DNA of 64,000 nucleotides from the IMG/VR virus record IMGVR_UViG_3300028909_000001; one strand, written 5' to 3'. This DNA comes from a virus (lineage: Duplodnaviria > Caudoviricetes). The number at the start of each line of letters is the position of its first letter. Positions within the stretch are counted from its first letter, which is position 1. The notes under the pieces are model-generated. The model did no database searches and was not told where the DNA came from. It worked only from the letters and a program-made list of their open reading frames with translations. The position numbers were made by a program, and so were the translations under genes. Shown piece after piece: positions 1 to 64,000 of the stretch.

Positions 1-39
1 AGAAGTAGAGGATAAAAAGCCTTTACGATAACAAAATTG
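1..39 (+). mobile_element. Probable 3' end of a group I intron interrupting the AAA ATPase Walker A motif
   Basis: ATPase frame has TAA at 13-15 and the Walker A lacks its first Gly (x-IPGTGKT); hairpin GTAGAGG/CCTTTAC at 5-26, then a short tail ending in G39, as expected for omega-G. Confidence 0.45.
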
Positions 40-807
40 ATACCAGGAACAGGGAAAACAGCAATTGCCAAAGCCACTGCAAATCAGTTTGGCTTTCCGT
101 TGTTTCAGTTAGATATAGGAAGTTTATTTGGTAAGTATGTGGGTGAAAGTGAGGAAAACTTCCGTAGAGTAATTGAAACAGTTGATAGTATTGGACGGTG
201 TGTGTTGTTCATCGACGAAATTGAAAAAGGTCTGAATCGTAATGCAGTATCTGGTGCTGGTGACTCAGGTACATCTTCTCGTACGTTTGCTACACTATTA
301 AGTTGGTTGAGTGATCACAAATCTCCCGTATTTGTTATAGCCACCACTAATGATCATACTAAACTCCCACCCGAGTTTATTCGTAAAGGCAGGTTTGATG
401 ATGTATTCTGGGTCGACTTGCCTACACTAGCTGAGAGAATATCGATCTTTGATGTGTTAATTAAGCGGTATTTTCGAGAGCCAGCCAAGTATAACCTGGC
501 TAAACTTGCTGAGAAGACTGAAGGTTTTACTGGTGCTGAAATTGAAGAAGTTATCAAAGGTGCCATGTTTAACCGGTTTGATAAAGATGGTAAGGAATTC
601 ACTAACACTGACTTGCTGGATGAGATTAACAGTACTCAACCAATCAGCGTTACGTCCAAAGTTGATATTGATGCTATGCGGGAGAAGGCGGTGGGCAAGC
701 TCAGAGTTGCTAGCGTTAGTGGTTCAGTGAAAATGTTTACCATGGATGAAACTAAGCGAAGAACTGAAGGTAACGGTGAAGACAGAGCGTTAGATCCGTT
801 TAACTAA
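40..807 (+). CDS. Ycf46-like AAA+ ATPase, C-terminal part (5' part outside window)
   Basis: PGTGKT Walker A, LFIDEIEK Walker B, KYVGESE pore loop, RKGRFD arginine finger; ends DRALDPFN. Confidence 0.85.
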   Translation: MPGTGKTAIAKATANQFGFPLFQLDIGSLFGKYVGESEENFRRVIETVDSIGRCVLFIDEIEKGLNRNAVSGAGDSGTSSRTFATLLSWLSDHKSPVFVIATTNDHTKLPPEFIRKGRFDDVFWVDLPTLAERISIFDVLIKRYFREPAKYNLAKLAEKTEGFTGAEIEEVIKGAMFNRFDKDGKEFTNTDLLDEINSTQPISVTSKVDIDAMREKAVGKLRVASVSGSVKMFTMDETKRRTEGNGEDRALDPFN

Positions 808-813
808 AAATAT

Positions 814-842
814 GGGGAAGCTAGCATTAAACTAGCTTCCCC
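814..842 (+). terminator. Strong intergenic hairpin
   Basis: GGGGAAGCTAG / CTAGCTTCCCC 11-bp stem. Confidence 0.6.
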
Positions 843-851
843 TATCTATTT

Positions 852-1262
852 ATGGGAATGTTCGATCAAATAAAATGCAAATATCCATTACCAGTCACTG
901 AGTTTCAAAATACTACATTTCAAACCAAAGATACTCCTGCCCAAGCTTGTGATTTATACGAGATTAGGGAGGACGGCACACTTTGGTATGAGAATTATGA
1001 TCAAGAAGATCAGAGTGAACGAGGTATATGGATTAAAAATCATCCTGACCAAGAACCTCCAGAAGAATTAAAGGGGTTGCGAGGATTCATAGGTTGTGGT
1101 GCCAAGGTTAATAGACGGTGGGAACAAGTTATTTTTACCGGAGAGATTTGTTTTTATGAAGCTCTTGGAAAAGATTATACTGGTTGGATAGAGTTTTCCG
1201 CCTACTTCGAAAACGGAAAAGTGGTAAGACTTAATCTTATAGCACATAAAAAACCTGATTAA
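852..1262 (+). CDS. Hypothetical protein
   Basis: 136-aa ORF in tightly packed + strand run. Confidence 0.7.
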   Translation: MGMFDQIKCKYPLPVTEFQNTTFQTKDTPAQACDLYEIREDGTLWYENYDQEDQSERGIWIKNHPDQEPPEELKGLRGFIGCGAKVNRRWEQVIFTGEICFYEALGKDYTGWIEFSAYFENGKVVRLNLIAHKKPD

Positions 1263-1264
1263 TT

Positions 1265-2251
1265 ATGAAGAATGTAGCATTGCCTGATTTGGAGAAACGG
1301 ACTAGAAACTTATTTCAATCAGGAAAATTAGTACAAGTACATGTCAGTAAATGGAGTATGATGGTAGGAGCAGATACCAAGGATTTAGGAATCGAGGAAA
1401 AAGATAGTAAAATCCCGGCATTTGTGACTATTGGAAAGAAAGCACTTTTTACTGATGAAGTTAGGTTGGTTTTTTCAAGAATAGAATCGGCAGCCAGGGC
1501 ATACTTGATCCACAATTCACATCAATATCCAATAGCTGATGCTCATTTTGTCCCCACCAAGCTGTTAGAGAAGGTTAGTATAGAATTGGATAAGTACCGA
1601 GCCGAGTTTTTCAAGCAAGTTGATAATCTTATTACTAATTACGAAGTATACAAACAACAAATGCTGGACAAGTACCCGGATTATGAAGATAATCTGTTAC
1701 CTTGTTATCTACCTATAAGTGAAGTTAGAAGCAGGTATAATTTTAGCATAAGTTTGTATGAAGTAGCATTTCCGAAGAAGATGGATAAGGTGACAAGGAC
1801 GGAAATTATTGCTCAAAATTTAGCAGCTGAAAAGGCCTCAGCTAAATATGAGGCACTAATGAAAGAACAATATCAGCATCATTTAACGCAAATGGAATCC
1901 TTTCTTAAAGAGAGTACTTTGGCGTTGCGTGGTGAGATAGTAAAGACTTTCGAAGTGATGGCGCAAAAGATACAAAATAGAGAAGTTATTTCTGGTGCAA
2001 ATTTAAAGACAATGAAGGCAGCTATTGATAGTTTTGATGCCTTGGATTTTCTTGATGACCAGAAAGTTAAACAAAATCTGGCTATTGTAAAGAAGTTGAT
2101 TAGTTCTGGAGCTGATTTTAAATCAGACGCTGAGATTGTGCAAAGGCTTAATACAGCCATTAATACTACCCTTGAAACTGCAAAATCCATTAGTGATATT
2201 GACACCTTGACCGGTGAGTATACTAGAAGATTGGATTTTGATGAACTATGA
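1265..2251 (+). CDS. DUF3150-like protein with C-terminal tag (RRLDFDEL)
   Basis: 328-aa helical ORF resembling DUF3150 by eye; ends in tag variant. Confidence 0.5.
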   Translation: MKNVALPDLEKRTRNLFQSGKLVQVHVSKWSMMVGADTKDLGIEEKDSKIPAFVTIGKKALFTDEVRLVFSRIESAARAYLIHNSHQYPIADAHFVPTKLLEKVSIELDKYRAEFFKQVDNLITNYEVYKQQMLDKYPDYEDNLLPCYLPISEVRSRYNFSISLYEVAFPKKMDKVTRTEIIAQNLAAEKASAKYEALMKEQYQHHLTQMESFLKESTLALRGEIVKTFEVMAQKIQNREVISGANLKTMKAAIDSFDALDFLDDQKVKQNLAIVKKLISSGADFKSDAEIVQRLNTAINTTLETAKSISDIDTLTGEYTRRLDFDEL

Positions 2252-2254
2252 ATT

Positions 2255-2617
2255 ATGGTAATATTTGAAGGAATGCCATACCCGTTAGATATGGTATATA
2301 TTAAGTTGGCAGGTAAGACAGAAATTGTCAGTATTCCACTTTTTGAAGCAGTGGCAATTCTAAATAATGCTTCTTTTGATTATAACGGTAGTAAGGCAAA
2401 ATCAATAGAAAAAGGAGTTGAAACTTATGTCTTTAAAGGTGATACTAGTAAGGAAAAGAACAAGGTATTCGTAGTGCCTAAAGAAAAGCTTAGAATAACG
2501 TTAGAAGCAGATATTTACGATAACAACAAAGCAGATAGAATAACAGATTTAGCTATACAACCAATGGATGAGTTGTTGGTTAATGAAGTAAAAAAATTAA
2601 TTGAAATTCAACAATAA
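2255..2617 (+). CDS. Hypothetical protein
   Basis: 120-aa ORF. Confidence 0.65.
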   Translation: MVIFEGMPYPLDMVYIKLAGKTEIVSIPLFEAVAILNNASFDYNGSKAKSIEKGVETYVFKGDTSKEKNKVFVVPKEKLRITLEADIYDNNKADRITDLAIQPMDELLVNEVKKLIEIQQ

Positions 2618-2635
2618 ACAACACATAAATAACAT

Positions 2636-3028
2636 ATGTCACACACTGTAAAAATCAACACTCAATTCAAAACCGAATTCATGACCTCTTTTCAAAGAGC
2701 GCTTACACATTTCGGTTGGAAGATTGAAAACGACAGCAAAATCAACACTTATCCTAGTGACCCGGCTAGAAATGAGGTTTATCCAATGGTGGCCAAAAAC
2801 CCCAATAATGGATATGATATCGGAATGAAGTTGAACGAGACTACCGGAGAAATCGAACTGTACGGTGATTTCTATGATGGTAGCATCTCCAAGACTTTGG
2901 GTAGTAACTGTGAAGCATTGAAGCAGGAGTATGGTTGCTGTGTCATTGAAGACAAACTAGCTTATGAAGGCTATGTTGCGACCCGGCATGTCCAGGAAAA
3001 TGGCATTGTCGATATTTACGCTGAATAA
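2636..3028 (+). CDS. DUF1257/Ycf35-like protein
   Basis: MSH-x-V-x-I-x-T start, ...YDIG...GEIELYGDFY; usual neighbour of Ycf46-type ATPases. Confidence 0.7.
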   Translation: MSHTVKINTQFKTEFMTSFQRALTHFGWKIENDSKINTYPSDPARNEVYPMVAKNPNNGYDIGMKLNETTGEIELYGDFYDGSISKTLGSNCEALKQEYGCCVIEDKLAYEGYVATRHVQENGIVDIYAE

Positions 3029-3031
3029 GCT

Positions 3032-3412
3032 ATGGTGAATACTGCTACACAGAAGCAGGGGCAGCAAGGAGCATGGGGTAATACTCATGCTCCTTCCAAG
3101 CCTTTACACAAAAAATATGAAGTTGGCCTGTCTGATAAGTTAAAGAGCAGGGTTGCTAATTTAATTCTTAATTACTTCTTGTTTGAACAGCCACCAGCAC
3201 AAAGTATTAAACTGGTTGACAATTCTTTGCGTCAATTAGATGAAGTTAATAATGTCTGGGCTGCTAGTGTACAAACAATAGTATATTATAAGAAGATAGC
3301 TCCTAGAGTACATACTTCTAGAGTAAGATTCCGCATCCTGTGTGAAAAAGATATCACTAACATCGAAACATCAAAAATTAACATCCACAAAAACCAAGTA
3401 ATATTTATATGA
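3032..3412 (+). CDS. Hypothetical protein
   Basis: 126-aa ORF. Confidence 0.6.
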   Translation: MVNTATQKQGQQGAWGNTHAPSKPLHKKYEVGLSDKLKSRVANLILNYFLFEQPPAQSIKLVDNSLRQLDEVNNVWAASVQTIVYYKKIAPRVHTSRVRFRILCEKDITNIETSKINIHKNQVIFI

Positions 3413-3615
3413 ACAAACCAAAAATTCACTTCCAAATTGCCAAAGACGGTAACGTTACTGTCATGGACGTTAAGGGAGCAGGCACTAGTTGTCTGGAAAC
3501 TACTTCAGGTATCGAAAAGGCGTTGGGTATTGTAGACGAGAAGTCTCGGGCTACTAATGCCAGTGCTTATGAAGACCCTGAACAGATTAAACTCGAAAAT
3601 ACCATCACTGAATGA
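3409..3615 (+). CDS. DUF2997-like protein
   Basis: I-x-x-DGNV...VKG-x-G-x-SC...IEKALG pattern. Confidence 0.7.
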   Translation: MNKPKIHFQIAKDGNVTVMDVKGAGTSCLETTSGIEKALGIVDEKSRATNASAYEDPEQIKLENTITE

Positions 3616-3839
3616 AAATTCGTGTAGGTACTGACGGTGTTATTTCTGCTGTCTATTCTGATAAGTTAATGAACATGAATCTGGGTAAATTGAAAGTTAC
3701 CAGAGCTAGTAATGTTGAGTTTAATGAAACTAGTCAGGAATGGGAAGCTAGAACACCTGAAAATGAGTTGATTGCTCATGGACCTAACCGGGATGCAGTG
3801 ATTAAAGAAGAAGTTAGAGTCATTGAATCTAGGTTGTAA
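3612..3839 (+). CDS. Hypothetical protein of the DUF1257/DUF2997 cluster
   Basis: 75-aa ORF, ATGA overlap, RASNVEF...W motif. Confidence 0.6.
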   Translation: MKIRVGTDGVISAVYSDKLMNMNLGKLKVTRASNVEFNETSQEWEARTPENELIAHGPNRDAVIKEEVRVIESRL

Positions 3840-3845
3840 GTAGTA

Positions 3846-3880
3846 GAGGGAGGTAGGCATTTATTTTGTCTACCTCCCTC
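3846..3880 (+). terminator. Strong intergenic hairpin
   Basis: GAGGGAGGTAGGCA / TGTCTACCTCCCTC 14-bp stem. Confidence 0.6.
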
Positions 3881-3893
3881 AATTTATATTCTT

Positions 3894-4340
3894 ATGAAAA
3901 TAACTAAAAGAGGTAATAGATGGTATGACGAAAATAATAATAGTTGGATAACTGAAGAATCAGCTACTCTATACTCACCTACCCTAACTAATTGTATATG
4001 GTGTAGAGATTGTAGTGATTGTATTAATTGTAGTTATTGTAGTCATTGTATTAGTTGTATTAGTTGTAGTGATTGTAGTTATTGTAGTGGTTGTAGTAAT
4101 TGTAGTAGTTGTAATAATTGTAGTCGCTGTATTAATTGTAGTAGTTGTAGTTATTGTGTTGATTGTAATGATTGTAGAGATTGTATTAGTTGTAGGTATT
4201 GTAGAGATTGTAGTTACTGTGAATCAATTTATGATCTGAGTAATAAGATAAGTTTTGCAGCCCAATTTAAGGATAGACAAGAACCAACTATTAGGGTGGA
4301 AATAGATATTAATGATAGAAAACTGGAACCAGATTTGTAG
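3894..4340 (+). CDS. Cys-repeat family protein, copy 1 (ends RKLEPDL)
   Basis: Conserved MKITKRxNRWYDENNNSW...YSPTL N-terminus, (Cxx)n core, tag. Confidence 0.85.
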   Translation: MKITKRGNRWYDENNNSWITEESATLYSPTLTNCIWCRDCSDCINCSYCSHCISCISCSDCSYCSGCSNCSSCNNCSRCINCSSCSYCVDCNDCRDCISCRYCRDCSYCESIYDLSNKISFAAQFKDRQEPTIRVEIDINDRKLEPDL

Positions 4341-4355
4341 TATAGTTCTTTATTT

Positions 4356-5489
4356 ATGAGTGAAAAAATAGTATTTAATTTAAACAAACCCAGCCCAACT
4401 TTTATAGCTAGTGCAGATATTCATTTAGGTAAGAAATTGTATAATTTCCCTGAACTTGAAGAAGATTTACGAGATAATTTTGTGAGACTAGTAGAATTAG
4501 CTATTGAAAAAGATGTACGGTATTTAATTATTGCTGGTGATCTATTTGAGGATAATAATTATACCAAACCACATACTATAGCCTTCATAGCTAAATTAGT
4601 GGCAAAATTAGCCTTACATGACATTAAACTGATAGGAATTGCAGGAGATCATGATAAGCCCTTAAAAGGTGAAGCCTGGATAAGAATTAGTGATATTCTA
4701 CCAGTTACTATAGAACCATCTTTTACTGGATTGGACTATTTTGATTACTCTTATGTAACTGTCGATGAATTAGTTACAGCTCTTACAGGAGATAAAAATC
4801 CTGAAAATATTAAGTGGATTTTCCTACATTGTCAATTTCCACAGTTATTCAAGATGGCAGAACCCAAGAAACTAATAGATTTCAATAAACTTGAGTTATT
4901 TAAGAATTTCCCTAATTTACAAGGTATAATAGCTGGAGACATTCATTCCGGTCCTGAAACCAAGGCTTATGGTGTTAATAGAGAGGCTTATGTAGGTTAT
5001 ACTGGTAGTTTGGGTATAACGGATATAGCTGAGTCTAGAACTGTAAAGTCAGTGTTATATTGTGATGGAAAGAATCTAATTAGACTTCCATTCCAGCAAA
5101 GAAGAGCCTGGAAAGAAATTAATTTTCAAGGAGAGGCAGCTGTAAATTTTGATGTTTCAGCTGAGTTAGAATGGATAAATAAAGAAAAATTTAAACCAGT
5201 TTTGAAAATAAACTGGGACAATAATAGTGACCCTTATATAAATAAATTAACAGCCTTATATGAAGCGGCATTGGTTAAATTACAACAACATCCAATTGGT
5301 TCGTTAACAAATGATGAATGTGAAGAAGTACTGACTAGTCGATCAGATATTACTACTGACGTTAAAATTGAAAAAGCTCTACATTCTTGCTGTGATGGGG
5401 ATGAGGATTTATATACCTTATCTTTATCTTTGTTAAATAATGATGTCAAAGACACATTAGACCAATTTAAAGCCAAATATGAATTATGA
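4356..5489 (+). CDS. sbcD: SbcD/Mre11/gp47-like DNA repair nuclease
   Basis: ADIHLG, AGDLF, GDHD and GDIH metallophosphoesterase motifs; upstream of Rad50-like ATPase. Confidence 0.85.
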   Translation: MSEKIVFNLNKPSPTFIASADIHLGKKLYNFPELEEDLRDNFVRLVELAIEKDVRYLIIAGDLFEDNNYTKPHTIAFIAKLVAKLALHDIKLIGIAGDHDKPLKGEAWIRISDILPVTIEPSFTGLDYFDYSYVTVDELVTALTGDKNPENIKWIFLHCQFPQLFKMAEPKKLIDFNKLELFKNFPNLQGIIAGDIHSGPETKAYGVNREAYVGYTGSLGITDIAESRTVKSVLYCDGKNLIRLPFQQRRAWKEINFQGEAAVNFDVSAELEWINKEKFKPVLKINWDNNSDPYINKLTALYEAALVKLQQHPIGSLTNDECEEVLTSRSDITTDVKIEKALHSCCDGDEDLYTLSLSLLNNDVKDTLDQFKAKYEL

Positions 5490-5986
5490 GCAGGCCGGGT
5501 TATTGGAAAACAAAAGATGCTGGTGAAATACCTTATAGTATAATGGAAAATAGCCACGTTAAACATGCATTACGGTACTTACGCAAGACTATATTAGCTA
5601 CAGATACTAAGCCGAATTATAGAGTATATTGTGAAGGTAAGTTAATAGAGTTAGGAGAAGAAGCACAAAGAAGAGGTATAATTACTTCAGAAGATATAAC
5701 TACTGATGCATTAATGGCTCAGATAGAGGTGTGGCAAACTGAATGGGATAGTAGACGAACTGTGATGCCAGTTATACAAAGTTCAATTCATACTCCATCT
5801 AATATTGATTTAAGTAATATATTTAATACAATACCAACTCCTATTAGTATATATAAACCACGCATTTCAGTTATTATAGATGTGGATAAAGAGTTAAGTA
5901 GAGTGACTGGTTTAAGAATATACAACCCTAATAAAGAATATGATGAGGGAATGTTCATTAATAGGAGATTGGATATGGAACTATGA
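5486..5986 (+). CDS. Hypothetical protein with C-terminal tag (RRLDMEL)
   Basis: 166-aa ORF ending in tag. Confidence 0.7.
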   Translation: MSRPGYWKTKDAGEIPYSIMENSHVKHALRYLRKTILATDTKPNYRVYCEGKLIELGEEAQRRGIITSEDITTDALMAQIEVWQTEWDSRRTVMPVIQSSIHTPSNIDLSNIFNTIPTPISIYKPRISVIIDVDKELSRVTGLRIYNPNKEYDEGMFINRRLDMEL

Positions 5987-6153
5987 ACACAGATGATTAT
6001 GATTTAATAGAACGGATTATTGTAGTAGGTGATCGACTAGTTAATTATATTGATTATCCTCCAGATAAATATGAAGCTAAAGCATTGGAAGATTGGAAAG
6101 AAGCTACTAGAATATTTAGATCAATTATAGAAGAAAATAAAAGAAATCTATGA
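5983..6153 (+). CDS. Small ORF (56 aa) absent from ORF track
   Basis: MNTDDYDLIERI...KRNL; ATGA overlaps at both ends. Confidence 0.6.
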   Translation: MNTDDYDLIERIIVVGDRLVNYIDYPPDKYEAKALEDWKEATRIFRSIIEENKRNL

Positions 6154-6545
6154 CAATAACAAAAAGAGATAATAGATGGTATGATGAAAACAATAATAGT
6201 TGGAATACTGAAGAAGCAGCTACTATCTATTCACCTACTCTAACTAATTGTAGTAATTGTAGTGATTGTATAGGTTGTAGTGATTGTACTGATTGTAGTT
6301 ATTGTAGAGATTGTAGCTATTGTAATAATTGTAGTGATTGTAGTAGTTGTAGAGATTGTATTTATTGTAGTAGTTGTATTAATTGTAGTAGTTGTAGAGA
6401 TTGTAGTAATTGTAGAAGTTGTATTGATTGTAGTAGTTGTAGTAGTTGTAGTTATCATGGTGATTGGATTGATGATAAGAAATATATACCAGAAGTTAGA
6501 CCGTTTATAGATTGTAGAGATAGACTATTAGACCCTTATTTATGA
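6150..6545 (+). CDS. Cys-repeat family protein, copy 2 (ends RLLDPYL)
   Basis: Same tripartite architecture as copy 1. Confidence 0.85.
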   Translation: MTITKRDNRWYDENNNSWNTEEAATIYSPTLTNCSNCSDCIGCSDCTDCSYCRDCSYCNNCSDCSSCRDCIYCSSCINCSSCRDCSNCRSCIDCSSCSSCSYHGDWIDDKKYIPEVRPFIDCRDRLLDPYL

Positions 6546-6555
6546 ATATACAATA

Positions 6556-8616
6556 ATGCAATTATTAGAATTAACATTACATAATTATAAGCTGCATAGA
6601 AACAAAACTTTAGCTTTTGAATCTGGTGTAGTAGGAATAGTGGGAGGTAATGCTAGTGGTAAATCTAGTATTATAAGTGCCATTTGTTTCTTATTTACTG
6701 GGGAAATTGATACACCAAAGAAATCAGATTGTATTACATTAGGAGAAACTGAAGGTTGGGTTAAGGGTAAGTTCTTATTAAATGGAAAGGAAGGTACACT
6801 AGAAAGACATTTAACCGGCTCTAAAGTTATATTAACTTATGATGATGTTGTTTATAATAAGACTACTGAAGTTAATCAGCTTTGGAATGACTTGTTACAA
6901 ATAGACAGCACTATCTTTAATAATGTTATAGTAGCTAAACAAGGTGAAATTCAAAGTTTATTCAGTGATGAAACCGTGGTCAGAGAAAAAATATTTCAAA
7001 AAATATTCATGGTTCCTAATACTGATAAAATAAGAAACACAGTTTGGGATAACTATATAAAAGTATGCCCACCAGAGAAATTAGAGGAAGACGTTCAGTT
7101 ACTTATTGTAGATCAGACTAACGTAGCTATCGAACGTAATAAAGCATTGGCCAAAATAGAAGAATATACTATTGAATTAGTAGATGAACATACTTTAAAG
7201 TGTTTCCAGGATAGGATTAATTTTCTTGAAAAGTGTATTACAGACCTGGATAAAAGGCCGGAATTAGAAAATCAGAAAAACTTATATGAAGTAGAAGTAA
7301 GTCAATTACATCAAATTATTATCGATCTTCAAGGTAGTTTAGAAAATTACCAGTCTAGCCTGGAATTACTCAATAAACTTAATGAATTTGTTGAAACTAG
7401 ATCAGTATTTAACAGGAGTCAATCTATAATATCTGAACTGGATGCTATAACTAAAAATATAGATTTAAATTTGTTGGCAGAGAAAAGGAGTGAGCTTATA
7501 GTTGCTGAAGATAGGAAAACTAGTAATTATGATTATCTACTCGAATGTAATGCTGATTTAAAAGAAGTTTTGAAACAGAAAAACAGTTTATTACAATTAA
7601 AGGGTCATGCTAATTGTCCTACTTGTTATCAAGCATTATCGGATGTTCAACCTTTGTTAATTAATCTACAAGTTACTGAAGATGAATTGACTAGAAAAAT
7701 TAATAAAGCTAATACAAGTTATCAAGTAGATTTAAAAGATGTTCAAAGATTGAATATTGAATTGTCTAAATATGATTCTTTGTTATCTAGAAAAGGTTAT
7801 CTAGAACAAGAGCTGGCCAGGACTAAAAAAGTTACTTATTCTGTACAAGAACATACTAATACTCAAACTTTATTAGATGGTAGGCATGATATAGAAGGTG
7901 AATTGACCAAAGCTAATAATAGGTTAATCGAACTTGATGCTGAAATAAGAGTAATTAATGAAAAGTTAAACAATCTGGCTATTTATGATGGAGAGAAATC
8001 AATAGAAGAGGAATTAGCTATATTACAACAAGTTATAGAGAATAATAATACTACTAAAGATAATATAGCTAATCTACAGTTAATTAGTGGTAAATTAGAA
8101 CATGAGCTGACTTTGTTAGAATCTAGAATAGTTCTTAGCCAGAATAATCATACTTATAATATTAGGAGGAAAACCTACTTAGATAAGTTGAATGCTGTTT
8201 ATGATATGTTTGCAGTTCATAAGTTTCCAAGAAAACTGATTGAAACTTATATGGATAATGTACAAAGCTATATCTCTAACTATCTGGATTACTTTGATCT
8301 ACCTTATACTATAGTAGTAAAAGACGGGTTTAGGATTAGGCTATGTGATAGTGCTAAGAGAGTACTACCCACTGTTTCAGGTGGACAAGAGGTAATGATT
8401 GGGTTAAGTTTGAGACTGGCTTTGCATCGAATGTTTGCCAAAGCGTTCCCTATTCTAATAATAGATGAAGGAACAAATCATTTGAGTGAAGTGAATAGGC
8501 AAAATTATTTTAATTTGATTAATGAACTTAGAAAACAAAAGGTTATCAATCAAATTATAGTAATAGATCATGATGTTGGTTTGAGCACAGTAGTTGACCA
8601 ATTAATGGAATTATGA
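6556..8616 (+). CDS. sbcC: SbcC/Rad50/gp46-like SMC ATPase
   Basis: GGNASGKSS Walker A, coiled coil, CPTC zinc hook, VSGGQ signature, IIDEG Walker B, IDHD H-loop. Confidence 0.9.
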   Translation: MQLLELTLHNYKLHRNKTLAFESGVVGIVGGNASGKSSIISAICFLFTGEIDTPKKSDCITLGETEGWVKGKFLLNGKEGTLERHLTGSKVILTYDDVVYNKTTEVNQLWNDLLQIDSTIFNNVIVAKQGEIQSLFSDETVVREKIFQKIFMVPNTDKIRNTVWDNYIKVCPPEKLEEDVQLLIVDQTNVAIERNKALAKIEEYTIELVDEHTLKCFQDRINFLEKCITDLDKRPELENQKNLYEVEVSQLHQIIIDLQGSLENYQSSLELLNKLNEFVETRSVFNRSQSIISELDAITKNIDLNLLAEKRSELIVAEDRKTSNYDYLLECNADLKEVLKQKNSLLQLKGHANCPTCYQALSDVQPLLINLQVTEDELTRKINKANTSYQVDLKDVQRLNIELSKYDSLLSRKGYLEQELARTKKVTYSVQEHTNTQTLLDGRHDIEGELTKANNRLIELDAEIRVINEKLNNLAIYDGEKSIEEELAILQQVIENNNTTKDNIANLQLISGKLEHELTLLESRIVLSQNNHTYNIRRKTYLDKLNAVYDMFAVHKFPRKLIETYMDNVQSYISNYLDYFDLPYTIVVKDGFRIRLCDSAKRVLPTVSGGQEVMIGLSLRLALHRMFAKAFPILIIDEGTNHLSEVNRQNYFNLINELRKQKVINQIIVIDHDVGLSTVVDQLMEL

Positions 8617-8632
8617 ATAAAGTGAAAGAATT

Positions 8633-8983
8633 ATGAAGAAACCAAAACCAATAACTGTAAGTCAGTTAGATTGGAGTGAGTGTATAGAATATTTGGAGAA
8701 GAAGTATGATTTTGAATCCCGTAATTATGCCAAGTCTAGTTATAGTACGTTCAATACAAAACCTTATCTAGATTTCTGGCATTATATATGTGATTCTCAA
8801 AATCCTTCTAATGGAGGTACTATTTATTTTGATAAAGATAGTTTGGATATATGTAAGTTTAATCATGAAGACAAAGACTTGCCTAAAGAGTTTAGAGGCT
8901 GGCGAGAGAAGATAATTGGGTATATCCTCAACGAATTCGGGGAAGGGAAAAACAAACAATGTGAATTCAAAACTGAATGGTAA
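8633..8983 (+). CDS. Hypothetical protein
   Basis: 116-aa ORF. Confidence 0.6.
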   Translation: MKKPKPITVSQLDWSECIEYLEKKYDFESRNYAKSSYSTFNTKPYLDFWHYICDSQNPSNGGTIYFDKDSLDICKFNHEDKDLPKEFRGWREKIIGYILNEFGEGKNKQCEFKTEW

Positions 8984-8990
8984 ATTAATT

Positions 8991-9218
8991 ATGAAAATAA
9001 CAACTAATATATATGGCGTTTTCTTTAAAGGAAACAATGGTAAATGGTCTAAGAACCCGGTTTACGAAGAACTAGTAAATGACAGGGAAATTGCTTCTAG
9101 TAGTGGGCTTGAAGAAACAGCCTCACCTAGAAAGCATAGAATAGCTTATAATAAAGCCTCAGCTAGAAATCTACATAAGAAAACCAAGCTTATGCGGATG
9201 GTTTGGGAAGAAGTTTGA
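8991..9218 (+). CDS. Hypothetical protein
   Basis: ATG at 8991 preferred over the track's overlapping upstream start. Confidence 0.55.
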   Translation: MKITTNIYGVFFKGNNGKWSKNPVYEELVNDREIASSSGLEETASPRKHRIAYNKASARNLHKKTKLMRMVWEEV

Positions 9219-9328
9219 TTATATGTTTTTATCTGGAATAATTGTAGGATTCCTGGTTAGACATATTCTATGGTATTCTGATAAGAGAAAAACGTTAGTC
9301 AATCTGTTTAAACATAATAAAGATAAAG

Positions 9329-10795
9329 ATGAACATTAATATAACTAGAGTTGATGGAGCTATTTTAATAGACCCAGCACCTAGTTATATAACATCTTAT
9401 CTACAATATTCACACAGGAGCTTTGGTTTACAAGGCTATAAGAGAGTTAACAAATTCGAAAAGAAAGAATTGTACACCGCAGCTCCTGAAAGTGGTATTA
9501 TCTCCTTTGCTGGGTTTTTTGACAAAGTTTCTAAGTTAATTGAATCAGAGAATGATACTCTGGTAGTAGATGATTGTAGAACATTTGTTAAAGAACCCAA
9601 CTTAGCAGCAGTAAGAGATATTAACTGGGATGGTATAGACAGTACTGGCTTAAGAGACTATCAGATTCCTTTGTTAGTTGAGTTTTTGTATAAAGCTTGG
9701 GCAGGTAACGGTATTTGTTGTGCAGCTGGTGGTGCTGGTAAAACTATATTAATGGCTTGTACTTATGCTGCTTTTCAAGAAATAGGTCCAACTATTATAG
9801 CTATGCCGTTAAAAACTATATTTGATACAACTTATCTTAAATTTACTAAGCTATTTCCTAACAAGCATATAGGTAGAGTAGGTGGTGGTTTTAATGATAT
9901 TTCAAATGATATTACTATAACTACATATAAATCATTAAAAAATGCTTCATTAGAGAAGTGTAAGTTATTGATAATGGATGAGATACAGAGTACTACTGGT
10001 GAGACAACGGTATCTACATTAAGTAGTATTACCCCAGTCAGAATGTTAGGGTTTACAGCTACAGATAAAAACTTGTTTAATGGCGCTGATAAACTGTTAA
10101 AAGGTTTATTTGGTGAAAGATTAATATATTTCCCTTACGCTGATGCTGAAGCTGCCGGTGCTGTAGTTCCTTGTAATGTATATATGGTTAGAGTTCCAGA
10201 TTCTGCTAGATTTAGTGGAGATAGTATGGATGCTAAGCTGATTAGAGGTATAAAAAAGAATGAGGTTAGGAATAAGTTGATAGGTGAAATTTGTAGTTCC
10301 ATTCCTAACAATTGGCAGAGTTTGACGTTTGTAGATCATATTGCTGACCATCTAATTCCATTATACAATTTCATGCCTTCTGGTACTAATTATGTACATA
10401 GGGGTCAGGGTAAGGAATTTGGAGCCTTTTCTTTAAATGTAAAGACTCAAGATAAAAATTTGAATGACTTTAGAGAAGGAAAATATCAACACCTAATTGC
10501 GACAGATGCTTTGAAAGCTGGTTGTGATTTGCCTGAAATTAGAGTAGTAATTCAAGCTAGTGGTGGAACTAGTGAAGTAGAAATATTACAGGAAGCTTAT
10601 AGAGGGGCAAGAACAGCTCCAGATAAAGAAGGTTTTTTCTTAATAGACTTTCTAGATAACCACAATGAAACGCTTGAAAATATGGCCATGAAAAGAATGG
10701 CTATCTATGAAAAACAAGGTTGGAAAGTTAAGATAGTAAATACTCCTAAAGAAATAGATTGGAGTTGGAATAAAGAAGAATTAAAAGAATTATGA
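9329..10795 (+). CDS. uvsW: Superfamily 2 helicase (UvsW-like)
   Basis: GGAGKT Walker A, MDEIQ motif II, FTAT motif III, LKAGCDLP motif V, QEAYRGAR motif VI. Confidence 0.8.
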   Translation: MNINITRVDGAILIDPAPSYITSYLQYSHRSFGLQGYKRVNKFEKKELYTAAPESGIISFAGFFDKVSKLIESENDTLVVDDCRTFVKEPNLAAVRDINWDGIDSTGLRDYQIPLLVEFLYKAWAGNGICCAAGGAGKTILMACTYAAFQEIGPTIIAMPLKTIFDTTYLKFTKLFPNKHIGRVGGGFNDISNDITITTYKSLKNASLEKCKLLIMDEIQSTTGETTVSTLSSITPVRMLGFTATDKNLFNGADKLLKGLFGERLIYFPYADAEAAGAVVPCNVYMVRVPDSARFSGDSMDAKLIRGIKKNEVRNKLIGEICSSIPNNWQSLTFVDHIADHLIPLYNFMPSGTNYVHRGQGKEFGAFSLNVKTQDKNLNDFREGKYQHLIATDALKAGCDLPEIRVVIQASGGTSEVEILQEAYRGARTAPDKEGFFLIDFLDNHNETLENMAMKRMAIYEKQGWKVKIVNTPKEIDWSWNKEELKEL

Positions 10796-10798
10796 TAA

Positions 10799-11731
10799 AT
10801 GAACACAATATTGGAACAACAACTTAAGCTTAAATATAATAAGGTTAAAGTTAGTGGAGATTGGTTTTATATCCCTTGTCCTACCTGTGCACCTCATAAT
10901 AAGAATAAAATGAAAAGATATGTGCCAGCAAATGGATATAATAGTGGTTGTTTCATTTGCGGAATTAAACAGGATGTAGCAACTCTGGTAGATGGTTACT
11001 ATATACCTTCTAATCTAGTAATTGAAGAAAAGGAAGAAGTAAGAGAAATAAACCAACTATCTCTGGTTCTTCCATATAATCATGCTATTCCAGTCAATCA
11101 ATTAGCAGAAGATCATCCAGCAATTCAATTCTTGTATAAAGATGAATTGAGAGACCTGGATACTTATGCTAATGAATACAAGATAGTGTTTGTGCCGTTT
11201 GAAGGTGGTAGGAACTTTCATAATGGTAGAACATATATTACTAGTGCTGAGAGACTTATATTCCCGGTATACTTTAATAATAGTCTGGTAGGTTGGCAAA
11301 TGAGAAGTATTCCTGGTACTATATATGGTGATTTGCAAAATGTTGTAAAGTACTACCATCTATTTCATAAAGGTGATTACTTATATAACTATGACAATGC
11401 TAAAAAGTTTAAGCAAGTAATTGTAGTTGAAGGGGTTAAGAAAGCTTTAAAATTCCCTAATAGTGTGGCTACTTGGGGTTGTTGTATATCCAAGAATCAA
11501 TTAAAGTTGATACAAACCTGGCCGGAAGTAGTTATGTTATTAGATTCAGATAAGAATAATGACAATACGCAAAAGATGGCTAATAAGTTTGTTGATAACA
11601 TTAATTTAGGTGGGAGTTCCAAGGCCATAAATATAGATTTAGCAAAATACGATGCTTCTTCACCAGATGACTTACCTAAGGATATCTTGCAAGAAATAGT
11701 TGATAATGAATGGAGGATAAATGTACATTGA
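10799..11731 (+). CDS. DNA primase-like protein
   Basis: N-terminal CPTC...CFIC zinc finger; Toprim VVEG and LLDSD motifs. Confidence 0.75.
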   Translation: MNTILEQQLKLKYNKVKVSGDWFYIPCPTCAPHNKNKMKRYVPANGYNSGCFICGIKQDVATLVDGYYIPSNLVIEEKEEVREINQLSLVLPYNHAIPVNQLAEDHPAIQFLYKDELRDLDTYANEYKIVFVPFEGGRNFHNGRTYITSAERLIFPVYFNNSLVGWQMRSIPGTIYGDLQNVVKYYHLFHKGDYLYNYDNAKKFKQVIVVEGVKKALKFPNSVATWGCCISKNQLKLIQTWPEVVMLLDSDKNNDNTQKMANKFVDNINLGGSSKAINIDLAKYDASSPDDLPKDILQEIVDNEWRINVH

Positions 11732-12278
11732 AAATTCGAATACTGCTTTAATAGAGGAATTTTGCTATGAATTTGCTAAACAATGTAATTATGTGCTTAC
11801 TAAGAGTTTAAAAAGCCAGTTATATAATCCAGTTAGTAAAGCATTGGCTATTAGTAGAGAGTTAGAGGTAGAGCCAAAAGTCTATGTAGCAGCTCATGTC
11901 TATTTCTCTCCTTTATTAAAAGGTTATACTAAACTGACTCCAAATCAGCTGTATACTAGAGATTCCAAGACTTATGTTGAAGAATATCTTAAATTTGACA
12001 GACATATAGATAGAGAGTTTGAGACTCAATGTAGAATATTGGCTGAATGCCTGGATAATGGCTGGAAAGAAAGATTAGCTTTATTAAATTCTACTTTAGA
12101 CTTTTTACCCTGGTTTAGAGTATTAATATCTACGGAAAGAGATGAAGAAATTATTAGAGTATATAGTGATGTAGCTACTAATATGTTAAGAAATGATAAA
12201 CCTCTGCTAAACTATCTTAAGACAATTAAATCAGATAGTGGTCAGGGATTGGATTTTTCAAGGTTACCTAGATTATGA
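11721..12278 (+). CDS. Hypothetical protein in replication module
   Basis: 185-aa ORF between primase and DnaB. Confidence 0.65.
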   Translation: MYIENSNTALIEEFCYEFAKQCNYVLTKSLKSQLYNPVSKALAISRELEVEPKVYVAAHVYFSPLLKGYTKLTPNQLYTRDSKTYVEEYLKFDRHIDREFETQCRILAECLDNGWKERLALLNSTLDFLPWFRVLISTERDEEIIRVYSDVATNMLRNDKPLLNYLKTIKSDSGQGLDFSRLPRL

Positions 12279-14686
12279 ATGATACAAATTTTACTGAGCC
12301 TTTAACCGATGCTGATTTTTCGGAATTGTTGATTAGGCATATGCTATTATCTCCGGAAGTGAGTAATAAAGCTAAACAATTGAATATTGTAGGAGATGAT
12401 TTAGTATTGGATGATACTTATGGTAATCAAGTATATAAAGAGCTGGTAAATATCATTAATAGTATAGATGTTAGACCAGTGCCAGCTAATACATTGTTGG
12501 ATGGCTTAAAACATAAATTTGAGGATGGAACTTTAATTGATAGTTTAAAAGATAATACACTTGAACTATTTGAGTACTTCTATAATGCAGATAGGTTGTT
12601 GGAGAGTCCTGAGTTCTTTGATAGTAGATTGTTACCTTTCCTAAAGAATAGGAGGGCACAGAAGCTTATTAATAAGTATAGGGATGATGTTCATACCTTA
12701 ACCAGTGAATTAAATAAACTCAATTTAGATTTGGCTGGCGATTCTCCTATGAGCAGGCCTAGGGTGATGAATCCTTTTAGTAGTATCATATTCAAGACTA
12801 AGAGTAGTATGATAGGTACAGGTTTAAGTAAGCTGGATGAGAAGTTGGATGGTGGACTATTATCTAGTGAATATGCTATGTTGCTAGGATTTTCAGGTGG
12901 GGGTAAATGTCATGGAAAAGGTACTAAAATATTAATGTATGACGGTTCAATAAAGAATGTTGAAGATATTAAAGTGGGTGAATTACTAATGGGTAATGAT
13001 TCAACATCTAGAGAAGTACTTAGTTTGGCTAGGGGTAGTGAGCAAATGTATAAGGTAATTCCTGTTAAGGGGGAACCTTGGACTTGTAATGAATCTCATA
13101 TCCTTAGTTTAGTATGTAATACTCAATGTGGTTTTGGTTATCAATATGGTAAGGGAAATATAGTTAATATGACAGTTAAGGATTATTGTGCTCTAATAAG
13201 AACTAAGAAAGATTGTCTTAAATTATATCGAATTGGTGTTGATTATCCTGTTAAACCTTTGAATATGGACCCGTATATCTTCGGTTGTTGGATAGGAGAT
13301 GGAACACGAGCAGCACCGAAGATTACAAATACTGATCCAGAAATTATTAGTGTAATGATGGAATGGGCTAAAATCAATAAATATAAGGTCAGACAGTATG
13401 ATATTACTTATTGTTTTAGTAGAAAACCTGAAATAAATATATTTCGTAATGAAATAAAAAGAGCTAATGGTAATAATCAAAAGAGAATTCCTAGTGATTA
13501 TTTGATTAACTCTGAAAGTAATAGGTTGCAGTTATTAGCTGGTATTATAGATACTGATGGATATCTACATCATAACTTTTATGAAGTTGTAACTAAGTAT
13601 GAAGGTTTGAGTCAAGATATTCTTTATTTAGCTAGAAGTTTAGGGTTCGCAGCATATAGTTATCCTAAAATAGCTACTATGAAAAGAGAGGATGGATCAA
13701 TATACAGATGTAAAGTATATAGAGTTAATATAAGTGGACACGTAAATAAAATTCCATGTAAAGTTATTAGAAAGCGGGCTGGGATAAGACAGCAGATTAA
13801 AGATGTATTACATGTTGGTTTTACTGTTGAGCCTATAAACGATAGAGATTATTATGGTTTTGAATTATCAGGTAATCATCTTTATCTTTTGGGGGATTTT
13901 ACAGTAACACATAATACAGCTGTAGGTACTAATATGGTGGGTATATCTGCGGAAATGGGTAGAAAGGCGGTTTATATATCTTGTGAAGAGCATGAAGATG
14001 ATTTAAGCCAAAGATTCTATTCCAGAGTATTTAGAATACCATATAGACAATTAAGACAAGGTAGTGCTAATATAGAATTGGAATCAAAGTTTAATGAAGA
14101 ATTAACTACTGAGAAAATAAAATTTTTAAAAGATAATCTCTGTTTAATGGGTTTAAAGGGGATTGATGGTGCTATAACTCCTAATCTGCTATATGAATTG
14201 TTAAAACAAAACTATGAAGAAACTGGTTTTATACCAGAACTAGTAATGCTAGATCAATTACAATTCATAACTCCAGATGCACCTATAAGAAAGAATATGC
14301 AGACTTATGAGATTGAAGGTATGACTGCAGCTGAGTTAGACCAATTATCACATAAACAAATAGGTGGTAAAGGATTTGTATTGTGGGTACAGCATCAAGC
14401 TAAAGGCAAGACTAGGGCATATTTTACTATAGATGAAATTCAAGGTTATAAAGCAATAGTAAATAAGCCAGACTTGGTTTTAGGTGTAGGCAGAGCTGGT
14501 GATAAAAGTGATGAGATAAACTTGTTTCCTTTAAAAATAAGACATTCAGCTGACTTTAAAATAACTCTTAAGACTGAATTTGAATATATGACAGTAACAT
14601 CCACGTTAGTTACTAATGACTTACCATATCAAAATTCTACCATGACAGAAGTAGATCGTACTGGTATTAGACCAGTCACTTATTAA
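12275..14686 (+). CDS. dnaB: DnaB-like replicative helicase with intein
   Basis: Spliced Walker A GFSGGGK/T, YISCEE, LDQLQ, LKIRH; follows primase. Confidence 0.85.
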   Translation: MNDTNFTEPLTDADFSELLIRHMLLSPEVSNKAKQLNIVGDDLVLDDTYGNQVYKELVNIINSIDVRPVPANTLLDGLKHKFEDGTLIDSLKDNTLELFEYFYNADRLLESPEFFDSRLLPFLKNRRAQKLINKYRDDVHTLTSELNKLNLDLAGDSPMSRPRVMNPFSSIIFKTKSSMIGTGLSKLDEKLDGGLLSSEYAMLLGFSGGGKCHGKGTKILMYDGSIKNVEDIKVGELLMGNDSTSREVLSLARGSEQMYKVIPVKGEPWTCNESHILSLVCNTQCGFGYQYGKGNIVNMTVKDYCALIRTKKDCLKLYRIGVDYPVKPLNMDPYIFGCWIGDGTRAAPKITNTDPEIISVMMEWAKINKYKVRQYDITYCFSRKPEINIFRNEIKRANGNNQKRIPSDYLINSESNRLQLLAGIIDTDGYLHHNFYEVVTKYEGLSQDILYLARSLGFAAYSYPKIATMKREDGSIYRCKVYRVNISGHVNKIPCKVIRKRAGIRQQIKDVLHVGFTVEPINDRDYYGFELSGNHLYLLGDFTVTHNTAVGTNMVGISAEMGRKAVYISCEEHEDDLSQRFYSRVFRIPYRQLRQGSANIELESKFNEELTTEKIKFLKDNLCLMGLKGIDGAITPNLLYELLKQNYEETGFIPELVMLDQLQFITPDAPIRKNMQTYEIEGMTAAELDQLSHKQIGGKGFVLWVQHQAKGKTRAYFTIDEIQGYKAIVNKPDLVLGVGRAGDKSDEINLFPLKIRHSADFKITLKTEFEYMTVTSTLVTNDLPYQNSTMTEVDRTGIRPVTY
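12908..13915 (+). mobile_element. Intein (336 aa) with LAGLIDADG homing endonuclease
   Basis: Starts C(HGKGTKILMYDG), ends VTHN before extein Thr; WIGDG and LAGIIDTDG motifs; inserted in the P-loop. Confidence 0.92.
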
Positions 14687-14691
14687 ATTTT

Positions 14692-15111
14692 ATGGGAGAA
14701 ACACTTAATGAAGATACCTTATACTATTTCTTATGCCCATTTAAGGATAGGTACTATACGTTATATTTAGGCTGGTTGAATAAGATACTAATTGAAGCTT
14801 TTAGGAAGTTGGGTGAGGAAGAGGGACATATTTATATACAGAGTGAATTTGAACAACATACTTTCATTAATTATATAGACCAGCCCCTTTTCCTCATCGA
14901 ATTTGATAAAGAAGGCATTGAGAAGTATTATAGTGATGACCATGAATTAGAATTAGAGCCGGAAGAAGGAGAGGTTTATAAAGATAATGAACCTGACACT
15001 ATTAATTATCCAGCTTACTTTACTAAAGGTATTGAATCACTTCTAGATTATAAATTAGGCAAACATTTATATGCTAATGTAGAAGGAGAATGGATACAGA
15101 TAAAATTATGA
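14692..15111 (+). CDS. Acidic hypothetical protein
   Basis: 139-aa ORF, ATGA-coupled to polymerase. Confidence 0.6.
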   Translation: MGETLNEDTLYYFLCPFKDRYYTLYLGWLNKILIEAFRKLGEEEGHIYIQSEFEQHTFINYIDQPLFLIEFDKEGIEKYYSDDHELELEPEEGEVYKDNEPDTINYPAYFTKGIESLLDYKLGKHLYANVEGEWIQIKL

Positions 15112-17846
15112 TGACAATTGATGAATTTTTAACAGAATATAATACATATAGAGTAGCTGGAGCTTCATTTATACAACCTTCAGGAGATCACGAAGCCAAG
15201 TTGATGTTAGTTCTTAGTTATCCTAGTTATGATGCTCTACAAACTGGTAACTTATTAGCTGGGGATAATGGTGATGAACTTAAAGCAGCCCTGGATTTGG
15301 CCGGCTTTCAAGAATCTGATTATTATTTAACTGCTATGGTTAAATTTGATGTAGGTTCAGCCGGAAAGCCTACTAAACAGATGATTGAACAATGTAGCGG
15401 TGTACTGGATTTTGAGATTAAAACAGTTAAACCTAGATTGATCCTTACTTTAGGAGCTGAGCCGTTTAAAAGGATTAAGAAAGAGAAAAGCAAGGTTACT
15501 AGTTATTTAGGCAATATTATAGATTGTCCTTATGACTGCAAGCTGTTACCTAACTATTCTCCTGGAATGATAGTTGGCCAGGACCCTACACTAAGGTCTG
15601 CATTTAGAGAGGTGTTTACTCTAGCTAAAAGATTTATAGAAGATAAGCTGGATTATACTAGATATGATAAACTAGTAGTAGATGACCCTGAATTAAGTAA
15701 AGTTATTATACAAGAATATATAGATAAGAAGGCATTCCTAGTAGGTTATGATGGAGAATGGAAGGGGAAGAAGATGACTGATGATGAGGTCATGTATACT
15801 TTTCAGTATTCTTGTGAACCTAATGTAGCTATTGTATTGGATATTTCAAAAGATGGTGTAACTGAGAATAAAGAATTACTTGATACAGTAAAGCCATTAT
15901 TAGAACATCCACAAGTACAAAGAATGGGTTGGAATATTAGAGTTGATGATGAAAGGCTTAAATTGAGAGGGTTTAATTTATCTGATGACACTCTATTCTT
16001 TGATGGTATGAAAGCTTGTGGATTCTTAGATAGTAGGTATCCTAAAGGTCTAGAAACTGGTATTAAGTACTTCACTAACTATAAACCTTATTATAAAGAG
16101 ATGCCAGATCTCCTCAAAAAGCATGGGTTGAAGTGGGAAGAGTTAGCCCAATTAAAGTTATTAGAGCCTGATTTCTTTTATGAGTATTGTGGTGGTGATG
16201 CAGTAGCTCATAGGACTGCTTGTTTAGCTATGAAGGAAAGTATGGATAAGTTACCAGAGAAAGTAAGAACTTACTTTTATAATACATATCTACCTTTAAC
16301 TCATTATTTCATGGATTTGGAGTTAGCTGGGATACCTATAGATTTGGTGAAAATGGAAGAAATGACTAATCAATATGTATCTAAATATGAAGAACTTAAA
16401 GATATATTAAAAACTAGATTAACTGGTATCTTCCCAGATTTTAATCCAGCTAGTGCACCTCAAAAGAAGAAGTTATTATATCAAGTACTCGGTTTAGCCC
16501 CAGCCTTTTATACTAAAAAAGGAAAGATTAAACCCAGAGCTTGGTACGATCAACAAAAAGCAGGTACAAAGAAGCATTATTCTCCTAGTACTAATAGTAA
16601 ATCATTAAGTACTATATGTTTCGATCTAGAGAAGGAATTGGAAAAACCACAACCAGATAACTTAATACAGGATAAATATATTATAGTTAAGAATCTATTA
16701 GATTTAACTAGAGTAGGAGTATTTGCTACTAAGTTCTTGTGTAAAACTGGTACTGAGTTTGAAGAAATAGATGAAGCAGATCTGGAAGGTGATGCTGACG
16801 AGGATGCCAAAAAGAGTTCATATTGGGCGGCTATTTGTAAAGATGGCAAGATTCACCCAAGTTTTTATGAATGCTTGGATAACTTTAGAAGTAGTAGCAA
16901 GCCTAATGTACAGAATCCAGCTTCCAAAGTGTTAAGTAATATCCCTAATATATTTGTGCCTGGTTATAGTTTAATGAGTAAAGATGACCAAAAGAAGAAT
17001 TATCATCTAATACCAAGTAATCTTAGACATATATTCTATTCCGGGGACCCTGATTGGTATTGGGCTGAGATCGACATAGCCAGTGCCGACCTCGGAATAT
17101 TAGCATTCCTAAGTAAAGACCCTAAATATATAAATGACATTCTTAGTGGTGGATTTCATTTAACCAAAGCTAGAGAGTATTTCCAAGACCCAAATGTAAC
17201 TAAAAACGATTATTCTAAATATGTGTCAGCAAAGTCTATTACATTTAGAGTATCATACACTTCAGAACTATTAGCTGCCTCAATGCCTATTCAAGCAGAG
17301 ATTTATGCAGAAAGTGGCATTTATCTACCTATTCAACGTATCGAATATGCTTTGAAGACATGGGAGCAATATACACAATATATGGAGTTTAGGAAGCAAT
17401 GTATGCAGCAAGTAGAAGAATATAAGTATATAGAGAATGCTAGAGGTTTAAAATACCATTTCGAAGATAGTGATGACTTTAGAATATTGGCTGGTTGGAA
17501 GAATGAAAGTTTGGCTTTTCCACCTGCTAGTGAATTAGCATTGTTTATGTGGGATATATGTGTAACTATGAAACGTTATCTAGTTAAAGAAGGGGTCTGG
17601 ATGAAGTGGATTAAACCAGTAAATAGTGTTCATGATGCTGCATATTATCTTGTACATAAAGATGTTATGAAAGATAATTGGTTTCCTGAAGTTTGTAAGA
17701 ACTACTTTACTAAAGAATGTAAAATAGCTACTGGTGATACTTTAGGAATGGAAATGTCAGTAGGAGATAGATGGAAATGTAAGGAGGAGGCTTTTCATGG
17801 GGAGACGGTCTGGGACTTCAATAATAAATGCTGGAATTGGAAATAA
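15108..17846 (+). CDS. polA: Family A DNA polymerase with N-terminal UDG-like domain and 3'-5' exonuclease
   Basis: UDG family 4-like N-terminus (YLTAMVK...LILTLG), Exo I/II/III (YDGE, NIRVD, YCGGD), motif A DIASADL, motif B AKSITFRVSY, motif C VHD. Confidence 0.85.
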   Translation: MMTIDEFLTEYNTYRVAGASFIQPSGDHEAKLMLVLSYPSYDALQTGNLLAGDNGDELKAALDLAGFQESDYYLTAMVKFDVGSAGKPTKQMIEQCSGVLDFEIKTVKPRLILTLGAEPFKRIKKEKSKVTSYLGNIIDCPYDCKLLPNYSPGMIVGQDPTLRSAFREVFTLAKRFIEDKLDYTRYDKLVVDDPELSKVIIQEYIDKKAFLVGYDGEWKGKKMTDDEVMYTFQYSCEPNVAIVLDISKDGVTENKELLDTVKPLLEHPQVQRMGWNIRVDDERLKLRGFNLSDDTLFFDGMKACGFLDSRYPKGLETGIKYFTNYKPYYKEMPDLLKKHGLKWEELAQLKLLEPDFFYEYCGGDAVAHRTACLAMKESMDKLPEKVRTYFYNTYLPLTHYFMDLELAGIPIDLVKMEEMTNQYVSKYEELKDILKTRLTGIFPDFNPASAPQKKKLLYQVLGLAPAFYTKKGKIKPRAWYDQQKAGTKKHYSPSTNSKSLSTICFDLEKELEKPQPDNLIQDKYIIVKNLLDLTRVGVFATKFLCKTGTEFEEIDEADLEGDADEDAKKSSYWAAICKDGKIHPSFYECLDNFRSSSKPNVQNPASKVLSNIPNIFVPGYSLMSKDDQKKNYHLIPSNLRHIFYSGDPDWYWAEIDIASADLGILAFLSKDPKYINDILSGGFHLTKAREYFQDPNVTKNDYSKYVSAKSITFRVSYTSELLAASMPIQAEIYAESGIYLPIQRIEYALKTWEQYTQYMEFRKQCMQQVEEYKYIENARGLKYHFEDSDDFRILAGWKNESLAFPPASELALFMWDICVTMKRYLVKEGVWMKWIKPVNSVHDAAYYLVHKDVMKDNWFPEVCKNYFTKECKIATGDTLGMEMSVGDRWKCKEEAFHGETVWDFNNKCWNWK

Positions 17847-17890
17847 GTCTGATTCTATAGCAAACAACAAACAATAATAACAACAACTAT

Positions 17891-18673
17891 ATGTTAATAA
17901 TTAATCTAAATACTAAACGTGTCAATCAAAGCACCATTGACCCCGACATTGTAATCTTGACTGGTGCATCACAAGAACTGATTACTAGCCTGCAAAAGCA
18001 TGTATTGTCAGCGTCTGGTACAGCCAAGATTTCAACTAATGAGATTCCGGTAAATACTAATAGGGTTAGTAGGACAGTGCCAGAAAGTACTTATGCTTCA
18101 GCTGATTCAAATTTCACTGAGAACTTTGAGAAGCTGAGTGAGGTAATTGATAATATTACCAACAATGCATTTGAGCCTGCAGTTAAGGTTAAGACTACAA
18201 ACTCAAAGCCTAACCGTACTTTGCTCAGGAATAAGGTTAAGGCTAAGGCTAAGAAGAATGTAGTACCTGCTCCTTATACACGTGACTTGTTGACAGTAAT
18301 TGACGATCTTTTAAGTAATGAAGACTTTGTAAGTGAAGTAAGAGCTACCTATCTTGATAGAGGTAATTTCATTTCTGAGAATACCATTCTTACACCTCAA
18401 AATGTTAAAGTAGCATTGGCTTTGTGGGGGTATTATGGAATACAGAATCCATTTAGCTCTAGTAACGGAGTTGATACTATTAAAAGTAATATCCGGACTA
18501 GCCAAGATACTATTATAAGGTTGAATTCGAAGTTTAAAATTCTTTATGTAGAGGGTGATGGTTCTTCAACCAAATATAGTGTTAGTGAAGAATTCGATCA
18601 GATTGTAAGACTGGTGCTTGCTTCTGACGAATTTATGGATCTTGCTCAAGTCTTGCCAGCCTATAAAAGTTAA
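17891..18673 (+). CDS. Hypothetical protein
   Basis: 260-aa ORF after a G-poor leader. Confidence 0.65.
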   Translation: MLIINLNTKRVNQSTIDPDIVILTGASQELITSLQKHVLSASGTAKISTNEIPVNTNRVSRTVPESTYASADSNFTENFEKLSEVIDNITNNAFEPAVKVKTTNSKPNRTLLRNKVKAKAKKNVVPAPYTRDLLTVIDDLLSNEDFVSEVRATYLDRGNFISENTILTPQNVKVALALWGYYGIQNPFSSSNGVDTIKSNIRTSQDTIIRLNSKFKILYVEGDGSSTKYSVSEEFDQIVRLVLASDEFMDLAQVLPAYKS

Positions 18674-18685
18674 GTAAATAACCTC

Positions 18686-18720
18686 AGCCCCAATAACATC
18701 TAGTTGTTGGGGCTTTTTCT
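18686..18720 (+). terminator. Rho-independent terminator
   Basis: AGCCCCAATAAC / GTTGTTGGGGCT stem followed by T-run. Confidence 0.7.
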
Positions 18721-18721
18721 T

Positions 18722-19222
18722 ATGGATGACCCAATTTTATACATAACATTTAAAGATACTGTATCTAGTAGTAATGACAAAGGTTTAGGTATAGTGGTTG
18801 AGAATTTACGTAATCAACTTCTTAATGTAGCAGACAAAATTAAGGCTGATCCTGAAACCATCTATCATTATATTAGACAAGATTTACCTATTCTTCAGAT
18901 TAATTTATCAGCTCCAATAATTGTATCGCCCAGTGCTGGCTGGCCCCCACCTCAAGAAACAAATAATACACAGATTAATGGTGAACAAACTTTAATAGAT
19001 CAAATTTTCAAAGATCTAAAGAAAACCCATAAAAGTGAAGCAATAATCAAATATATGGTTCAAAATTCTGGTATTGACCTTACCGTAGACCAGATAGCCC
19101 AAGGAGCTTCAATAACTAAACAAGAACTGACTTCCTGGTTATCTCAAACAGCTAAAAAGATTCCTGCAATAGAAAATACTTCTAGAGGAATATACAAATT
19201 TAACCCTAATCAATTAACTTAA
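18722..19222 (+). CDS. Putative winged-HTH protein (paralog A)
   Basis: C-terminal ELTSWLSQTAK...ENTSRGIYKFN shared with next ORF. Confidence 0.55.
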   Translation: MDDPILYITFKDTVSSSNDKGLGIVVENLRNQLLNVADKIKADPETIYHYIRQDLPILQINLSAPIIVSPSAGWPPPQETNNTQINGEQTLIDQIFKDLKKTHKSEAIIKYMVQNSGIDLTVDQIAQGASITKQELTSWLSQTAKKIPAIENTSRGIYKFNPNQLT

Positions 19223-19225
19223 ACT

Positions 19226-19870
19226 ATGCCTGTCCCAACTAATAAAATCAGCCTCCTATTTACAGTTCCTTTAGAATCGAGTGACTCCAAAGTAGTAAGA
19301 GCTGCTTATAAAGAGCTAGCTTCCCAAGTCCTAAGATTTGCTGAAGCTATTAAAATTGATCCTAATATCATGATTGTACATACTACAGTCTCTGAAGACC
19401 TCAAAGACCTTAAAGCTTGTACTCATACTATAGTTGACCCCAAACTAGCAGAACTCCAAACCATTAATAAGAAAGTAGCTAGTGGTAAGTCTGCGGTAGA
19501 TAATCCTAATCAACCTATTACTGAACTTTCTAAAGGGTTTGAAGATGAACCGGCTAGAGTTACTTCAATGCCTATGTCTGAATGGAAGGAAGAGAAGGAG
19601 GCAGTATCTATTCCAGTAGTAGATGTAGATAAGTTGAAGGAGAAGCTGCTTGAGCAATTTCAAAGATTAACTACCAAGACCAAGGCTGTGATTGAGTTTC
19701 TAGCCAATAATCATGATAAGGAAGTAACTAGTGAAGAGATTGCTACTGGAGCTAAACTAGAAGCTAAAGAGATTACTAGCTGGCTTAGTCAAACTGGTAA
19801 AACAGTTAAAGCACTTGAGAATGTTAAACGTGGTGTTTATAAGCTTAATTCAACTAAGGTGAAGATTTAA
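19226..19870 (+). CDS. Putative winged-HTH protein (paralog B)
   Basis: C-terminal EITSWLSQTGK...ENVKRGVYKLN. Confidence 0.55.
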   Translation: MPVPTNKISLLFTVPLESSDSKVVRAAYKELASQVLRFAEAIKIDPNIMIVHTTVSEDLKDLKACTHTIVDPKLAELQTINKKVASGKSAVDNPNQPITELSKGFEDEPARVTSMPMSEWKEEKEAVSIPVVDVDKLKEKLLEQFQRLTTKTKAVIEFLANNHDKEVTSEEIATGAKLEAKEITSWLSQTGKTVKALENVKRGVYKLNSTKVKI

Positions 19871-19876
19871 TTTAGC

Positions 19877-19925
19877 AGCTCCTTAATAGTAAGTATTCAA
19901 TTACTGAAATTAAGGAGCTTTCTTT
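19877..19925 (+). terminator. Hairpin/terminator
   Basis: AGCTCCTTAAT / ATTAAGGAGCT stem followed by T-rich tract. Confidence 0.6.
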
Positions 19926-19929
19926 AATT

Positions 19930-20664
19930 ATGTTAAGTACTTTAAAACCATCTAATAATAGCAAAGTTAGATTTATTCCGAATCATAATAATACGTTTGG
20001 ATTGACACACGGTTCACCTAAGAATGGTGGGACATGTATTGGTGCAACTTGTGGTCCTGGCGGTTGTTTGGATATAAGAGATGGGCTTAAACGCCAGACT
20101 TGTTATGTTTCCAAGATTGTGCAGATTTATAAGAATGTGGGAAAAGTTTTAACAAGTAATTCTGAATTATTGGTGGGAAAAACCCAACCAGAAATGACAG
20201 AGTTACTTATTAGAACTTTTCAAACATTCAAAGATAACAATAAGAAGGAGAATTGGTATTATAGACTTCATTGGGCCGGCGATTTCTTTTCCGAAGACTA
20301 TGCCAGGGCTATGGTCGAAGCTTGTAGTACATTCCCAGAAATAAGATTCTGGGTATATACTAGAAGTTTTGACTTTGTACCTATTTTAGTTGAGGCTTCA
20401 AATTTAGCAGTATATCTTAGTTTAGACCCGGTAAATAAGGATAAAGGGTTAAAGATATATGAGGAATTGAGATATAGATATAATAATGTAGGGGTGGCTT
20501 TTATGGGACCTAGAGATGTTACCAATATTAAGTTTATTAATTGCCCGGAAACTCACGGGAAGATAGAAAATACTAAAGATAAAGGAGCTTGTGCCAAATG
20601 TAAGTTGTGTTTCACTTATACAGATAAGATACAACTAAGAAATATAGCATTTAGCTTACACTAA
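19930..20664 (+). CDS. Phage Gp88-like Cys-cluster protein
   Basis: TCxxAT-x-x-x-GGC...CY, RLHWAGDF, WVYTRS, C-terminal CxxCxxC. Confidence 0.65.
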   Translation: MLSTLKPSNNSKVRFIPNHNNTFGLTHGSPKNGGTCIGATCGPGGCLDIRDGLKRQTCYVSKIVQIYKNVGKVLTSNSELLVGKTQPEMTELLIRTFQTFKDNNKKENWYYRLHWAGDFFSEDYARAMVEACSTFPEIRFWVYTRSFDFVPILVEASNLAVYLSLDPVNKDKGLKIYEELRYRYNNVGVAFMGPRDVTNIKFINCPETHGKIENTKDKGACAKCKLCFTYTDKIQLRNIAFSLH

Positions 20665-20667
20665 ATT

Positions 20668-20937
20668 ATGATAAATGAAGAAACAAGCGTAACAGTGGAT
20701 TACATCAGAGATAATATTGATGAATTATTATCTTTGGCAAAGGAGAAGTTTGACAGGATTTATGGGACAGATGCGCATAGTAGAGAACCGATAGCATTTA
20801 CCCAGTTCGTGCATGCTCTAATATCATTTAGAACTGATATGTTAATTGATTTTTTAGGCAGCAATATAGATGATTTGAGGAAAGCATTCTTCTTAGCAAA
20901 CGAGATAGATTCCGATGACCTGAATTCTATTGATTAA
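20668..20937 (+). CDS. Hypothetical protein
   Basis: 89-aa ORF. Confidence 0.55.
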   Translation: MINEETSVTVDYIRDNIDELLSLAKEKFDRIYGTDAHSREPIAFTQFVHALISFRTDMLIDFLGSNIDDLRKAFFLANEIDSDDLNSID

Positions 20938-20942
20938 TTTAT

Positions 20943-21335
20943 ATGAAAAAACTATACGATTATTTAACCGGAAATTGGGAACATACAGACCTTAGATGTT
21001 CTGTTGCTGAACAATTAAAACATATAGATGAAGAATGTCGGAGTGCTTATGCATTAATACCTAAAGTAACTGAGGTAATTGCTAAGCTACAAAAAAAAGA
21101 AAAATTAAGTGAACTTGATAAAAATATTATAAATCTTGCATCGGCTCAGTATACATTAACTACAATAAATGTTAATAAACGATTTGCATATCTTACAGGA
21201 CAAGGACGAAATATTAATGAGTTTTTAACAAAGGTAATTGTAGGTCTTACTGTTATCTTAGTAGTTATTACAACATATCCTTGTATATTTCATGATATAT
21301 TAGGTTGGTTATATCATATAACAAAAATGTCGTAA
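20943..21335 (+). CDS. Hypothetical membrane protein
   Basis: C-terminal hydrophobic stretch VIVGLTVILVVITT. Confidence 0.55.
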   Translation: MKKLYDYLTGNWEHTDLRCSVAEQLKHIDEECRSAYALIPKVTEVIAKLQKKEKLSELDKNIINLASAQYTLTTINVNKRFAYLTGQGRNINEFLTKVIVGLTVILVVITTYPCIFHDILGWLYHITKMS

Positions 21336-21348
21336 ATAACATATCTAT

Positions 21349-21603
21349 ATGGGTAATCAAGTATTAACCAGGGCTAGTTATTGGACATATCTACCTAATT
21401 CGACTAAATCTTATTGGCAGAAGTTGGCAGATAGAAATATAGCTATTATATGTACTCATAGGGCAAGTTCTAGAACTTATCAAGGAGAAACTAGAGTAAG
21501 AATTGCTTCTACTGCTGGTAAATTCGGTAAAGCAGCAAAGATAGTTAATTTAGATATTTTAAAGATGTTAAATGATGGGTATGTCTGGCGAAGCTACCCA
21601 TAA
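21349..21603 (+). CDS. Hypothetical protein
   Basis: 84-aa ORF. Confidence 0.55.
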   Translation: MGNQVLTRASYWTYLPNSTKSYWQKLADRNIAIICTHRASSRTYQGETRVRIASTAGKFGKAAKIVNLDILKMLNDGYVWRSYP

Positions 21604-21735
21604 AATCAAAATTCCCCACAAAAAGCACCACAAAATTAAAAGTCTGGTCTAAAATAATTCGTGACCTGTTTATCGTGTCGTGATACAATTAATCAATAAA
21701 CAGGATTAACTGACACTAACTAAACACTAATTATT

Positions 21736-22038
21736 ATGAACAAGACTGATACTAAACCTATTATCGTTAAAATCAAGATTCTGGACCAAACTGGACACAC
21801 TACTTTGGAACAGGCTATTGATGATGCAATCAAGACCGCTTTTACCTATAATTTTACAAATGGTAAGAACATTAATGTACGTGGTGAAAACGGAGTAGTT
21901 CCTTTTGAACTATTCGCCAAGGATATTAATGATACGGAAGGATTGCTCAGTGATACGATTAGACTCCATAAAGCTCTCACTCAATTCGAAGACCCTTTAA
22001 TTTTCATTACTGGTGCTTTGGCTGGTGGAGCGAACTAA
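21736..22038 (+). CDS. Candidate ubiquitin-like (beta-grasp) protein ending LAGG-AN
   Basis: 100 aa, di-glycine two residues from the C-terminus, upstream of JAB and ThiF genes. Confidence 0.65.
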   Translation: MNKTDTKPIIVKIKILDQTGHTTLEQAIDDAIKTAFTYNFTNGKNINVRGENGVVPFELFAKDINDTEGLLSDTIRLHKALTQFEDPLIFITGALAGGAN

Positions 22039-22051
22039 ACGCGGAACCCTC

Positions 22052-22082
22052 GGAGCAAATCTAATACTAGTAGGTTTGCTCC
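22052..22082 (+). promoter_or_regulatory. Hairpin between Ubl gene and downstream genes
   Basis: GGAGCAAATCTA / TAGGTTTGCTCC 12-bp stem, no U-tract. Confidence 0.5.
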
Positions 22083-22097
22083 ACTTAATTTAAACCT

Positions 22098-24083
22098 ATG
22101 TCTTTTATCTCACCTGAAAACTTTCAATATTACGCTAATTACTTTGCTCAACTAACAAAAGCCAAATTAGACTATGAAATAAATAGATCTGAAAAATATG
22201 TTAGTGATGATCAAGGGAATTCAGCATATCAAGTAACCTTTCATCCAATTTTTAAGAATATTACGACTTTAGACCAATTAGCCTCAGTTTGGTCAGCTGC
22301 TCCCAACCCTATACCTGTAGATGCTATTAGAGGTGGGGTTATAACTGATGAGTTGCTTAGAAATCCCAACTGTTGCATAGTTAGTGGAAGTGTGTATAAA
22401 CAAAACATTACTTCAATTAAGTTTTATGCTAATAGTGTGTTTGATTCAACTAATTGTAATGTAAAAATTTACTTAATAAACAATACTGTCCTTGAAAGAG
22501 TGGTAAATGCTAGGACTATCAGAGTATGTAGTTTGGGCAGTCTTTATAACAATGGTAAGATTGTTTTCTGTGGTGATGAAAACACTCCCTGGTTTAATTA
22601 TATAGATAAAGGGCATATCATAATATTTGCTTCTGCTGGAGAACAGATGGAGGGTAATAGCCGTACATTTGTCACAGATGCTATAACTTTGGATATGAAC
22701 TATATAATTGCAGCAGCTTCCATCTATCCTCCCGCCATAGATGATATATTACAGAACAAAGCATTTATTCCTAGTAAGGATAGTAGACTAGCTTTGTTAA
22801 GGGTGGAGAAAGCTATTCCAGCCAGATATCGAGAAGCTTATTTAGCTAGAAAAGCCAAGATACAGGAAGACTTTAGCAAAAATACCACTAATGTAATGAT
22901 TGGTAAATTGACTAGGAAAGAAAGTCCGTTTATTGAGCTTAACGGTATCAAGATAACTGCTACCAAAGCTGATTATATAGCTGGTCATGTAACAATAGAA
23001 GCCAATAATCTAGCTGAAGTTGTCTTTGCTAAACTAAATCCCAATGAAACGGAATGGGATATATTCACATTGATAAACATATATACTGATTGGGTTAATG
23101 AACAATTCAGAAACTTGCCACTTAATGCTGATGGGTCTGGCTGTTCAGCAGCCAAATCGTTCTCATTTAAAATCAATGATATTCCGTTAAAGGTGAGTTG
23201 TTTTACTGAGAATACTAGGAGGGCGGTAAATGATCACTTAATCAATGTAGATGAGCTGAGTGCTGTTCTTAAAAGAGCTAGTTGTTATCAAGCAGTTGAA
23301 GGCGAGGATAATGTAAAGAACTTTGACAAGTTTATTTCTAATGTATCCAGGCATTCATTGAAGATTCGTGATATCTGGTCTAATGGTATGCCAGTTAAAA
23401 CTGTTTACTTAGAGAGTGACAGGAATAGTTACGGTAAACAGGCTACTATGAAGCATCCTAAGCTAAGGTTTATTCATAAAGATAAGAAGGGTTTCTATCT
23501 AATAGTGAATCAATATGATAGTAAGAATAAGTCTAAGATCATTTCGACTAATGAGTATAGAATAGGTAAATTTGCAGCATTCATTAAAAGGGTGGAACAG
23601 GCGAACAGAAGTAATTATATGAATTATGTTCATGATTATAGTCGAAATTCTGAAGGTTACTATCTACCACTATCAGGAACTAACAAATGTGCAACTGAAC
23701 TATTAATTATTTTAGCTGAATTTGCTGGTGATATTACTGAAGAGGATAAGAAGGCATTGATAGGTTCCATTAATTATGAGCTGAGTGAAGCTGAAAAGAA
23801 ATCTGAAGAATTGTTGAAAGAAGCTTGTCAACTAACTAACTCTAAAGAAGGTACTAGAGACGGCAAGGTTGGCTATATAGTACCAGGAAAGATGAGAACT
23901 TATTTCGTTGAAGCTGAAGGTACCCATAAAGTTTACGATAATGACCCCAAAGCTACTAATCCTTATTTCTGTGTAGTTAATAAAGGAGATATGGGTGTAG
24001 GTAGAGATGCATTAGTAGCTCGTATATTCGCGCTACATAATGACCAGATGATGGCTAAACAAATTCACACATTACAAAGATAA
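22098..24083 (+). CDS. Large hypothetical protein of the Ubl cassette (possible E2-like or substrate)
   Basis: 661-aa ORF between Ubl and JAB; no motif recognised with certainty. Confidence 0.6.
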   Translation: MSFISPENFQYYANYFAQLTKAKLDYEINRSEKYVSDDQGNSAYQVTFHPIFKNITTLDQLASVWSAAPNPIPVDAIRGGVITDELLRNPNCCIVSGSVYKQNITSIKFYANSVFDSTNCNVKIYLINNTVLERVVNARTIRVCSLGSLYNNGKIVFCGDENTPWFNYIDKGHIIIFASAGEQMEGNSRTFVTDAITLDMNYIIAAASIYPPAIDDILQNKAFIPSKDSRLALLRVEKAIPARYREAYLARKAKIQEDFSKNTTNVMIGKLTRKESPFIELNGIKITATKADYIAGHVTIEANNLAEVVFAKLNPNETEWDIFTLINIYTDWVNEQFRNLPLNADGSGCSAAKSFSFKINDIPLKVSCFTENTRRAVNDHLINVDELSAVLKRASCYQAVEGEDNVKNFDKFISNVSRHSLKIRDIWSNGMPVKTVYLESDRNSYGKQATMKHPKLRFIHKDKKGFYLIVNQYDSKNKSKIISTNEYRIGKFAAFIKRVEQANRSNYMNYVHDYSRNSEGYYLPLSGTNKCATELLIILAEFAGDITEEDKKALIGSINYELSEAEKKSEELLKEACQLTNSKEGTRDGKVGYIVPGKMRTYFVEAEGTHKVYDNDPKATNPYFCVVNKGDMGVGRDALVARIFALHNDQMMAKQIHTLQR

Positions 24084-24089
24084 AAAAAT

Positions 24090-24488
24090 ATGACTCGTGA
24101 AGATTTAACCTTCGCGACCTGTTATCAACTAGCACAACTTATTTCTGAAGACTGGGAAAACCAGCCTTCAGAAGTAAAGCATGCTATTTATCTATTAAAA
24201 CCAATAGATGAACCAGGTGAATTATTTTGGGGAGTTCCTCCAATAGTAAATCCACTTAAGTTAGCAGCGTCAGAAAGGGAACCAGACTCCATAAGATTGA
24301 ATAGAAAACTATATGAACTAGAAGTAGTTTCAAAGTGTTTTAAACTAATAATTGAACATTCTGATCAATGGCAAACACAAAATTCTGACGACCTAAAAAA
24401 GGAAATCATTTCAAGAGTAAAAGAATATGAAGAAGAAATCATTAGCATCTCTAAACCTGTGCCTTTTACATGCCATATCCAAATATGA
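24090..24488 (+). CDS. Hypothetical protein of the Ubl cassette
   Basis: 132-aa ORF overlapping JAB start. Confidence 0.55.
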   Translation: MTREDLTFATCYQLAQLISEDWENQPSEVKHAIYLLKPIDEPGELFWGVPPIVNPLKLAASEREPDSIRLNRKLYELEVVSKCFKLIIEHSDQWQTQNSDDLKKEIISRVKEYEEEIISISKPVPFTCHIQI

Positions 24489-24924
24489 TGATGATTTATT
24501 AGAAGAACAAGGTGGATTTATATTAAAAGAAGTTGGTGTGGATAACTATGAATTTGTACCAGTTACTAATGCCTTAACCGGTACGCATGCCGCTAAAGGT
24601 TTGTATATAGCTGAAACAAGTGAATTTAATAATAAGGTTGCAGCTAGAACATTTGATGATACCTGGACTGTCTTTGCTAGTTATCATACTCATCCTTTAG
24701 GTATGCGAGCATTACCTAGCAATACTGATGTCTCAAAATTGTTCACTAATTTCCCGGTTAACTTTATCTATGCTCCTGATAGAGAGTTGAATAGATTTGA
24801 TTATAACCCAAACTATGTTAAAGATGGTTCTGATAGTAAGTGGATTTTTACTAATGTAAGTAACTTTAATGGCTTTAAAGGAGATAATAAAATTGAAAAA
24901 TGGATTGAATCTGAAAATTTATGA
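24427..24924 (+). CDS. JAB/MPN+ metallo-isopeptidase
   Basis: EQGGFI...YHTHP-x7-S-x2-D JAMM motif. Confidence 0.85.
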   Translation: MKKKSLASLNLCLLHAISKYDDDLLEEQGGFILKEVGVDNYEFVPVTNALTGTHAAKGLYIAETSEFNNKVAARTFDDTWTVFASYHTHPLGMRALPSNTDVSKLFTNFPVNFIYAPDRELNRFDYNPNYVKDGSDSKWIFTNVSNFNGFKGDNKIEKWIESENL

Positions 24925-25202
24925 ATACTGAAACTAATACTGAAACTAAACCTGAAACTAATACTGAAACTAAACCTGTTATAGAAATAGATCCTTCATC
25001 AGTTGGGCATTTTTGTACTGTTAAATATGAGGATGAAGAAGAACCTGTTGATGGAATTATAGTTGAATATAATGATCCATGGTTTCTAGGTGATCCAACC
25101 GTAGCAGTTTTTCTTTTAGATGCGTATATAATTGATGCCTCAGTTGAATTGGACCAGATAATTGAAATAAGAGGGCTTGTAAAATCTGATAAATCTAAAT
25201 GA
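24921..25202 (+). CDS. Small acidic protein with N-terminal NTET/KPET repeats
   Basis: 12-nt tandem repeats at 5' end; ATGA overlaps. Confidence 0.55.
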   Translation: MNTETNTETKPETNTETKPVIEIDPSSVGHFCTVKYEDEEEPVDGIIVEYNDPWFLGDPTVAVFLLDAYIIDASVELDQIIEIRGLVKSDKSK

Positions 25203-25810
25203 AATCTAAAGTAAAAATAGATAGGATAGGAATTGCAGGACAAGGCGGAATTGGGGCTTTTTTAACTAGATTCTTGTTTGATTATGGAGCTAAACGTAAT
25301 CAATTTGACTTTAGTGGTTGTACAGTTGATACCTTCGATATCGATATCGTCGACGCCTCTAATCTTCTTCATCAAGATTTTACAGATGATGATATAGGTA
25401 GATACAAAGCTGACATTGTGGCTGAAAAGTGCTTAAATCTTGTAAATCCTAATAAAAGGTTTATGGAGGTTAAGGATTTTGAGAACTATGATGTTATTTT
25501 TAGCGCTGTAGATTCCATGTCCTTCAGGTCTTCACTCTACAAGTATGGATTCGATCACCCTAGTTTGATGTGGATTGATGGAAGATGTAGTTCTAGACAG
25601 GTAGGACTATATCACTCTAAATTGAGTAGAACGGTATTGGAAAAGGCAATTAATGATAGTAAAGAACGTACTGGATGTTTGTTGGAATATGACAAGAAAA
25701 ATAAAACTTCTCATGTAACTCCTCAAATAATCGCTGCTATGATGACTCAAACTTTTCTCAATTATATTAGAGATGAATTACAGCTTGACCCTGTTGTTCT
25801 TCTTTTGTAA
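25199..25810 (+). CDS. ThiF/E1-like adenylating enzyme
   Basis: GQGGIG, D-x-D-x-VD-x-SNL-x-x-Q, GRYKA, SAVD-x-x-x-x-R, WIDGR, downstream GC. Confidence 0.85.
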   Translation: MKSKVKIDRIGIAGQGGIGAFLTRFLFDYGAKRNQFDFSGCTVDTFDIDIVDASNLLHQDFTDDDIGRYKADIVAEKCLNLVNPNKRFMEVKDFENYDVIFSAVDSMSFRSSLYKYGFDHPSLMWIDGRCSSRQVGLYHSKLSRTVLEKAINDSKERTGCLLEYDKKNKTSHVTPQIIAAMMTQTFLNYIRDELQLDPVVLLL

Positions 25811-25832
25811 TATGAGATACGAAAATTAAAGC

Positions 25833-25863
25833 GAGGGTTGGCATATAATCTATACCAACCCTT
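25833..25863 (+). terminator. Intergenic hairpin
   Basis: GAGGGTTGG / CCAACCCTT stem. Confidence 0.5.
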
Positions 25864-25917
25864 CAAAACTAAAATATAAACAATGACAATAAACTAATAA
25901 CTAATAACTAATTAAAT

Positions 25918-26907
25918 ATGGCAATTATTCGTGCAAGTAAAGCGTTTGAAGGTAGTGAACTTACCCAAAAATCTGCAACCTATATCAAGTCCAATACCCG
26001 GATAGTGGATTTTAAGAATAAGGAGAATGGTGTTTACCTATTCCTTTTAGGGGCATATAAAGAAGATAGTGCTGGTAATGGTGTGTGGTATAAACCGGTT
26101 AAGATTCGTGATAATTACGGGGTGAGCATGTATAAAAAGAAATTTGCTATCCAGCCTAACTGTCCAATTGAGTATTTTGCAAATAAAGTGCTGCAATTTG
26201 CTCCTGATATGGCTAAGAGTAGGGAGATCGAGGAAGATGGCAGAAAGAAATGGATTTATCCAGTTTGGGGTAGGACTGCTTGGAGAGTGCTGTATAATGC
26301 TGCTATCTTCAATGATTATGGCGCTGGTGTTCATGTTTTGGATTTGCCTCAATCTGGTGGTGCTAGTGTGATTGATGAACATGTGAGAGGGAAGCAGGCA
26401 GATGGTTCACCAAATCTAGATATTACTGACTATGAGCATGCTGTTCCAATCAATATCAAGCTAGACTTGAAAGTGAAGGGTCAACCGTGGAAAATAGCTA
26501 TTCAGACGCAAAAGACTTATCCTTTGCCTCGTGAATTGGCAGATACTGATTATTTGTATAATCTGGATGAAGTTATTGCATATCCTGATAAACAAGCGCT
26601 TATTGATGAGCTTAAGAGTCTTGTACCTGTGGATATATTTAGAAAGGGCTTGGAAGGTTATTCAGATGGTCTCACTCCTGAATTTACATCTACTCCTGAA
26701 ACTCCAGAAGTAGATGTTAGGTCAGAAGTACCTCCAGTATATGAGAATCCGGTAGCTTCCATACCAAGGTCTAACACAGCTAAAACTGTGGCACCAACTG
26801 TAAGTATTCCAAAAGCTAATACTGAGCCTAAAGCTTCAGAACCAGTAGCTAGTAATAGTGATGTTTTGAAACGGGCGCAGGAATTCTTGAAGAATAAAGT
26901 TAAATAA
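25918..26907 (+). CDS. Probable single-stranded DNA-binding protein (gp32-like)
   Basis: Position before RecA, aromatic-rich N-terminal domain, low-complexity tail; assignment by context and appearance. Confidence 0.5.
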   Translation: MAIIRASKAFEGSELTQKSATYIKSNTRIVDFKNKENGVYLFLLGAYKEDSAGNGVWYKPVKIRDNYGVSMYKKKFAIQPNCPIEYFANKVLQFAPDMAKSREIEEDGRKKWIYPVWGRTAWRVLYNAAIFNDYGAGVHVLDLPQSGGASVIDEHVRGKQADGSPNLDITDYEHAVPINIKLDLKVKGQPWKIAIQTQKTYPLPRELADTDYLYNLDEVIAYPDKQALIDELKSLVPVDIFRKGLEGYSDGLTPEFTSTPETPEVDVRSEVPPVYENPVASIPRSNTAKTVAPTVSIPKANTEPKASEPVASNSDVLKRAQEFLKNKVK

Positions 26908-26915
26908 GTAACTCT

Positions 26916-26947
26916 GGGAGCACTAATATTAATTAGTGCTCCCTTTT
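26916..26947 (+). terminator. Rho-independent terminator
   Basis: GGGAGCACTAAT / ATTAGTGCTCCC followed by TTTT. Confidence 0.7.
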
Positions 26948-26950
26948 ATT

Positions 26951-28147
26951 ATGCCTACAAATAACGACGAAATATTCCAGAAATTGCTGGAAGCTACAGA
27001 ACATCAGTTTAAGAAGAAGTTTAAAGACACCAATGCCAAGTTTATTCTAGCTAGTGAAGAAAAGCCAGCTATTGGATTAATAGTAGATAATCCGGCTCTA
27101 GAATATATATTAGATAGAAGGTTTTTAGCTTACGGCAGATTTTATCTAGTATATGGTAAAAAGAGTTCTTCCAAGACTTCCTTATTCTATGAAATTGCCA
27201 AGATATTTCAAAAGAATAATGGCAAAGTAATCTGGCTTGAGACTGAAAATGCCATTGACTTGGATTACGCTAAGAGCCAGGGTGTGGATTTGGATAGTGT
27301 AATGTTAATTCATCCTCAGACATTGGAAGAAGCATTAAGTATAGCTGAATCATTTATTAGGAATTTAAGTAAGCTAGATCCGGATGGACAGATGCCTATT
27401 TTGATTTGTTTAGATAGTATTGCTGGTAGTACAACTGAATATGAGCAAGACACCTCTAATAATGTAACTGATACAATGCCAGGAGCACATGCTAGACTGC
27501 TAAGTAGGTTTTATCGAGAGATGGAACATCCTTTAGCAAATGAGCGTTGTGTGTTTCTGGCATTGAACCAGTTAAAGAAAGCGGTAGGTGGATTTACTCC
27601 GTTTGGTGGTGAAGCTGAGAGTATGATGGGTGGAGAAGCACCTAGATTTAGCAGTACATATCAAATTAAAATGGAAAAGATTAAGGATTTGACTGCTGAA
27701 GGAAAAGATGATGGTCCTGAGCGGAAATTTGGCTCCATTCATCAAATAACCTGTACTAGAAATAAGTTAGGGAGGGAAGGCAATACCCAAAGAATTAGAT
27801 TCGATCTATATATTGAGGGTGGTATTGATTGGTATTCTCCATTAGTATCTGAAACATTAGCTAAAAGTTATAAAGACTTGGTTACTGCTAAAGGTCCTAG
27901 GTACTCATGGAACATACCTGGAATGACTTATATTGATAAAGATGGTACGGAAAAACCTCTCAGTACTGAAGAAAGTTATTATGATAGGGATTTAGGGTAT
28001 ATGATAGCCCATAGTACACAAGCTAAGGAGGCTATTAGAACTGCTTTTGGAATCAGACCTCTTCCACCTCAAGCAGTAGTGGAAGAAGTTGAAGCTGAAA
28101 GACTTACTAAACGTAAGAAGAAGAAAGATGAAGAGAAATCATTATGA
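26951..28147 (+). CDS. recA: RecA/UvsX-like recombinase
   Basis: GKKSSSKTS P-loop, WLETENAID, ICLDSIAG, FLALNQ, GGEA, KNKL-like RNKL motifs. Confidence 0.85.
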   Translation: MPTNNDEIFQKLLEATEHQFKKKFKDTNAKFILASEEKPAIGLIVDNPALEYILDRRFLAYGRFYLVYGKKSSSKTSLFYEIAKIFQKNNGKVIWLETENAIDLDYAKSQGVDLDSVMLIHPQTLEEALSIAESFIRNLSKLDPDGQMPILICLDSIAGSTTEYEQDTSNNVTDTMPGAHARLLSRFYREMEHPLANERCVFLALNQLKKAVGGFTPFGGEAESMMGGEAPRFSSTYQIKMEKIKDLTAEGKDDGPERKFGSIHQITCTRNKLGREGNTQRIRFDLYIEGGIDWYSPLVSETLAKSYKDLVTAKGPRYSWNIPGMTYIDKDGTEKPLSTEESYYDRDLGYMIAHSTQAKEAIRTAFGIRPLPPQAVVEEVEAERLTKRKKKKDEEKSL

Positions 28148-28560
28148 AGAAATTAATCAAGAAATCTAAAGTAGTTAAACGAATTGTCAAACCAATTGTC
28201 AAACCAGTCAAGGCTAAGGTAAAGACTAAGATAAAATCCAAGACTAAAGCTAAGCTGGTAAGAAAGAAGATCAAAGTAGAGGAACCTATTGAGCCAGTCA
28301 AGTCTCATATTGCAGTGCTTACAAATGTTGAAGTTAAAGTACCTAAGACAGCTGAACAGACTGCAAACTCAAGTACAACTACATTTGAGAAAGTAGTCAG
28401 AATTAGTAGCATGCCATTTGAGCAACAGATGTCAGTAGTCTTTAATCCGTTACAAACCATGACTAAAACTGAATCTCCTCCAAACATAAGTGAGGCCACA
28501 AAAATAATTGAACATCAAAACGAAAATGAAACAACAACTCCTGATAATAACACCCCATAG
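28144..28560 (+). CDS. Lys-rich basic protein
   Basis: Very Lys/Val-rich N-terminal third, possibly DNA-binding. Confidence 0.5.
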   Translation: MKKLIKKSKVVKRIVKPIVKPVKAKVKTKIKSKTKAKLVRKKIKVEEPIEPVKSHIAVLTNVEVKVPKTAEQTANSSTTTFEKVVRISSMPFEQQMSVVFNPLQTMTKTESPPNISEATKIIEHQNENETTTPDNNTP

Positions 28561-29371
28561 TTTTGTAGACCTTATCACAAATAGTAGTACCGAGCTATTC
28601 GTGTGTAGTACTAAGAAATCAGTTGAAATGGTCGAGGAGCTTTTAAAGAAGCTCCTCCTAAACCATAATGAGATGCTGGATACTCCTAATCAGTATGTTT
28701 TTTCCGAAGTATTTAAGCCAGTGGAAATAGCCAAATATACATATGATAAGGAGTTATTCTCTAAAGATGTAGTAGCTAATTATCATAATTATCATTGGGA
28801 AGACGATAATTATAAATATGTTTCACAAAGGCAAAGGCCCGATTCTTATATCCAAGCTGAAATTGAAGAAAATAAGCTGAGAAAAGAACATCCTGCCATT
28901 GTAAATCGTCGTAAGTATGAGGAGGATGAGACAAAGGAAGAACAGAAAAAACGGGAAGAAGAAAATCGAGATTATTGGAAACAAGAGAATAGAATTTGGA
29001 CTCAGGTAGGTGTAGAAACATTAGGAACTGAAGTTGATTTGTTTATTGAATTCCTTAAATTAAACAAGGCTGAGCAGTATATTGATTTAGTGAATACTTG
29101 GGCAGATAAAGCTAAAGAAGATCACTTAAAAGAGCAAGGAGGTAAGTTTGTTGGGCTTCATAGAATAGTAAGTGAAGCTGAAGCTAACGAGGATAAAATA
29201 CCCAAAGAATTGGCTGAGTTATTTGACTTCTTTACTTTGGTTAACGGATATGAATTTTCTATCCATAAAGGTCAAATTCTAATCTATTCAGCTAATGATA
29301 ACACCATTCCTTATTCATTGTTTGAACAAATAGCTGAATATTTTTCAGCTAGACGATATCACATAGGTTAA
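28526..29371 (+). CDS. HSFVDLITNSSTE-motif protein (paralog A)
   Basis: N-terminal motif identical to next ORF. Confidence 0.65.
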   Translation: MKQQLLIITPHSFVDLITNSSTELFVCSTKKSVEMVEELLKKLLLNHNEMLDTPNQYVFSEVFKPVEIAKYTYDKELFSKDVVANYHNYHWEDDNYKYVSQRQRPDSYIQAEIEENKLRKEHPAIVNRRKYEEDETKEEQKKREEENRDYWKQENRIWTQVGVETLGTEVDLFIEFLKLNKAEQYIDLVNTWADKAKEDHLKEQGGKFVGLHRIVSEAEANEDKIPKELAELFDFFTLVNGYEFSIHKGQILIYSANDNTIPYSLFEQIAEYFSARRYHIG

Positions 29372-29375
29372 ATAC

Positions 29376-29777
29376 ATGATAAATACATTAAAGATTACAG
29401 TACATAGTTTCGTTGATCTAATTACGAATAGTAGCACAGAAATCTACATTCAAGCTACACAGAAGACAATAGAATCAATTACCAAACTAGTTGATAATAT
29501 TTTAACTGTGGCTGGTAGTACGTTTAAGTGTGAGGATTTGTTTGATATTACCATAGATAAAGAAAGTTTCTATAAGAATTATTATCATGGTGAGGAGGAA
29601 GGTGAACCTAAAAAGACAGTAGAAGAATTTTTTGACATGGAACTTGAAGCAGATGCATATAGAGATATACATATAACTGTAAAAGCCAAGATTAACACTT
29701 TGGCAGCTAAACAAGCAGCTGAAATATTAAGTAGCTTAACTAGTCTATTTTGTATGGAAGCTCGCTACGATGGATGA
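29376..29777 (+). CDS. HSFVDLITNSSTE-motif protein (paralog B)
   Basis: N-terminal motif identical to previous ORF. Confidence 0.65.
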   Translation: MINTLKITVHSFVDLITNSSTEIYIQATQKTIESITKLVDNILTVAGSTFKCEDLFDITIDKESFYKNYYHGEEEGEPKKTVEEFFDMELEADAYRDIHITVKAKINTLAAKQAAEILSSLTSLFCMEARYDG

Positions 29778-29783
29778 TTAAAC

Positions 29784-30644
29784 ATGTTAAAAATAAAAAG
29801 AAGAATTGAAAAAGAAGCGAATTATAGTGCGGTATTCTTTGATGGTAAAACATTAAGAATACCGCTTAATCCTTCTAAACCAATCACAGAATTACGATAT
29901 CCAGAATTCTATGACCTTAGTTTTGGTGATAAGTGTGTAACTGGAAAATGTCCATGGTGTTATGCTAAAGGAAATCCTAAAGGTAAGCACTATTCTAATA
30001 TAGTAGGCAAGATTGAGAAGTATTTTGGTTCAATGACAGAGAACCAACGTTGTTTCCAGGTAGCTGTTGGTGGGCAGCAAGAACCATTAGAGCATCCTGA
30101 ATTCTGGGATGCAATGAAGTTGCTAAAAAGTTTGGATATTGTTCCTAACTATACTACTAACGGAGTTCTATTTGATGAAAATGTAGTTAACAAGACTAGA
30201 GAACATTGTGGTGGAGTAGCAATAACTCTACACCCTCATTTAGAAGATGATTGGAGGAAAGCGTTGGATTTGGCTATTAAGTGTAAACTTAAGGTTAATA
30301 TTCATTTTATAGTATCAGATGAAGATTCAGTAGATAGGTTAATTACACTCTATAATGAATATAACGGCAAAATTGATTACTTCGTTCTATTACCTTACAT
30401 GAATGTTGGTTTTGCTGCTAAGAACCCTAAAACCATAGCTTATGATAAACTTGCTGCTTGGTTAGATAGTGTCCAGAATTACGCTAATATTGCTTTTGGT
30501 GCTAACTTCTATAAGTTCCTTAATACTAATAAGAGGTGGGATGTCTCATTATACCCTCCAGAAATCTTGAGTAAATATCTAGTATTAGATGACAATATGA
30601 ATTTGTATAATAACAGTTTTGAAATGAAGCTAGTTAGATATTGA
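29784..30644 (+). CDS. Radical SAM protein
   Basis: CVTGKCPWCY (Cx4Cx2C) cluster motif, GGQQEP, TTNG. Confidence 0.8.
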   Translation: MLKIKRRIEKEANYSAVFFDGKTLRIPLNPSKPITELRYPEFYDLSFGDKCVTGKCPWCYAKGNPKGKHYSNIVGKIEKYFGSMTENQRCFQVAVGGQQEPLEHPEFWDAMKLLKSLDIVPNYTTNGVLFDENVVNKTREHCGGVAITLHPHLEDDWRKALDLAIKCKLKVNIHFIVSDEDSVDRLITLYNEYNGKIDYFVLLPYMNVGFAAKNPKTIAYDKLAAWLDSVQNYANIAFGANFYKFLNTNKRWDVSLYPPEILSKYLVLDDNMNLYNNSFEMKLVRY

Positions 30645-30676
30645 CATTAGTGTGTAGTCTGGCATATTAATCAATT

Positions 30677-31204
30677 ATGTCAGACTACATTCTCAGCTTA
30701 GATAATGGTACAGGCAGCACAGGTATCGCTATGTTTGGACCTAATGATTTGGTTAGATACGAAAAGTTCCCTACTAAAAGTACTATAAACTACCAGAAAG
30801 AGGAACAACATATAACTAGAGTGGATGTTCCAGCTCTTAGAATACTATTAGTTAATTGGAACATACCTAAAGATACTATTGTACTGTTAGAAAGACCACT
30901 TATTAATCCTACTAGATTTAAAGCCAGTATATCTGCTGCTAGATGTTTTGAAGCCACTATTATAGTATTAGAAGAATTAGGCCTGGATTATAAAGTGGTT
31001 GATTCGAAAGCTTGGCAGAGAGTATTACTACCTAATATAGAAGGTAGTAATGAACTTAAGAAAGCTTCATTAGAATTAGGAAAGAAATTATTTCCTAACT
31101 TAAAACTAAAGAAAGATGCAGATAGTTTGCTGATTGGATACTGGGCCAAAAATAAAGACAAACTAGAAACAATTAAACCTATTAAAAAGAAAATAAAATT
31201 ATGA
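30677..31204 (+). CDS. ruvC: RuvC-like Holliday junction resolvase
   Basis: LSLDNG, LLERP, W-Q-x-x-L, DADSLLI acidic catalytic set. Confidence 0.75.
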   Translation: MSDYILSLDNGTGSTGIAMFGPNDLVRYEKFPTKSTINYQKEEQHITRVDVPALRILLVNWNIPKDTIVLLERPLINPTRFKASISAARCFEATIIVLEELGLDYKVVDSKAWQRVLLPNIEGSNELKKASLELGKKLFPNLKLKKDADSLLIGYWAKNKDKLETIKPIKKKIKL

Positions 31205-31214
31205 AAACTTAACC

Positions 31215-31868
31215 ATGACTAAACCTGAAATTGAACGCTATATCTCTGAAATACCTAGACAAACTGTAACTGAATATATCAACTATTGGAATACTATAAA
31301 ACCTGTAAATAAAGATGAATACTATAATAGATTTGTATTTAGTCATCTTTCTGTGCATTGTAGTTGGCGAGCTAATATAAAAGCTTATAAGATGGTGATA
31401 GGTAGAGTAATACCTGATAAACAAACCTTAAAAGATGTAATATCTTATAGTGGGGTAGGACTTATTAACCTTAGAACCAAAGGTATGTGGGAGTTTAAGG
31501 AATCATTCTATAATAACCCTGCTCAATATTATAAGTCTGAAGCTGAGACTTGGGATTGTTTTCGAGATAGAATAATGAATCTCATACATGGATTAGGATA
31601 TGCTAAAACAGCCTTCGCCCTGGAGTTATGTTATCCTAATGAAGCTGAAGTTACTTGTTTAGATGTGCATATGCTTAGATTATATGGCTATGATAAGTCA
31701 CAAACACCTAATAAAGCTTTATATAAGGAATTTGAAGAGCATTGGGTTAATACTTGTAAGACTAATAATATTCCCCCATTCATAGCTAGATCAATATGGT
31801 GGGATAAAAATCAGGTTAATACTAATGAAAGTTTGGGTAAGTATTGGACTTATGTATTCGAAAAATAA
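31215..31868 (+). CDS. HhH-GPD DNA glycosylase/AP lyase-like
   Basis: IHGLGYAKTAF helix-hairpin-helix, then CLDVHMLR. Confidence 0.75.
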   Translation: MTKPEIERYISEIPRQTVTEYINYWNTIKPVNKDEYYNRFVFSHLSVHCSWRANIKAYKMVIGRVIPDKQTLKDVISYSGVGLINLRTKGMWEFKESFYNNPAQYYKSEAETWDCFRDRIMNLIHGLGYAKTAFALELCYPNEAEVTCLDVHMLRLYGYDKSQTPNKALYKEFEEHWVNTCKTNNIPPFIARSIWWDKNQVNTNESLGKYWTYVFEK

Positions 31869-31906
31869 TGAATATTTTCTAGTCAGTTAATTAAAACTAA
31901 AGTTAA

Positions 31907-32104
31907 TTGACTAGAGAGTATATGGATAAACTAACCCAATTCAAAAATCTAACTTGTATTAGAGAGTTACCTATGAGATGTTATAGTAAGAAATTTAGAA
32001 TATTACACGAACACCTGCCTAATATAGATAATGAAGTCTATTATCATTTAGAATGTCTGGAATGTAATATGCAATTTGCTGTAAAGGAACTATATGATAA
32101 GTGA
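31907..32104 (+). CDS. Small hypothetical protein
   Basis: 65-aa ORF with CxxC. Confidence 0.4.
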   Translation: MTREYMDKLTQFKNLTCIRELPMRCYSKKFRILHEHLPNIDNEVYYHLECLECNMQFAVKELYDK

Positions 32105-32393
32105 CCCTAAAAAACAAATAGTGGATATTAATAAAACTTTTGCCAAAGAACTGACTGTCAAATACGATAAAGGTCAAAGAGAACATGGTGGTAATTTCTA
32201 TGCCAAACCTACAGTAAGTAATATTAGGGAAGAGGTGGTTGATCTAGTAGCTTATACTCATGTTCTGGAAAAGCATAAAGATAAAGTGGTTCAAGATTTA
32301 TGTGAGTTATGGGATAAATTGAAAGAAGCCAAATGTAAAAAAGAATTGTTAGATAGGCTAAGTGTTATTATAACTAACACTAAATATATTTGA
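32094..32393 (+). CDS. Hypothetical protein (possible MazG-like helix pair)
   Basis: KYDKGQREHG...REEVVDLVAY. Confidence 0.5.
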   Translation: MISDPKKQIVDINKTFAKELTVKYDKGQREHGGNFYAKPTVSNIREEVVDLVAYTHVLEKHKDKVVQDLCELWDKLKEAKCKKELLDRLSVIITNTKYI

Positions 32394-32418
32394 CATATCA
32401 TATTCTATTAATTATATT
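32390..32418 (+). promoter_or_regulatory. Sigma70-type promoter
   Basis: TTGACA-N17-TATATT at the border of the replication and tRNA regions. Confidence 0.65.
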
Positions 32419-32425
32419 GAACTTA

Positions 32426-32536
32426 ATGCAAAGTTTAGTTACATCAATTAAAACTACCTACTCCCCTAATAAGGAAGGTAGTTGACAGGGTGTATTGATA
32501 TTTTACACCCTAGGTTTAAGTACCTAGGGTTTTTTT
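32426..32536 (+). promoter_or_regulatory. Leader ORF (19 aa) with overlapping antiterminator/terminator
   Basis: ORF 32426-32485; stem AGGGTGTA/TACACCCT shares CCCT with terminator CCCTAGGT/ACCTAGGG+T7. Confidence 0.55.
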
Positions 32537-32739
32537 GTGACAATTTGTTTGAGGCGTTACTCTTGTATTGCAGATATTGGCAAGACCAATACTCTAGTCA
32601 ATATAGGTGGGATTCGTTCCTGCTAGCTGTTGTGCCTTTAAATTAACAGCTCGGTTATTATAATGTATGGTGATGAACCTAGAGTATAATAGCGTGCGGT
32701 GAATATTGATTTATTCTATAACTAATTTCTGATCTTTAA

Positions 32740-32812
32740 GCAGGGGTGATGTAATGGTAGCATGGACGCTTTCTTGTGTCTTGTATTGGTGTAAACCCAA
32801 TCCCCTGCTCCA
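32740..32812 (+). tRNA. Degenerate tRNA (anticodon uncertain, 6-nt loop TTTCTT)
   Basis: GCAGGGG/CCCCTGC acceptor, CCA end, T-loop TGTAAAC. Confidence 0.55.
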
Positions 32813-32815
32813 ACT

Positions 32816-32890
32816 GCTCGTGTCGTATAGTGGCTAATACCTCTGTCTTTCCAACAGAAAAAAGCGGGTCGGAACCGCTCACGAGTACCA
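32816..32890 (+). tRNA. Irregular tRNA, Gly(TCC) or Glu(TTC)
   Basis: GCTCGTG/CACGAGT acceptor, TCTGT-CTTTCCA-ACAGA arm, distorted T arm, CCA. Confidence 0.65.
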
Positions 32891-32899
32891 ATTAACATT

Positions 32900-33172
32900 A
32901 TGATTGCTGATATTTATGCTTTTTCTAGAGATGGATTTAGACATGATACTTTTCAAAATTTTTTAAACGGTGATTTTCATGGTGTGTTTCAGTTTGACCG
33001 GTCTACTATACCACCATATAATCTGTTTAAAGTATCAATCAATTTAGATGATTATGATATAAGTTGTGGACCTGGTGTTGTATATAATCATACTGTCTTA
33101 CATTTTAGAAAGAAAACTATAAACTCCAGACCTGCAGAAAGTGGTGAACGGAGGCTTGAACCTTATTTATGA
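32900..33172 (+). CDS. Hypothetical protein with tag (RRLEPYL)
   Basis: 90-aa ORF ending in tag. Confidence 0.7.
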   Translation: MIADIYAFSRDGFRHDTFQNFLNGDFHGVFQFDRSTIPPYNLFKVSINLDDYDISCGPGVVYNHTVLHFRKKTINSRPAESGERRLEPYL

Positions 33173-33438
33173 ATGAATATATAGTAGGAGATGAAGTTTC
33201 TGTAACTCTTAATTCTGGTAATCGAGTTAAAGCAAAGATTATAAGTATTGATAATGACGAGCTTGCACTAAAGTTTGTAGAGTATACAGAGCTTGTAAAC
33301 ATTGATGCAAGCGGTGGTTCAAGCGGTGGTTCAGGCGGTTGGCCTACTATTCATAGACACATAAATGAGGTAATCTCTTTAGTATCTAAAACTAGAAAAG
33401 AAAATCCTTTTGATAGGAAACTGGAGTTTGATTTATGA
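33169..33438 (+). CDS. Small SH3/KOW-like family protein with tag (RKLEFDL)
   Basis: EYIVGDEV start, beta-rich; SGGSSGGSGG insertion. Confidence 0.65.
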   Translation: MNEYIVGDEVSVTLNSGNRVKAKIISIDNDELALKFVEYTELVNIDASGGSSGGSGGWPTIHRHINEVISLVSKTRKENPFDRKLEFDL

Positions 33439-33902
33439 AAATAACAAAAATAGCTAATAGATGGTATGACGAAAACAATAATAGTTGGTCTACAGAAGAA
33501 CTAGCTACTCTATACTCACCTACCCTAACTAATTGTAGATGGTGTAGAGATTGTAGAGATTGTAATTATTGTTGTCTTTGTAGTGATTGTAGTAATTGTA
33601 GTAATTGTAGTGGTTGTAGTGGTTGTAGTGGTTGTAGTAATTGTTATAATTGTAATTGGTGTAGTAGTTGTGGTAGTTGTAATAGTTGTTATAAATGTAC
33701 TGATTGTAATGATTGTAGAGGTTGTAGTAATTGTAGTAGTTGTTATAGTTGTAGTTATTGTGGTAATTGTAAAGATTGTTTTCACTGCTATTTATGTAAA
33801 ATTTGTAGTAACCTTAGATTTTATGAAAAAGGATCACAATTAAATACTATTATAAGAGTGGAGGCTAATGCTTTTGACAGAAAATTAGAAATAGACTTAT
33901 GA
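33435..33902 (+). CDS. Cys-repeat family protein, copy 3 (RKLEIDL)
   Basis: Family architecture. Confidence 0.85.
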   Translation: MKITKIANRWYDENNNSWSTEELATLYSPTLTNCRWCRDCRDCNYCCLCSDCSNCSNCSGCSGCSGCSNCYNCNWCSSCGSCNSCYKCTDCNDCRGCSNCSSCYSCSYCGNCKDCFHCYLCKICSNLRFYEKGSQLNTIIRVEANAFDRKLEIDL

Positions 33903-34204
33903 AAAAAGACACACTTGTAACATTAACCAAATTAAAACCCCTTGAAAATCCAGAGTATCCAACTCCAAATAAAGCAGACTACAGACCAGGACAATTTAAT
34001 GGAAATGTAAGTTTACCAATAGATTATACAGCTACTGGAATCTTATTAAAAGATATTGAGGTTGGAGAGCCTATTCTTATGTTCAGACATATTAGAAATG
34101 GGATTAAAACTCCTGGTCATTTTTCTTCTAGCCGAGTCTCTAAAATAGAAGGTAATTTGTTATACACTAATAACAGTATTTATAAAATTGAAATATTAAC
34201 TTAA
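33899..34204 (+). CDS. Hypothetical protein
   Basis: 101-aa ORF, ATGA overlap. Confidence 0.6.
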   Translation: MKKDTLVTLTKLKPLENPEYPTPNKADYRPGQFNGNVSLPIDYTATGILLKDIEVGEPILMFRHIRNGIKTPGHFSSSRVSKIEGNLLYTNNSIYKIEILT

Positions 34205-34209
34205 ACTAT

Positions 34210-34632
34210 ATGGAACAACTATATAAAAAGACAAAAAAGAACGGTAAGACTAAATATGCTAAGGTAAATTTAAAAGACTTGGCTGATAATTTACTAGTTG
34301 ATAGAATGACTCTAAGCCCAGGTCTTTGGCTGGTTAAAGAAGTTCCTAATTGTAAGTCATTAAGTTCAGTTTCTAAAGTATCTAGAATACCGGATTACCC
34401 CTACGATTTTACTAGTATAATCATGAATCGTGACGAACTGGCCGATTTCCTCGTCAAATTTAACAATGATTATTCTAAAAAACATCCTAGCTCAGGGAAT
34501 GGATGGCAAATATTTCCGAGTTATTCCGAACTAGCTGAGGCTATTTTAAATGAATTGATTAGACTGGCTGGCCTAGGATTTGGTGAAAAGCGAGAAGTAC
34601 CTGTAACTAGAAAATTAGATTTAGAGTTATAA
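34210..34632 (+). CDS. Tagged hypothetical protein (RKLDLEL), paralog of next ORF
   Basis: Shared G-x-WLVK-x-x-PN...SK...PD pattern. Confidence 0.7.
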   Translation: MEQLYKKTKKNGKTKYAKVNLKDLADNLLVDRMTLSPGLWLVKEVPNCKSLSSVSKVSRIPDYPYDFTSIIMNRDELADFLVKFNNDYSKKHPSSGNGWQIFPSYSELAEAILNELIRLAGLGFGEKREVPVTRKLDLEL

Positions 34633-34633
34633 T

Positions 34634-35074
34634 ATGGCAGACCTATACTATAAAGTTGGAAAAAGATATAGAGTAGCTTTATCTGATGTAAGTGAAGGAG
34701 CTATGACAACATTTTTATCAGAAGATGGAATAAGACCTACCTTTCTAACTATAGGAAATTTGGAGGCAGGTATATATTTGGTAAAACCACTACCTAATAC
34801 TACTTTAGTGAGCATAATCTCTAAACTAGCTAAATATCCGGATAAACCTGAATTACTGGCTCAAATAAAAGTTACCCAGTCTGAAATGGAATATTTTATT
34901 GCTGAGTATAGAAGAACTAGGATTACTAGAATAGGAACTGATACATTAAGTAATCAAGAAATAGCCAAGGTTATTTTTGATTATCTTATAGCTAAATCTG
35001 GTATTAAATTTTCGGAGAAGCCGGTTGAAAAAGTTGAACATATAGTAGAACGAAAACTAGAACTGGATTTATAA
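34634..35074 (+). CDS. Tagged hypothetical protein (RKLELDL), paralog of previous ORF
   Basis: GIYLVKPLPN...SK...YPD pattern. Confidence 0.7.
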   Translation: MADLYYKVGKRYRVALSDVSEGAMTTFLSEDGIRPTFLTIGNLEAGIYLVKPLPNTTLVSIISKLAKYPDKPELLAQIKVTQSEMEYFIAEYRRTRITRIGTDTLSNQEIAKVIFDYLIAKSGIKFSEKPVEKVEHIVERKLELDL

Positions 35075-35084
35075 CGGGGCTATA

Positions 35085-35501
35085 GTGATAATAGTAGCAC
35101 GGAAGTTTTGCAAACTTCAGGACACAGAGCGTAACTGTGTAGTTCCAATCCGGTCTGGAAGCATTAAAGTGATGCAGAGAACTCTTAATTCTCAGAATAG
35201 GGAGCGTTACCCTAGCAGACCACCAATTAAAACGAATGATCAAATTGAACATGTAGAACTTATTACTATACCTCTGCCTATAGTACTAGAAATAGTAAAG
35301 GAGTATATAGAAGCTAAATATAATCTAACTGGTGGAGAAATATTTTTAAGAAAACAAAAAGGACCAACACCTGCTACAGGATATATGAAACTAAATGAGC
35401 CTGAATTGTATGATTTAAAATATAGAACTGTTGCAACACAAGCTGATATACATAAAGATTTATCAGAATTGCTGGAAAGAAAGTTAGAAATTGATTTGTA
35501 A
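35085..35501 (+). CDS. Tagged hypothetical protein (RKLEIDL)
   Basis: 138-aa ORF, GTG start. Confidence 0.65.
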   Translation: MIIVARKFCKLQDTERNCVVPIRSGSIKVMQRTLNSQNRERYPSRPPIKTNDQIEHVELITIPLPIVLEIVKEYIEAKYNLTGGEIFLRKQKGPTPATGYMKLNEPELYDLKYRTVATQADIHKDLSELLERKLEIDL

Positions 35502-35507
35502 GTCATT

Positions 35508-35584
35508 GCAAACGAAGCTTATATGGATAAGCAACCGACTTTTAATCGGTAGATAGCTTGGTTCGAATCCAGCCGTTTGCACCA
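35508..35584 (+). tRNA. tRNA-Lys(TTT)
   Basis: Cloverleaf, ACCGA-CTTTTAA-TCGGT, TTCGAAT, CCA. Confidence 0.9.
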
Positions 35585-35596
35585 ATTTAATAATTT

Positions 35597-35682
35597 GCAC
35601 TGTTATCCCGTAGAGGTAGCGGATTCGACTGTAGATCGAATGCTAAATAGCTCGGGTGGTTCAACTCCATCACAGTGCACCA
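35597..35682 (+). tRNA. tRNA-Tyr(GTA)
   Basis: TTCGA-CTGTAGA-TCGAA, long variable arm, CCA. Confidence 0.9.
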
Positions 35683-35694
35683 AACCAAAACAAA

Positions 35695-35952
35695 ATGAAA
35701 ATAAAACTAAAATATAATGCAACGGGTGCAATGAAAATTATCATGCACATCTTAAAAAGATCTACTAAACGGCATAAGGCCCTAACTTTTAAACAAATAA
35801 TGAGAGAAGGTTTAAGACTTTTTGGACCGTATCTTTATAGTGAAGACTATATGAGAAAAGGTATGGCTGACCTTAGAAGAATAAAATTTAGACTTGTTAA
35901 TCATAAACCAAAAGATTTAAGGATACAATATAGTTATAGGTACATATACTAA
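35695..35952 (+). CDS. Basic hypothetical protein
   Basis: ATG 12 nt after tRNA-Tyr. Confidence 0.55.
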   Translation: MKIKLKYNATGAMKIIMHILKRSTKRHKALTFKQIMREGLRLFGPYLYSEDYMRKGMADLRRIKFRLVNHKPKDLRIQYSYRYIY

Positions 35953-35967
35953 TATAGTATAGTGACA

Positions 35968-36981
35968 TTACGAAACATTTTTATGCAAGTGTAATTCAAT
36001 GGTAGAATGAGGCTCCTCCAAAGCTTTAATGGGCGTTCGACTCGCCTCACTTGCTTGTAATTGTTTAATTAATAAATTAGGTTCTTTTACTATTTCCTCC
36101 CAATTACCACCATATTTTTTAGTCTTAATGATAACTAGATTTGGCACTTTAGCTGTTTTCATTTTGTACTCTGCTTCTTTAGTAATATATCCTTTCAATT
36201 CAACGAAAATATTGTTTAAAATAAAGTCAGGATAGTAATTGCGGGATTTACCGTCTAACGTAGTATAAGGAAATCCTTTTAAGTTTCTAGAATAAGATAG
36301 ATTTAATTGTTCGGCTATTTTGCAAAAATTATATTCCATAGTTGACTGACAGTGTATTATTGTACCATCTTTTTTGGTATAGTCTGAGTGTTTACCCCAA
36401 CCTCCACCTTTACGAGGGCCTCCGGTTTTACCTTTCAATACTTTTGATTGCAGTAACTTATAACAAGCTGAAGAACATGTTGACTTTCTGCAGTGTGTTT
36501 TAAATGGGTTAAGACATATTATACATATTTTATTCACTATTTTAACGACTTGTCCATTTTTATATCTAAAACGAGGAATACCGTCGTTTTCGTAACGATT
36601 TTTTAATGCTAAACTTATGTTCATATTTTTAGTTTTAATTTGTTTTGTTGTTAGATGACTATTCCTATATTTAGCGCTGCAAGACTTATTGCAAAAATTT
36701 AGTTTTGTTCGTTTGATTTCCTTCTGTAATTTATATCTTGTTTTTCCACACTGAGCACAAGTTACAAGTTTTGCAGCATTAGGTTTGCATTGTTTTGAAC
36801 AATAATCGGACACACGACAACTAAGTTTATTTGCAATCTGACGTTGCACTTCATTTTTATTTTTGTAGTATGTTTTATGACAATTACAACATTCTAAAGG
36901 TATAAGATCTCTAGAACCACAAGTGTCAAATATAGCTTGTAACATCAATATCTTCATATGAGTTATATTACCACTATCCAC
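35968..36981 (-). mobile_element. Free-standing zinc-finger PD-(D/E)xK homing-endonuclease-like gene
   Basis: Repeated CxxC...CSxxC fingers and C-terminal YYPDF...FVELKG; only minus-strand gene; sits between tRNAs. Confidence 0.75.
35985..36055 (+). tRNA. tRNA-Gly(TCC), no encoded CCA, antisense to endonuclease 3' end
   Basis: GCAAGTG/CACTTGC acceptor, U73, AGGCT-CCTCCAA-AGCTT, TTCGACT. Confidence 0.75.
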
Positions 36982-37004
36982 TCCAAACTAGCAACAACGA
37001 TTAT

Positions 37005-37080
37005 GCTCTATTAATGTAAGGGTTAGCAATGCCGACCTGTCACGCCGGAAGAACGGATTCGAGTTCCGTATAGAGCGCCA
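37005..37080 (+). tRNA. tRNA-Asp(GTC)
   Basis: Cloverleaf, CTGTCAC loop, TTCGAGT, CCA. Confidence 0.9.
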
Positions 37081-37090
37081 CTAAAACAAA

Positions 37091-37615
37091 ATGACAATAA
37101 CTAAAAGAGACGATAGATGGTATGATGAACGAGGTAATAGTTGGAGAACAGAAGAATCAGCTACTACATACTCACTTACCCTAATTAATTGTAGAGATTG
37201 TAGTAATTGTAATAATTGTATAGGTTGTAGTAGTTGTAGTAGTTGTAGTGGTTGTAATAGTTGTAGTGGTTGTAGTACTTGTTATAATTGTAGTGGTTGT
37301 AGTGCTTGTAATATTTTTAATTATTGTCATGATTGCAGTAGTTGTTTTAATTGTTATAGTTGTACTGATTGTAGTAATTGTAGTGATTGTAATTATTGTA
37401 GTCGTTGTAGTGATTGTAGTAGTTGCAGTAATTGTATTGATTGTAATATTTGTAGTGATTGTAGTTATTGTAGTAGTTGTAGTAGTTGTACTAACTGTAA
37501 TCATTGTGAATTGTGTGGAAAATTAGTTGATCAAAAGTTTCAAGAAAAGATTAAAGACCCATTAATTAGGACAGAGTTTAATGTAGAAAACAGGTTACTA
37601 GAACCAGACTTATAA
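37091..37615 (+). CDS. Cys-repeat family protein, copy 4 (RLLEPDL)
   Basis: Family architecture. Confidence 0.85.
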   Translation: MTITKRDDRWYDERGNSWRTEESATTYSLTLINCRDCSNCNNCIGCSSCSSCSGCNSCSGCSTCYNCSGCSACNIFNYCHDCSSCFNCYSCTDCSNCSDCNYCSRCSDCSSCSNCIDCNICSDCSYCSSCSSCTNCNHCELCGKLVDQKFQEKIKDPLIRTEFNVENRLLEPDL

Positions 37616-37619
37616 ATTT

Positions 37620-37901
37620 ATGCAGTTAATTGAACAAACAATACTAGACTATATTGTAAAACCTGATAAACTTGAAACTAAGTTGTCTCATATTATTGGA
37701 TTTAATATAGTCAAAAACAAGCTATCACCAACCTCAATCAAATGTGTTACTACAATACTAGAACAGGAAAAGGATGCAGTGGATTATTTTACTGTTCATC
37801 CATATACTAGGCTAGGTTGTGATAATACCAATTATGATAGGCAAAATGATTCTTTGTACCAATCACCTAACCAATTTCGTTACTTAACATACACTGATTA
37901 A
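37620..37901 (+). CDS. Hypothetical protein
   Basis: 93-aa ORF. Confidence 0.55.
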   Translation: MQLIEQTILDYIVKPDKLETKLSHIIGFNIVKNKLSPTSIKCVTTILEQEKDAVDYFTVHPYTRLGCDNTNYDRQNDSLYQSPNQFRYLTYTD

Positions 37902-38674
37902 TGACCTGGCGCTTCTCACATTCAAGTATAGGAAGTTACAAGCAATGTCCTAAGAAGTATGAACTTACCTACCTTCAAAAAGGTAAAGTACAAAAAGAGG
38001 ATACAGTTGAACTATTCTTAGGAAAAAGGGTGCATGAATGTTTAGAAGTATTATATCACTATGCTAATTTAGGCAATACCTGGCTTTTAAAAGATTTGAC
38101 TGATCTATTTATCGTTTTATGGGAAGAGAAATGGAATAATGATATAAAGATAGTTAGATTCGGCCTACCTGCTCTACATTACCTTGATTTAGGTATAAAA
38201 CAACTAACTGACTACTATAATAAGTATCATCCTTTCAACCAACACAAATCCCTGAGTTTAGAGCAGAAGCTATATTTTAATTTAGCCCAAGATGAAAAGT
38301 ATGTAATGTCTGGAGTAATTGATAGGATAGAAGAAATTGAGCCTGACTATCTAGCTATTCATGATTATAAGACTGGTAAGAATATGATGAGTCAGAAAGA
38401 ATGTGACTCAGACCGACAACTTGCTACTTATGCTATTGGGGTTTTAAATAAATATCCTGCTACTCAAAAAATTGATTTAGTCTGGCATTATCTACTATAT
38501 AATGTTGAAGTTGTATCTAGTAGGACTGCTGAACAATTAGAAAAGTTAAAGGTTGAACTGATAACAGATATTGATACTATATCTAAAGCTGTTACAGATA
38601 ATAACTTCAAAACTAATATATCACGTTTATGTGATTGGTGTGAAGTTAAGAAATTTTGTCCTGCTCACAAATAA
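37901..38674 (+). CDS. RecB/Cas4-like PD-(D/E)xK nuclease
   Basis: S-x-S...CPK, GVIDRI...IHDYKTG, QLATY, C-terminal CDWC-x5-C. Confidence 0.85.
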   Translation: MTWRFSHSSIGSYKQCPKKYELTYLQKGKVQKEDTVELFLGKRVHECLEVLYHYANLGNTWLLKDLTDLFIVLWEEKWNNDIKIVRFGLPALHYLDLGIKQLTDYYNKYHPFNQHKSLSLEQKLYFNLAQDEKYVMSGVIDRIEEIEPDYLAIHDYKTGKNMMSQKECDSDRQLATYAIGVLNKYPATQKIDLVWHYLLYNVEVVSSRTAEQLEKLKVELITDIDTISKAVTDNNFKTNISRLCDWCEVKKFCPAHK

Positions 38675-38679
38675 TTTTA

Positions 38680-38755
38680 GGCTGTATAGTGAAAGTGGAT
38701 ATCATACAATTCTTCTAAATTTGAGTTCCTGGTTCGATCCCAGGTACAGCCACCA
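38680..38755 (+). tRNA. tRNA-Arg(TCT)
   Basis: GGCTGTA/TACAGCC, CTTCTAA loop, TTCGATC, CCA. Confidence 0.88.
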
Positions 38756-38819
38756 TTTTAAAACCGAAGCCGTTGAACTTCATTAAATCTTCAACAAACA
38801 ACAAATAAACACTAACTAT

Positions 38820-39362
38820 ATGAATAAAGTACCTATTACTAAAACCGCCCTACAAGCACTTTCAACTCCTACTAAAGATGTGATTGACAAGGCTTCACCA
38901 CTAATTAAACGCTTTGCTGAAATTATCATGGGTTATTATAGCCCTGAAGAACCAGCTGTTTTTGAGTCTGAAGGAGATAAGACAGTCCAAGCTTTGTTTG
39001 ATAAATGGCCTAAAGATGATACTACTTTGCGGCTAGCTGAATTGACTGAGGCTATTTACGGATATAAGCCTGTTGTTAAAGATAATAAGACGATTAAATT
39101 TGGAGAATTGATTAAGTACAATAGTGACGTCTATGTAACTGTGCATAGTGATAGTAATAGTTTTTATGTTGCTTCAGTGAATGGAGCAAATTGTCTACGT
39201 CTATATCCAAATAATGCTATTAATAAAGTTACGGCTGCTGAAGCTGGTATTTTTGTTAAAGAATTCTTGAAAGTTAAACCTAGTATATTACTTACTACGC
39301 TAGGTAAGGTAGCTATCAGTATTGTTTTAGAGTTTTTGGAACAGGTTGGAGATAATATTTAA
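38820..39362 (+). CDS. Hypothetical protein
   Basis: 180-aa ORF after a G-poor leader. Confidence 0.65.
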   Translation: MNKVPITKTALQALSTPTKDVIDKASPLIKRFAEIIMGYYSPEEPAVFESEGDKTVQALFDKWPKDDTTLRLAELTEAIYGYKPVVKDNKTIKFGELIKYNSDVYVTVHSDSNSFYVASVNGANCLRLYPNNAINKVTAAEAGIFVKEFLKVKPSILLTTLGKVAISIVLEFLEQVGDNI

Positions 39363-39368
39363 TCTAGT

Positions 39369-39444
39369 TGGTGTGTAGCTCAATTGGTAGAGCAATCGAT
39401 TGTTACTCGATAGGTTCTTGGTCCGACTCCAAGCACACCAGCCA
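39369..39444 (+). tRNA. tRNA-Asn(GTT)
   Basis: TGGTGTG/CACACCA, ATCGA-TTGTTAC-TCGAT, CCA. Confidence 0.9.
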
Positions 39445-39449
39445 ACATT

Positions 39450-39593
39450 TGCTAGGTAGTTTAATATTATGTGTTATAATGATGACTTCAATAGACTATC
39501 TGCTAGCGTAGTTGCGACCCATTATTAAACGCACTTGTAAAACCACAGCTTTCTAAGCTGTTGATGTCGTGTCAAGAACGACCCTGGCTGTCA
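39450..39593 (+). ncRNA. tRNA-Arg(TCT)-like RNA with a 71-nt insertion in the D-loop
   Basis: GCTAGG/CCTGGC acceptor, GTTT/AAAC D-stem split by 39466-39536, ACAGC-TTTCTAA-GCTGT, GTCGT/ACGAC T-stem, TCA end. Confidence 0.55.
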
Positions 39594-39597
39594 ATTT

Positions 39598-39780
39598 ATG
39601 AATGAACAACAACGTAAGAAAAAACTAGTAGATGTAATAAATCTGGTTGATGATGAACTTAGACTAGTTATCAAAGCAACTTATGCTAAAGAGCGTACAA
39701 CTGAGGAAAGACTAGCAATTGCAGATATAATAGAGGCTCAAGGCCGACTATTAGATGCACAGTCACGTCTCGAAAAATAA
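39598..39780 (+). CDS. Small helical hypothetical protein
   Basis: 60-aa ORF. Confidence 0.55.
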   Translation: MNEQQRKKKLVDVINLVDDELRLVIKATYAKERTTEERLAIADIIEAQGRLLDAQSRLEK

Positions 39781-39786
39781 ACTTTT

Positions 39787-39861
39787 GCGGGAGGGTAGGT
39801 TAGATCTACAGAAGTCTCATAAGCTTCTTTAAACTAGGTGCAATTCCTAGTCTCCGCACCC
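39787..39861 (+). tRNA. tRNA-Met/Ile2(CAT)
   Basis: GCGGGAG/TCTCCGC, CTCATAA loop, T-loop TGCAATT, CCA. Confidence 0.8.
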
Positions 39862-39869
39862 ATTTAAAT

Positions 39870-40295
39870 ATGAACCATAACCTTTGTCCTAACTGTAATA
39901 ATACTGGAAAATATCTTGAATACTTTGATTCTTTCTATTGTCCTGACTGTGATAACTGGCTTGAACCAATTTGTGAGGATAAAGAATGTAGATATTGTAG
40001 TGATAGGCCGGAAAAGCCTAGTTTACAATTTTTACCTAATAAAAAGACTTATTCTGACTTAATAGGTGATTTAATGGAATATAATCATTTCGTAGCTCTA
40101 ACCGTATCTGGTTCTATAATAACTGAAGATGGTTATGTCGAATCTGTATTTATTGATGGTATTCATAGACCGGAGATATATATTGAGGGTGGCTGGACAT
40201 TGGAACCGGATAGTAAATTTTATAAACACTACGAATTATTAGAGTTGGGTAAAGCATTTCCTGATAAGGTAATTCAATTAGAATGGTGTACCTAG
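39870..40295 (+). CDS. Hypothetical protein with N-terminal zinc-finger-like Cys cluster
   Basis: CPNC...CPDC...C...CRYC. Confidence 0.6.
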   Translation: MNHNLCPNCNNTGKYLEYFDSFYCPDCDNWLEPICEDKECRYCSDRPEKPSLQFLPNKKTYSDLIGDLMEYNHFVALTVSGSIITEDGYVESVFIDGIHRPEIYIEGGWTLEPDSKFYKHYELLELGKAFPDKVIQLEWCT

Positions 40296-40296
40296 T

Positions 40297-40704
40297 ATGA
40301 CAATAACTAAAAGAGACGATAGATGGTATGATGAACGAGGTAATAGCTGGGATACTGAAGAAGCAGCTACTTTATACTCACCTACCCTAACCGATTGTAC
40401 TAATTGTTATAATTGTTATAGTTGTACTAATTGTAGTCATTGTAGTAGTAGTTGTATTAATTGTAAAGATTGTAGTAGTTGTAGAGATTGTTATAATTGT
40501 AGTAATTGTAGTAGTTGTAGAGATTGTTATTATTGTAGTAATTGTATTAATTGTAATAGTTGTAGAAGATGTAGTCGTTGTGATAGCTGTAGTGATTGTA
40601 GTGAGTGTATTGGTTGTAATGACTGGACTAATAATAAGAAATATGAACCAGTAATTAGACCATTTATAGATTGTAGAGATAGACTATTAGACCCTTATTT
40701 ATGA
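40297..40704 (+). CDS. Cys-repeat family protein, copy 5 (RLLDPYL)
   Basis: Family architecture. Confidence 0.85.
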   Translation: MTITKRDDRWYDERGNSWDTEEAATLYSPTLTDCTNCYNCYSCTNCSHCSSSCINCKDCSSCRDCYNCSNCSSCRDCYYCSNCINCNSCRRCSRCDSCSDCSECIGCNDWTNNKKYEPVIRPFIDCRDRLLDPYL

Positions 40705-41078
40705 ATTCCAAATTTGAACAATTATTACGAACTAAAGGCTGGGTAGTTGAAAATAACAATATTTATGTCAAGGATTACCATTTTATATTGAATAATATGG
40801 ATAAGTTAGTATCCATCAATGTATACTTTTCAGGCTATACCAATGATGGATTTCCCAAGTTTGCTAGATATTCAGCTTTAAATAAATCAAGTATCTATTT
40901 ATCCAAAGCTAATGCATATACTATAATTAAGAGTAAAGATAGAATTATATTAATGTTGGATCTAGCTGGGCAAGAATGTGCTATTAAATTTTTAATGTAT
41001 AGTGAAGCAGTCCATACACTTATGCATCAAGCTAAACTAATATTGGACCAAGCTAATCAAACTTATGCAAGTATCTAG
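40701..41078 (+). CDS. Hypothetical protein
   Basis: 125-aa ORF. Confidence 0.55.
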   Translation: MNSKFEQLLRTKGWVVENNNIYVKDYHFILNNMDKLVSINVYFSGYTNDGFPKFARYSALNKSSIYLSKANAYTIIKSKDRIILMLDLAGQECAIKFLMYSEAVHTLMHQAKLILDQANQTYASI

Positions 41079-41808
41079 TAATAAGCAAAGAGTGTTAGTA
41101 CTATCAGATGTTCATCAAGATATAGCTAGACTAAGATATATTTTAACCCACGAAGACTACGATTTTATAGTTAATTTAGGGGATTTGTTTGATTCATTTG
41201 ATTATAGGAGAGAAGATGATATAGTAGATACTTGTAAATTCATAACTGAGTATATAGATAATCCTAACTATATTTCACTTCAAGGCAATCATGACCTACA
41301 TTATCTATACAGTAGTCCTATGACTTGGTGCTCTGGTTATCATAAAAATAAAGAGAAAGTAATTAATAGGTACTTTAAACAGGATAAAATAGAAGTAAGA
41401 AAGAAGTTTCGATGGTATTGTTGGATAGATGACTTTCTTTGTACCCATGCTGGACTACATCCTTATTACCTAAGCCCTATGCAATCTTTAAATAAGGAAG
41501 AGTTATCAATTTGGTTAGACAATGAAAGTAAGAAGGCTGAAACTAATTTACTCATAGAACAACCTCATTGGTTTTATAGTGCTGGAAAAGCTAGAGGTGG
41601 TAGAGCTAGTGTAGGAGGGATTGTTTGGTTAGATTTTAATCAAGAATTTGTAGCAATAGATGGCCTAAATCAGTTATGCGGTCATACTCCTTACAATAAC
41701 ATAACTCAATACAAGAATACTAATAGTTATGATATTGATTGTCATGTAGCTCAATATCTTATAATACAGAATGGTAAGTTAGAAATTAAAGACTATGTAG
41801 ATTTATGA
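41065..41808 (+). CDS. Calcineurin-like metallophosphoesterase
   Basis: SDVH, GDLFD, GNHD, THAG, CGHT. Confidence 0.85.
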   Translation: MQVSSNKQRVLVLSDVHQDIARLRYILTHEDYDFIVNLGDLFDSFDYRREDDIVDTCKFITEYIDNPNYISLQGNHDLHYLYSSPMTWCSGYHKNKEKVINRYFKQDKIEVRKKFRWYCWIDDFLCTHAGLHPYYLSPMQSLNKEELSIWLDNESKKAETNLLIEQPHWFYSAGKARGGRASVGGIVWLDFNQEFVAIDGLNQLCGHTPYNNITQYKNTNSYDIDCHVAQYLIIQNGKLEIKDYVDL

Positions 41809-41993
41809 AATATTTCGTCACTTATAAAGAGGCTAACTATCCTAAAACTTGGACTTGTTCTAATGAACCTGCTTGGGAATCTAGTTTTCGTGAATTCAAT
41901 AATCTTAAAGATGCCGAAGATCTGATAAATGGTATAATTAATCAAACTGAATATTTTAAAGATATTAATTTATCTGTTGCAGTAGTTATGTAA
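41805..41993 (+). CDS. Small hypothetical protein
   Basis: 62-aa ORF. Confidence 0.5.
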   Translation: MKYFVTYKEANYPKTWTCSNEPAWESSFREFNNLKDAEDLINGIINQTEYFKDINLSVAVVM

Positions 41994-41996
41994 TTT

Positions 41997-42083
41997 GGCA
42001 GCATCGCATAATGGTATTGCCCCTCATTTGAAGTGAGAGTGCGGGTAACACCGGTGAGGGTTCGAGTCCTTCTGCTGCCTCCA
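41997..42083 (+). tRNA. tRNA-Ser(TGA)
   Basis: TTTGAAG loop, long variable arm, TTCGAGT, CCA. Confidence 0.88.
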
Positions 42084-42089
42084 ATTTAA

Positions 42090-42163
42090 CCAGATATAGC
42101 GTAATAGTAGCGTACAAGCCCTGGGAGCTTGTGGTGTCTGTGCAACTCAGACTATCTGGACCA
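42090..42163 (+). tRNA. tRNA-Pro(TGG)
   Basis: CCAGATA/TATCTGG, CAAGC-CCTGGGA-GCTTG, T-loop TGCAACT, CCA. Confidence 0.82.
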
Positions 42164-42166
42164 TTA

Positions 42167-42456
42167 TTTACTAGTTACCGGGTCCGAAACTGTCCTTAAC
42201 CAGACAAAGTAGGTACCAAATACAGATAGAGAACTGTAGTCAACAACGCACACTTAGTAAATGGAGTGTGGACGGAAATGAGCCAGGGAATCTGGATGAT
42301 ACCGTGCAGCCAACAACTTAGTAATAAGTCTGTGGACATGATAGGTGAAGGTCAGGATAACAACCTGGACAAGTCCTAAAGGGTTATGTAAATAGTATAG
42401 CAATATACAGCCCAGTACCTTGAAATATAGGTGTGTTGAGCCTGGTAATTAGTAAA
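42167..42456 (+). ncRNA. Unassigned structured RNA, about 290 nt
   Basis: 17-bp closing helix TTTACTAGTTACCGGGT/GCCTGGTAATTAGTAAA, many internal stems, GNRA tetraloops, no ORF in track. Confidence 0.7.
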
Positions 42457-42460
42457 ACAT

Positions 42461-42534
42461 ACACACGTAATTTAATAGTAGAATATTTGCCTGATTAGCG
42501 AATTGTACTTGTGCAACTCAAGTCGTGTGTACCA
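42461..42534 (+). tRNA. tRNA-Ile(GAT)
   Basis: ACACACG/CGTGTGT, TTTGC-CTGATTA-GCGAA, T-loop TGCAACT, CCA. Confidence 0.85.
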
Positions 42535-42559
42535 ATTTAAACGAACAAAACAAACATCC

Positions 42560-42871
42560 ATGAACAAATTTAATACAACAATGATAAAATTTATTCCAGC
42601 AATGGTAACATTAGCAGTATTATACTTTATTGCTGCTATTTTCGTTGGTTATTATACGGCAAACAGAGACAAACTACTTCAAAAGCAGAGAGAAGAACAA
42701 TATAAAGTGATATTAATAAATGCATATCTCACAGGTTATGAAGATGCACAAGATGTTTATGGTAAGATGATTAAGAATGAATTCCATAATCATACTGACT
42801 TAACAAATTATTCACAAACAGCCTATGATAACTTTTGTACTAACACAGTGAATAAGTATCCGTTACCATGA
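42560..42871 (+). CDS. Membrane-anchored hypothetical protein
   Basis: N-terminal hydrophobic helix. Confidence 0.6.
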   Translation: MNKFNTTMIKFIPAMVTLAVLYFIAAIFVGYYTANRDKLLQKQREEQYKVILINAYLTGYEDAQDVYGKMIKNEFHNHTDLTNYSQTAYDNFCTNTVNKYPLP

Positions 42872-43203
42872 AAAAGACAACTATTAATGTAATAATGGGC
42901 TTAAAAGTGATGGACGACCTTATGCACGCAACTGGTGTGTTTGAATCTTTTAAGAGATTTGGCGAACATCAAGTTATAGAGTATGAAATGCAGAAAAGTG
43001 AACCAGATTTAGATTTCATAACCAGGTTTAAAGAATCAGCTGAAAAAGAAGGCTATATAATTACAGCTATCTGGGTAGGTGAAAATCCTCAAGTCAATTT
43101 AGTGGATTGGTCAATTAAAGCAATTAGTGATGGACAAAAATGGAGTATGTTAGAACCATATTTAAACCATTTCGGTATACAAAAACAAGAAAAAACTATA
43201 TAA
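42868..43203 (+). CDS. Hypothetical protein
   Basis: 111-aa ORF. Confidence 0.55.
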   Translation: MKKTTINVIMGLKVMDDLMHATGVFESFKRFGEHQVIEYEMQKSEPDLDFITRFKESAEKEGYIITAIWVGENPQVNLVDWSIKAISDGQKWSMLEPYLNHFGIQKQEKTI

Positions 43204-43210
43204 TTAAAAT

Positions 43211-43507
43211 ATGAACGCTACTGAACTATTAGATAAGTTTGAAAAAGAACTCCCCAATCTAGGAACTTGGTACTGGACTGAAAAGACAGGCTCCAAACCT
43301 AGAATATTAGTATGCATCACTAAAATGCTTAAAGCAGGGCTGGAAGAAGAAACTGTTAAAGATATTATTATTAGTATGATGTATACTGGTTATGTAGAGC
43401 ATGAAAGACAGGTTAAAGCCGAGACTGGTTTAAGTGTAGAAAAGTTTATGCAGAAAAAGCTTGAATCTTTGCCTGTTGAACAAGAACATTGTCTTACTAA
43501 CGAATAA
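43211..43507 (+). CDS. Hypothetical protein
   Basis: 98-aa ORF. Confidence 0.55.
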   Translation: MNATELLDKFEKELPNLGTWYWTEKTGSKPRILVCITKMLKAGLEEETVKDIIISMMYTGYVEHERQVKAETGLSVEKFMQKKLESLPVEQEHCLTNE

Positions 43508-43513
43508 TTTAAT

Positions 43514-43589
43514 CCGGTTCTGGTGTAGTAGGTCTGCACGCTTGACTGAAAATCAAGAGGTCGTTTTTCGATTAAACGGAACCGGGCCA
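43514..43589 (+). tRNA. tRNA-Phe(GAA)
   Basis: CCGGTTC/GAACCGG, CTTGA-CTGAAAA-TCAAG, TTCGATT, CCA. Confidence 0.9.
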
Positions 43590-43600
43590 ACCTATAATTT

Positions 43601-43909
43601 ATGCTGCAAAAACTGCCAAAAAGCGTAGGTGATTCCATTACTTTGGGTTCTTTAATATGTATAGGAATTGCCCCAACTAGTAATTCTTCTTTTGTTCCAT
43701 TTGCCTCTTTCGAAAGAGATGGAGAGTTAATTAGTTATGAAATAAAGAATCAAGCGTTAATAGATCAGTTATCTGATACCTTAACCGATATGCTTATGTC
43801 TAATATGAAAGACATTGACGTTAGAATTGATTATAAGTATGTAGTAAAAGCAGGTTACATAGAATTACTCTATAATAACAACACTATAGAAATTCAAAAT
43901 GAAAACTAA
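43601..43909 (+). CDS. Hypothetical protein
   Basis: 102-aa ORF. Confidence 0.55.
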   Translation: MLQKLPKSVGDSITLGSLICIGIAPTSNSSFVPFASFERDGELISYEIKNQALIDQLSDTLTDMLMSNMKDIDVRIDYKYVVKAGYIELLYNNNTIEIQNEN

Positions 43910-44244
43910 AATAAACACTAGTACTCTACCTAGTCTGGCTCTTCTTTCTATATTAGGTGAGGATGCAATAAAAATATTAATAACTCATGCTTTAGATAAA
44001 AAAAGAAGATGAGAAGCATATATTTGATATTGACCTTAAAATTGATGGTAAAGAGTATGATTTTCTTGTGTTGGTAGAACAATATCAAAAAAATCTGGAG
44101 CGTATGATCGATCTTGAAGTTAATAGCAGACTTGAATCTAAGTTTAATGAGCTAACCGACAAGTTATCTTTTATATCTAGCATGTTTGATGCAGCTAAGG
44201 CAAAAATTAAGAGTGAACTTAATTTAACTGAGGATGATTATTGA
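43899..44244 (+). pseudogene. ORF split by a frameshift at an A7 run
   Basis: Removing one A from 43998-44004 gives a continuous 114-aa ORF MKTKIN...LDKK-EDEKH...TEDDY. Confidence 0.6.
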
Positions 44245-44252
44245 TAGTTAAT

Positions 44253-44326
44253 GGGGGATTAAGCTAGTAGTAGACGCAGGCTTTTACACAGCCTGAGGAT
44301 TGGTGCGATTCCAATATCCCCTACCA
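44253..44326 (+). tRNA. tRNA-Val(TAC)
   Basis: GGGGGAT/ATCCCCT, TTTACAC loop, T-loop TGCGATT, CCA. Confidence 0.82.
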
Positions 44327-44331
44327 TTTAT

Positions 44332-44643
44332 ATGCCTACAAAAATACAAGATTGTAAAGGTTTATCTGTTTGTATTAATAATCATGTCTTCAAATCTAAT
44401 GAGGTTAGATTAATACCATTTAGTGCTGCTGAAAAAGAATGTAAATGTGTTCTTTATACTGATAGTGACTATGTTATAAAAAGACGAGAGCCAGTAGATC
44501 TAGAATTTCCTGGATTTTTATTAGCTTGTCCAGTCTGTAATGTTATTCAGATAGACGGTTTTAGAAATGCCCCTACTAATTCAACACCAATAAAAGGTGT
44601 TGATAATACAATACCTGAGAGGAGATTAGAAATAGATTTATGA
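44332..44643 (+). CDS. Tagged hypothetical protein (RRLEIDL)
   Basis: 103-aa ORF with Cys pairs, ends in tag. Confidence 0.7.
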   Translation: MPTKIQDCKGLSVCINNHVFKSNEVRLIPFSAAEKECKCVLYTDSDYVIKRREPVDLEFPGFLLACPVCNVIQIDGFRNAPTNSTPIKGVDNTIPERRLEIDL

Positions 44644-44858
44644 ATTTAGAAGCAGCTATAAACAAGATAAAAGGCAAGACTATCTATGTCTGGGTGCCTT
44701 ATAATAGAATAGATCAATGTGCAGTTGAAGTTGACTATGTTAGTGCAGTTAATTGGTTAAAACACGTATATAAAGAAGAGAATGATATTGATCCAATACT
44801 AATCTCTGATCTTAATAAAGATGTTGTGTTAGGGAATGTACAAAGATTGTTGTTATGA
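44640..44858 (+). CDS. Small hypothetical protein
   Basis: 72-aa ORF, ATGA overlaps. Confidence 0.5.
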   Translation: MNLEAAINKIKGKTIYVWVPYNRIDQCAVEVDYVSAVNWLKHVYKEENDIDPILISDLNKDVVLGNVQRLLL

Positions 44859-45058
44859 GTGATGAGCCCAAACCAGTAAATATGGATAAACTTAGGGAAG
44901 CTGTGGAGTATTGTGATTTGCAAGGTAACTGTGATTACGATAATAGTATAGTTCAAGGATATGCTGGTAACTATTTGGAAGAAGTAATTAAGACTTATGA
45001 ACGTGGAGATGAACAGTGGCCTATTCCTCATCCTTTGATTAAAGTACAACCGTTTTAG
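44855..45058 (+). CDS. Small hypothetical protein
   Basis: 67-aa ORF. Confidence 0.5.
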   Translation: MSDEPKPVNMDKLREAVEYCDLQGNCDYDNSIVQGYAGNYLEEVIKTYERGDEQWPIPHPLIKVQPF

Positions 45059-45069
45059 TAAATTTAGCA

Positions 45070-45140
45070 GGCAGACGAACTTAGGTTCAGCTAACTCTCA
45101 TAAGGTAAGTGGCTGAGTGCAAATCTCAGGTTTGCCACCA
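45070..45140 (+). tRNA. Degenerate tRNA(CAT)
   Basis: GGCAGAC/GTTTGCC, CTCATAA loop in weak stem, short D arm, T-loop TGCAAAT, CCA. Confidence 0.6.
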
Positions 45141-45205
45141 TAATTCACACAATTAAATTTGTGATAGGGCAGGCTTAAATTAGCTTGCAAAACAACAGAA
45201 AATAA

Positions 45206-45442
45206 ATGAATACAAATAATACAAATACAGAAGTTAGTCATCCTTCACCTACTGTCGAAAGTTTGATGGATGAACAAAATTCCACTTGTTGCATTGATAG
45301 TTATAAAGGGAGACCTACTTTTGCTATTAATAAAGAAAGTCCATATCCTTTTAGTTTTGGTCTATTAAAAGCTAGATTAATTGTAAAACATATGGAGGCT
45401 TTGCAGAAGTTCGTAGAATCAGATGGTAGAAGCTTGGTTTAA
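45206..45442 (+). CDS. Hypothetical protein
   Basis: 78-aa ORF, YKG-x-P...YPFSFGL-x-KA. Confidence 0.6.
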   Translation: MNTNNTNTEVSHPSPTVESLMDEQNSTCCIDSYKGRPTFAINKESPYPFSFGLLKARLIVKHMEALQKFVESDGRSLV

Positions 45443-45448
45443 TATTTC

Positions 45449-45522
45449 GCTTCTGTAGTTTAAGAGTAAAACTCAGGTTTTGTAAACCTGGTATCCTGGT
45501 GCAAGTCCTGGCAGAAGCTCCA
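45449..45522 (+). tRNA. tRNA-Thr(TGT)
   Basis: GCTTCTG/CAGAAGC, CAGGT-TTTGTAA-ACCTG, T-loop TGCAAGT, CCA. Confidence 0.88.
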
Positions 45523-45527
45523 TTCCG

Positions 45528-45558
45528 AGGCAAGAATAACTATTATTCTTGCCTTTTA
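45528..45558 (+). terminator. Hairpin/terminator after tRNA-Thr
   Basis: AGGCAAGAATAA/TTATTCTTGCCT then T-run. Confidence 0.6.
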
Positions 45559-45562
45559 TTAT

Positions 45563-46015
45563 ATGAAGATAACAAAACGAGAAGATAGATGGTATGACGA
45601 AAACGGTAATAGTTGGTCTACAGAAGAACTAGCTACTAGATACTCTCCTACTCTAACCAATTGTAGTAATTGTAATAATTGTAATTATTGTAGAGATTGT
45701 AGTTATTGTAGTAGTTGTATTTATTCTAATGGTTGTAGTAGTTGTAGTGAGTGTAATGGTTGTAGGAATTCTCTTAATTGTATTAGTTGTAATTGGTGTA
45801 GTAGTTGTGGTAGTTGTAATAGTTGTATTAGTTGTAGTGTTTGTAGTCTTTGTAGAGATTGTACTTATTGTAGTAATTGTAATAATTGTAGAAAATGTGA
45901 AAATTGTTATTTCGTTAGTAGTCTTGAAAATTACGCCCCACTTCTTAAATTTGAACCATCTTCAACTAGACCAGAATTAGATATTAATGATAGAAAACTA
46001 GAACCAGACTTATGA
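45563..46015 (+). CDS. Cys-repeat family protein, copy 6 (RKLEPDL)
   Basis: Family architecture. Confidence 0.85.
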   Translation: MKITKREDRWYDENGNSWSTEELATRYSPTLTNCSNCNNCNYCRDCSYCSSCIYSNGCSSCSECNGCRNSLNCISCNWCSSCGSCNSCISCSVCSLCRDCTYCSNCNNCRKCENCYFVSSLENYAPLLKFEPSSTRPELDINDRKLEPDL

Positions 46016-46386
46016 CTTTAAGAGACATATTAGACAATGATTTAATTGAACGTATTAGAAACCATAACGAAAAAGAAGTAAACCCTGAATCTTCTAGATT
46101 TAGTTCGGATGCTGATTTAACCTTATTTCATAAATGGGCTTACAAAGTAGAGAAAGGTTGGTATGGATTTGATTTAGGTAATAAAGTCCCGTATTGCTGG
46201 GTACTTGCCATAGATAAAGTATTAAAAAAGATCGAAGAACTAGACCCAGAATTTACTATTCAACAAATAAAGTTAAAGTACGGTCAATTATGTTTCTATA
46301 TTGATTATAATAAGAACATAGATGAGATTAATCAATTAGCCAAGGAATTACTGGAATTATGTTGTAGTAGGCACTTAATTTATTAA
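46012..46386 (+). CDS. Hypothetical phage protein
   Basis: GWYG...QQIKLKYGQLCFY pattern. Confidence 0.6.
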   Translation: MTLRDILDNDLIERIRNHNEKEVNPESSRFSSDADLTLFHKWAYKVEKGWYGFDLGNKVPYCWVLAIDKVLKKIEELDPEFTIQQIKLKYGQLCFYIDYNKNIDEINQLAKELLELCCSRHLIY

Positions 46387-46425
46387 TTGCTAGTAAATGT
46401 AGTTTTATACCTTTAAAATATAAGT

Positions 46426-46707
46426 ATGAAGTTACCAAGGATTAATCGTTATATCCCTAAAGATACACCGGTAATTAAAGGTATGATTCTTAGAGGATTG
46501 TGTGACTATGAAGAAAAAGCAATATATATTAACCCCAAACAAAGTGATAAAGAACGGCTTATTACAGCATGCCACGAGTCAACACATTACTTATTTCCAT
46601 CTTTGACTGAAAAGAAAGTAGAAGAATACGGTTGTCTAATAGGTGAAGTGTTGTGGCGGTTAGGATATAGAAGCAGAATTAGAAAGAAACGAAAAGCTAG
46701 TATTTAA
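46426..46707 (+). CDS. Small HExxH zinc-metallopeptidase-like protein
   Basis: GLC...I-x-I...T-x-CHESTH...E. Confidence 0.55.
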   Translation: MKLPRINRYIPKDTPVIKGMILRGLCDYEEKAIYINPKQSDKERLITACHESTHYLFPSLTEKKVEEYGCLIGEVLWRLGYRSRIRKKRKASI

Positions 46708-46731
46708 TTTAAGCTTTAATATAATATCAGA

Positions 46732-47523
46732 ATGCGTGAAATGTATGATATTGTATTAAAGAAATCTATATTTATTTTAGATAAAAAGTTAATGTCGGTT
46801 AGTCGAGAACTTGGTCTGGATTATACTGCAGTCTCCAAACTTCTACACAAAGAACAATTCCACGTAGTTGGTAGATATATACTACCAGAGAATAAAGATA
46901 AGATATTTACTTTAGTTAATTATGATACTGGTGAAGAGTATGACTGTATAACTAATAAGAGTTTAAAACATCATTTTAATCAAGAACTTACAGAGAATGA
47001 AATTAAGTATGTATATGAATTATTATCTGGCAGGCAATATTTAGCTTCTATTTGTGATCGAGCTCTTATTAAGAAGGGTGTAATTAAAGATGGAAATTTC
47101 GTTAATATCAAAGCTTCTTCTATTAGATATAATAAGGAAAGAGAAGCACAGTTATATCGATGTACAACTGCCAGAGATTTGAGAGGCAGGTTGGCTAATA
47201 TAATACAAGCAGTAATAAATAAAAGAAAAAACTCAGCCATAAAATCATTAGTTGGTTGCACTTATAATGAATTAGCTCAACATCTATCTAATCGATTTAC
47301 TTCACAAATGACTTGGGGTAACTATGGAGAATGGGTAGTGGACCATATAATACCGTTGTCATTGTTCGATTTAAGTAATAAAGAAGAAGTATTAAGAGCT
47401 AATCACTATACTAATTTACAACCTTTATGGTCTTCTAAAAATATTGCTGAGAAATACGGTGAGTTTAATTATATCAGCAATAGTGAGAAGAATTGTAAGA
47501 ATATACTAGGCGGAAGAATTTAA
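46732..47523 (+). mobile_element. HNH homing-endonuclease-like gene
   Basis: MTWGNYGEWVVDHIIP...NHYTNLQPLW; abuts tRNA-Gln. Confidence 0.8.
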
Positions 47524-47524
47524 T

Positions 47525-47598
47525 TGGGATGTTGCATAATGGTAGTGCCAGGGTCTTTGGAGCCTTAGGTGAAGGTTCGATTCCTTCCATCCCAGCCA
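47525..47598 (+). tRNA. tRNA-Gln(TTG)
   Basis: TGGGATG/CATCCCA, CTTTGGA loop, TTCGATT, CCA. Confidence 0.9.
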
Positions 47599-47600
47599 TT

Positions 47601-47806
47601 TACAATATAAACGAAATCAAGTCACGTCAATATTAACTGAAGGTACGTTGCTCTGGCTCTATGTATCAACTAGAATAAGTTAATAAATCCCCGAAATTTA
47701 TAGAGATAAAGTACGGGCAGAACCTCATTGAAAGACCACCCTTTAAAGCAATTTTATTGTGTAGACTAGGTGGGAGTTAAGCTAGAGTTGTGCCTAGCAT
47801 ATTGTA
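47601..47806 (+). ncRNA. Candidate structured RNA, about 205 nt
   Basis: TACAATAT/ATATTGTA closing stem, internal CTCTAT/ATAGAG and CTAGGT/GCCTAG stems, no ORF in track. Confidence 0.35.
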
Positions 47807-47831
47807 TTTAAAACCATAAAACCATAAAACT

Positions 47832-48284
47832 ATGAAACGACCTACAAGAAAAGCAACATTAGAAGATTCAGTAACGTATATTCTAGCAGAGATTAAAGAA
47901 TTAGAAGCTTGTCAATATCTGCTTACGCAGATCATTTATAAACTTACTAATGATTATGCACCGGATGATACTCTTTCTGATAGTGTAGCTAAGATAACTG
48001 AAAGAATAACTCGTAAAAAGTGCAGGCTGTTTGAACAATTAGCCACAATTTCTGTTCTTAGCCCAACTGCTGAAGCTAAGTTAAAACAAAGATTAATCGA
48101 TAAATTAAATAAATCTGGTTCATATTTCAGCAATTTTGTTAATCAATCTTGGACTGATATCTCTACCAACCCTGAAGAATTAAAGCAAACTATAAAAGAT
48201 CAGATGAGTAAAGCATTACAAGTAAGAGAGGATGAGGTAGATATGATAGCAGTACCTAAAAGGAAGTTAGAACCAGATCTATGA
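47832..48284 (+). CDS. Tagged helical hypothetical protein (RKLEPDL)
   Basis: 150-aa ORF ending in tag. Confidence 0.7.
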   Translation: MKRPTRKATLEDSVTYILAEIKELEACQYLLTQIIYKLTNDYAPDDTLSDSVAKITERITRKKCRLFEQLATISVLSPTAEAKLKQRLIDKLNKSGSYFSNFVNQSWTDISTNPEELKQTIKDQMSKALQVREDEVDMIAVPKRKLEPDL

Positions 48285-48736
48285 AGATAACTAAACGAGA
48301 AAATGATAGATGGTATGACGAAAACAATAATAGTTGGGAAACTAAAAAATTAGCTACTTTACACTCACCTACCCTAACTAATTGTAGTTGGTGTGGTGGT
48401 TGTAGAGATTGTAGAGATTGTAGAGATTGTAGAGATTGTAGAGATTGTAGTAATTGTAGTGATTGTAGTAATTGTAGTTGGTGTGGTGGTTGTAGTTATT
48501 GTATTTGTTGTAATCAGTGTATAAGTTGTAGTTATTGTAGTGGTTGTAGTAATTGTAGTTATTGTAGTCATTGTAATAATTGTAGTGATTGTGGTTATTG
48601 TCATTATTGTAGAAAATGTGAAAATTGTTATCTCGTTAGTAGTCTTGAAAATTACGCCCCACTTCTTAAATTTGAACCATCTTCAACTAGACCAGAATTA
48701 GATATTAATGATAGAAAACTAGAACCAGATCTATGA
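48281..48736 (+). CDS. Cys-repeat family protein, copy 7 (RKLEPDL)
   Basis: Family architecture; 3' ~120 nt nearly identical to copy 6. Confidence 0.85.
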   Translation: MKITKRENDRWYDENNNSWETKKLATLHSPTLTNCSWCGGCRDCRDCRDCRDCRDCSNCSDCSNCSWCGGCSYCICCNQCISCSYCSGCSNCSYCSHCNNCSDCGYCHYCRKCENCYLVSSLENYAPLLKFEPSSTRPELDINDRKLEPDL

Positions 48737-49107
48737 AGATAACTAAACGAGAAAATGATAGATGGTATGACGAAAACAATAATAGCTGGGATAGTGAAGA
48801 ACTAGCTACTTTCTATTCACCTACCCTAACTACTTGTAGTTATTGTAGTGGTTGTAGTTATTGTAGTAATTGTAGTAGTTGTAGAGATTGTAGTTATTGT
48901 AATCTTTGTAATGATTGTACTCGTTGTACTAATTGTGATTATTGTGATAATTGTAGTCATTGTGGTTATTGTAGTGATTGTAGTGATTGTTTAGGTTTAT
49001 ATAATTATCGAGATAAAGAAAATTTAGAACCTCAAGTAAGAATATTACCTCCAACATCAAGAATAGAATTAGATATTAATGATAGGAAATTAGAACCAGA
49101 CTTATGA
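48733..49107 (+). CDS. Cys-repeat family protein, copy 8 (RKLEPDL)
   Basis: Family architecture; tandem with copy 7. Confidence 0.85.
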   Translation: MKITKRENDRWYDENNNSWDSEELATFYSPTLTTCSYCSGCSYCSNCSSCRDCSYCNLCNDCTRCTNCDYCDNCSHCGYCSDCSDCLGLYNYRDKENLEPQVRILPPTSRIELDINDRKLEPDL

Positions 49108-49313
49108 CTATAGATCAAAGAATAACTAGATTGGAGAAGAAGGCTGGAAGGCCAGATTTACCAGGAACTACAATTAGTAGAATACTTTATAAGAAGAAAG
49201 GGTTTGGCTGGACTGTAGGAGTTGGAGCAATGCATTTATCTAGAATATGGTTTCATGCTAAAACTATAGAATCAGCACTATCCAAAGCTGAAAAACACTT
49301 TAAAATAAAATGA
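49104..49313 (+). CDS. Small hypothetical protein
   Basis: 69-aa ORF. Confidence 0.55.
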   Translation: MTIDQRITRLEKKAGRPDLPGTTISRILYKKKGFGWTVGVGAMHLSRIWFHAKTIESALSKAEKHFKIK

Positions 49314-50458
49314 CTAAATTTAATACACTTTATAAGCGGGCTAGTAATGGGAAGATACAGGAATGGACCATAGTTGTAGATGATAATTCTTACATAGTTA
49401 CGGAAGGCATGAAAGATGGAAAGCTAACTACTACCGCTCCTCATACATGTGAAGGTAAGAATCCTGGAAAGAAGAATGAAACTTTAGCAACAGAACAAGC
49501 TCTGAAAGAAGCCAAAGCAGTTTATGATAAGAAACTTCGTAGAGGTTATGTAGAAAGTATTGGTGACGTTGATAATACTACTTTTGAAAAACCTATGAAA
49601 GGTTCTAAGTTTCAGGATTATGAAAACGAAGTTGAATACCCTGTAGGTTATGACGATAAAATTAATGGGGTGAACTTTAGAATTAAGGCTAAAGGGATTG
49701 AAAGTACGGGTGGGGAATTCTTTTTAACTGCTCCTCACATCATTAATAGCCTAAAACCTTTATTCACTAAGTATCCAAATCTAGTATTGATGGGTGAAGG
49801 TTATAATCCTAAAGCTGAGTTCCTTCATCAAATAACTGAGATTCTTACAGTAACTAAGAAAAACAAAGACATTACACCAGAATTATTAGCATTAAGTGAG
49901 AAAGTTTGTGAATGCTGGTTATTTGATGGGTACGGCTTTGATAATATTGATGAAAATACTAATTGGATGAAGAGGAGAGAAGCAGTTAAAAAATTAGTCA
50001 AAGGTTATAAGTATGTTTATGTTTTGCCTTATAAGACAGCTAATAATAAGGCTGAGTTGGATATTGCTTTGGCTGAAAATAAGACTAGAGGTGGTGAAGG
50101 TCTTATGGTTCGTTGGAAAAATTGTGAGATAAAACATGGTAAAAGCAAATATCTACTCAAGCTAAAACATTGGGAAGATGAGGAGTTTGAATTGGTGGAT
50201 TTCGCTCTAGGGAACGGAAATTGGAGCACATTTCCTAAAAAAGCAATTTTCAAATTACCTGAACCTTGTAAAGATAGAGATGGTAATATCTTAACTACTT
50301 TTGCATCCAATATAGAAGGAGGAGAAGAATATCTTGCTAAATTATGGAAAGACCGTAAAGACTTGATAGGTAAGAAATTTACTGTGAAATACCAGCTTAA
50401 AAGTGCTTATGGTATTCCTCAAATTCCTTGGTTAATTGTACCTAGAACATATGAATAA
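49310..50458 (+). CDS. lig: ATP-dependent DNA ligase
   Basis: KING motif I, LMGEG, EGLMVR, LLKLK motif V, OB-fold tail. Confidence 0.85.
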   Translation: MTKFNTLYKRASNGKIQEWTIVVDDNSYIVTEGMKDGKLTTTAPHTCEGKNPGKKNETLATEQALKEAKAVYDKKLRRGYVESIGDVDNTTFEKPMKGSKFQDYENEVEYPVGYDDKINGVNFRIKAKGIESTGGEFFLTAPHIINSLKPLFTKYPNLVLMGEGYNPKAEFLHQITEILTVTKKNKDITPELLALSEKVCECWLFDGYGFDNIDENTNWMKRREAVKKLVKGYKYVYVLPYKTANNKAELDIALAENKTRGGEGLMVRWKNCEIKHGKSKYLLKLKHWEDEEFELVDFALGNGNWSTFPKKAIFKLPEPCKDRDGNILTTFASNIEGGEEYLAKLWKDRKDLIGKKFTVKYQLKSAYGIPQIPWLIVPRTYE

Positions 50459-50633
50459 ACAAATAATGAAACAAGCAGGGTTTACTGAAGAACTTAAACA
50501 AATAGAAGTAGGTAATTGTCCTATCTGTCGTAAACCGATAAATTTAGAAGATTTCAGAAATGCTTTGTCTAAAAGAGAATATGAGATCTCGAAAATGTGT
50601 AATGCCTGTCAGGACTTAATCTTTGGCCCATGA
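50451..50633 (+). CDS. Small zinc-finger protein
   Basis: CPIC...EYEISKMCNACQD. Confidence 0.55.
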   Translation: MNKQIMKQAGFTEELKQIEVGNCPICRKPINLEDFRNALSKREYEISKMCNACQDLIFGP

Positions 50634-50636
50634 TTT

Positions 50637-50942
50637 ATGTGGATAAAATGGAAATATAATGATCATGGCTGGCCTGATTTTAAAGAACTTGAGATCCCTG
50701 ATGATTTTGATGGTTGTGATTCGATAGAGGATTATCTTTGTGAGCGCGGATATGTTCCAATAGGTATTAAAAGATTTCTGTCGAGTAAGATAAAGTGGGA
50801 GAAGATAGACCTTACTTCTCAAGAAATTAAAGCTAGAAAGATAACTTCATTAAAGAATGAAATCCACTATCATACAATGTGTTTAGCTGACTATAAGAAA
50901 GAATTAGAGGAATTACTTAGAGATGATGTCAAAACCACTTAA
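50637..50942 (+). CDS. Hypothetical protein
   Basis: 101-aa ORF. Confidence 0.55.
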   Translation: MWIKWKYNDHGWPDFKELEIPDDFDGCDSIEDYLCERGYVPIGIKRFLSSKIKWEKIDLTSQEIKARKITSLKNEIHYHTMCLADYKKELEELLRDDVKTT

Positions 50943-51270
50943 AATGTATATCTTTGTGAGAAAATCGCTACCGTCCCACAAAGTAATTAGTGTAGCTCAT
51001 GGTGTATTAATAGCGCATTTAAAATTCAGTCCACTCACACCTTTAGTATATAGTAATGAAAACCAGAGAGTATATAATGAATGGCTTAATACCTCATTTC
51101 GCAAAGTAGTATGTGAAGTGACTGATGCGGAGTTTACGGAGCTAAAGAAGGAATCTGATTATATAACAGTAACAGAATCAGCCTTACCTGGAGAAGAATT
51201 AACACTGGTATTCTGTCCTAGATATGAATGGCCGGTAAAGTTTAAAACTTACCCTTTATTCAATATATGA
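50923..51270 (+). CDS. Peptidyl-tRNA hydrolase 2 (Pth2)-like protein
   Basis: MYIFVRKSL...VAHG...W...FRKVVCEV...T-x-x-FCP pattern. Confidence 0.6.
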   Translation: MMSKPLKMYIFVRKSLPSHKVISVAHGVLIAHLKFSPLTPLVYSNENQRVYNEWLNTSFRKVVCEVTDAEFTELKKESDYITVTESALPGEELTLVFCPRYEWPVKFKTYPLFNI

Positions 51271-51500
51271 TAAAAGTAACTATAATATACGTGGATAGCT
51301 GGTTACAAGGAAGTCATATGGTAAATTTAACTAAAATGGCTAGGGTTGAAGCCTCATCTATCAAAGCTATAATGGAATCTAAATATAGAGATTCGATTGT
51401 CTATATGTTTGAAGGTTGGCCGCTTATGGTAGGTGAAACGATAGAAGACTTAAACAAATCTGAAATTATAACAATAAACGAAGACAGTACTAAAATATAA
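51267..51500 (+). CDS. Small hypothetical protein
   Basis: 77-aa ORF. Confidence 0.5.
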   Translation: MIKVTIIYVDSWLQGSHMVNLTKMARVEASSIKAIMESKYRDSIVYMFEGWPLMVGETIEDLNKSEIITINEDSTKI

Positions 51501-51511
51501 ATAATTAACTT

Positions 51512-51588
51512 GGGTGAGTAGACCAGTGGAAGGAGTCACATGTCTTAGGAACATGGCAGGGTGGGTTCGAATCCCATCTCACCCACCA
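51512..51588 (+). tRNA. tRNA-Leu(TAG) without long variable arm
   Basis: GGGTGAG/CTCACCC, CATGT-CTTAGGA-ACATG, 5-nt variable loop, A73, CCA. Confidence 0.85.
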
Positions 51589-51617
51589 AACTAATAACAA
51601 CAATAATAACTAAACTT

Positions 51618-52328
51618 ATGGAACAAACATTACAATTACAACATTTAACAAATAATTCTGACAGCGCATTACCTTCTTTCTCTACTTTTACTGAACCAGG
51701 TATGTCACAATCAGAGCTATTACTAACTAGAATAGATACTCTGGAAGCTGGGATTAGGGAGATTAAAAATATAGGAGCAACTATAGATAAAACGTTAAAT
51801 AGTATACTTGATTTGATTGAACTTAAAGAAGCTAATCAACCAGCTACTACTGAAAACTTTACGCTAACTCCTACACCATCAACTAACGATGTAGCAGTTT
51901 CAATTATACCTACAGCAACTAAAAAATTGCTTAAGAAGGCAGAACAAGAAGGTGTTGTAGAAAAAATGCATGATGCTTTTTCAAATAATCCAATATTGAA
52001 TGCTAATAAAAATAAATTGGTTCACGCATCTCTACATAAATTGTTTGTATTGTCCTTGGTATTTGATGGCCGCTTTTCGAGTCAAGATGCTAAGAAGGCC
52101 TTGTTAGAATATGGCTTCAATTATGCTGAACAAAATGGACCTACCGCCTTATTACATGATTTTGCTAAACGAGATTGGTTGACCGAAGTTGCACCTGGAG
52201 ATACTACTCAGAATAAAAAACTTTCGTTCTATATCGTGAATCAAAAAATCCTCTCTGTTATTGCAATATTGTTAAACCCGGCTATTTTTATTGAATTGTA
52301 TGATGATAGTAGAATAACTACTGCATAG
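51618..52328 (+). CDS. Hypothetical protein (possible C-terminal wHTH)
   Basis: ATG after G-poor leader; track start lies inside tRNA. Confidence 0.6.
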   Translation: MEQTLQLQHLTNNSDSALPSFSTFTEPGMSQSELLLTRIDTLEAGIREIKNIGATIDKTLNSILDLIELKEANQPATTENFTLTPTPSTNDVAVSIIPTATKKLLKKAEQEGVVEKMHDAFSNNPILNANKNKLVHASLHKLFVLSLVFDGRFSSQDAKKALLEYGFNYAEQNGPTALLHDFAKRDWLTEVAPGDTTQNKKLSFYIVNQKILSVIAILLNPAIFIELYDDSRITTA

Positions 52329-52373
52329 TTCTACATAATAGTGATTTAATAATCGAAGACTAGACCCTTTCTT

Positions 52374-52781
52374 ATGACAATAACAAAAATAGCTAATAGA
52401 TGGTATGACGAAAACAATAATAGCTGGTTATCAGAAGAAGCAGCTACTCAATACTCACTTACCCTAACTAATTGTAGTAGGTGTAGTGATTGTAGTAATT
52501 GTATTGATTGTAGAGATTGTAGTAATTGGTGTAGTAATTGTAATAATTGTAGAGATTGTAGTTATTGTATATATTGTAGTGATTGTAGTTATTGTATATA
52601 TTGTATTGATTGTAATATTTGTAGTGATTGTAGTAGTTGTATTAATTGTAGTAATTGTAGTGATTGTAGAGATTGTAGTAGTTGTATTGATTGTAGTGAT
52701 TGTACTAATAATAAGAAGTATGAACCAGTAACTAGACCATTTATAGACTGTACTAACAGACTATTAGAACCAGATTTATGA
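52374..52781 (+). CDS. Cys-repeat family protein, copy 9 (RLLEPDL)
   Basis: Family architecture. Confidence 0.85.
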   Translation: MTITKIANRWYDENNNSWLSEEAATQYSLTLTNCSRCSDCSNCIDCRDCSNWCSNCNNCRDCSYCIYCSDCSYCIYCIDCNICSDCSSCINCSNCSDCRDCSSCIDCSDCTNNKKYEPVTRPFIDCTNRLLEPDL

Positions 52782-53026
52782 CAAATATCACAGTACGAGA
52801 TAAATATGACCAATCTATAGAAGTAGGAAATAATGTTATAGTAAAGTATTATGGCAGTATTTATAAAGGAACTGTCATTAATATTAAACTAATAAATAGT
52901 ACTGGGACTAGTACCAGTGATTTTTGTGCTCATTTAAGAGATTATTGGATTAAAGTTATCATCCATTCACCTATTAGAGGAGATAAAGAGATAACTAGTA
53001 AATCAGGAGAAATAATAAGAATATGA
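52778..53026 (+). CDS. Small SH3/KOW-like protein, untagged
   Basis: IEVGNNVIV...GTV pattern. Confidence 0.5.
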   Translation: MTNITVRDKYDQSIEVGNNVIVKYYGSIYKGTVINIKLINSTGTSTSDFCAHLRDYWIKVIIHSPIRGDKEITSKSGEIIRI

Positions 53027-53323
53027 AATATAATCTAGTTCAAATTCGTAGTCATATAAAGAATCAACTTCGTGTTTCCTTTGAAGAAATTGAAATAGAA
53101 GGTGAAGTAATAGAAATCAGTTCACCAATGAATACTGGATTTTATTATTGCCTGGCTAAAAGAGGCAAGAAATATGCTTTTGATAGATTAAAGAAACATT
53201 TAATAAAAATGTATGATAAAGAAATTACAAAGATAACAAAAGAGTTAGACATGCTTAAAGCCGTAGAATATCCACATCGAAAAATAAGACATTAATGATA
53301 GAAAGTTGGAACCAGACTTATGA
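53023..53323 (+). CDS. Hypothetical protein whose tag (DINDRKLEPDL) lies in the +1 frame
   Basis: Stop at 53293-53295; tag codons at 53288-53323 one base out of frame. Confidence 0.65.
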
Positions 53324-53751
53324 CAATAACAAAAAGAGCTGATAGATGGTATGACGAAAACGGTAATAGTTGGATAACTGAAGAACTAGCTACTACTGAC
53401 TCTCCTACCCTAACTAATTGTTATAATTGTAGAGGTTGTAGTAATTGTAGAGATTGTAGTTATTGTATATATTGTAGTGATTGTAGTAATTGTATTAGTT
53501 GTATTAGTTGTAGTGATTGTAGTAATTGTAGTAATTGTTATAGTTGTATTGATTGTAGTAATTGTAGTGATTGTTATAGTTGTAGAGATTGTAGTAGTTG
53601 TATTGATTGTAGTAGTTGTAGTGGTTGTAGAGATTGTAGTAATTGTAATAATTGTATTTATTGTAGTGATTGTACTAATAATAAGAAGTATGAACCAGTA
53701 ACTAGACCATTTATAGACTGTACTAACAGACTATTAGAACCAGATTTATGA
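53320..53751 (+). CDS. Cys-repeat family protein, copy 10 (RLLEPDL)
   Basis: Family architecture; last 92 nt identical to copy 9. Confidence 0.85.
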   Translation: MTITKRADRWYDENGNSWITEELATTDSPTLTNCYNCRGCSNCRDCSYCIYCSDCSNCISCISCSDCSNCSNCYSCIDCSNCSDCYSCRDCSSCIDCSSCSGCRDCSNCNNCIYCSDCTNNKKYEPVTRPFIDCTNRLLEPDL

Positions 53752-54593
53752 AAGCACATTGGATCATAGAAAATTTTACAGATTCGGAGGATTACAGGGA
53801 TTTAATTAAAGCAGTAAAAGATTTAGGCAAGGAATGCTTTGTAATAGATAAACGTAATCATTTTGATTTTAATCCTGCCTCATTTGTGGAAAATGAATGT
53901 GTAATAGTTCAAGGGTCAATTCAAATGGTTAAGAATATAGAATCTAGGTTACCTAAAAATTGCTTTCCCATCAAATATTGCACCTTCAACAATTATCTTT
54001 GCTCGGTTTACTATCCTAAATTAAAAGACTTCCTATTTAATGATAAGTATGTATTACTTCCGCTAAAAGAACTTAAAGAGAATAAGTTTGATTATTATCA
54101 GAAGTTTGGAAAAGAAGCACTTATATTTGTAAGACCGGATAGTGGAGAAAAGACATTTCAAGCCCAACTCTTAGATTTGCAGGATTTCGACAGATTTTGG
54201 ACTAACTCTATAGCTTCCAGTACTTTAGATGATGATTTAGTACTAGTTTCTACGCCTAAAGATATAATAGGTGAGTGGCGTTTTATATGTTCAAAGTATA
54301 ACGATGGGGAAATCATAACTCAATCTACTTATCGATATCAAGGCAAGTTATGTTATATACCTGCTGCACCTGTTAAAGCAACTGAACTTTGTAAAAATAT
54401 ATTAAAGGTTCAATATTACCCAGACTCTGTTTTTTGCATAGATATCTGCCAGGCTGGGGATAACAAGTTCTATTTATTAGAATTAACCTCCTTTTCTAGT
54501 GCTGGTCTATATGCTACCGATAAAAAGAAGATAGCAACTAGAGTAAGTGAAATAACCGAATTTGAATATGGAAGAGAAATATTCTATAGGTGA
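53748..54593 (+). CDS. ATP-grasp protein (R2K/DUF4343-like)
   Basis: FVRPDSGEKTF, GEWRF, FCIDI, LLELTSFSSAGLY. Confidence 0.75.
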   Translation: MKAHWIIENFTDSEDYRDLIKAVKDLGKECFVIDKRNHFDFNPASFVENECVIVQGSIQMVKNIESRLPKNCFPIKYCTFNNYLCSVYYPKLKDFLFNDKYVLLPLKELKENKFDYYQKFGKEALIFVRPDSGEKTFQAQLLDLQDFDRFWTNSIASSTLDDDLVLVSTPKDIIGEWRFICSKYNDGEIITQSTYRYQGKLCYIPAAPVKATELCKNILKVQYYPDSVFCIDICQAGDNKFYLLELTSFSSAGLYATDKKKIATRVSEITEFEYGREIFYR

Positions 54594-54810
54594 TCTTGTT
54601 GAATTATTAAATTTAGGTGAAGGGGAGATCGTCTCTATAAAAAACACTTATTATCATATGAGAATGTTGAATCATGTATCTATTGGTAAACGTGATTTAG
54701 ATCCGGGAGATATACTTAATGTGTGGCCTGACGAAATAGTAAAAAAGATAGTAATTCTAAGACCTGATTATAGTAACTTAGATGAAAGAAGAATTGATAT
54801 TGAATTATGA
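54562..54810 (+). CDS. SH3/KOW-like family protein with tag (RRIDIEL)
   Basis: YSIGDLV start. Confidence 0.65.
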   Translation: MNMEEKYSIGDLVELLNLGEGEIVSIKNTYYHMRMLNHVSIGKRDLDPGDILNVWPDEIVKKIVILRPDYSNLDERRIDIEL

Positions 54811-55055
54811 ATGATTATAAGGTAGGTGATGTGATTGAGGCTTTTTATGTAGCATCTATTTATTGTACAGGTAAAATAGTAGAATTTAAGTTTAAGGGAG
54901 TTCTCATACGTATACTAGAAGACATGAATTACAATGATATAATATGTTATCCTAGTAATACACAGTTATTTCTCCCATTTGAAAATATCATAGGGTTTAG
55001 TCAACTTATTAGAACAGAAAACATATATGAACGAAACCTTGACCCATATTTATAA
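54807..55055 (+). CDS. SH3/KOW-like family protein with tag (RNLDPYL)
   Basis: YKVGDVI start. Confidence 0.65.
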   Translation: MNDYKVGDVIEAFYVASIYCTGKIVEFKFKGVLIRILEDMNYNDIICYPSNTQLFLPFENIIGFSQLIRTENIYERNLDPYL

Positions 55056-55293
55056 TATAGGTGATGAAGTTAGTGGGAATTATGCACAATTAGCTGAGTT
55101 TAAAGGATTTATAGTATCATATAAATTTTATTTCAATAAACCTTGGTATTATGTACAGCTAACTGAACGCATATTTATACACAAAGAATTACCTATAGGT
55201 TGGATCATAGCTGTTTCAGAGATGGAAATTAAGGAAGTTAAAAAATTAAGAAAAGAAAACATATATGAGCGAAACCTTGACCCATATTTATAA
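55027..55293 (+). CDS. SH3/KOW-like family protein with tag (RNLDPYL)
   Basis: YNIGDEV; start overlaps previous tag. Confidence 0.65.
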   Translation: MNETLTHIYNIGDEVSGNYAQLAEFKGFIVSYKFYFNKPWYYVQLTERIFIHKELPIGWIIAVSEMEIKEVKKLRKENIYERNLDPYL

Positions 55294-55483
55294 TATAGGT
55301 GATGAGGTGGCATTTTATAGAGGTACTCATAGGTTTGAAGGTAGAATAATAAATAGCGCAGCATTTCATGATCATTGGTGTGTTCAATTATTGAACTCTA
55401 AATTTATGTCAGTACATAAACAATGTTGTAATAAAATTAGAAAAGAAAATCCTTTAGATAGGAAACTAGAGCTTGATTTATGA
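55265..55483 (+). CDS. SH3/KOW-like family protein with tag (RKLELDL)
   Basis: YNIGDEV; start overlaps previous tag. Confidence 0.65.
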   Translation: MSETLTHIYNIGDEVAFYRGTHRFEGRIINSAAFHDHWCVQLLNSKFMSVHKQCCNKIRKENPLDRKLELDL

Positions 55484-56037
55484 CAATAACTAAAAGAGAT
55501 AATAGATGGTTTGACGAAAACAATAATAGCTGGGATAGTGAAGAAGAAGCTACTCTATACTCACCTACCCTAACCGATTGTACTAGTTGTTTTAATTGTT
55601 ATAGTTGTATTGATTGTAGTAGTTGTATTGATTGTAGAGATTGTAGTAGTTGTATTGATTGTAGTAATTGTAGAGATTGTACTAGTTGTGATAGTTGTAG
55701 TGGTTGCATTGATTGTAGTGGTTGTGTTGATTGTAGAGATTGTAGTGGTTGTAGTGGTTGTATTTATTGTATATATTGTAGTGATTGTAGTGAGTGTTAT
55801 GGATGTAGAGATTGTAGTAATTGTAGTAATTGTTATAGTTGTATTGATTGTAGTAATTGTAGTGATTGTAGAGATTGTAATAATTGTAGAGATTGTAGTA
55901 GTTGTATTGATTGTAGAGATTGTAGTTATTGTAGTAGTTGTATTGGTTGTAATGACTGGACTAATAACATGAAATATGAACCGGTAATTAGACCATTTAT
56001 AGACTGTACTAACAGACTATTAGAACCAGACTTATGA
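55480..56037 (+). CDS. Cys-repeat family protein, copy 11, longest (RLLEPDL)
   Basis: Family architecture, 185 aa. Confidence 0.85.
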   Translation: MTITKRDNRWFDENNNSWDSEEEATLYSPTLTDCTSCFNCYSCIDCSSCIDCRDCSSCIDCSNCRDCTSCDSCSGCIDCSGCVDCRDCSGCSGCIYCIYCSDCSECYGCRDCSNCSNCYSCIDCSNCSDCRDCNNCRDCSSCIDCRDCSYCSSCIGCNDWTNNMKYEPVIRPFIDCTNRLLEPDL

Positions 56038-56276
56038 CACAAAAGGAATATAAAGTAGGAGATGTGGTTGATTTTGAGGTTAGTAATTTGAAAGGAATAG
56101 GAACTATAACACCATATAATGGAGACATAATGTATGCTGTAATTATAGAGGAATTTCCCGGTATACCTAGTAGAACTAAATGGCATATATTTCCTGATGA
56201 AATAACAGGTATACATGTTGAACCTAGAATAGAATTTGACATCACAAAAGATAGAAGATTAGAGTTAGAACTATGA
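56034..56276 (+). CDS. SH3/KOW-like family protein with tag (RRLELEL)
   Basis: YKVGDVV start. Confidence 0.65.
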   Translation: MTQKEYKVGDVVDFEVSNLKGIGTITPYNGDIMYAVIIEEFPGIPSRTKWHIFPDEITGIHVEPRIEFDITKDRRLELEL

Positions 56277-56527
56277 ATGAATTTGAAGAAGGAATGAAAG
56301 TTATAGTTACTTTTTATAGCGGTAATAAAGCTGTAGGAATAATAATATGGTATGCTGATGATACTTCCTATGAAGTTGAAGTCTTGCATTATACAGAAAT
56401 TAATGATAAAGAGAAAACGGTGGAGACATTTCCAAATCCTTATAGTAACATTAACTTCATAAATACCGAAGCAATACCAAGTAGAACAGAGAATCCTTTT
56501 GATAGAAAATTGGAACCAGATCTATGA
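56273..56527 (+). CDS. SH3/KOW-like family protein with tag (RKLEPDL)
   Basis: FEEGMKV start. Confidence 0.65.
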   Translation: MNEFEEGMKVIVTFYSGNKAVGIIIWYADDTSYEVEVLHYTEINDKEKTVETFPNPYSNINFINTEAIPSRTENPFDRKLEPDL

Positions 56528-56775
56528 GTGAATATAAAGTAGGAGATGTTGTAGTTTATTGGTCTATTAGTTCTAACTCAGAGGCAGTTGCTAAGATAGT
56601 CGAAACCGATTGGACTAGTTTTAATTATTTAAGGGTAATTATAATAAAACATGATCATCTTAGTGCAGGTACATCAATTTATTTAACAGAGAGTGAAATA
56701 ATAAGATTGGACGGTCCCATTATAAAACACTGTTTTGATATTATGTTAGATAGAAGATTAGATTTGGAACTATAA
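56524..56775 (+). CDS. SH3/KOW-like family protein with tag (RRLDLEL)
   Basis: YKVGDVV start. Confidence 0.65.
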   Translation: MSEYKVGDVVVYWSISSNSEAVAKIVETDWTSFNYLRVIIIKHDHLSAGTSIYLTESEIIRLDGPIIKHCFDIMLDRRLDLEL

Positions 56776-56907
56776 GTAACTGTTTTACCTTATATACCAC
56801 ATTCTCTACTCCAATCTACCACTCTCTCCCCATAATCCTCCCCATCACTCACAATTTCAACTACTTACGAAACTTGTATTAACTCTATATAATAACTTTC
56901 CAACTAT

Positions 56908-57174
56908 ATGAATCCTAAAGTAGAACTAATAAAAATAAACAAAATCCCAATTAGTATAGGTGTGGATAAATACGTATTCCCTATTAAAAATAGTATAGTA
57001 CATCATAACCAAGACTCACTACTAGGCTCTACTATAGTATCAGATCCAGGTTATAGTGTATTAGGATTTCGCCGTGACCCTAAAGCTCTATCCAACCATA
57101 ATCTAGCCTTTGAACTAGCAGAACTAGCCTGGAAAATACAAGAATTTGATCTTATATATGAAAACACTAGCTAA
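56908..57174 (+). CDS. Hypothetical protein
   Basis: 88-aa ORF. Confidence 0.5.
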   Translation: MNPKVELIKINKIPISIGVDKYVFPIKNSIVHHNQDSLLGSTIVSDPGYSVLGFRRDPKALSNHNLAFELAELAWKIQEFDLIYENTS

Positions 57175-57391
57175 CTACCTCAATGACCCGGATAATGACT
57201 TAACTGTTGAACTTGATGCTGAATTATTAAAGAAGATTCAACTAGATACTCTTTATAGTCTATTAATTAAGAGTACTGAAGCCTTAAATCTGCCTGCTAT
57301 CTCTAAGGAGCATACTGATATAATGGTAATTCATTTAATCCTTAATGAAATAGAACTTTTGAAATATGGATTCAACATTAAAGAAGTGTAA
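57146..57391 (+). CDS. Hypothetical protein
   Basis: 81-aa ORF. Confidence 0.5.
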   Translation: MILYMKTLANYLNDPDNDLTVELDAELLKKIQLDTLYSLLIKSTEALNLPAISKEHTDIMVIHLILNEIELLKYGFNIKEV

Positions 57392-57414
57392 GAAACTAAT
57401 AACCTGGGCTGAGC

Positions 57415-57615
57415 ATGAAATTAAAGATTGAATACTTGAAACTACTATATAAAAGAGTACTTAACTGTATATACTATGCTTGTTTGACTGACCAATACTT
57501 AAGTTGTATAGTACTAATTATAGTTTATCCTATATCTCTTATTATAGTGAATCTATATAACAAAGTTGTAATTAAAGATAGTAAACCTAATTGTTGGAAT
57601 GATTTTTTCTTCTAA
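57415..57615 (+). CDS. Small membrane protein
   Basis: Hydrophobic CIVLIIVYPISLIIV segment. Confidence 0.5.
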   Translation: MKLKIEYLKLLYKRVLNCIYYACLTDQYLSCIVLIIVYPISLIIVNLYNKVVIKDSKPNCWNDFFF

Positions 57616-57618
57616 GAT

Positions 57619-57942
57619 ATGACAATAACAAAAAGAGCTGATAGATGGTATGACGAACGAGGTAATAGTTGGTTATCAGAAGAATTAGCTACTTTATACT
57701 CACCTACCTTAACTAATTGTAGTTATTGTGATGATTGTAGTAATTGTAGAAATTGTAGTAGTTGTAGTAATTGTAGTAGTTGTAGAGATTGTATTAGTTG
57801 TTATGATTGTAACGATTGTAAATATGTCTGTTGCCTGACAGACAGAACAAGATTTACTGCTCAATTCGAACCTGCTACAGAAGATACTATAATAAGACCT
57901 GAACTTGACATTAATAATAGAAGACTTGAAATTGAACTATGA
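57619..57942 (+). CDS. Cys-repeat family protein, copy 12, shortest (RRLEIEL)
   Basis: Family architecture, 107 aa. Confidence 0.85.
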   Translation: MTITKRADRWYDERGNSWLSEELATLYSPTLTNCSYCDDCSNCRNCSSCSNCSSCRDCISCYDCNDCKYVCCLTDRTRFTAQFEPATEDTIIRPELDINNRRLEIEL

Positions 57943-58205
57943 ATGAATTTAATATAGGTGACATTATTTCTGTAACATTTACTTTTTCTGGTAATCAAGC
58001 TATTGGTGTTGTAATTGACGATGATAATTTTATGATCACGTCTTATACTAAAGTACTTAAACCAGACTATGTAGTTAAAGGTTTATCAGACCGTGAACCT
58101 CTTTATGGATGTAATATAAGGAATATTCAACTAGTATCACGGAGTATTAGACAAGAAGTTAGACAAGAAGACCCATTTTCCCGTAACCTAGACCCATATC
58201 TATGA
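57939..58205 (+). CDS. SH3/KOW-like family protein with tag (RNLDPYL)
   Basis: FNIGDII start. Confidence 0.65.
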   Translation: MNEFNIGDIISVTFTFSGNQAIGVVIDDDNFMITSYTKVLKPDYVVKGLSDREPLYGCNIRNIQLVSRSIRQEVRQEDPFSRNLDPYL

Positions 58206-58651
58206 ATGAAGAATACCTTAAACTAGTTAAAGAACTGCAAACTACAGTAAAAATTGAATTGGACAAAGCTCCACTAAAAGATAATTACTCCCCAAACTAT
58301 CCTGAAGCATCTGTTAATACCTTGGCAGTTAATATAGGTATTATTATAGATGATAGATTTAGTGTTAATGACTTATCCAATACTAACACTATAAACCCTC
58401 CTATTAAGCTCTATTGGCTCCAGGTCACGTCCTATAATGATTTTGAAGTCTTCCTGTCTACTAGAGGTATTCCAGCCTATATCTCATTTGACGGTGATCT
58501 AGGCCCTAAAGTAAAGGATGGTGAGGATTGCGCCAAACTACTTGTAAAGGTATGTAAGGCCAATAAGTTGAAAGAACTACCTCAATACGAATGTCACTCC
58601 CCTACCCTCTCTAAGAAACAGAAGATAGAAGAGATACTATTAAACTATTGA
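58202..58651 (+). CDS. Cyclic-phosphate-processing receiver (cREC)-like domain protein
   Basis: ISFDGDLG...DGEDCAK...CHS pattern. Confidence 0.55.
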   Translation: MNEEYLKLVKELQTTVKIELDKAPLKDNYSPNYPEASVNTLAVNIGIIIDDRFSVNDLSNTNTINPPIKLYWLQVTSYNDFEVFLSTRGIPAYISFDGDLGPKVKDGEDCAKLLVKVCKANKLKELPQYECHSPTLSKKQKIEEILLNY

Positions 58652-58654
58652 TTA

Positions 58655-58954
58655 ATGAGAACAGAGCTTGAATGTAATAAGAGAGACTTGGAGGATCATC
58701 TATTATCAGAAGCTATTGAAAGCTTTAGTAATATTCTCTCTAATAATGGTTGTAATGATCTTTATATACCGAATACTGAGGAAGCTAGGCTACTTTGGGA
58801 TGAATATCAAGCTTGGAACCTCAAAACTCCTTTAACCGAGCTTAAAGGACATGTAGATTACTGGCCACCCTACGTCGATTCCAAGAATAGGTTAGTAGTA
58901 TATGATTCTTTATTCATATACTTATTGCGAAAACGTACAGGTTTGCTAGATTAG
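58655..58954 (+). CDS. Hypothetical protein
   Basis: 99-aa ORF. Confidence 0.55.
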   Translation: MRTELECNKRDLEDHLLSEAIESFSNILSNNGCNDLYIPNTEEARLLWDEYQAWNLKTPLTELKGHVDYWPPYVDSKNRLVVYDSLFIYLLRKRTGLLD

Positions 58955-58961
58955 ACTTTAT

Positions 58962-59050
58962 GCCTATGTGGTGGAATTGCTAGACACCCGGGAATTAAGA
59001 TCCCGTGACCTTCAAAAGTCGTGCAGGTTGAAGTCCTGCCATGGGCACCA
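58962..59050 (+). tRNA. tRNA-Leu(TAA)
   Basis: GCCTATG/CATGGGC, CGGGA-ATTAAGA-TCCCG, long variable arm, T-loop TTGAAGT, CCA. Confidence 0.88.
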
Positions 59051-59064
59051 ATTTAAATAACATT

Positions 59065-59262
59065 ATGGCTCAATTAATAATAAAGAATATTACCATGAAT
59101 CAAGCCAAAGTATTAGCTAGTTACTACCAAAGACAAGGGGAACAACACGCTGAAGTATGGTTTGAAGACAGAAACGAAGAAACACCAATAGTAGATGTAT
59201 CAAAATGTCCTTGGTTAATAGTAGATGAAAAAGAAGAAACTGTAACTATTATTTGTAAATGA
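59065..59262 (+). CDS. Small hypothetical protein
   Basis: ATG 14 nt after tRNA-Leu. Confidence 0.55.
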   Translation: MAQLIIKNITMNQAKVLASYYQRQGEQHAEVWFEDRNEETPIVDVSKCPWLIVDEKEETVTIICK

Positions 59263-59591
59263 AACTAACAAAACGAGAAAATGATAGATTCTATGATGAA
59301 AACAATAATAGTTGGATAACAGAACAACTAGCTACTGTATATTCACCTACGCTGATTAATTGTAGATATTGTAGTGATTGTAGTAATTGTAGTAATTGTA
59401 GTAGTTGTATTAGTTGTTATATATGTGTTAATTGTAGTAATTGTAGTGAGTGTTATAGATGTAGAGATTGTATTAGTTTGTATAGACATTACAACGAAGA
59501 AAAATTAAAACCTCAGAAGTATGACACTGAAGATACTATAATAAGACCTGAACTTGACATTAATAATAGAAGACTTGAAATTGAACTATGA
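59259..59591 (+). CDS. Cys-repeat family protein, copy 13 (RRLEIEL)
   Basis: Family architecture; C-terminus shared with copy 12. Confidence 0.85.
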   Translation: MKLTKRENDRFYDENNNSWITEQLATVYSPTLINCRYCSDCSNCSNCSSCISCYICVNCSNCSECYRCRDCISLYRHYNEEKLKPQKYDTEDTIIRPELDINNRRLEIEL

Positions 59592-60568
59592 CCACCAATA
59601 ATTTAGAAGAATTTGGTACTAAACTACCAGAACATACAGCTAAATCTAATCAGATTATGATACCTGATGCTATCCTTTATGCTGCACCAGAAGAAATCAA
59701 TGTAGCTAATGGATCAGCTCAAACTCCTACTCAATGGACGGAGCCAGTTTCAGGAATGTTTTTATCCACACCTGAAACAATTAAGAAGTTACCGTCTAAT
59801 GTATATAAGTATGTAGCTTATTCAGATAATAAATGGGGTTTTCTGAAAGTTAATATCAATGTTGACGAACTACTATTACTACCTGATAGTACTTCAGATC
59901 TAGTACTTCAAGAGATTCAAACCTTTCTAGACAATGCGGAAACCTTTAAATACTATGATGTATTGCATAGAAGAGGGTTCTTATTCTATGGTCCAGCAGG
60001 TTCAGGCAAGACTTGCTTAGTACAACAAATCATTAAGAAGGTGATTGACCAGAATGGAGTGATTTTGCTTTGTGATAACCCACAAGCTATCGAACTAGGT
60101 TTAAGAGACCTTAGAGCAGTTGAGCCAGATAGATTCATAGTTTGTCTATTCGAAGATATTGATGCCTTGATTCAGAGATATGGAGAGAAGGAGATTCTTG
60201 CTATATTAGATGGTGAAAGTCAAATCAACAAAGTCTTGAATATAGGAACAACTAATTACCCTGAAGTATTGGATAGGAGAATCATTAGACCTCGTAGATT
60301 TGATATGGTGATTAAGATTGACTGGCCTAGTGAAGCAGTTAGACGACATTATTTTAAGAATAAGCTTAAGATTGATGACAAAGAACTGGGTAAGTGGGTT
60401 AACGCCACGGATAAGTTCTCCTTCGCTGCTTGTGCTGAGTTGATGATTAGTGTTAAATGTCTGGGTAAGGATTTTGAGAAAGCAGTGGAACATTTACGTG
60501 AATTAATGAAACATAAACCAGATAGCCGGGATTTTAACAGCCCTGCAGACTTTAATATAGGACATTAG
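59588..60568 (+). CDS. AAA+ ATPase (BCS1-like)
   Basis: RRGFLFYGPAGSGKT, FEDID, TTNYPEVLD, RPRRFD. Confidence 0.85.
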   Translation: MTTNNLEEFGTKLPEHTAKSNQIMIPDAILYAAPEEINVANGSAQTPTQWTEPVSGMFLSTPETIKKLPSNVYKYVAYSDNKWGFLKVNINVDELLLLPDSTSDLVLQEIQTFLDNAETFKYYDVLHRRGFLFYGPAGSGKTCLVQQIIKKVIDQNGVILLCDNPQAIELGLRDLRAVEPDRFIVCLFEDIDALIQRYGEKEILAILDGESQINKVLNIGTTNYPEVLDRRIIRPRRFDMVIKIDWPSEAVRRHYFKNKLKIDDKELGKWVNATDKFSFAACAELMISVKCLGKDFEKAVEHLRELMKHKPDSRDFNSPADFNIGH

Positions 60569-60575
60569 TTTTAAA

Positions 60576-60664
60576 GGATAGTTAACTAGTAAAGTTACTA
60601 GAACAGTTTACTAAACTGATTGCTCCTTAACTGGAGTGGGGAGCATTACCTCAGCTATCCTCCA
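60576..60664 (+). tRNA. tRNA-Ser with unusual ACT anticodon
   Basis: GGATAGT/GCTATCC acceptor (G1G2A3), CAGT-TTACTAA-ACTG, long variable arm, atypical T-loop AGCATTA, CCA. Confidence 0.7.
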
Positions 60665-60672
60665 ATTTACTT

Positions 60673-61140
60673 ATGAAACTAACAAAAAGATATAATAGAT
60701 GGTATGACGAAAATTATAATAGTTGGGATACTGAAGAATCAGCTACTCAATACTCACCTACCCTAACTAATTGTAGTAGGTGTAGTGATTGTAGATATTG
60801 TAGTCTTTGTAATTATTGTAGTAATTGTAGTAATTGTAATGATTGTATTACTTGTATTAATTGTAGTGATTGTACTCGTTGTATTAATTGTAGAGGTTGT
60901 ATTTGTTGTAATCAGTGTATAAGTTGTAGTGATTGTAGTAATTGTAGTAGGTGTACTAGTTGTAATCGTTGTAGCGGTTGTAGCGGTTGTAGTGATTGTA
61001 CTCGTTGTATTGATTGTAGTTGGTGTAGTTTACTTATAGATAGAATAAGATTTTTCCCACAAACTGGCCCTGACAACTCGGAACTAATAACTAGAAAAGA
61101 AATAGCATTAACAGATCGAAATCTGGAACCATTTTTATGA
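60673..61140 (+). CDS. Cys-repeat family protein, copy 14 (RNLEPFL)
   Basis: Family architecture. Confidence 0.85.
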   Translation: MKLTKRYNRWYDENYNSWDTEESATQYSPTLTNCSRCSDCRYCSLCNYCSNCSNCNDCITCINCSDCTRCINCRGCICCNQCISCSDCSNCSRCTSCNRCSGCSGCSDCTRCIDCSWCSLLIDRIRFFPQTGPDNSELITRKEIALTDRNLEPFL

Positions 61141-61466
61141 AAATAAAACCAGGCTTTGAAGAAGAATTTGAAGTAGCCAAGACTTTAATACATAAACATA
61201 CTGATGCTATAATCAAATATGTTAATGATTGGAGTTTGGCGATGGAGAACTGTATAGCTGAAGGTCAATCATTAAAAGATATAGCCATGCCTTTAAGTGA
61301 ACAGATTTCTATTATAGATAGCAGGCCTGACCATGTTAAAGTTATGGCCGCTATACTATTAATGAACTGTTGGATTTATGGGGATGAGTTGACTGAGATA
61401 TTTCATCCTAGCCACCTTAACTTTGAGCTGGAACTGCTAAAACAATTAAAGTTTGCTAATTACTAG
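61137..61466 (+). CDS. Hypothetical protein
   Basis: 109-aa ORF, WIYGDEL. Confidence 0.55.
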   Translation: MKIKPGFEEEFEVAKTLIHKHTDAIIKYVNDWSLAMENCIAEGQSLKDIAMPLSEQISIIDSRPDHVKVMAAILLMNCWIYGDELTEIFHPSHLNFELELLKQLKFANY

Positions 61467-61469
61467 AAT

Positions 61470-61545
61470 GAGGGTGTAGTGAAATAGCATATAATAACTC
61501 TTTCCTAAAGAGTAGTTACAGGTTGAAATCCTGTCATCCTTACCA
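61470..61545 (+). tRNA. tRNA-Arg(CCT)
   Basis: ACTCT-TTCCTAA-AGAGT, T-loop TTGAAAT, CCA. Confidence 0.82.
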
Positions 61546-61554
61546 AATTAAACC

Positions 61555-62024
61555 ATGAAACTAGACGATCAAACAAAAGACAACATTATTGAAATCTTAT
61601 GGGCAGTATTCTTTGTATTATTGCTCTTAAAGATATTCATATTTTAACTTTATGAAACTGCAAAAAATACTAGAAGCCTGTTTATGGATAACTCTTATTA
61701 TCTTCATAAGTGCTATAGCGGCTCTTACACATCACTTTTTACTAACTATTCTGTTTTCGATTTTTTGTTTACTCTTTATTGGTTATAAAACTTGAAAATA
61801 TCATTATCATTGTTGTATATAATAACACTATTCACAAAAACCTTGAATTTACAAACTAAATGAAACCAGACAAAAAGAAGAAAGACCTTTTAATGCTACT
61901 ATGCGTTATTGGTGGGATGAGCTTGTTTGCAGGCATGACACATACCCCAATACTATTAGTAGCAATTCCGGTTTACCTTTATCTCTATCTAGACGACCTT
62001 GATAAAGATATCAATGAAGATTAA
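61555..62024 (+). CDS. Three tiny membrane-protein ORFs (61555-61647, 61652-61795, 61860-62024) absent from track
   Basis: 30, 47 and 54 aa, each starting MK with one or two hydrophobic helices. Confidence 0.55.
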
Positions 62025-62030
62025 CACAAA

Positions 62031-62615
62031 ATGAACAATAAACTAACTGTATTTTTAGACTTGGATGGCACTATTGTAGACTGGTTGGATAAGATGAGAA
62101 AAGAATGTAAATTACCAATCAGTGCATTTACTCAATTTTATGAGAATCCAGACTCTCTAACTGAGGAAGCAATTACTGAATTATTTGGAGGAGAAAATAA
62201 ATTTCGCAAACTAATGTATAACAGAAGTGCTAAATTCTGGTATACTCTTGATAGCTTTTGGTGGATGGAATATCTGATAGTCCAGTTAAAAAATAACTTT
62301 AATGAAGTTGCCTTCTTTACTAGCCCTGGAGATAACCCTGAAGCTGGGAAGGGTAAGATTTTATGGCAACAAAAGCATTATCCAGAGATTCCTCTTATTA
62401 TGGGGAAACACAAGCATTTATGTGCTGGTCCTAATAAAGTATTAATAGATGATAACTATAGGAAGATTGGTAGGTTTATTGAATATGGAGGTTATGGCAT
62501 TCTTTGGCCTAATCAGTTTCATGTAGCTAAGTTTAATGCCGGTAGAACGTACTCACTTATTTCTGATATAGTAGCTGAAATTCTAGCTTACCAGAAATAC
62601 CATACCTTGATTTAA
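62031..62615 (+). CDS. HAD-family 5'(3')-deoxyribonucleotidase-like
   Basis: FLDLDGT, FFTSP, GK-x-x-W, LIDD. Confidence 0.8.
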   Translation: MNNKLTVFLDLDGTIVDWLDKMRKECKLPISAFTQFYENPDSLTEEAITELFGGENKFRKLMYNRSAKFWYTLDSFWWMEYLIVQLKNNFNEVAFFTSPGDNPEAGKGKILWQQKHYPEIPLIMGKHKHLCAGPNKVLIDDNYRKIGRFIEYGGYGILWPNQFHVAKFNAGRTYSLISDIVAEILAYQKYHTLI

Positions 62616-62616
62616 T

Positions 62617-63288
62617 ATGTCTGACCTCATTTTTAGTCGTGAAGTGCTTAAGTTGAATAAAAATCATTTACCTATAGGATTCTTCACGCCTAAAGATGTA
62701 TTTACAGCTTTGGCTAATTATATGGTTGATAGAAGACAGAACTATATACTGGATGTTAAAGGTAATAAAATGCGCAAGATGCTGGCTTATGATATTACTT
62801 ATGAACAGATAGATGATGACCTATACGACTTCTCCAAACTTCTTAATATGCGGGTAGTTGACTGGGATGAATGGATAACCTTGCCAGTAAGGAGTTATGA
62901 TCTATTCGTACATACCCCTAACCTTGTAGTAAGAGTGCCTAGAGTAGTTGTAAGTCTGGCTTGTGAAGAAATGCCTAAAGTTCGATATAATACTAGCTTA
63001 AAATCTGTTTATAACCTGTATGAAGGTATTTGTCAGATAAGTAAGAAAAGATTAACAATGAAGGAGGCTAGTCGTGATCATGTAATACCTGTCTCTAAAG
63101 GTGGCGAAAATAAGCTAAATAACATCATCTTGGTCGATAGATGTATTAATAGCAGAATGGGTAATAAGTATAAACATGAGTTAGGATTGCCAGAGATTAA
63201 ACCTAAAACCCCTAAAACCATGCCGGTAAAAGATACATTAAGAAATATTAAAGGTGTTCCGGAATGGGAATACTGGTTAAAAAGATGA
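62617..63288 (+). CDS. HNH endonuclease-like protein
   Basis: RVPRVV...SRDHVIP-x-SKGG...N...IN. Confidence 0.75.
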   Translation: MSDLIFSREVLKLNKNHLPIGFFTPKDVFTALANYMVDRRQNYILDVKGNKMRKMLAYDITYEQIDDDLYDFSKLLNMRVVDWDEWITLPVRSYDLFVHTPNLVVRVPRVVVSLACEEMPKVRYNTSLKSVYNLYEGICQISKKRLTMKEASRDHVIPVSKGGENKLNNIILVDRCINSRMGNKYKHELGLPEIKPKTPKTMPVKDTLRNIKGVPEWEYWLKR

Positions 63289-63662
63289 GTACTATATTAA
63301 AGAGTGAATATCTTTATAATGATAATGATAATCATGATAAAGTATATAATGTGACGCTAAAAGAAGTGGAAGGACAAATCACAACAGGTACAGTTATTGA
63401 TTTTGTAGTTACTGCCGAATATGGTAGGAGAGGTTCGGTTTTAAAGACCATAACTAAATATGATGGCATTAGCTATGGTAAAGCTAAAGAAATTTATACA
63501 TCTTTAATAGCAGAAAAAATAGCCAAAGGTTACAATAAAGGACCTAAAAGAAAGAAGGTCAAATCCGAACCTGAATTGAAACCTAAACTGAAACCAAAGA
63601 AGTTGGAAACCCAGGAGCTAAACGATGTACCTTTTAGAAGATTAGACTTTGGTGACTTATGA
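63285..63662 (+). CDS. WGR-domain protein with tag variant (RRLDFGDL)
   Basis: DKVY-x-V...V-x-x-EYGRRG...K-x-x-KGY. Confidence 0.7.
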   Translation: MSTILKSEYLYNDNDNHDKVYNVTLKEVEGQITTGTVIDFVVTAEYGRRGSVLKTITKYDGISYGKAKEIYTSLIAEKIAKGYNKGPKRKKVKSEPELKPKLKPKKLETQELNDVPFRRLDFGDL

Positions 63663-64000
63663 ATAACAACCTTACTCTTTTTAGTTATGTTGATAATACT
63701 ACTTTAACTTTGGCTCAAGGTAGGTTAATTAGTAGTTTTGCCAGACATTTTGGGTATCCTAATAAAGTTATGAGAGGATTGATAGATATGGATAGGGCGG
63801 TACAGGAAAGACTTATTCACTTTGATTTGCCAAATTACGTTATTAGAGATACCTATTATGTAGTTAATGTTAAATTATCCATTAATAAGCTGTTTTCTGA
63901 GAAGTCTTTCTATAAAAGCGATCTGTATTGCCAGTATACCTTAAAAGCCTCAGACCCGGCTAAAACAGATTCGGTATTGGTTGTTTCCAGCCCAGATCTT
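63659..64000 (+). CDS. Hypothetical protein, truncated by window end
   Basis: Open from ATG 63659 (ATGA overlap) to window end. Confidence 0.55.
   Translation, partial: MNNNLTLFSYVDNTTLTLAQGRLISSFARHFGYPNKVMRGLIDMDRAVQERLIHFDLPNYVIRDTYYVVNVKLSINKLFSEKSFYKSDLYCQYTLKASDPAKTDSVLVVSSPDL

Follow-up and report, generated by a model that had tools for sequence, protein, structure and literature searches.

Gene product 32 of Campylobacter phage CPt10 (gp032, YP_009168969.1) is built on the same plan as the proteins reported here: a cap motif, W.D..NN.W...tEE.A...S.tL.nC, is followed by a (Cys-x-x)n array, and the protein matches PHROG 15341, a phage family, with an HMM E-value of 6.8e-37. Arrays of this kind (Cxx arrays) also precede the phrog_20532 domain, as is the case in the proteins P0009, P0022 and P0025, the first of which is a paralog in the peat phage studied here. 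Among the best 150 of 2209 phrog_20532 relatives, 52 carry Cxx arrays, 10 hexapeptide-like repeats and 5 pentapeptide repeats, and the phrog_20532 fold is also C-terminal in AFDB proteins named pentapeptide, hexapeptide, bactofilin and LRR. In phiRM10 gp34 the domain is preceded by YdcK/bactofilin repeats (PF18836, E 1.5e-41). Both this protein and QVQ56278.1 of Paenibacillus phage Pd_22F (phrog_7964) likewise consist of a cap, a repeat module and an end piece at the C-terminus, but their repeat modules, which are of the hexapeptide beta-solenoid (YdcK/bactofilin) or pentapeptide type, are cysteine-free, unlike the Cxx arrays. The Cxx array fills the slot that is held in phrog_20532 proteins by pentapeptide, hexapeptide/YdcK or bactofilin beta-solenoid repeats.

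Fourteen cysteine-repeat genes and their setting

The window analysed here is a stretch of 64,000 nucleotides belonging to an abundant, roughly 218-kb peat phage; searches of the phage itself cover an 85.7-kb record, i.e. about 40% of the ~218-kb genome. A preliminary description had listed 14 copies of a Cys-repeat gene, and all of these are present: a regex scan of the six frames of the window returned exactly 14 frames with at least four consecutive C-x-x units, all on the + strand, which in an all-against-all BLASTP comparison form one cluster, the largest paralog family in the record. The copies are as follows:

3894..4340, + strand: copy 1, 148 aa, 26 Cys; tail ...IRVEIDINDRKLEPDL; phrog_15341 E 1.4e-15
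6150..6545, + strand: copy 2, 131 aa, 24 Cys; tail ...RPFIDCRDRLLDPYL; phrog_15341 E 7e-12
33435..33902, + strand: copy 3, 155 aa, 32 Cys
37091..37615, + strand: copy 4, 174 aa, 36 Cys; phrog_15341 E 1e-14
40297..40704, + strand: copy 5, 135 aa, 26 Cys; register shifted by a one-residue insertion
45563..46015, + strand: copy 6, 150 aa, 26 Cys
48281..48736, + strand: copy 7, 151 aa, 29 Cys; five CRD units in succession
48733..49107, + strand: copy 8, 124 aa, 18 Cys
52374..52781, + strand: copy 9, 135 aa, 27 Cys
53320..53751, + strand: copy 10, 143 aa, 30 Cys; 29 uninterrupted triplets
55480..56037, + strand: copy 11, 185 aa, 43 Cys, 42 triplets, pI 4.05; phrog_15341 E 2.7e-29
57619..57942, + strand: copy 12, 107 aa, 14 Cys; shortest array (12 triplets); phrog_15341 E 2e-8
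59259..59591, + strand: copy 13, 110 aa, 13 Cys
60673..61140, + strand: copy 14, 155 aa, 30 Cys; phrog_15341 E 7.9e-18

The proteins have 107–185 residues with 13–43 Cys each (12–23% of residues), are mostly acidic (pI 4.05–6.5) and carry no signal peptide. When copy 11 was used as the query in a tblastn-type search of the record, 14/14 copies were matched (E 9e-11 to 2e-119). PHROG 15341 matches the six window copies tested (E 2e-8 to 2.7e-29), and the comparison of HMMs with phage families, which had been proposed earlier as a check, places the copies in a family that is catalogued without an assigned function. Neither Pfam, metallothionein families included, nor NCBIfam, with TIGR03601 in the library, gave a match for the proteins. 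The count of 14 holds for the window and not for the phage as a whole, as related loci of the same lineage add ten copies (L014) and three copies (L012), one of these extras having a transmembrane tail and one a folded C-terminal domain; genome-wide, the family probably comprises at least 27 copies.

The copies are located among replication, tRNA and accessory genes, outside any head module, and ATP-grasp, AAA and tRNA genes are interspersed among them. Copy 3 begins with an ATG that overlaps the stop codon of the tagged ORF before it, the start of copy 8 overlaps the stop of copy 7 (ATGA), the stops of copies 10 and 13 overlap the starts of an R2K_2 ATP-grasp gene and an AAA ATPase gene, respectively, and the start of a homologue of the Thoeris inhibitor Tad4 (61137–61466) overlaps the stop of copy 14. 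A tRNA (Rfam), the anticodon of which we read as GUC (Asp), is found 13 nt upstream of copy 4. Such neighbours (Tad4, ATP-grasp, AAA, tRNA genes) make the setting an accessory and anti-defence one; this accessory context and the Tad4 homologue are the sole hints of a decoy or anti-defence role. Most genes of the phage have no Shine-Dalgarno sequence. The only signs of expression are a contig from an RNA library that spans 45803–46276 (the region of copy 6) and contigs from such libraries that span 59370–59792 (the region of copy 13), carried-over DNA being a possible source in both cases. The dN/dS of the head (0.46) and of the C-terminal tag described below (0.13), together with frames that stay open through strain indels, indicate real genes on which selection acts, and each of the 14 ORFs is a genuine accessory gene.

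Protein modules and their variation

The design reported previously, a conserved head followed by a Cys-repeat core, was found in every copy: the head comprises 33–34 aa (consensus M[TK][IL]TK[RI]xxRW[YF]DExxNSWxxExxAT..SPTL), the (Cys-x-x)n core comprises 12–42 triplets, no two cores being identical, and a conserved tail lies beyond it. Within the arrays the Cys spacing alone is strictly kept, and the two variable positions of the triplet are mostly Ser/Arg/Ile and Asp/Asn/Ser/Tyr. In an AlphaFold2 model of copy 10 the head has a pLDDT of 82–88, this N-terminal cap being predicted to be a small folded unit consisting of a beta-hairpin and a helix. For the array, with a pLDDT of about 45, AlphaFold2 gives no confident fold, and there is no array periodicity beyond 3 residues, i.e. 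no super-period marking a defined coil. The beta-solenoid suggested earlier was therefore not borne out by structure prediction, the check proposed for it, and what stands of it comes from architecture: since the array occupies the slot of known solenoid repeats, a rod-like or solenoid-like repeat module is plausible. In relatives the array sits between the cap and a well-folded C-terminal domain (pLDDT 95.8).

The cores had also been called hypervariable, and the divergence between two strains agrees with this, amounting to 15.4% in the arrays, 6.8% in heads and tails and 0.8% in non-family DNA; the pace of change in the arrays is about 20 times that of the DNA around them. The changes consist of triplet-unit indels and of segments swapped between paralogs. 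In strain L005 (98–99% identical), copy 1 shows indels (9 and 36 nt) and some 14 point changes, none of which lies outside the array's 5' half and one patch of the head, while in strain G003 the orthologues of copies 3, 4, 5 and 6 have 160, 165, 147 and 153 aa (155, 174, 135 and 150 aa here), with the array of the first of these rewritten, and overlapping alignments indicate a fusion of copies 7 and 8 into one.

Codon usage in the arrays is nearly frozen: TGT encodes 363/367 Cys (99%), AGT 225/232 Ser (97%) and GAT 98/100 Asp, against background shares of 85%, 42% and 80%, respectively, and T occupies the third position in 990/1103 core codons. This is a sign of recent unit amplification, and since another phage has an array fixed on codons ending in C, it reflects amplification history rather than a universal constraint. 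The array is a length-variable, easily recombining module, built by amplifying 9-nt TGT-ANT-NAT units. Slippage and gene conversion acting under weak constraint, instead of diversifying selection, could explain its high divergence.

The tail, previously described as a fixed part of the family, is indeed conserved on each copy, but it is not family-specific. The copies end in R-x-L-[DE]-x-x-L-COOH at the extreme C-terminus, and the window has about 15 further small ORFs, unrelated to them, with R-x-L-[DE]-x-[DEYF]-L as their last residues, which argues for a shared address or docking tag and not a family feature. The last 8 codons, compared over all 29 tagged ORFs including the 14 copies, give a dN/dS of 0.13 and a pS of 0.72, synonymous sites being saturated, and synonymous codons differ among the tags. 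Most tags have [IV]-R-x-E about 12 residues before the end, with Phe replacing this Glu in one tail subfamily (RPFIDC...). In a distant relative (68% RecA identity, 42.6% GC), four ORFs bear the tag as well. The usual C-terminal domain of the family, phrog_20532, is missing from the 14 window copies, and the tag stands in its place.

Proposed role and alternatives

The best explanation, which we put forward tentatively, is that the proteins are cytoplasmic thiolate-cored rods that the tag delivers and the phage uses in its conflict with the host. Each protein consists of three modules, namely an N-terminal cap predicted to fold, the (Cys-x-x)n array and a C-terminal address peptide. The lack of a signal peptide points to the cytoplasm, in the reducing environment of which the array may fold into a thin rod with a line of thiolates as its core; conjecturally, Zn or some other soft metal would most likely hold these, with every four successive Cys forming two CxxC knuckles, and the variable x-x positions would make up a polar, mostly acidic surface. 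The tag would dock every tagged protein on one common partner, a hub or sorting machine, at which the diversified rods may serve as decoys or inhibitors in the phage-host conflict.

A bulk metal, sulfur or redox sink of the metallothionein type, the total thiol of which would sequester Zn, Cu or Fe or buffer oxidants during infection, with sequence variation being the neutral drift of a slippery repeat, is unlikely. The Cys content, the continuous overlapping CxxC units, the many copies and the limitation of conservation within arrays to Cys are all consistent with it; however, no Pfam family was matched, metallothionein ones included, and a sink has no need of a cap that is folded and conserved, or of an address tag kept by strong purifying selection. 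Moreover, relatives swap the array for Cys-free solenoid repeats and keep the end domain, which argues for a role of shape or surface over thiol chemistry.

It is quite improbable that the copies are RiPP precursors, with the head as leader, a modified Cys/Ser-rich core (with the thiazole/oxazole rings known from heterocycloanthracin, or with radical-SAM thioethers), the tail as follower or recognition sequence and the many copies as a combinatorial library of natural products comparable to the prochlorosins. The heterocycloanthracin/sonorensin TOMM precursors (TIGR03601), which have 50–70 residues (Haft 2009, PMC2674419), are formally alike in their conserved leader, strain-variable Cys-Xaa-Xaa core, triplet indels and extreme C-terminal motif, and their maturation genes may be distant from the precursor (PMC2674419); the window does encode a ThiF/E1-like protein (38.9 bits) and a weak radical-SAM-like protein (27.2 bits, cut-off 29.5). 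The copies, however, are larger (107–185 aa), phage-borne and multi-copy, their head is predicted to fold, they match neither TIGR03601 or other NCBIfam models nor Pfam, the array of their relatives leads into a C-terminal domain of pLDDT 95.8, and the tail is common to proteins without a Cys array. The ThiF gene lies near a JAB protease gene, the radical-SAM-like protein could be assigned to no maturase family, and no RiPP maturase, whether YcaO or radical SAM above the cut-off, was found in the 85.7-kb record.

Virion cargo is hardly a likely role either: the tag would then be a capsid- or virion-loading peptide, analogous to encapsulin cargo-loading peptides and the T4 capsid-targeting sequence, cleavage would occur at the R-x-E that precedes it, and the rods would enter the host along with the injected DNA. 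One terminal peptide common to many unrelated small proteins fits such a role, and the [IV]-R-x-E of most tags recalls prohead proteases, of which T4 gp21 and phiKZ gp175 cut after Glu, but the genes are surrounded by replication, tRNA and accessory genes instead of a head module, and one tail subfamily has Phe for Glu. Functionless selfish or decaying repeat ORFs, i.e. 9-nt minisatellites expanding in a duplicated gene, would account for the extreme codon homogeneity, the unit indels and a copy fusion by unequal recombination (copies 7/8 in G003), but are highly improbable given that 14/14 copies and 4/4 orthologues keep open frames, Cys period, head and tag despite 15% divergence, that head and tag are under purifying selection and that the family is maintained in distant phages.

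Comparison with known systems

The best sequence match among solved structures is the Tenebrio molitor antifreeze protein TmAFP (PDB 1EZG; E 1.4e-4, with a high composition bias of 36 bits), a disulfide-cored beta-helix; like the rod proposed here, it is a thin solenoid with a cysteine-filled core, and it has Ser/Thr/Asn on the surface. TmAFP is secreted and disulfide-bonded, with a clear 12-residue period and Cys at every sixth residue, whereas the copies here have Cys at every third, no 12-residue period and no signal peptide. The tag resembles C-terminal docking and sorting peptides, such as the beta-clamp-binding QLxLxL of Pol IV, encapsulin cargo-loading peptides and the C-terminal tip of SSB, in being short, located at the extreme C-terminus, made up of alternating hydrophobic and acidic residues, present on unrelated proteins and under strong purifying selection; it differs from the consensus sequences of all three, having no Gln and often Pro at -2. 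CPt10, finally, has two matching places in its genome, compared with 14 copies in the window here; its gp032 ends inside the array, whereas the copies here carry the C-terminal address tag, and its array mixes codons, whereas those here use nearly one codon per residue. PHROG 15341 itself was already catalogued, and what is new here is the copy number, the tag in place of phrog_20532, the strain variation and the codon freezing.

The (Cys-x-x)n genes and their family

The window, which spans positions 21525-85524 of an IMG/VR virus record of 85.7 kb (39% complete by CheckV, for a whole genome of about 218 kb), has a GC content of about 33% and carries nearly all of its genes on the + strand. 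Fourteen Cys-repeat ORFs had been placed in it by the preliminary description, and a six-frame scan recovers precisely these, with exactly 14 frames containing at least four consecutive Cys-x-x units (copies 1 to 14 in coordinate order, from 3894-4340 to 60673-61140). The genes are real and under selection, the protein plan is modular, the arrays are hypervariable and the tag is shared. Each copy opens with a head of 33-34 aa (M[TK][IL]TK[RI]xxRW[YF]DExxNSWxxExxAT..SPTL), continues with a core of 12 to 42 triplets (13-43 cysteines) and closes with a 13-28-aa linker whose end is the tag R-x-L-[DE]-x-x-L, the whole proteins being 107-185 aa long.

Among the behaviours of the family that this phage makes measurable is massive paralog expansion: in an all-against-all BLASTP comparison the 14 copies form the largest paralog family of the record. 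Two loci of the same phage lineage hold more, one with 10 further Cys-repeat ORFs and four other tagged ORFs, all inside 11 kb (L014), and one (L012) with a copy bearing a transmembrane tail, the paralog P0009 and one further tagged copy, so that the number of Cys-repeat copies per genome is likely to be at least 27.

Comparison with phage-database HMMs led to phrog_15341, a group of unknown function, which was matched by six out of the six copies tested (E 2e-8 to 2.7e-29) with alignments spanning profile positions ~7 to ~146 of 276, and also by gp032 of Campylobacter phage CPt10 (E 6.8e-37). The (Cys-x-x)n family is therefore already catalogued as PHROG 15341, though uncharacterised, and it is a large one, found widely among phages. 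Thirty-two unnamed metagenomic relatives came from a protein search; a subset of them, P0009 included, share the head and the array but end in a phrog_20532 domain of 70 aa at the place where the window copies have the tag. No Pfam family, including metallothionein, PF00805 and PF00132, was matched by six copies, with the sole exception of MinC_N_1 on the tail of copy 1, which was rejected as a chance match (Pfam E 0.008, 16.9 bits against a cut-off of 27; NCBIfam E 0.073). A tblastn search of GenBank phages with copy 11 gave no match, for which the low-complexity filter is probably to blame, nor did a megablast comparison of phages with 9 kb of window sequence, and no experimental study or description of the family was found in the literature searched.

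Exact matches of the proteins are found in over 50 index blocks of public assemblies, where the contigs reach 0.2-1 Mb, and each of fifteen peat metagenome runs contains at least 90% of the words sampled from a 6-kb stretch. As the same phage is found in many peat samples, population genetics of the arrays is feasible without culture. Contigs from four peat metatranscriptome libraries cover much of 43000-62500 at low depth and take in parts of copies 6, 13 and 14; since DNA may have been carried over into RNA libraries, these contigs are a weak hint of expression only.

The C-terminal tag and the gene neighbourhood

The tag had been described as one part of the Cys-repeat family, which proved too narrow, as about 15 other small window ORFs (72-166 aa) with no Cys repeats end in R-x-L-[DE]-x-[DEYF]-L-COOH.

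Ends of tagged window ORFs without Cys repeats
5986, 33172, 33438, 34632, 35074, 35501, 44643, 48284
55055, 55293, 55483, 56276, 56527, 56775, 58205

Paralog groups among these ORFs are small (three members at most), and ten of the proteins gave no usable match in a PHROG scan and had empty precomputed Pfam annotations. Many also carry an R-x-E-N/D motif ~12 residues before the end. The stop codon is TGA in 22 of 29 tagged genes, usually within [TC]TATGA, and the contained ATG is often the start of the next gene.

The codons of the tag vary synonymously (Arg AGA, AGG, CGA or CGT; Leu TTA, CTA, CTG or CTT), and in the eight final codons of 29 tagged ORFs dN/dS is 0.13 while synonymous sites are saturated (pS 0.72), so that the tag peptide itself is under selection; in synthetic form this C-terminal end would be ...IDINDRKLEPDL-COOH. 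A distant relative (G001, IMGVR_UViG_3300049830_000086; RecA 68% identical, GC 42.6%, 54-kb fragment) has four tagged ORFs, with the endings ERRLDTDL, PRRLDPDL, ERNLDTEL and ERRLDTEL, and no Cys-repeat gene in its 54 kb, which makes the tag older and more general than its use by the Cys-repeat family.

Tagged ORFs of the distant relative (reverse-complement coordinates)
1851-2387, minus strand
29819-30319, minus strand
41656-42042, minus strand
50078-50443, minus strand

A function of the tag's DNA as Shine-Dalgarno sequence for the next gene was rejected in view of the synonymous variation in Arg and Leu codons, of a spacing that would come to ~15 nt and of the rarity of Shine-Dalgarno-like sequences upstream of window genes (3 of 36). 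The same count suggests that the host probably initiates translation without Shine-Dalgarno sequences.

The neighbours of the copies are replication, recombination and accessory genes, among them those for SbcCD-like proteins, a helicase, PolA with a UDG domain, RecA, DNA ligase and AAA ATPases, and about 17 tRNA genes lie among the copies.

Features near the copies (window coordinates unless stated)
20349-21269 and 21561-22331 of the full record (window 37-807), classical AAA ATPase (PF00004 and AAA_lid_3)
12275-14686, intein-bearing 803-aa protein (Hom_end_hint and Hom_end domains)
21736-22038, 100-aa protein with a weak iREC match only
24427-24924, JAB protease (PF14464, 23.6 bits, below the 25-bit cut-off)
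25199-25810, ThiF/E1-like protein (PF00899, above cut-off), close to the JAB gene
37005-37077, tRNA, anticodon read as GUC (Asp) (Rfam 41.2 bits), 13 nt before copy 4
42461-42531, tRNA, anticodon read as GAU (Ile) (Rfam 51 bits)
53748-54593, R2K_2 ATP-grasp (PF18299, 33.9 bits, above cut-off)
61137-61466, homologue of Tad4, a type I Thoeris inhibitor (PF25186, E 4e-11, above cut-off)

The start of the Tad4 homologue overlaps the stop codon of copy 14. Both domains of the 803-aa protein indicate an intein in a replication-region gene. The AAA ATPase is apparently split at Walker A (...GVLLAG / IPGTGKT...) by ~290 nt, which may be an intron or other insertion. Both listed tRNAs are missed by ARAGORN, and at 60576-60672 no tRNA was found by ARAGORN or Rfam (E <= 1).

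The R2K_2 ATP-grasp gene lies within the densest block of tagged genes, and the family consists of predicted peptide-to-protein ligases. Complex prediction of this protein (with ATP and Mg) and the last 48 residues of copy 10 gave a score of 0.17 (mark 0.34), which speaks neither for nor against an interaction. No R2K_2 protein was found in the strain fragment G003, where 24 ORFs are tagged, and the ATP-grasp was dropped as the favoured reader of the tag. Should the tag be an address code, it would offer a pull-down handle on a hub that organises dozens of accessory proteins of a jumbo phage.

Variation and codon use of the arrays

The arrays draw on a narrow set of triplets, the commonest being CSN, CRD, CSS, CSD, CSY, CSG and CID, and their codons are nearly fixed.

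Codon use in the arrays and in background genes of the same phage
Cys TGT: arrays 363/367, background 85%
Ser AGT: arrays 225/232, background 42%
Asn AAT: arrays 113/116, background 81%
Asp GAT: arrays 98/100, background 80%

Of 1103 core codons, 990 have T at the third base, and the C content of the core coding strand is 1.9%; synonymous divergence in the heads of these genes is ordinary (dS 0.33). In a contig of another phage (L011:3914-4126, 31% GC), every Cys codon of the array is TGC, GAC is likewise fixed and most codons end in C, a bias that is the mirror image of the T-ending one in the window. Codons in the CPt10 array are mixed. With one array fixed on TGC and GAC and another mixed, the freezing of codons is explained by recent amplification of a founder unit and not by a general constraint.

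That the cores are hypervariable, as the preliminary description had claimed, is borne out by comparison with G003 (IMGVR_UViG_3300037172_000055; RecA 100% identical, 13.4 kb aligned), from which the arrays diverge by 15.4%, heads and tails by 6.8% and non-family DNA by 0.8%, the arrays thus differing between strains ~20 times as much as the DNA around them. Four orthologous copies change from 155 to 160, from 174 to 165, from 135 to 147 and from 150 to 153 aa between the window and G003, with all frames open and the tag kept in the latter. Array blocks such as CICCNQCISCSDC sit in different copies in the two strains, and the alignments of copies 7 and 8 overlap, an indication that G003 has a single merged gene in their place. 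In another near-identical strain (L005), where the flanks of copy 1 are 98-99% identical, this copy differs by indels of 9 and 36 nt and by ~14 point changes, which affect first and second codon positions; all of these differences fall within the 5' half of the array or one patch in the head. The same ~99% identical strain lacks a 130-aa ORF at window 20943-21335 through an indel of ~400 bp.

Unit slippage, unequal crossing-over and exchange between paralogs drive the evolution of the family, while selection preserves the frame, the cysteine spacing, the head and the tag. A diversity-generating retroelement would be compatible with the fixed third codon base; this was set aside in view of the many targets and of mosaic segments and unit indels in place of adenine-specific substitutions, and neither a template repeat nor a reverse-transcriptase domain was found in the annotations looked at.

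Fold, possible role and relation to known systems

The domain that ends P0009-like relatives is absent from all 14 window copies. This phrog_20532 domain (~70 aa, C-terminal, ...IGSR..TT.Y...CGCF.GTL.EF...H...) is preceded by YdcK/bactofilin-type hexapeptide repeats (PF18836, E 1.5e-41) in gp34 of Ruminococcus phage phiRM10 and in Paenibacillus phage Pd_22F. A profile search found 2209 representative clusters at E <= 1e-3, and among the best 150 of these the domain follows Cxx arrays in 52, hexapeptide-like repeats in 10, pentapeptide repeats in 5 and other things in 31, and stands alone in 52. One relative (P0068) has a (Thr-Ala-x)n period-3 array in place of the Cxx array, and another (P0067) ends in ...DDDDLPF, similar to the C-terminal tip of bacterial SSB. 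The model of the domain is confident (pLDDT 95.8), and comparing it with solved structures yielded nothing informative (Foldseek E > 0.3; VIA-align Z <= 5.2). In AFDB, this fold forms the C-terminus of proteins with the names pentapeptide, hexapeptide, bactofilin and LRR. Since several repeat types precede the domain, the Cxx array is one of several interchangeable modules flanked by a cap and an end piece, and by analogy this supports a rod-like array.

Of the beta-solenoid that had been proposed for the cores, it is this repeat slot, shared with solenoid repeats, that stands as an analogy. In an AlphaFold2 model of copy 10 (46-row alignment) the head reaches pLDDT 82-88, and the array and tail have no confident fold (pLDDT 38-47, about 45), for which reason the model was left out of fold searches. 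Identity autocorrelation of the arrays is flat (0.18-0.23 at all multiples of 3), with no peak at 12 and no period beyond 3.

The Cys-repeat proteins have no signal peptide and would be cytoplasmic, where their overlapping CxxC runs most likely hold soft metal ions to give a thin thiolate-cored rod. The rod surface, mostly Ser, Arg or Ile at position 2 and Asp, Asn, Ser or Tyr at position 3, would be polar and mostly acidic, the pI of the proteins being 4.05-6.5, and the tag would gather all tagged proteins on one partner. The speed of array change and the accessory gene setting point to conflict with the host. We hold it possible, though at somewhat less than even chances, that the proteins are metal-holding cytoplasmic rods brought by the tag to one partner and used in such a conflict. 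If metal-cored rods, the arrays would constitute a new minimal solenoid architecture.

The same cysteines might instead serve as a bulk metal or thiol sink, to which we would give a low though appreciable probability. Precursors of RiPPs, with a layout like that of heterocycloanthracin (PMC2674419), are a doubtful reading: 8 copies gave no TIGR03601 or other relevant NCBIfam match at E <= 10, the 85.7-kb record, itself 39% complete, contains no YcaO (PF02624), and a six-frame search of it for PF04055 (E <= 0.01) was empty, so that no radical SAM protein lies above the cut-off. A radical-SAM-like 286-aa window protein reaches 27.2 bits against a cut-off of 29.5 and matches no maturase equivalog, and a ThiF-family protein is present in the record, with a JAB gene close by. 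TOMM precursors have unstructured leaders and are ~50-100 aa long, whereas the heads here are predicted to fold and the proteins have 107-185 aa, and in relatives the array is fused to a folded domain. That the proteins are cargo of the virion is likewise scarcely probable, being weakened by the location of the genes. Functionless minisatellite ORFs are the least credible of these explanations, and we give them almost no weight.

Relative to what is catalogued, the novelty lies in how far the family has expanded, in the hypervariability measured between strains, in the codon signature and in a shared, putative address tag that replaces the end domain. Compared with pentapeptide (PF00805) and hexapeptide LbH (PF00132) proteins, the Cxx array has kinship in architecture only. 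The best sequence match of the array among solved structures is the Tenebrio antifreeze beta-helix (1EZG, E 1.4e-4, bias 36 bits), but the 12-residue repeat of this protein, TCTxSxxCxxAx, has Cys every sixth residue, a pattern that the window arrays do not have. Proteins that bind the beta-clamp carry the consensus QL[SD]LF or QLxLxL; the tag contains no Gln, its positions -4 and 0 being L and position -2 being hydrophobic or Pro.

A wider reading, which in its entirety we regard as improbable, joins an address system to a library of cysteine-cored rods directed against host defence. The motif R-x-L-[DE]-x-x-L-COOH would route at least 30 small effectors of unrelated families to one hub, and the largest client family of this system would be a recombining library of at least 27 rods, the surfaces of which are reshuffled between paralogs and strains and the repeat fold of which, with a core of thiolates or metal and three residues on each side, is undescribed. 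Such a library, aimed at host defence, would correspond in the phage to an antigenic-variation or decoy repertoire.

Follow-up and report, generated by a model that had tools for sequence, protein, structure and literature searches.

Cysteine-repeat genes of a peat-bog phage probably evolve by repeat-unit gain and loss and by exchange among dispersed paralogs

The repetitive cores of a dispersed gene family in an uncultured peat-bog phage most probably evolve by the gain and loss of repeat units together with ectopic recombination or gene conversion, with no dedicated mutator, and the T-ending codons of these cores are most probably inherited from the repeat unit; we assign this reading a probability of roughly 85%. 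Mosaic tracts, unit-sized indels, hot-spot divergence, and a lineage-specific codon uniformity were observed. An initial annotation of the same DNA had interpreted the cores as products of recombination or gene conversion plus repeat slippage among paralogs, forming a "combinatorial diversification system", and had raised a diversity-generating retroelement (DGR) as an alternative. Exchange among paralogs and changes in unit number held up, the retroelement did not, and the existence of a diversification system is unproven.

The phage has a genome of roughly 220 kb, about 39% of which is covered by an 85.7-kb contig. The window, i.e., the whole stretch of 64,000 nt analysed here, contains 14 dispersed paralogs, all on the + strand, eleven of them between 37091 and 61140 and three upstream (Table 1). 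Each begins with a conserved head of 33 amino acids, continues with 12-42 (Cys-x-x)n units that make up the core, and closes with a variable tail whose end reads R-x-L-[D/E]-x-x-L, a C-terminal tag that is also found on many other small proteins of the phage. In the core of copy 7, five TGTAGAGAT units in tandem encode Cys-Arg-Asp five times. Orphan remnants of the tag, each followed by a stop codon, lie directly 5' of copy 9 (FNNRRLDPFL) and copy 10 (DINDRKLEPDL) and end at the ATGA start of the respective gene.

Table 1. Positions of the paralogs and of other features in the window
Feature	Position	Strand	Core	Details
Copy 1	3894-4340	+	3993-4226	148 aa; 9-nt array by TRF
Copy 2	6150-6545	+	6249-6455	131 aa; tail common with copy 5
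Copy 3	33435-33902	+	33534-33812	155 aa; 40-nt core block common with copy 6
Copy 4	37091-37615	+	37190-37522	174 aa
Copy 5	40297-40704	+	40396-40623	135 aa
Copy 6	45563-46015	+	45662-45913	150 aa; 123-nt block 45886-46008 common with copy 7
Copy 7	48281-48736	+	48383-48634	151 aa
Copy 8	48733-49107	+	48835-48996	124 aa; ATGA start overlaps stop of copy 7
Copy 9	52374-52781	+	52473-52709	135 aa; last 92 nt equal copy 10
Copy 10	53320-53751	+	53419-53679	143 aa; 60 nt common with copy 11, 46 nt with copy 9
Copy 11	55480-56037	+	55579-55956	185 aa; 42 units
Copy 12	57619-57942	+	57718-57825	107 aa; 12 units
Copy 13	59259-59591	+	59361-59477	110 aa; tail common with copy 12
Copy 14	60673-61140	+	60772-61032	155 aa; 34-nt block with rare codons common with copy 7
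Copy 10 and non-family genes between copies 9 and 11	52782-55479	+		two small ORFs, R2K_2-type gene, four tag-ended small ORFs
R2K_2-type gene	53748-54593	+		Pfam label
UvsX-like recombinase gene	26936-28147	+		PHROG match; putative role in exchange
SbcCD-like genes	4356-5489 and 6556-8616			PHROG matches
HNH-type gene	46732-47523			motif read in translation
HNH-type gene	62617-63288			Pfam label

The blocks listed in the initial annotation as shared by distant copies were all recovered. Positions 48500-48532 equal 60898-60930 (33 nt, 0 mismatches, extendable to 34 nt), 45886-46008 and 48607-48729 have one mismatch in 123 nt, and 52690-52781 equal 53660-53751 (92 nt, 0 mismatches). The 92- and 123-nt blocks span the core end into the tail, and the adjoining heads are just 80-84% identical. 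The tails said to be common to copies 12 and 13 and to copies 2 and 5 gave local alignment scores of 63 and 57. Similarly, the proposed independent assortment of heads and tails agreed with a Mantel test of head identity versus tail similarity (r = 0.00, p = 0.50), and pairs with identical tails have heads that are 76-84% identical, the family mean being 82%. Among the 14 heads, 337 of the 595 informative site pairs were incompatible; a PHI test on these heads was not significant (p = 0.37).

For the cores, the longest match of each pair was scored against a null in which the non-Cys codons were shuffled within each core. Under this null, the 99th percentile was 27 nt, and no match was longer than 33 nt. 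The longest match exceeded 27 nt in 18 of the 91 core pairs and 33 nt in 10 of them, reaching 60 nt, and the other 73 pairs showed no match beyond chance for low-complexity sequence under the codon-shuffle null.

Between the family genes, the window is about 99.5% identical to two sister strains (L004 and L018), which deviate from it at 0.43-0.60% of positions. Inside the family genes, sister strains differ at 8-17% of columns, with 14.8-17.4% for the window versus L004 or L018, which corresponds to an inside-to-between ratio of 25-41. This concentration supports recombination or gene conversion among dispersed paralogs, as does the origin of the replaced tracts, which match other paralogs exactly over up to 121 nt. 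The L004 gene syntenic to copy 5, for example, starts with the first 121 nt of copy 4 (head and core start), continues with blocks of copies 5, 4, 6, 9, and 4 and with 76 nt of copy 11, and ends in the copy-5 tail; a 63-nt core block of copy 4 (from 37239) is present in it. Because L004 and L018 have several alternative tracts in common, the independent exchange events are fewer than the block counts suggest. With identical tracts flanked by diverged sequence, ortholog tracts that match a donor, and discordant segments, the dispersed family fits ectopic gene conversion.

The strain comparison also bears out the claimed change in repeat-unit number. Of the 27 gaps of at least 9 nt, 25 are multiples of 9, and the copy-13 orthologs of L004 and L018 are distinguished by a single 9-nt indel with zero mismatches. 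The copy-8 orthologs of the two strains show 3 mismatches in 393 nt, and the copy-12 orthologs, which have the same tail as copy 12, comprise 137 aa in L004 and 125 aa in L018. Adjacent exact unit duplications were not significantly enriched in the window cores (20 versus 14.9 expected, p = 0.09), and the case for slippage therefore rests on the strain comparisons. Furthermore, whole copies were gained or lost between strains. Copy 7 is missing entirely from L004 and L018, as is the stretch from copy 9 through copy 10, the wider span that includes copies 9 and 11 having given way to tag-ended small ORFs and, after them, one hybrid family gene.

It is highly unlikely that the mosaics are artefacts, arising either from chance identity of low-complexity sequence or from chimeric metagenome assembly across paralogs. 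The 73 core pairs within the shuffle null and the behaviour of Logan unitigs (k = 31), which break inside family genes and join paralogs, would be in keeping with such an origin. However, ten core pairs lie above the null maximum, and the 92- and 123-nt blocks from core to tail are longer still. The window is matched at 100% identity by three independent assemblies of ENA and JGI samples, over stretches of up to 14.7 kb with as many as six cores, and L004 and L018, although assembled separately, have the same alternative cores.

The cores had been described as having nearly every codon ending in T, which is correct in direction and slightly overstated: 990 of 1103 core codons (89.8%) end in T and 85% of the non-Cys codons do so. 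Given the amino acids of the cores and the codon usage in 75 other phage ORFs, 69.4% is expected, and third-position T is thus above what composition and codon bias predict; the nominal z of 16.8 is too high, as neither copies nor units are independent. The excess is confined to the cores, T-ending codons in heads (38.5%) and tails (36.1%) being at or below expectation. Cys is encoded by TGT in 99% of core Cys codons, and Ser by AGT in 97% of codons versus 38% in the background.

Tandem Repeats Finder (TRF) detected a period-9 array in 14 of 14 cores (10-39 copies, 72-79% matches) with the consensus TGTAGTGAT or TGTAGTAAT. The core is an imperfect 9-nt tandem array of the unit TGT-AGT-RAT, which encodes Cys-Ser-Asp/Asn. 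In 88% of units, position 4 is occupied by A; the two x positions of Cys-x-x differ in residue repertoire and preference. With a short unit in tandem and length differences of whole units, the cores fit a coding minisatellite (variable-number tandem repeat).

Distant homologues in other phages likewise use one codon per residue, with choices unlike those of the window. The core of L015 is built from TGC, TCT, and GAC (33% T-ending), that of L017 from TGC, AGC, and GAT (32% T-ending), and that of L016 from TGT, TCT, and CGT. As these arrays are equally uniform with other codons, what generalizes is the use of a single codon for each residue of an array, a pattern that concerted evolution would produce, and the T-ending bias appears to be a lineage-specific by-product of the repeat unit, since homologues elsewhere use TGC, TCT, AGC, or GAC.

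Alternatively, the T-ending codons might have been selected for translation, for example to match a tRNA pool of phage or host, instead of being inherited from the unit. Sixteen tRNA genes are interspersed with the family, among which Asn(GTT), Tyr(GTA), Arg(TCT), and Ile(GAT) read core codons, and a tRNA-like element with an ACU anticodon (60576-60668, just 5' of copy 14), which could belong to such a pool, folds into a cloverleaf whose variable arm is long (z = -3.9). This explanation is nevertheless quite improbable. Heads and tails of the same genes lack the T-ending excess, and uniform usage of non-T codons is seen in homologues from other phages. A search for tRNA-Cys, tRNA-Asp, and tRNA-Ser(GCU) found none of them, and the ACU element was called neither by ARAGORN nor by the Rfam tRNA model (E up to 10) and, as read from its letters, lacks the D-loop GG and the T-loop TTC.

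A DGR would write the cores by adenine mutagenesis of an AAT-rich template, giving NNT codons around a fixed TGT. As in DGRs, variation is concentrated in a defined protein segment and the codons are NNT-like, T ending most of the non-Cys codons and 14 of the 16 NNT codons occurring in the cores; in addition, just 39% or so of the genome is in hand, and a dedicated mechanism could be encoded elsewhere. We regard this origin as very improbable all the same. Searched with the RVT_1 profile at E up to 1, the 85.7-kb contig and a 41-kb sister record gave no match, and control genomes did give matches. In the contig no AAT-rich template was found, all period-9 TGT arrays lie within the 14 genes, and AAT accounts for at most 24% of the non-Cys codons in any copy; as core lengths differ, a single template cannot fit. 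The expectation that differences map to template adenines only likewise failed, since AGA, ATA, and AAA codons depart from a fixed T at the third position. Specifically, 47 of 59 core Arg codons are AGA, which needs a non-T third base, and core Ser is AGT in 225 cases versus TCT in 2. The predominance of A at unit position 4 and the unlike repertoires of the x positions do not suit the mechanism either, nor do the homologues of the same architecture with TGC, AGC, and GAC. Moreover, the three near-identical assemblies are invariant over six cores.

According to the preferred reading, i.e., unit gain and loss with ectopic exchange, core units would be gained and lost through slippage or unequal exchange, while ectopic homologous recombination or gene conversion would copy tracts of tens to about 120 nt from paralog to paralog. 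Ectopic exchange may also fuse, delete, and duplicate whole copies plus intervening genes. All units would derive from one 9-mer and be kept alike by the exchanges, hence the single codon per residue, which in the window lineage would happen to be T-ending. The recombination machinery of the phage itself, of the UvsX/SbcCD type, may drive the exchanges. With low confidence, the proteins may be small Cys-ladder or metal-binding modules that act inside the cell and are subject to diversifying selection in the conflict of phage and host.

A more elaborate proposal is that of a purpose-built diversification system, in which heads and tag-ATGA-head junctions act as recombination handles, possibly stimulated by HNH activity, to yield strain-specific binders, decoys, or peptide precursors. 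The concentration of divergence in family genes, the orphan tag remnants at the junctions, the neighbouring HNH-type genes, and the 12 copies carried within 20 kb by relatives would be compatible with it; furthermore, selection acts on the protein, as judged from the residue preferences, which remain distinct at the two x positions. We still consider such a system unlikely. Neither a dedicated recombinase or invertase nor a silent cassette or expression site was found, all copies appear intact alike, and repetitive paralogs are recombination hot spots even without special machinery. Three assemblies also show the strain to be stable, and 92-94% of the words sampled from 52300-61200 occur in 20 peat runs. 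Also doubtful is the idea that the (Cys-x-x)n genes are strain-specific variable modules of the phage (host-defence binders or decoys, or precursors of modified peptides), diversified by recombination, maintained by selection, and delivered by their tag to a common hub. If true, the phage would have an equivalent of DGR-type diversification that is based on recombination.

The PHROG profile phrog_15341 matched 5 of 5 tested copies (E 5.7e-07 to 2.7e-29). The head plus (Cys-x-x)n family is widespread: clustering at 50% identity gives 612 representatives, most of the labelled ones being viral, and in wider relatives the core is followed by globular C-terminal domains. NCBIfam and Pfam, searched at E up to 1, gave no match. 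With regard to metallothionein-like metal binding by clustered cysteines, Cys accounts for 33% of the residues in the cores. AlphaFold pLDDT of the core is mostly below 55, and the structure search returned no fold match, the best hit (Z 2.9) aligning over model residues 1-47 (head and first core units).

A known parallel is provided by multigene families that undergo interlocus (ectopic) gene conversion and concerted evolution and whose ends are conserved around a repetitive, variable centre. In the example of the Trypanosoma cruzi MASP family (PMC2691823), conserved N- and C-terminal parts flank a variable repetitive middle, an arrangement resembling that of the phage family; the phage copies are dispersed and composed of tracts of one another, mosaicism having been tested in the phage only. 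The phage family is not homologous to MASP, and its members are small, intracellular-looking proteins with a 9-nt unit and no signal peptide. In heterocycloanthracin-type thiazole/oxazole precursors, as in the phage proteins, the N-terminal region and a C-terminal motif are conserved and the (Cys-x-x)n core differs from strain to strain by entire Cys-x-x units; the operon for maturation is distant from the precursor gene in Bacillus (Haft 2009, PMC2674419). In contrast to these precursors, the phage family matches no NCBIfam or Pfam model, its cores reach 42 units, and the globular C-terminal domains of wider relatives would be unusual for precursors. A search for YcaO (PF02624) gave no match in the 85.7-kb contig (about 39% of the genome). 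Periodic Cys is also a feature of the Tenebrio molitor antifreeze beta-helix with its disulfide ladder (1EZG), the sole PDB sequence-profile match (E = 0.028, probably compositional). Its repeat comprises 12 residues with a Cys every 6; for the phage core, pLDDT was low and no fold match was obtained. Modular shuffling of promoter-stem-loop cassettes in hyperplastic regions of T4-type phages is said to have been described by Arbiol et al. in 2010. Both cases concern small accessory genes of a large, recombination-proficient phage that are exchanged at short repeated junctions; in the present family, however, the junction is coding (tag, ATGA overlap, head) and paralog interiors are exchanged too.

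In near-identical strains of a large environmental phage, a few repetitive paralogs and the accessory genes between them thus change 25-41 times faster than the remainder of the stretches compared. To tell a DGR from plain concerted evolution, it can be asked whether homologous arrays retain an identical third base or are uniform only in giving each residue one codon. The family of a head followed by (Cys-x-x)n was previously undescribed and has no name, and is therefore a candidate for structural and metal-binding study.

The window corresponds to bases 21525–85524 of an IMG/VR viral contig of 85,671 bases, which CheckV estimates to be 39% complete, and related contigs of 213–218 kb are present in peat metagenomes. 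The window (G+C ~33%) contains genes for an SbcCD-like protein, a helicase, a DNA polymerase, a UvsX-like recombinase and an ATP-dependent DNA ligase, as well as 16 tRNA genes. Its Cys-repeat family comprises 14 paralogs, all on the + strand, 11 of them within 37091–61140 and three upstream. The encoded proteins consist of a head of 33–34 residues, a core of 12–42 Cys-x-x units and a tail of 24–39 residues with the terminal tag R-x-L-[D/E]-x-[D/E/Y/F]-L. Accessory genes with Pfam labels precomputed on identical proteins lie among the family copies. The region between the copies, with its interspersed tRNA genes, has the appearance of an accessory or counter-defence island. The positions of individual features are summarized in the table.

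Two sister strains of the phage, L004 (an IMG/VR contig from another sample) and L018 (an ENA scaffold from another study), are both collinear with the window. Between the family genes they differ from it at 0.43–0.60% of positions (0.40% when 16,355 nt of L004 were counted separately), whereas in the six comparable family genes 14.8–17.4% of alignment columns differ, which is 25–41 times the level between these genes. Most of the replaced sequence consists of exact blocks found in other window paralogs. Specifically, the L004 gene syntenic to copy 5 begins with 121 nt of copy 4 (head and core start), continues with blocks of copies 5, 4, 6, 9, and 4 in this order, and finishes with 76 nt of copy 11 followed by the copy-5 tail. 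In the comparisons of copies 12, 13, and 14 (57619–61140) with both strains, head and proximal core were always replaced and the 3' 155–230 nt (distal core and tail) remained orthologous, a pattern which suggests a polarity of exchange. L004 and L018 have alternative cores in common: their copy-8 orthologs differ by 3 mismatches in 393 nt, and their copy-13 orthologs by a single 9-nt indel with zero mismatches. Since the two assemblies are independent, these cores are not assembly noise.

Among the 27 gaps of at least 9 nt between orthologs, 25 have a length divisible by 9. Whole copies vary as well: neither sister strain has copy 7, and in both of them small tag-ended ORFs and then one hybrid family gene take the place of the segment that runs from copy 9 to copy 11 and includes copy 10 and the R2K_2-type gene. 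Furthermore, the window contains two orphan tag remnants, both outside any ORF and ending at the ATGA start of a family copy; they are probably scars of recombination events. The initial annotation had proposed recombination among the paralogs combined with repeat slippage, and the donor blocks, the hot-spot divergence and the 9-nt-multiple gaps seen in the sister strains support this proposal.

Renewed comparison of the window copies reproduced the exact shared blocks of 33 and 92 nt, the 123-nt block with one mismatch, and the tails common to copies 12/13 and to copies 2/5. When non-Cys codons were shuffled within each core, the longest core–core match reached 27 nt at the 99th percentile and 33 nt at most. 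These values were exceeded by 18 and 10 of the 91 core pairs, respectively, with copies 10 and 11 sharing the longest observed match (60 nt). Thus, chance clearly fails to explain a minority of the blocks shared between cores; the remaining ones could be low-complexity coincidence. Head identity did not correlate with tail similarity (Mantel r = 0.00, p = 0.50), and the heads of identical-tail pairs were just 76–84% identical (family mean 82%), which supports the earlier claim that heads and tails assort independently. A PHI test on the heads was not significant (p = 0.37), nor were exact adjacent unit duplications significantly enriched in the window cores (p = 0.09).

The excess of T-ending codons first noticed in the cores is real and confined to them. 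T-ending codons account for 990 of 1103 core codons (89.8%), compared to 69.4% expected given their amino-acid composition and the codons used by 75 other phage ORFs. Heads (38.5%) and tails (36.1%) show no such excess, and a gene-wide expression bias is therefore not the cause. The largest contributions came from Ser (AGT, 97% in cores versus 38% in the background), Cys (TGT, 99% versus 87%), Gly (GGT, 95% versus 50%), Ile (ATT, 82% versus 47%), and Thr (ACT, 100% versus 56%). Arg departs from this pattern: 47 of its 59 core codons are AGA. Tandem Repeats Finder detected a period-9 array in every core (10–39 copies, 72–79% matches) with the consensus TGTAGTGAT or TGTAGTAAT. Most of the residues found at the x positions lie one step away from AGT and AAT. 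The first x position draws on S, I, R, N, Y, and T and the second on D, N, S, Y, and G; these differing repertoires indicate that selection acts on the protein.

The arrays of four distant homologues with head and Cys-x-x core also use essentially a single codon for each residue, with the choice of codon depending on the lineage. Locus L015 uses TGC for Cys (22/23), TCT for Ser (13/15) and GAC for Asp (11/11), with 33% T-ending codons, and L017 uses TGC (33/33), AGC (21/21) and GAT (11/11), with 32%. In L016, Cys is TGT (68/68), Ser TCT (43/46) and Arg CGT (7/7), with 92% T-ending codons, and in L014 Cys is mixed TGC and TGT, Ser AGT and Arg CGT, with 78%. What the arrays have in common is therefore uniform codon use within each of them and not a rule about T. 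Such uniformity is the signature of one short unit that was amplified and homogenised, and the T-ending bias is a by-product of concerted evolution of the 9-nt unit.

Mutagenesis by a diversity-generating retroelement, which could also yield NNT codons around TGT, had been raised as an alternative way of writing the cores, but this is not supported. Within the ~40% of the genome that the 85.7-kb contig covers, searches extended beyond the window found neither a match to the reverse transcriptase (RVT_1) nor an AAT-rich template, and the sister record gave no RVT_1 match either. The codon pattern also contradicts it: core Arg is AGA and not CGT, Ser is AGT and not a mixture of AGT and TCT, A occupies unit position 4 in 88% of units, and the x positions have separate repertoires. 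In addition, one template could not serve all cores given their variable lengths, and homologues in other lineages are written with non-T codons. Three assemblies (two ENA, one JGI) showed 100% identity with the window across as much as 14.7 kb and as many as six cores, and 92–94% of sampled words of 52300–61200 were present in each of 20 peat-metagenome runs; both results are evidence against hypermutation. Logan k = 31 contigs of these runs were broken inside the family genes, mixing paralogs and strains.

The tag, in the form [D/E]-R-x-L-[D/E]-x-[D/E/Y/F]-L, ends 30 of the 159 + strand ORFs with a length of 40 aa or more; 16 of these 30 do not belong to the Cys-repeat family. Because its codons for Leu, Arg, Glu, and Asp vary synonymously, selection appears to act on the peptide itself. 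In 22 of the 30 ORFs the stop overlaps an ATG as ATGA. A second family of tag-ended small proteins (80–90 aa, N-terminus M-x-E-[Y/F]-K-[V/I]-G-D) varies in copy number and sequence across the sister strains.

A tRNA-like cloverleaf upstream of copy 14 (MFE −29.2 kcal/mol, z = −3.9) carries an encoded CCA and possibly an ACU anticodon, and its variable arm is long. By inspection, the D-loop GG and the T-loop TTC are both missing from it, and it was called by neither ARAGORN nor the Rfam tRNA model. The TTG-initiated ORF 42503–42871 is doubtful, since its start is overlapped by the tRNA-Ile gene.

Positions of family copies and associated features (window coordinates unless stated)
Feature	Position	Strand	Remark
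Upstream family copies	starts 3894, 6150, 33435	+	
R2K_2 (ATP-grasp) gene	53748–54593		Pfam label
cREC_REC gene	58202–58651		Pfam label
Tad4 gene	61137–61466		Pfam label
HNH_5 gene	62617–63288		Pfam label
Orphan tag remnant	52340–52373		FNNRRLDPFL-stop; ends at start of copy 9
Orphan tag remnant	53284–53323		DINDRKLEPDL-stop; ends at start of copy 10
Tag-bearing ORFs (example spans)	5486–5986, 32900–33438, 34210–35501, 44332–44643, 47832–48284, 54568–56775, 57939–58205	+	
Second tag-ended family	54562–56775, 57939–58205; L004 13102–14431		tandem, among Cys-repeat genes
tRNA-like cloverleaf	60576–60668	+	8 nt upstream of copy 14
tRNA-Ile (GAU)	42461–42531	+	Rfam 51 bits; missed by ARAGORN

The family proteins had no match in Pfam or NCBIfam and were assigned to phrog_15341 of PHROGs, whose function is not annotated. 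At E ≤ 0.001, a head-only profile retrieved 612 cluster representatives; among the best 150, the head was almost always N-terminal in a small protein. Cys repeats followed the head in the eight representatives whose sequences were inspected, the spurious P0129 apart. The large proteins P0106 and P0129 were rejected as unrelated, Cys-rich or low-complexity matches. ESM Atlas neighbours were clusters without names, 50–71% viral among the top-listed ones. Wider relatives carry other C-terminal domains after the core, for example DUF3310, and the core thus behaves as a variable-length module between two ends. Named phage genomes gave no tblastn match to copy 10, and with the distant relatives the C-terminal domains alone matched, to hypothetical proteins. 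Similarly, a scan of GTDB genomes with the head pattern revealed no relative.

AlphaFold gave a pLDDT of 47 with a 14-sequence alignment. With 76 sequences the head alone, and not the core, was confidently modelled (pLDDT 92–97), as a hairpin, a strand and a helix. Neither Foldseek against the PDB nor VIA-align (best Z 2.9) found a known fold. The sole PDB profile match, to the Tenebrio antifreeze beta-helix (E = 0.028), probably reflects composition. In sequence, the nearest analogues are the Bacillus Cys-Xaa-Xaa bacteriocin precursors (PMC2674419); unlike these, the phage proteins match no precursor family model, and no YcaO gene was found in the 85.7-kb contig (39% complete). Literature searches returned no account of a phage Cys-x-x repeat family. 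Tentatively, the product is a candidate Cys-ladder or metal-binding module of small size that is probably intracellular and on which diversifying selection probably acts. The process itself belongs to a known kind, whereas the phage gene family on which it acts is widespread yet undescribed.

What the first reader, a model, noticed from the sequence alone, without database searches (positions are those of the whole stretch)
39450..39593. tRNA-Arg(UCU)-like RNA with a structured 71-nt insertion in the D-loop
Removing 39466-39536 leaves a near-normal tRNA: TA-GTTT-AAT|GTA-AAAC, perfect 5-bp anticodon stem with TCT, T-stem, 6-bp acceptor, and TCA in place of CCA. The insert folds back on itself (GTGTTATAATG with CATTATTAAACGC; GACTA/TAGTT) and also contains a partial antisense to the tRNA 5' end. 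A normal tRNA-Arg(TCT) exists at 38680, so this copy is free to take on another role: intron-containing tRNA, tRNA mimic or decoy for anticodon nucleases, or a switch.
Basis: partly seen in the sequence, partly recalled or inferred. Interest (0 to 1): 0.6.

Follow-up and report, generated by a model that had tools for sequence, protein, structure and literature searches.

The report
Orphan tRNA-shaped phage RNA, giant D-loop
A large uncultured phage carries, inside its tRNA gene cluster, a 144-base RNA with the exact outline of a tRNA but a long hairpin in one loop; it is most likely a non-decoding tRNA look-alike like the unexplained 'species 1' RNA of phage T4, but no relatives or transcripts could be found to test this.

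Summary
Window 39450-39593 (+) folds by minimum free energy into a full cloverleaf with exact tRNA spacings, plus a 77-nt D-loop that forms a long hairpin. A strict descriptor of this shape hits only this site in the window and in 516 kb of other natural DNA. It gave no hits in 60 shuffles.

'Near-normal tRNA' is overstated. With the insert deleted, ARAGORN calls no tRNA-Arg even at 60% thresholds, and Rfam's tRNA model gives no hit at E<=10. The T arm has U53-A61 and G54, G18 is missing, 1-72 is U.U, and the end is UCA where 17 of 18 neighbouring tRNAs encode CCA.

An intron reading has no support: no BHB motif, no splicing endonuclease in the held 39% of the genome, and no ribozyme match.

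No homologue exists apart from one identical contig. The element plus an orphan 60-aa gene is an indel relative to the nearest phage.

T4 rnaC has the closest architecture, a tRNA frame with a long hairpin in the D-arm position. A model built from rnaC does not match the element.

Best reading (0.5): a processed, non-decoding tRNA-like RNA. Main rival (0.3): a decaying tRNA gene. This scan held no look-alike on other DNA.

The parts
39369..39444 (+). tRNA-Asn(GUU) with encoded CCA, directly upstream. It is separated from the element by a 5-nt spacer, 39445-39449.
   Evidence: ARAGORN; Rfam RF00005 66.8 bits.
39450..39458 (+). U1 (unpaired against U72), acceptor 5' strand 39451-56, then U8 A9.
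   Evidence: MFE fold; acceptor pair probabilities 0.99-1.0.
39459..39462 (+). D-stem 5' strand GUUU. It pairs with 39540-39543 (AAAC).
   Evidence: pair probabilities 0.71-0.82.
39463..39539 (+). Expanded 77-nt 'D-loop'. It starts with A14 and A15 and ends with G-U-A21. It holds the long irregular hairpin 39470-39533, with an 8-nt apical loop CUGCUAGC (39500-39507) that contains the palindrome GCUAGC.
   Evidence: hairpin pair probabilities 0.83-0.99; hairpin alone z = -1.84.
39501..39513 (+). Internal near-copy (UGCUAGCGUAGUU) of the element's first 12 nt (39450-39461). It suggests that part of the insert arose by partial duplication.
   Evidence: Local alignment 12/12 with one 1-nt gap; 11 of 2000 shuffles score as high.
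39545..39561 (+). Canonical anticodon arm: 5-bp stem and 7-nt loop UUUCUAA with U33, anticodon UCU (39552-39554) and A37.
   Evidence: weak blastn matches to phage tRNA-Arg anticodon arms.
39566..39582 (+). T arm: 5-bp stem closed by U53-A61 instead of G53-C61. The loop is GUCAAGA (G54 instead of U54; U55, C56 and A58 are kept).
   Evidence: the deviation explains the failure of ARAGORN and RF00005.
39583..39593 (+). Acceptor 3' strand (39583-88), U72, discriminator G73, and UCA in place of CCA. The same A/U-rich trailer (AUUUA) that follows the phage's real tRNAs comes next.
   Evidence: 17 of 18 tRNAs in the window end in CCA, mostly followed by AUUUAA-like trailers.
39598..39780 (+). Orphan 60-aa ORF that starts 4 nt after the element. 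Element and ORF together are absent at this position from the closest relative.
   Evidence: ORF list; only itself among 5.8 billion protein clusters; no Pfam or PHROG match; synteny with G001.

Best explanation
The element is a tRNA-derived, non-decoding, tRNA-shaped RNA.

Proposed mechanism, with each step marked:
- It is transcribed as part of the long + strand tRNA/small-ORF operon (inferred; no promoter or terminator of its own).
- Its 12-bp acceptor/T-arm stack, U8-A14, A15-U48, G10-C25, U55, C56 and A58 give it the shape that RNase P recognises, so RNase P would cut at 39449/39450 (inferred from the geometry).
- Its 3' end would be made at G73-UCA by the same trailer-directed processing as the neighbouring tRNAs. 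That cut also frees the 60-aa ORF's mRNA with a leader of about 4 nt (inferred).
- The product, about 140 nt, shows an intact tRNA-Arg(UCU) anticodon arm (shown in the sequence).
- It should be neither charged nor used by the ribosome (inferred from established identity and structure rules). The D-loop, site of the main bacterial ArgRS determinant A20 and of G18, is replaced by a hairpin of about 25 bp; G53-C61 and U54 are lost; 1-72 is U.U; and CCA is UCA.

Its role is probably that of the old phage 'tRNA-like stable RNAs': binding or diverting a tRNA-recognising factor. A host anticodon-loop nuclease or a modification enzyme are candidates. This last step is speculation.
For: - The ab initio MFE fold gives the whole cloverleaf with exact tRNA spacings and high pair probabilities.
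- The descriptor hit is unique in the window. It has 0 hits in 60 shuffles and 0 other hits in 516 kb of natural DNA.
- The model built from the element matches genuine tRNAs of a related phage end to end (tRNA-Gln E=1.7e-4, tRNA-Lys E=0.004), so the frame is truly tRNA-like.
- It lies in a tRNA cluster, 5 nt after tRNA-Asn, in a 153-nt gap with no credible ORF.
- G-UCA-AUUUA copies the N73-CCA-AUUUAA context of the phage's tRNAs.
- All four core stems are intact, with only one G.U, while conserved loop and tertiary positions have changed. U53-A61 keeps the pair through a change on both sides relative to the universal G53-C61.
- T4 rnaC, a proven stable RNA of unknown role (PMC3014915, PMC9697503, PMC12685909), has the same plan: a tRNA acceptor and T arm with a long hairpin of about 64 nt in the D-arm position.
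- T5 carries several annotated 'tRNA-like stable RNAs' in its tRNA region.
Against: - There is no diverged homologue, so no covariation or conservation test was possible. The only other copy is 100% identical. At about 1 SNP per 400-500 nt between the two contigs, that identity says nothing about 144 nt.
- The covariance model found nothing in 32 related phage records, five of them at least 93% complete. Loop-pattern scans of viral, metagenome and genome collections found only chance hits.
- No expression data could be obtained.
- The folding z-scores are modest (-1.97 for the whole, -1.84 for the insert).
- The losses (G53-C61, U54, G18, A72, C74) are also what a dying tRNA gene would show.
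Confidence: 0.5

Rival explanations
1. It is a decaying tRNA gene, a pseudogene. A former tRNA, possibly a second tRNA-Arg(UCU), was hit by a partial duplication or insertion in its D-loop. It is now drifting, made redundant by the intact tRNA-Arg(UCU) at 38680.
For: - Several of the most conserved tRNA positions are lost together: U53-A61, G54, no G18, U1.U72, UCA for CCA.
- The tRNA detectors reject it.
- The insert holds a 12-nt copy of the gene's own 5' end, the kind of scar a duplication leaves.
- The element is confined to one phage strain and is absent from the closest relative and 31 others.
- A functional isoacceptor lies 700 nt upstream.
Against: - All 20 core stem pairs are intact, apart from 1-72, which a decoding tRNA would also need. 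The losses sit at loop and tertiary positions, whereas random decay should break stems at least as often.
- The 53-61 pair changed on both sides and remained a pair.
- The 71-nt insert extends the D stem as a hairpin of about 25 bp instead of being unstructured.
- The phage packs its genes tightly around the element, with 4-6 nt gaps, so 144 nt of junk would be unusual.
Confidence: 0.3
2. It is a working tRNA-Arg(UCU) with an expanded D-loop. Host enzymes would trim UCA and add CCA, as they do for the CCA-less tRNAs of T4. The RNA would then be charged and would read AGA.
For: - The anticodon arm is perfect, with U33, UCU and A37. C35, U36 and G73 are bacterial Arg identity elements (PMC9976931).
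- The L-shape contacts U8-A14, A15-U48, G10-C25, U55, C56 and A58 are present.
- Repair of missing CCA in phage tRNAs is established biology (own knowledge, T4 and RNase BN).
Against: - A20, the main determinant for bacterial ArgRS, lies in the loop that has been replaced (PMC9976931).
- G53-C61 and U54, nearly universal in elongator tRNAs, are lost, and the 1-72 pair is a mismatch.
- ARAGORN and RF00005 reject the insert-free sequence.
- A canonical tRNA-Arg(UCU) already exists.
Confidence: 0.07
3. It is an intron-containing tRNA. The insert of about 71 nt would be removed from the D-loop, either by an archaeal-type endonuclease plus ligase or by self-splicing, to give a mature tRNA.
For: - The insert sits inside one loop and folds on itself.
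- D-loop introns exist in archaea and in a red alga (own knowledge).
Against: - No bulge-helix-bulge sits at boundaries that would restore a normal D-loop. Only six weak A/U-rich candidates turned up elsewhere.
- PF01974 is not found in the held 85 kb. That is only 39% of the genome.
- The ligase-like gene at 49310 is an ATP-dependent DNA ligase.
- 71 nt is far below group I or II size, and no intron or ribozyme family matches at E<=10.
- The 'spliced' product is still not an acceptable tRNA.
Confidence: 0.03

Closest known systems
Phage T4 species 1 RNA (rnaC), 139 nt, AF158101.6 70908-71046
   Same: - It lies in the phage tRNA gene cluster, packed within a few nt of the neighbouring RNA genes (rnaD and tRNA-Arg(UCU) just upstream).
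- It is about 140 nt long.
- It has a tRNA-like acceptor stem and T arm, with a long hairpin (about 64 nt) in the D-arm position.
- It has no encoded CCA.
- Rfam's tRNA model does not recognise it.
- Its function is still unknown (PMC3014915, PMC9697503, PMC12685909).
   Different: - There is no sequence or model similarity. Model R2, built from four Tevenvirinae genera, gives no hit on the element at E<=10 with filters off.
- rnaC has a canonical T loop, tandem U.U mismatches in the acceptor stem, and a 10-bp 'anticodon' stem with an invariant 6-nt loop CGUCAA.
- The element keeps a canonical 5-bp/7-nt anticodon arm and a 4-bp D stem, but its T arm is non-canonical.
Phage T5 RNA1 (144 nt) and RNA2 (125 nt), annotated 'tRNA-like stable RNA with unknown functions' (AY543070.1)
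   Same: They are stable RNAs with a tRNA frame, set among phage tRNA genes and small ORFs. They are similar in size and of unknown role.
   Different: In T5 the D arm is normal and the expansion sits in the anticodon arm. Here the reverse is true. No sequence similarity was seen.
Canonical bacterial or phage tRNA-Arg(UCU), Rfam RF00005
   Same: Cloverleaf geometry and an anticodon arm with U33-UCU-A37. Also U8, A14, A15-U48, G10-C25, A21, U55, C56, A58 and G73.
   Different: A 77-nt D-loop without G18 or an assignable A20; U53-A61; G54; U1.U72; UCA instead of CCA. No RF00005 or ARAGORN hit, with or without the insert. At most about 70% identical to any tRNA of this or related phages, and 46 of 73 to the resident tRNA-Arg(UCU).
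Archaeal or algal tRNAs with non-canonical (D-loop) introns
   Same: Extra sequence lies inside the D-loop of a tRNA frame.
   Different: No BHB motif, no splicing endonuclease found, bacterial-style tRNA genes with encoded CCA around it, and a product that would not be a normal tRNA.

Membership tests
tRNA (Rfam RF00005; elongator tRNA-Arg) | Recognised by tRNA covariance or heuristic models | tested here: not met
   - No RF00005 hit at E<=1 in 34 kb.
- No RF00005 hit at E<=10 in 155 nt.
- ARAGORN makes no call on the native sequence.
- ARAGORN makes no tRNA-Arg call on 255 deletion variants, down to 60% thresholds.
tRNA (Rfam RF00005; elongator tRNA-Arg) | Cloverleaf with 7/4/5/5-bp stems, 2/1/0-nt spacers and 7-nt anticodon and T loops | tested here: met
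   MFE fold, (acceptor 6 bp plus U.U). The descriptor hit is unique, with 0 hits in 60 shuffles.
tRNA (Rfam RF00005; elongator tRNA-Arg) | Conserved elbow and T-arm positions G18 G19, G53-C61 and U54, and a D-loop of normal size (established tRNA knowledge) | tested here: not met
   Read from the sequence: U53-A61, G54, at most one G before A21, and a 77-nt D-loop.
tRNA (Rfam RF00005; elongator tRNA-Arg) | Bacterial Arg identity set: A20, C35, U/G36, A/G73 (PMC9976931) | tested here: inconclusive
   C35, U36 and G73 are present. A20 cannot be assigned, because the loop is replaced and the residues before the D-stem 3' strand read U-G-U-A.
tRNA (Rfam RF00005; elongator tRNA-Arg) | 3' CCA encoded, as in this phage's other tRNAs | tested here: not met
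   The element has UCA at 39591-93. 17 of 18 tRNAs in the window encode CCA.
T4 species 1 RNA (rnaC) family | Sequence and structure homology to rnaC | tested here: not met
   Model R2, built from T4, IME523, KM16 and KaAlpha, gives no match on 39450-39593 at E<=10 with filters off. blastn shows no similarity.
T4 species 1 RNA (rnaC) family | About 140-nt RNA gene in a phage tRNA cluster, with a tRNA-like acceptor and T arm and a long hairpin in the D-arm position | tested here: met
   In the element the D stem itself is kept and the hairpin extends from it.
T4 species 1 RNA (rnaC) family | Conserved motifs: tandem U.U in the acceptor stem, 10-bp stem with loop CGUCAA, canonical UUCGAAU T loop | tested here: not met
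   The alignment shows these motifs. The element has none of them.
T4 species 1 RNA (rnaC) family | Accumulates as a discrete stable RNA during infection | not testable with these tools
Intron-containing tRNA (BHB/EndA type or self-splicing) | Bulge-helix-bulge at the exon-intron junctions | tested here: not met
   A permissive scan gave six weak A/U-G.U candidates. None has boundaries that restore a D-loop of normal size. The MFE shows a 1x1 and a 3x2 internal loop instead.
Intron-containing tRNA (BHB/EndA type or self-splicing) | Splicing endonuclease present, or an intron ribozyme fold | tested here: not met
   PF01974 is absent from the 85.7-kb record, though that is only 39% of the genome. 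No group I or II intron or small ribozyme family matches at E<=10. The insert is only 71 nt.
T5 RNA1/RNA2 tRNA-like stable RNAs | tRNA frame with a normal D arm and an elongated anticodon arm | tested here: not met
   The folds show the T5 expansion in the anticodon arm. The element has a canonical anticodon arm and an expanded D-loop.

The most novel reading that the evidence does not exclude
The RNA is a purpose-built tRNA-Arg(UCU) decoy. It keeps an exact anticodon arm and the RNase P-competent frame. The D-loop (ArgRS determinant A20 and the elbow) is replaced by a hairpin, and the T arm and CCA end are altered, so synthetase, EF-Tu and ribosome would ignore it. It would soak up a host anticodon-loop nuclease or a tRNA-modifying defence factor aimed at tRNA-Arg(UCU). 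The adjacent orphan basic 60-aa protein might be its partner. If so, this would give the first assigned function to the class of phage 'tRNA-like stable RNAs' that includes T4 species 1.
Probability: 0.12. Interest if true: 0.75.

Novelty: new variant of a known kind. Interest (0 to 1): 0.4.

Why it matters
Phage tRNA clusters have long been known to hold tRNA-shaped RNAs that are not tRNAs, such as T4 species 1 and 2 and T5 RNA1 and RNA2. None has an assigned function after some fifty years.

This element is an independent, non-homologous case of the T4 species 1 plan: a tRNA frame with a long hairpin at the D arm. Unlike T4's, it still shows a readable anticodon arm (UCU). That hints at which tRNA it imitates, so binding or cleavage by tRNA-Arg-specific factors can be tested directly.

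It also shows that standard tRNA finders and Rfam miss this class. However, it is an orphan with no comparative or expression support, and the possibility that it is a dying gene remains substantial.

Tried and rejected
Homologue searches that found nothing useful:
- blastn against 50,697 phage records gave only short tRNA anticodon-arm matches.
- Neighbour-protein searches found one contig, identical in the element.
- Covariance model R1 found nothing in 32 related phage records chosen through the UDG-PolA polymerase, and no paralogue in the element's own record.
- Loop-anchored patterns in viral contigs found only the same contig.
- An exact 21-mer in metagenomes gave 0 hits.
- A loop pattern gave 20 metagenome and 16 genome hits; model R1 matched none of them.
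- Of two insert words scanned in viral contigs, one gave a 19-mer match that lies in an unrelated small ORF and is chance.

Other leads:
The 44 contigs said to encode the orphan 60-aa protein could therefore not be fetched, and no transcript evidence was obtained.
- Weak C/D-box snoRNA matches (E 0.85-5.7) come from an AUGAUGA word that is Watson-Crick paired in the hairpin. There is no box D or k-turn. Rejected.
- tmRNA idea: a 19-codon ORF (39469-39528) lies in the insert, but it has no SD sequence, ARAGORN calls no tmRNA, and the anticodon arm is retained. Judged chance.
- tRNA-repair context: the ligase at 49310 is a DNA ligase and the phosphoesterase at 41065 is NinI-like. No support.
- Recent duplicate of the resident tRNA-Arg(UCU): rejected, 46 of 73 identical.
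- Strain comparison for selection: uninformative. No SNP falls in 39051-40197, at a background of about 1 per 400-500 nt.

Full report
**What is there**

The window is part of an 85.7-kb IMG/VR virus record, estimated 39% complete. It belongs to a lineage of uncultured phages of roughly 190-235 kb that share a UDG-PolA fusion polymerase.

Positions 32.8-61.5 kb form a + strand region in which at least 17 tRNA genes alternate with small ORFs. The finding lies in a 153-nt gap with no credible ORF. The gap runs from 5 nt after the CCA of tRNA-Asn (39369-39444) to 4 nt before the ATG of a 60-aa ORF (39598-39780).

**Check of the observation**

- acceptor of 6 bp, plus a U1.U72 mismatch
- U8 A9
- D stem of 4 bp
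- a 77-nt D-loop forming an irregular hairpin of about 25 bp
- one nucleotide
- anticodon stem of 5 bp with loop UUUCUAA (U33, UCU, A37)
- a 4-nt variable region
- T stem of 5 bp with a 7-nt loop, directly abutting the acceptor 3' strand

Every helix has a pair probability of 0.7-1.0. The energy z-scores are modest: -1.97 for the whole and -1.84 for the insert. I therefore tested the geometry itself.

A strict descriptor of a cloverleaf with a 13-110-nt D-loop finds only this site in the window. It finds none in 60 dinucleotide shuffles of the window, both strands.

Six G.U pairs make the fold specific to the + strand, and the reverse complement folds 7.5 kcal/mol worse. The model built from the element matches genuine tRNA-Gln and tRNA-Lys genes of a related phage end to end, skipping the hairpin (E 1.7e-4 and 0.004).

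After deletion of the insert the sequence is not a near-normal tRNA. I made 255 deletion variants around the proposed boundaries. ARAGORN calls no tRNA-Arg in any of them, even at 60% of its thresholds, although at 70% it mostly spurious tRNAs in the window. Rfam's tRNA model gives no hit on the 155-nt stretch even at E<=10.

The sequence shows why:
- The T stem closes with U53-A61 instead of the near-universal G53-C61.
- The T loop is GUCAAGA, with G54 instead of U54.
- There is no G18.
- Position 1-72 is U.U.
- The 3' end is G-UCA.

By contrast, 17 of 18 tRNAs in the window encode CCA, usually followed by an AUUUAA-like trailer. The element has UCA followed by AUUUA. It therefore sits in a tRNA-gene context, with C74 changed.

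Many canonical tertiary positions remain: U8, A14, A15-U48, G10-C25, A21, U33, A37, U55, C56 and A58.

**Origin**

The tRNA-like core has no close parent. It is at most about 70% identical to any tRNA of this phage, its relatives, T4 or T5, and 46 of 73 to the resident tRNA-Arg(UCU).

The insert contains a 12-nt copy of the element's own 5' end; 11 of 2000 shuffles score as high. It also holds an 8-nt stretch complementary to the D-stem 5' strand. The alternative fold using that pairing lies 4 kcal/mol above the MFE.

In the closest relative available, G001 (polymerase 74% identical), gene order is conserved: tRNA-Arg(UCU), a homologue of the 180-aa ORF, tRNA-Asn, then a CAU tRNA-like gene, and further on Ser-Pro-Ile. 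After tRNA-Asn, however, G001 carries a tRNA-Met and an unrelated 164-nt structured RNA where the window has the element plus the 60-aa ORF.

The 60-aa protein is an orphan among 5.8 billion protein clusters.

**Search for relatives**

Every route failed except one contig that is 100% identical over the region. The routes were:
- blastn against cultured phages
- model R1 over 32 related phage records, including five that are at least 93% complete, and over the element's own record
- loop-anchored patterns that leave all stems free, run against viral, metagenome and genome collections
- insert words

The two identical contigs differ by about one SNP per 400-500 nt outside the hypervariable Cys-repeat genes. 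Identity over 144 nt is therefore uninformative.

No covariation test was possible.

**Interpretation**

*Intron.* The intron reading fails on all accessible tests. No bulge-helix-bulge sits at useful boundaries. No PF01974 endonuclease is present in the held part of the genome. No intron or ribozyme family matches. The insert is too small for group I or II introns. The spliced product would still be defective.

*Decoding tRNA-Arg.* This is unlikely. The main bacterial ArgRS determinant, A20, lies in the replaced D-loop (PMC9976931), the T arm and the 1-72 pair are aberrant, and a normal isoacceptor lies 700 nt upstream.

*Functional tRNA-like RNA or dying tRNA gene.* These two readings remain.

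I favour the functional reading at about 0.5. The losses are concentrated at loop and tertiary positions, while all four core stems are intact. The 53-61 pair changed on both sides and stayed a pair. The insert continues the D stem as a long helix rather than being disordered. The surrounding genome is tightly packed.

The pseudogene reading, at about 0.3, is kept alive by four facts: the duplication scar, the strain-restricted distribution, the redundancy with the intact isoacceptor, and the lack of any conservation evidence.

**Comparison with known RNAs**

T4's tRNA cluster ends with tRNA-Arg(UCU), rnaD and rnaC. rnaC, the species 1 RNA of 139 nt, folds as an acceptor stem plus a canonical T arm, with a hairpin of about 64 nt in the D-arm position and a 10-bp anticodon-like stem.

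Homologues from four Tevenvirinae genera keep tandem U.U mismatches in the acceptor stem and an invariant CGUCAA loop. The sequence of the D hairpin varies freely.

Rfam covers neither rnaC nor the T5 RNAs. The function of rnaC is still described as unknown (PMC3014915, PMC9697503, PMC12685909).

The element shares the plan of rnaC but none of its motifs, and a model built from rnaC does not match it. It therefore works like rnaC, as far as architecture goes, but is not a member of that family.

T5 RNA1 and RNA2 are annotated as tRNA-like stable RNAs. They expand the anticodon arm instead.

Earlier notes of this scan report other tRNA look-alikes in the same genome, which fits a phage that carries several such RNAs. 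Those notes are unchecked leads. A look-up by sequence found no look-alike of this element elsewhere in the scan.

**Verdict**

This is a real, statistically robust tRNA-shaped RNA gene with an expanded, hairpin-forming D-loop. It is neither a normal nor an intron-bearing tRNA. It is an orphan, independent variant of the phage 'tRNA-like stable RNA' kind.

Function and even expression are untested. Interest is moderate (0.4).

Noticed in passing
window 39786-39862 (+); relative L038:16598-16675 (-): A second unusual tRNA-like gene with anticodon CAU, a 6-bp D stem with a 3-nt loop, T loop GUGCAAU and encoded CCA. ARAGORN at default settings and Rfam at E<=1 both miss it. It is conserved in the relative G001, with compensatory changes in the D and anticodon stems.
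   Followed up: partly
L038:16672-16835 (-) (relative G001): An unassigned 164-nt, strongly folding RNA (z = -3.9) lies between tRNA-Met and the CAU tRNA-like gene. It occupies the position that the element plus ORF60 hold in the window.
   Followed up: no
window, 3' flanks of the tRNAs, e.g. 35585, 42084, 42535, 59051: Most of the phage's tRNAs encode CCA, followed by a recurring A/U-rich trailer (AUUUAA-like). This may be a shared 3' processing signal. tRNA-Gly(UCC) at 35985-36055 lacks CCA.
   Followed up: no
window 39469-39528 (+): A 19-codon ORF (ATG to TAA) fits almost exactly inside the D-loop insert. It has no Shine-Dalgarno sequence and is probably chance in A/T-rich sequence.
   Followed up: partly
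L001:909-1047 (-), L079, L080, L081: T4 rnaC homologues from four Tevenvirinae genera keep tandem U.U mismatches in the acceptor stem, with a compensatory A-U to G-C change next to them, and an invariant CGUCAA loop. The sequence of the long D hairpin is free to vary. No Rfam family covers rnaC, rnaD or the T5 stable RNAs.
   Followed up: partly
window 37091-37615 and 40297-40704 (+): The Cys-x-x repeat genes are the hypervariable spots between the two near-identical contigs. Dozens of differences fall within a few hundred nt, against about 1 SNP per 400-500 nt elsewhere.
   Followed up: no
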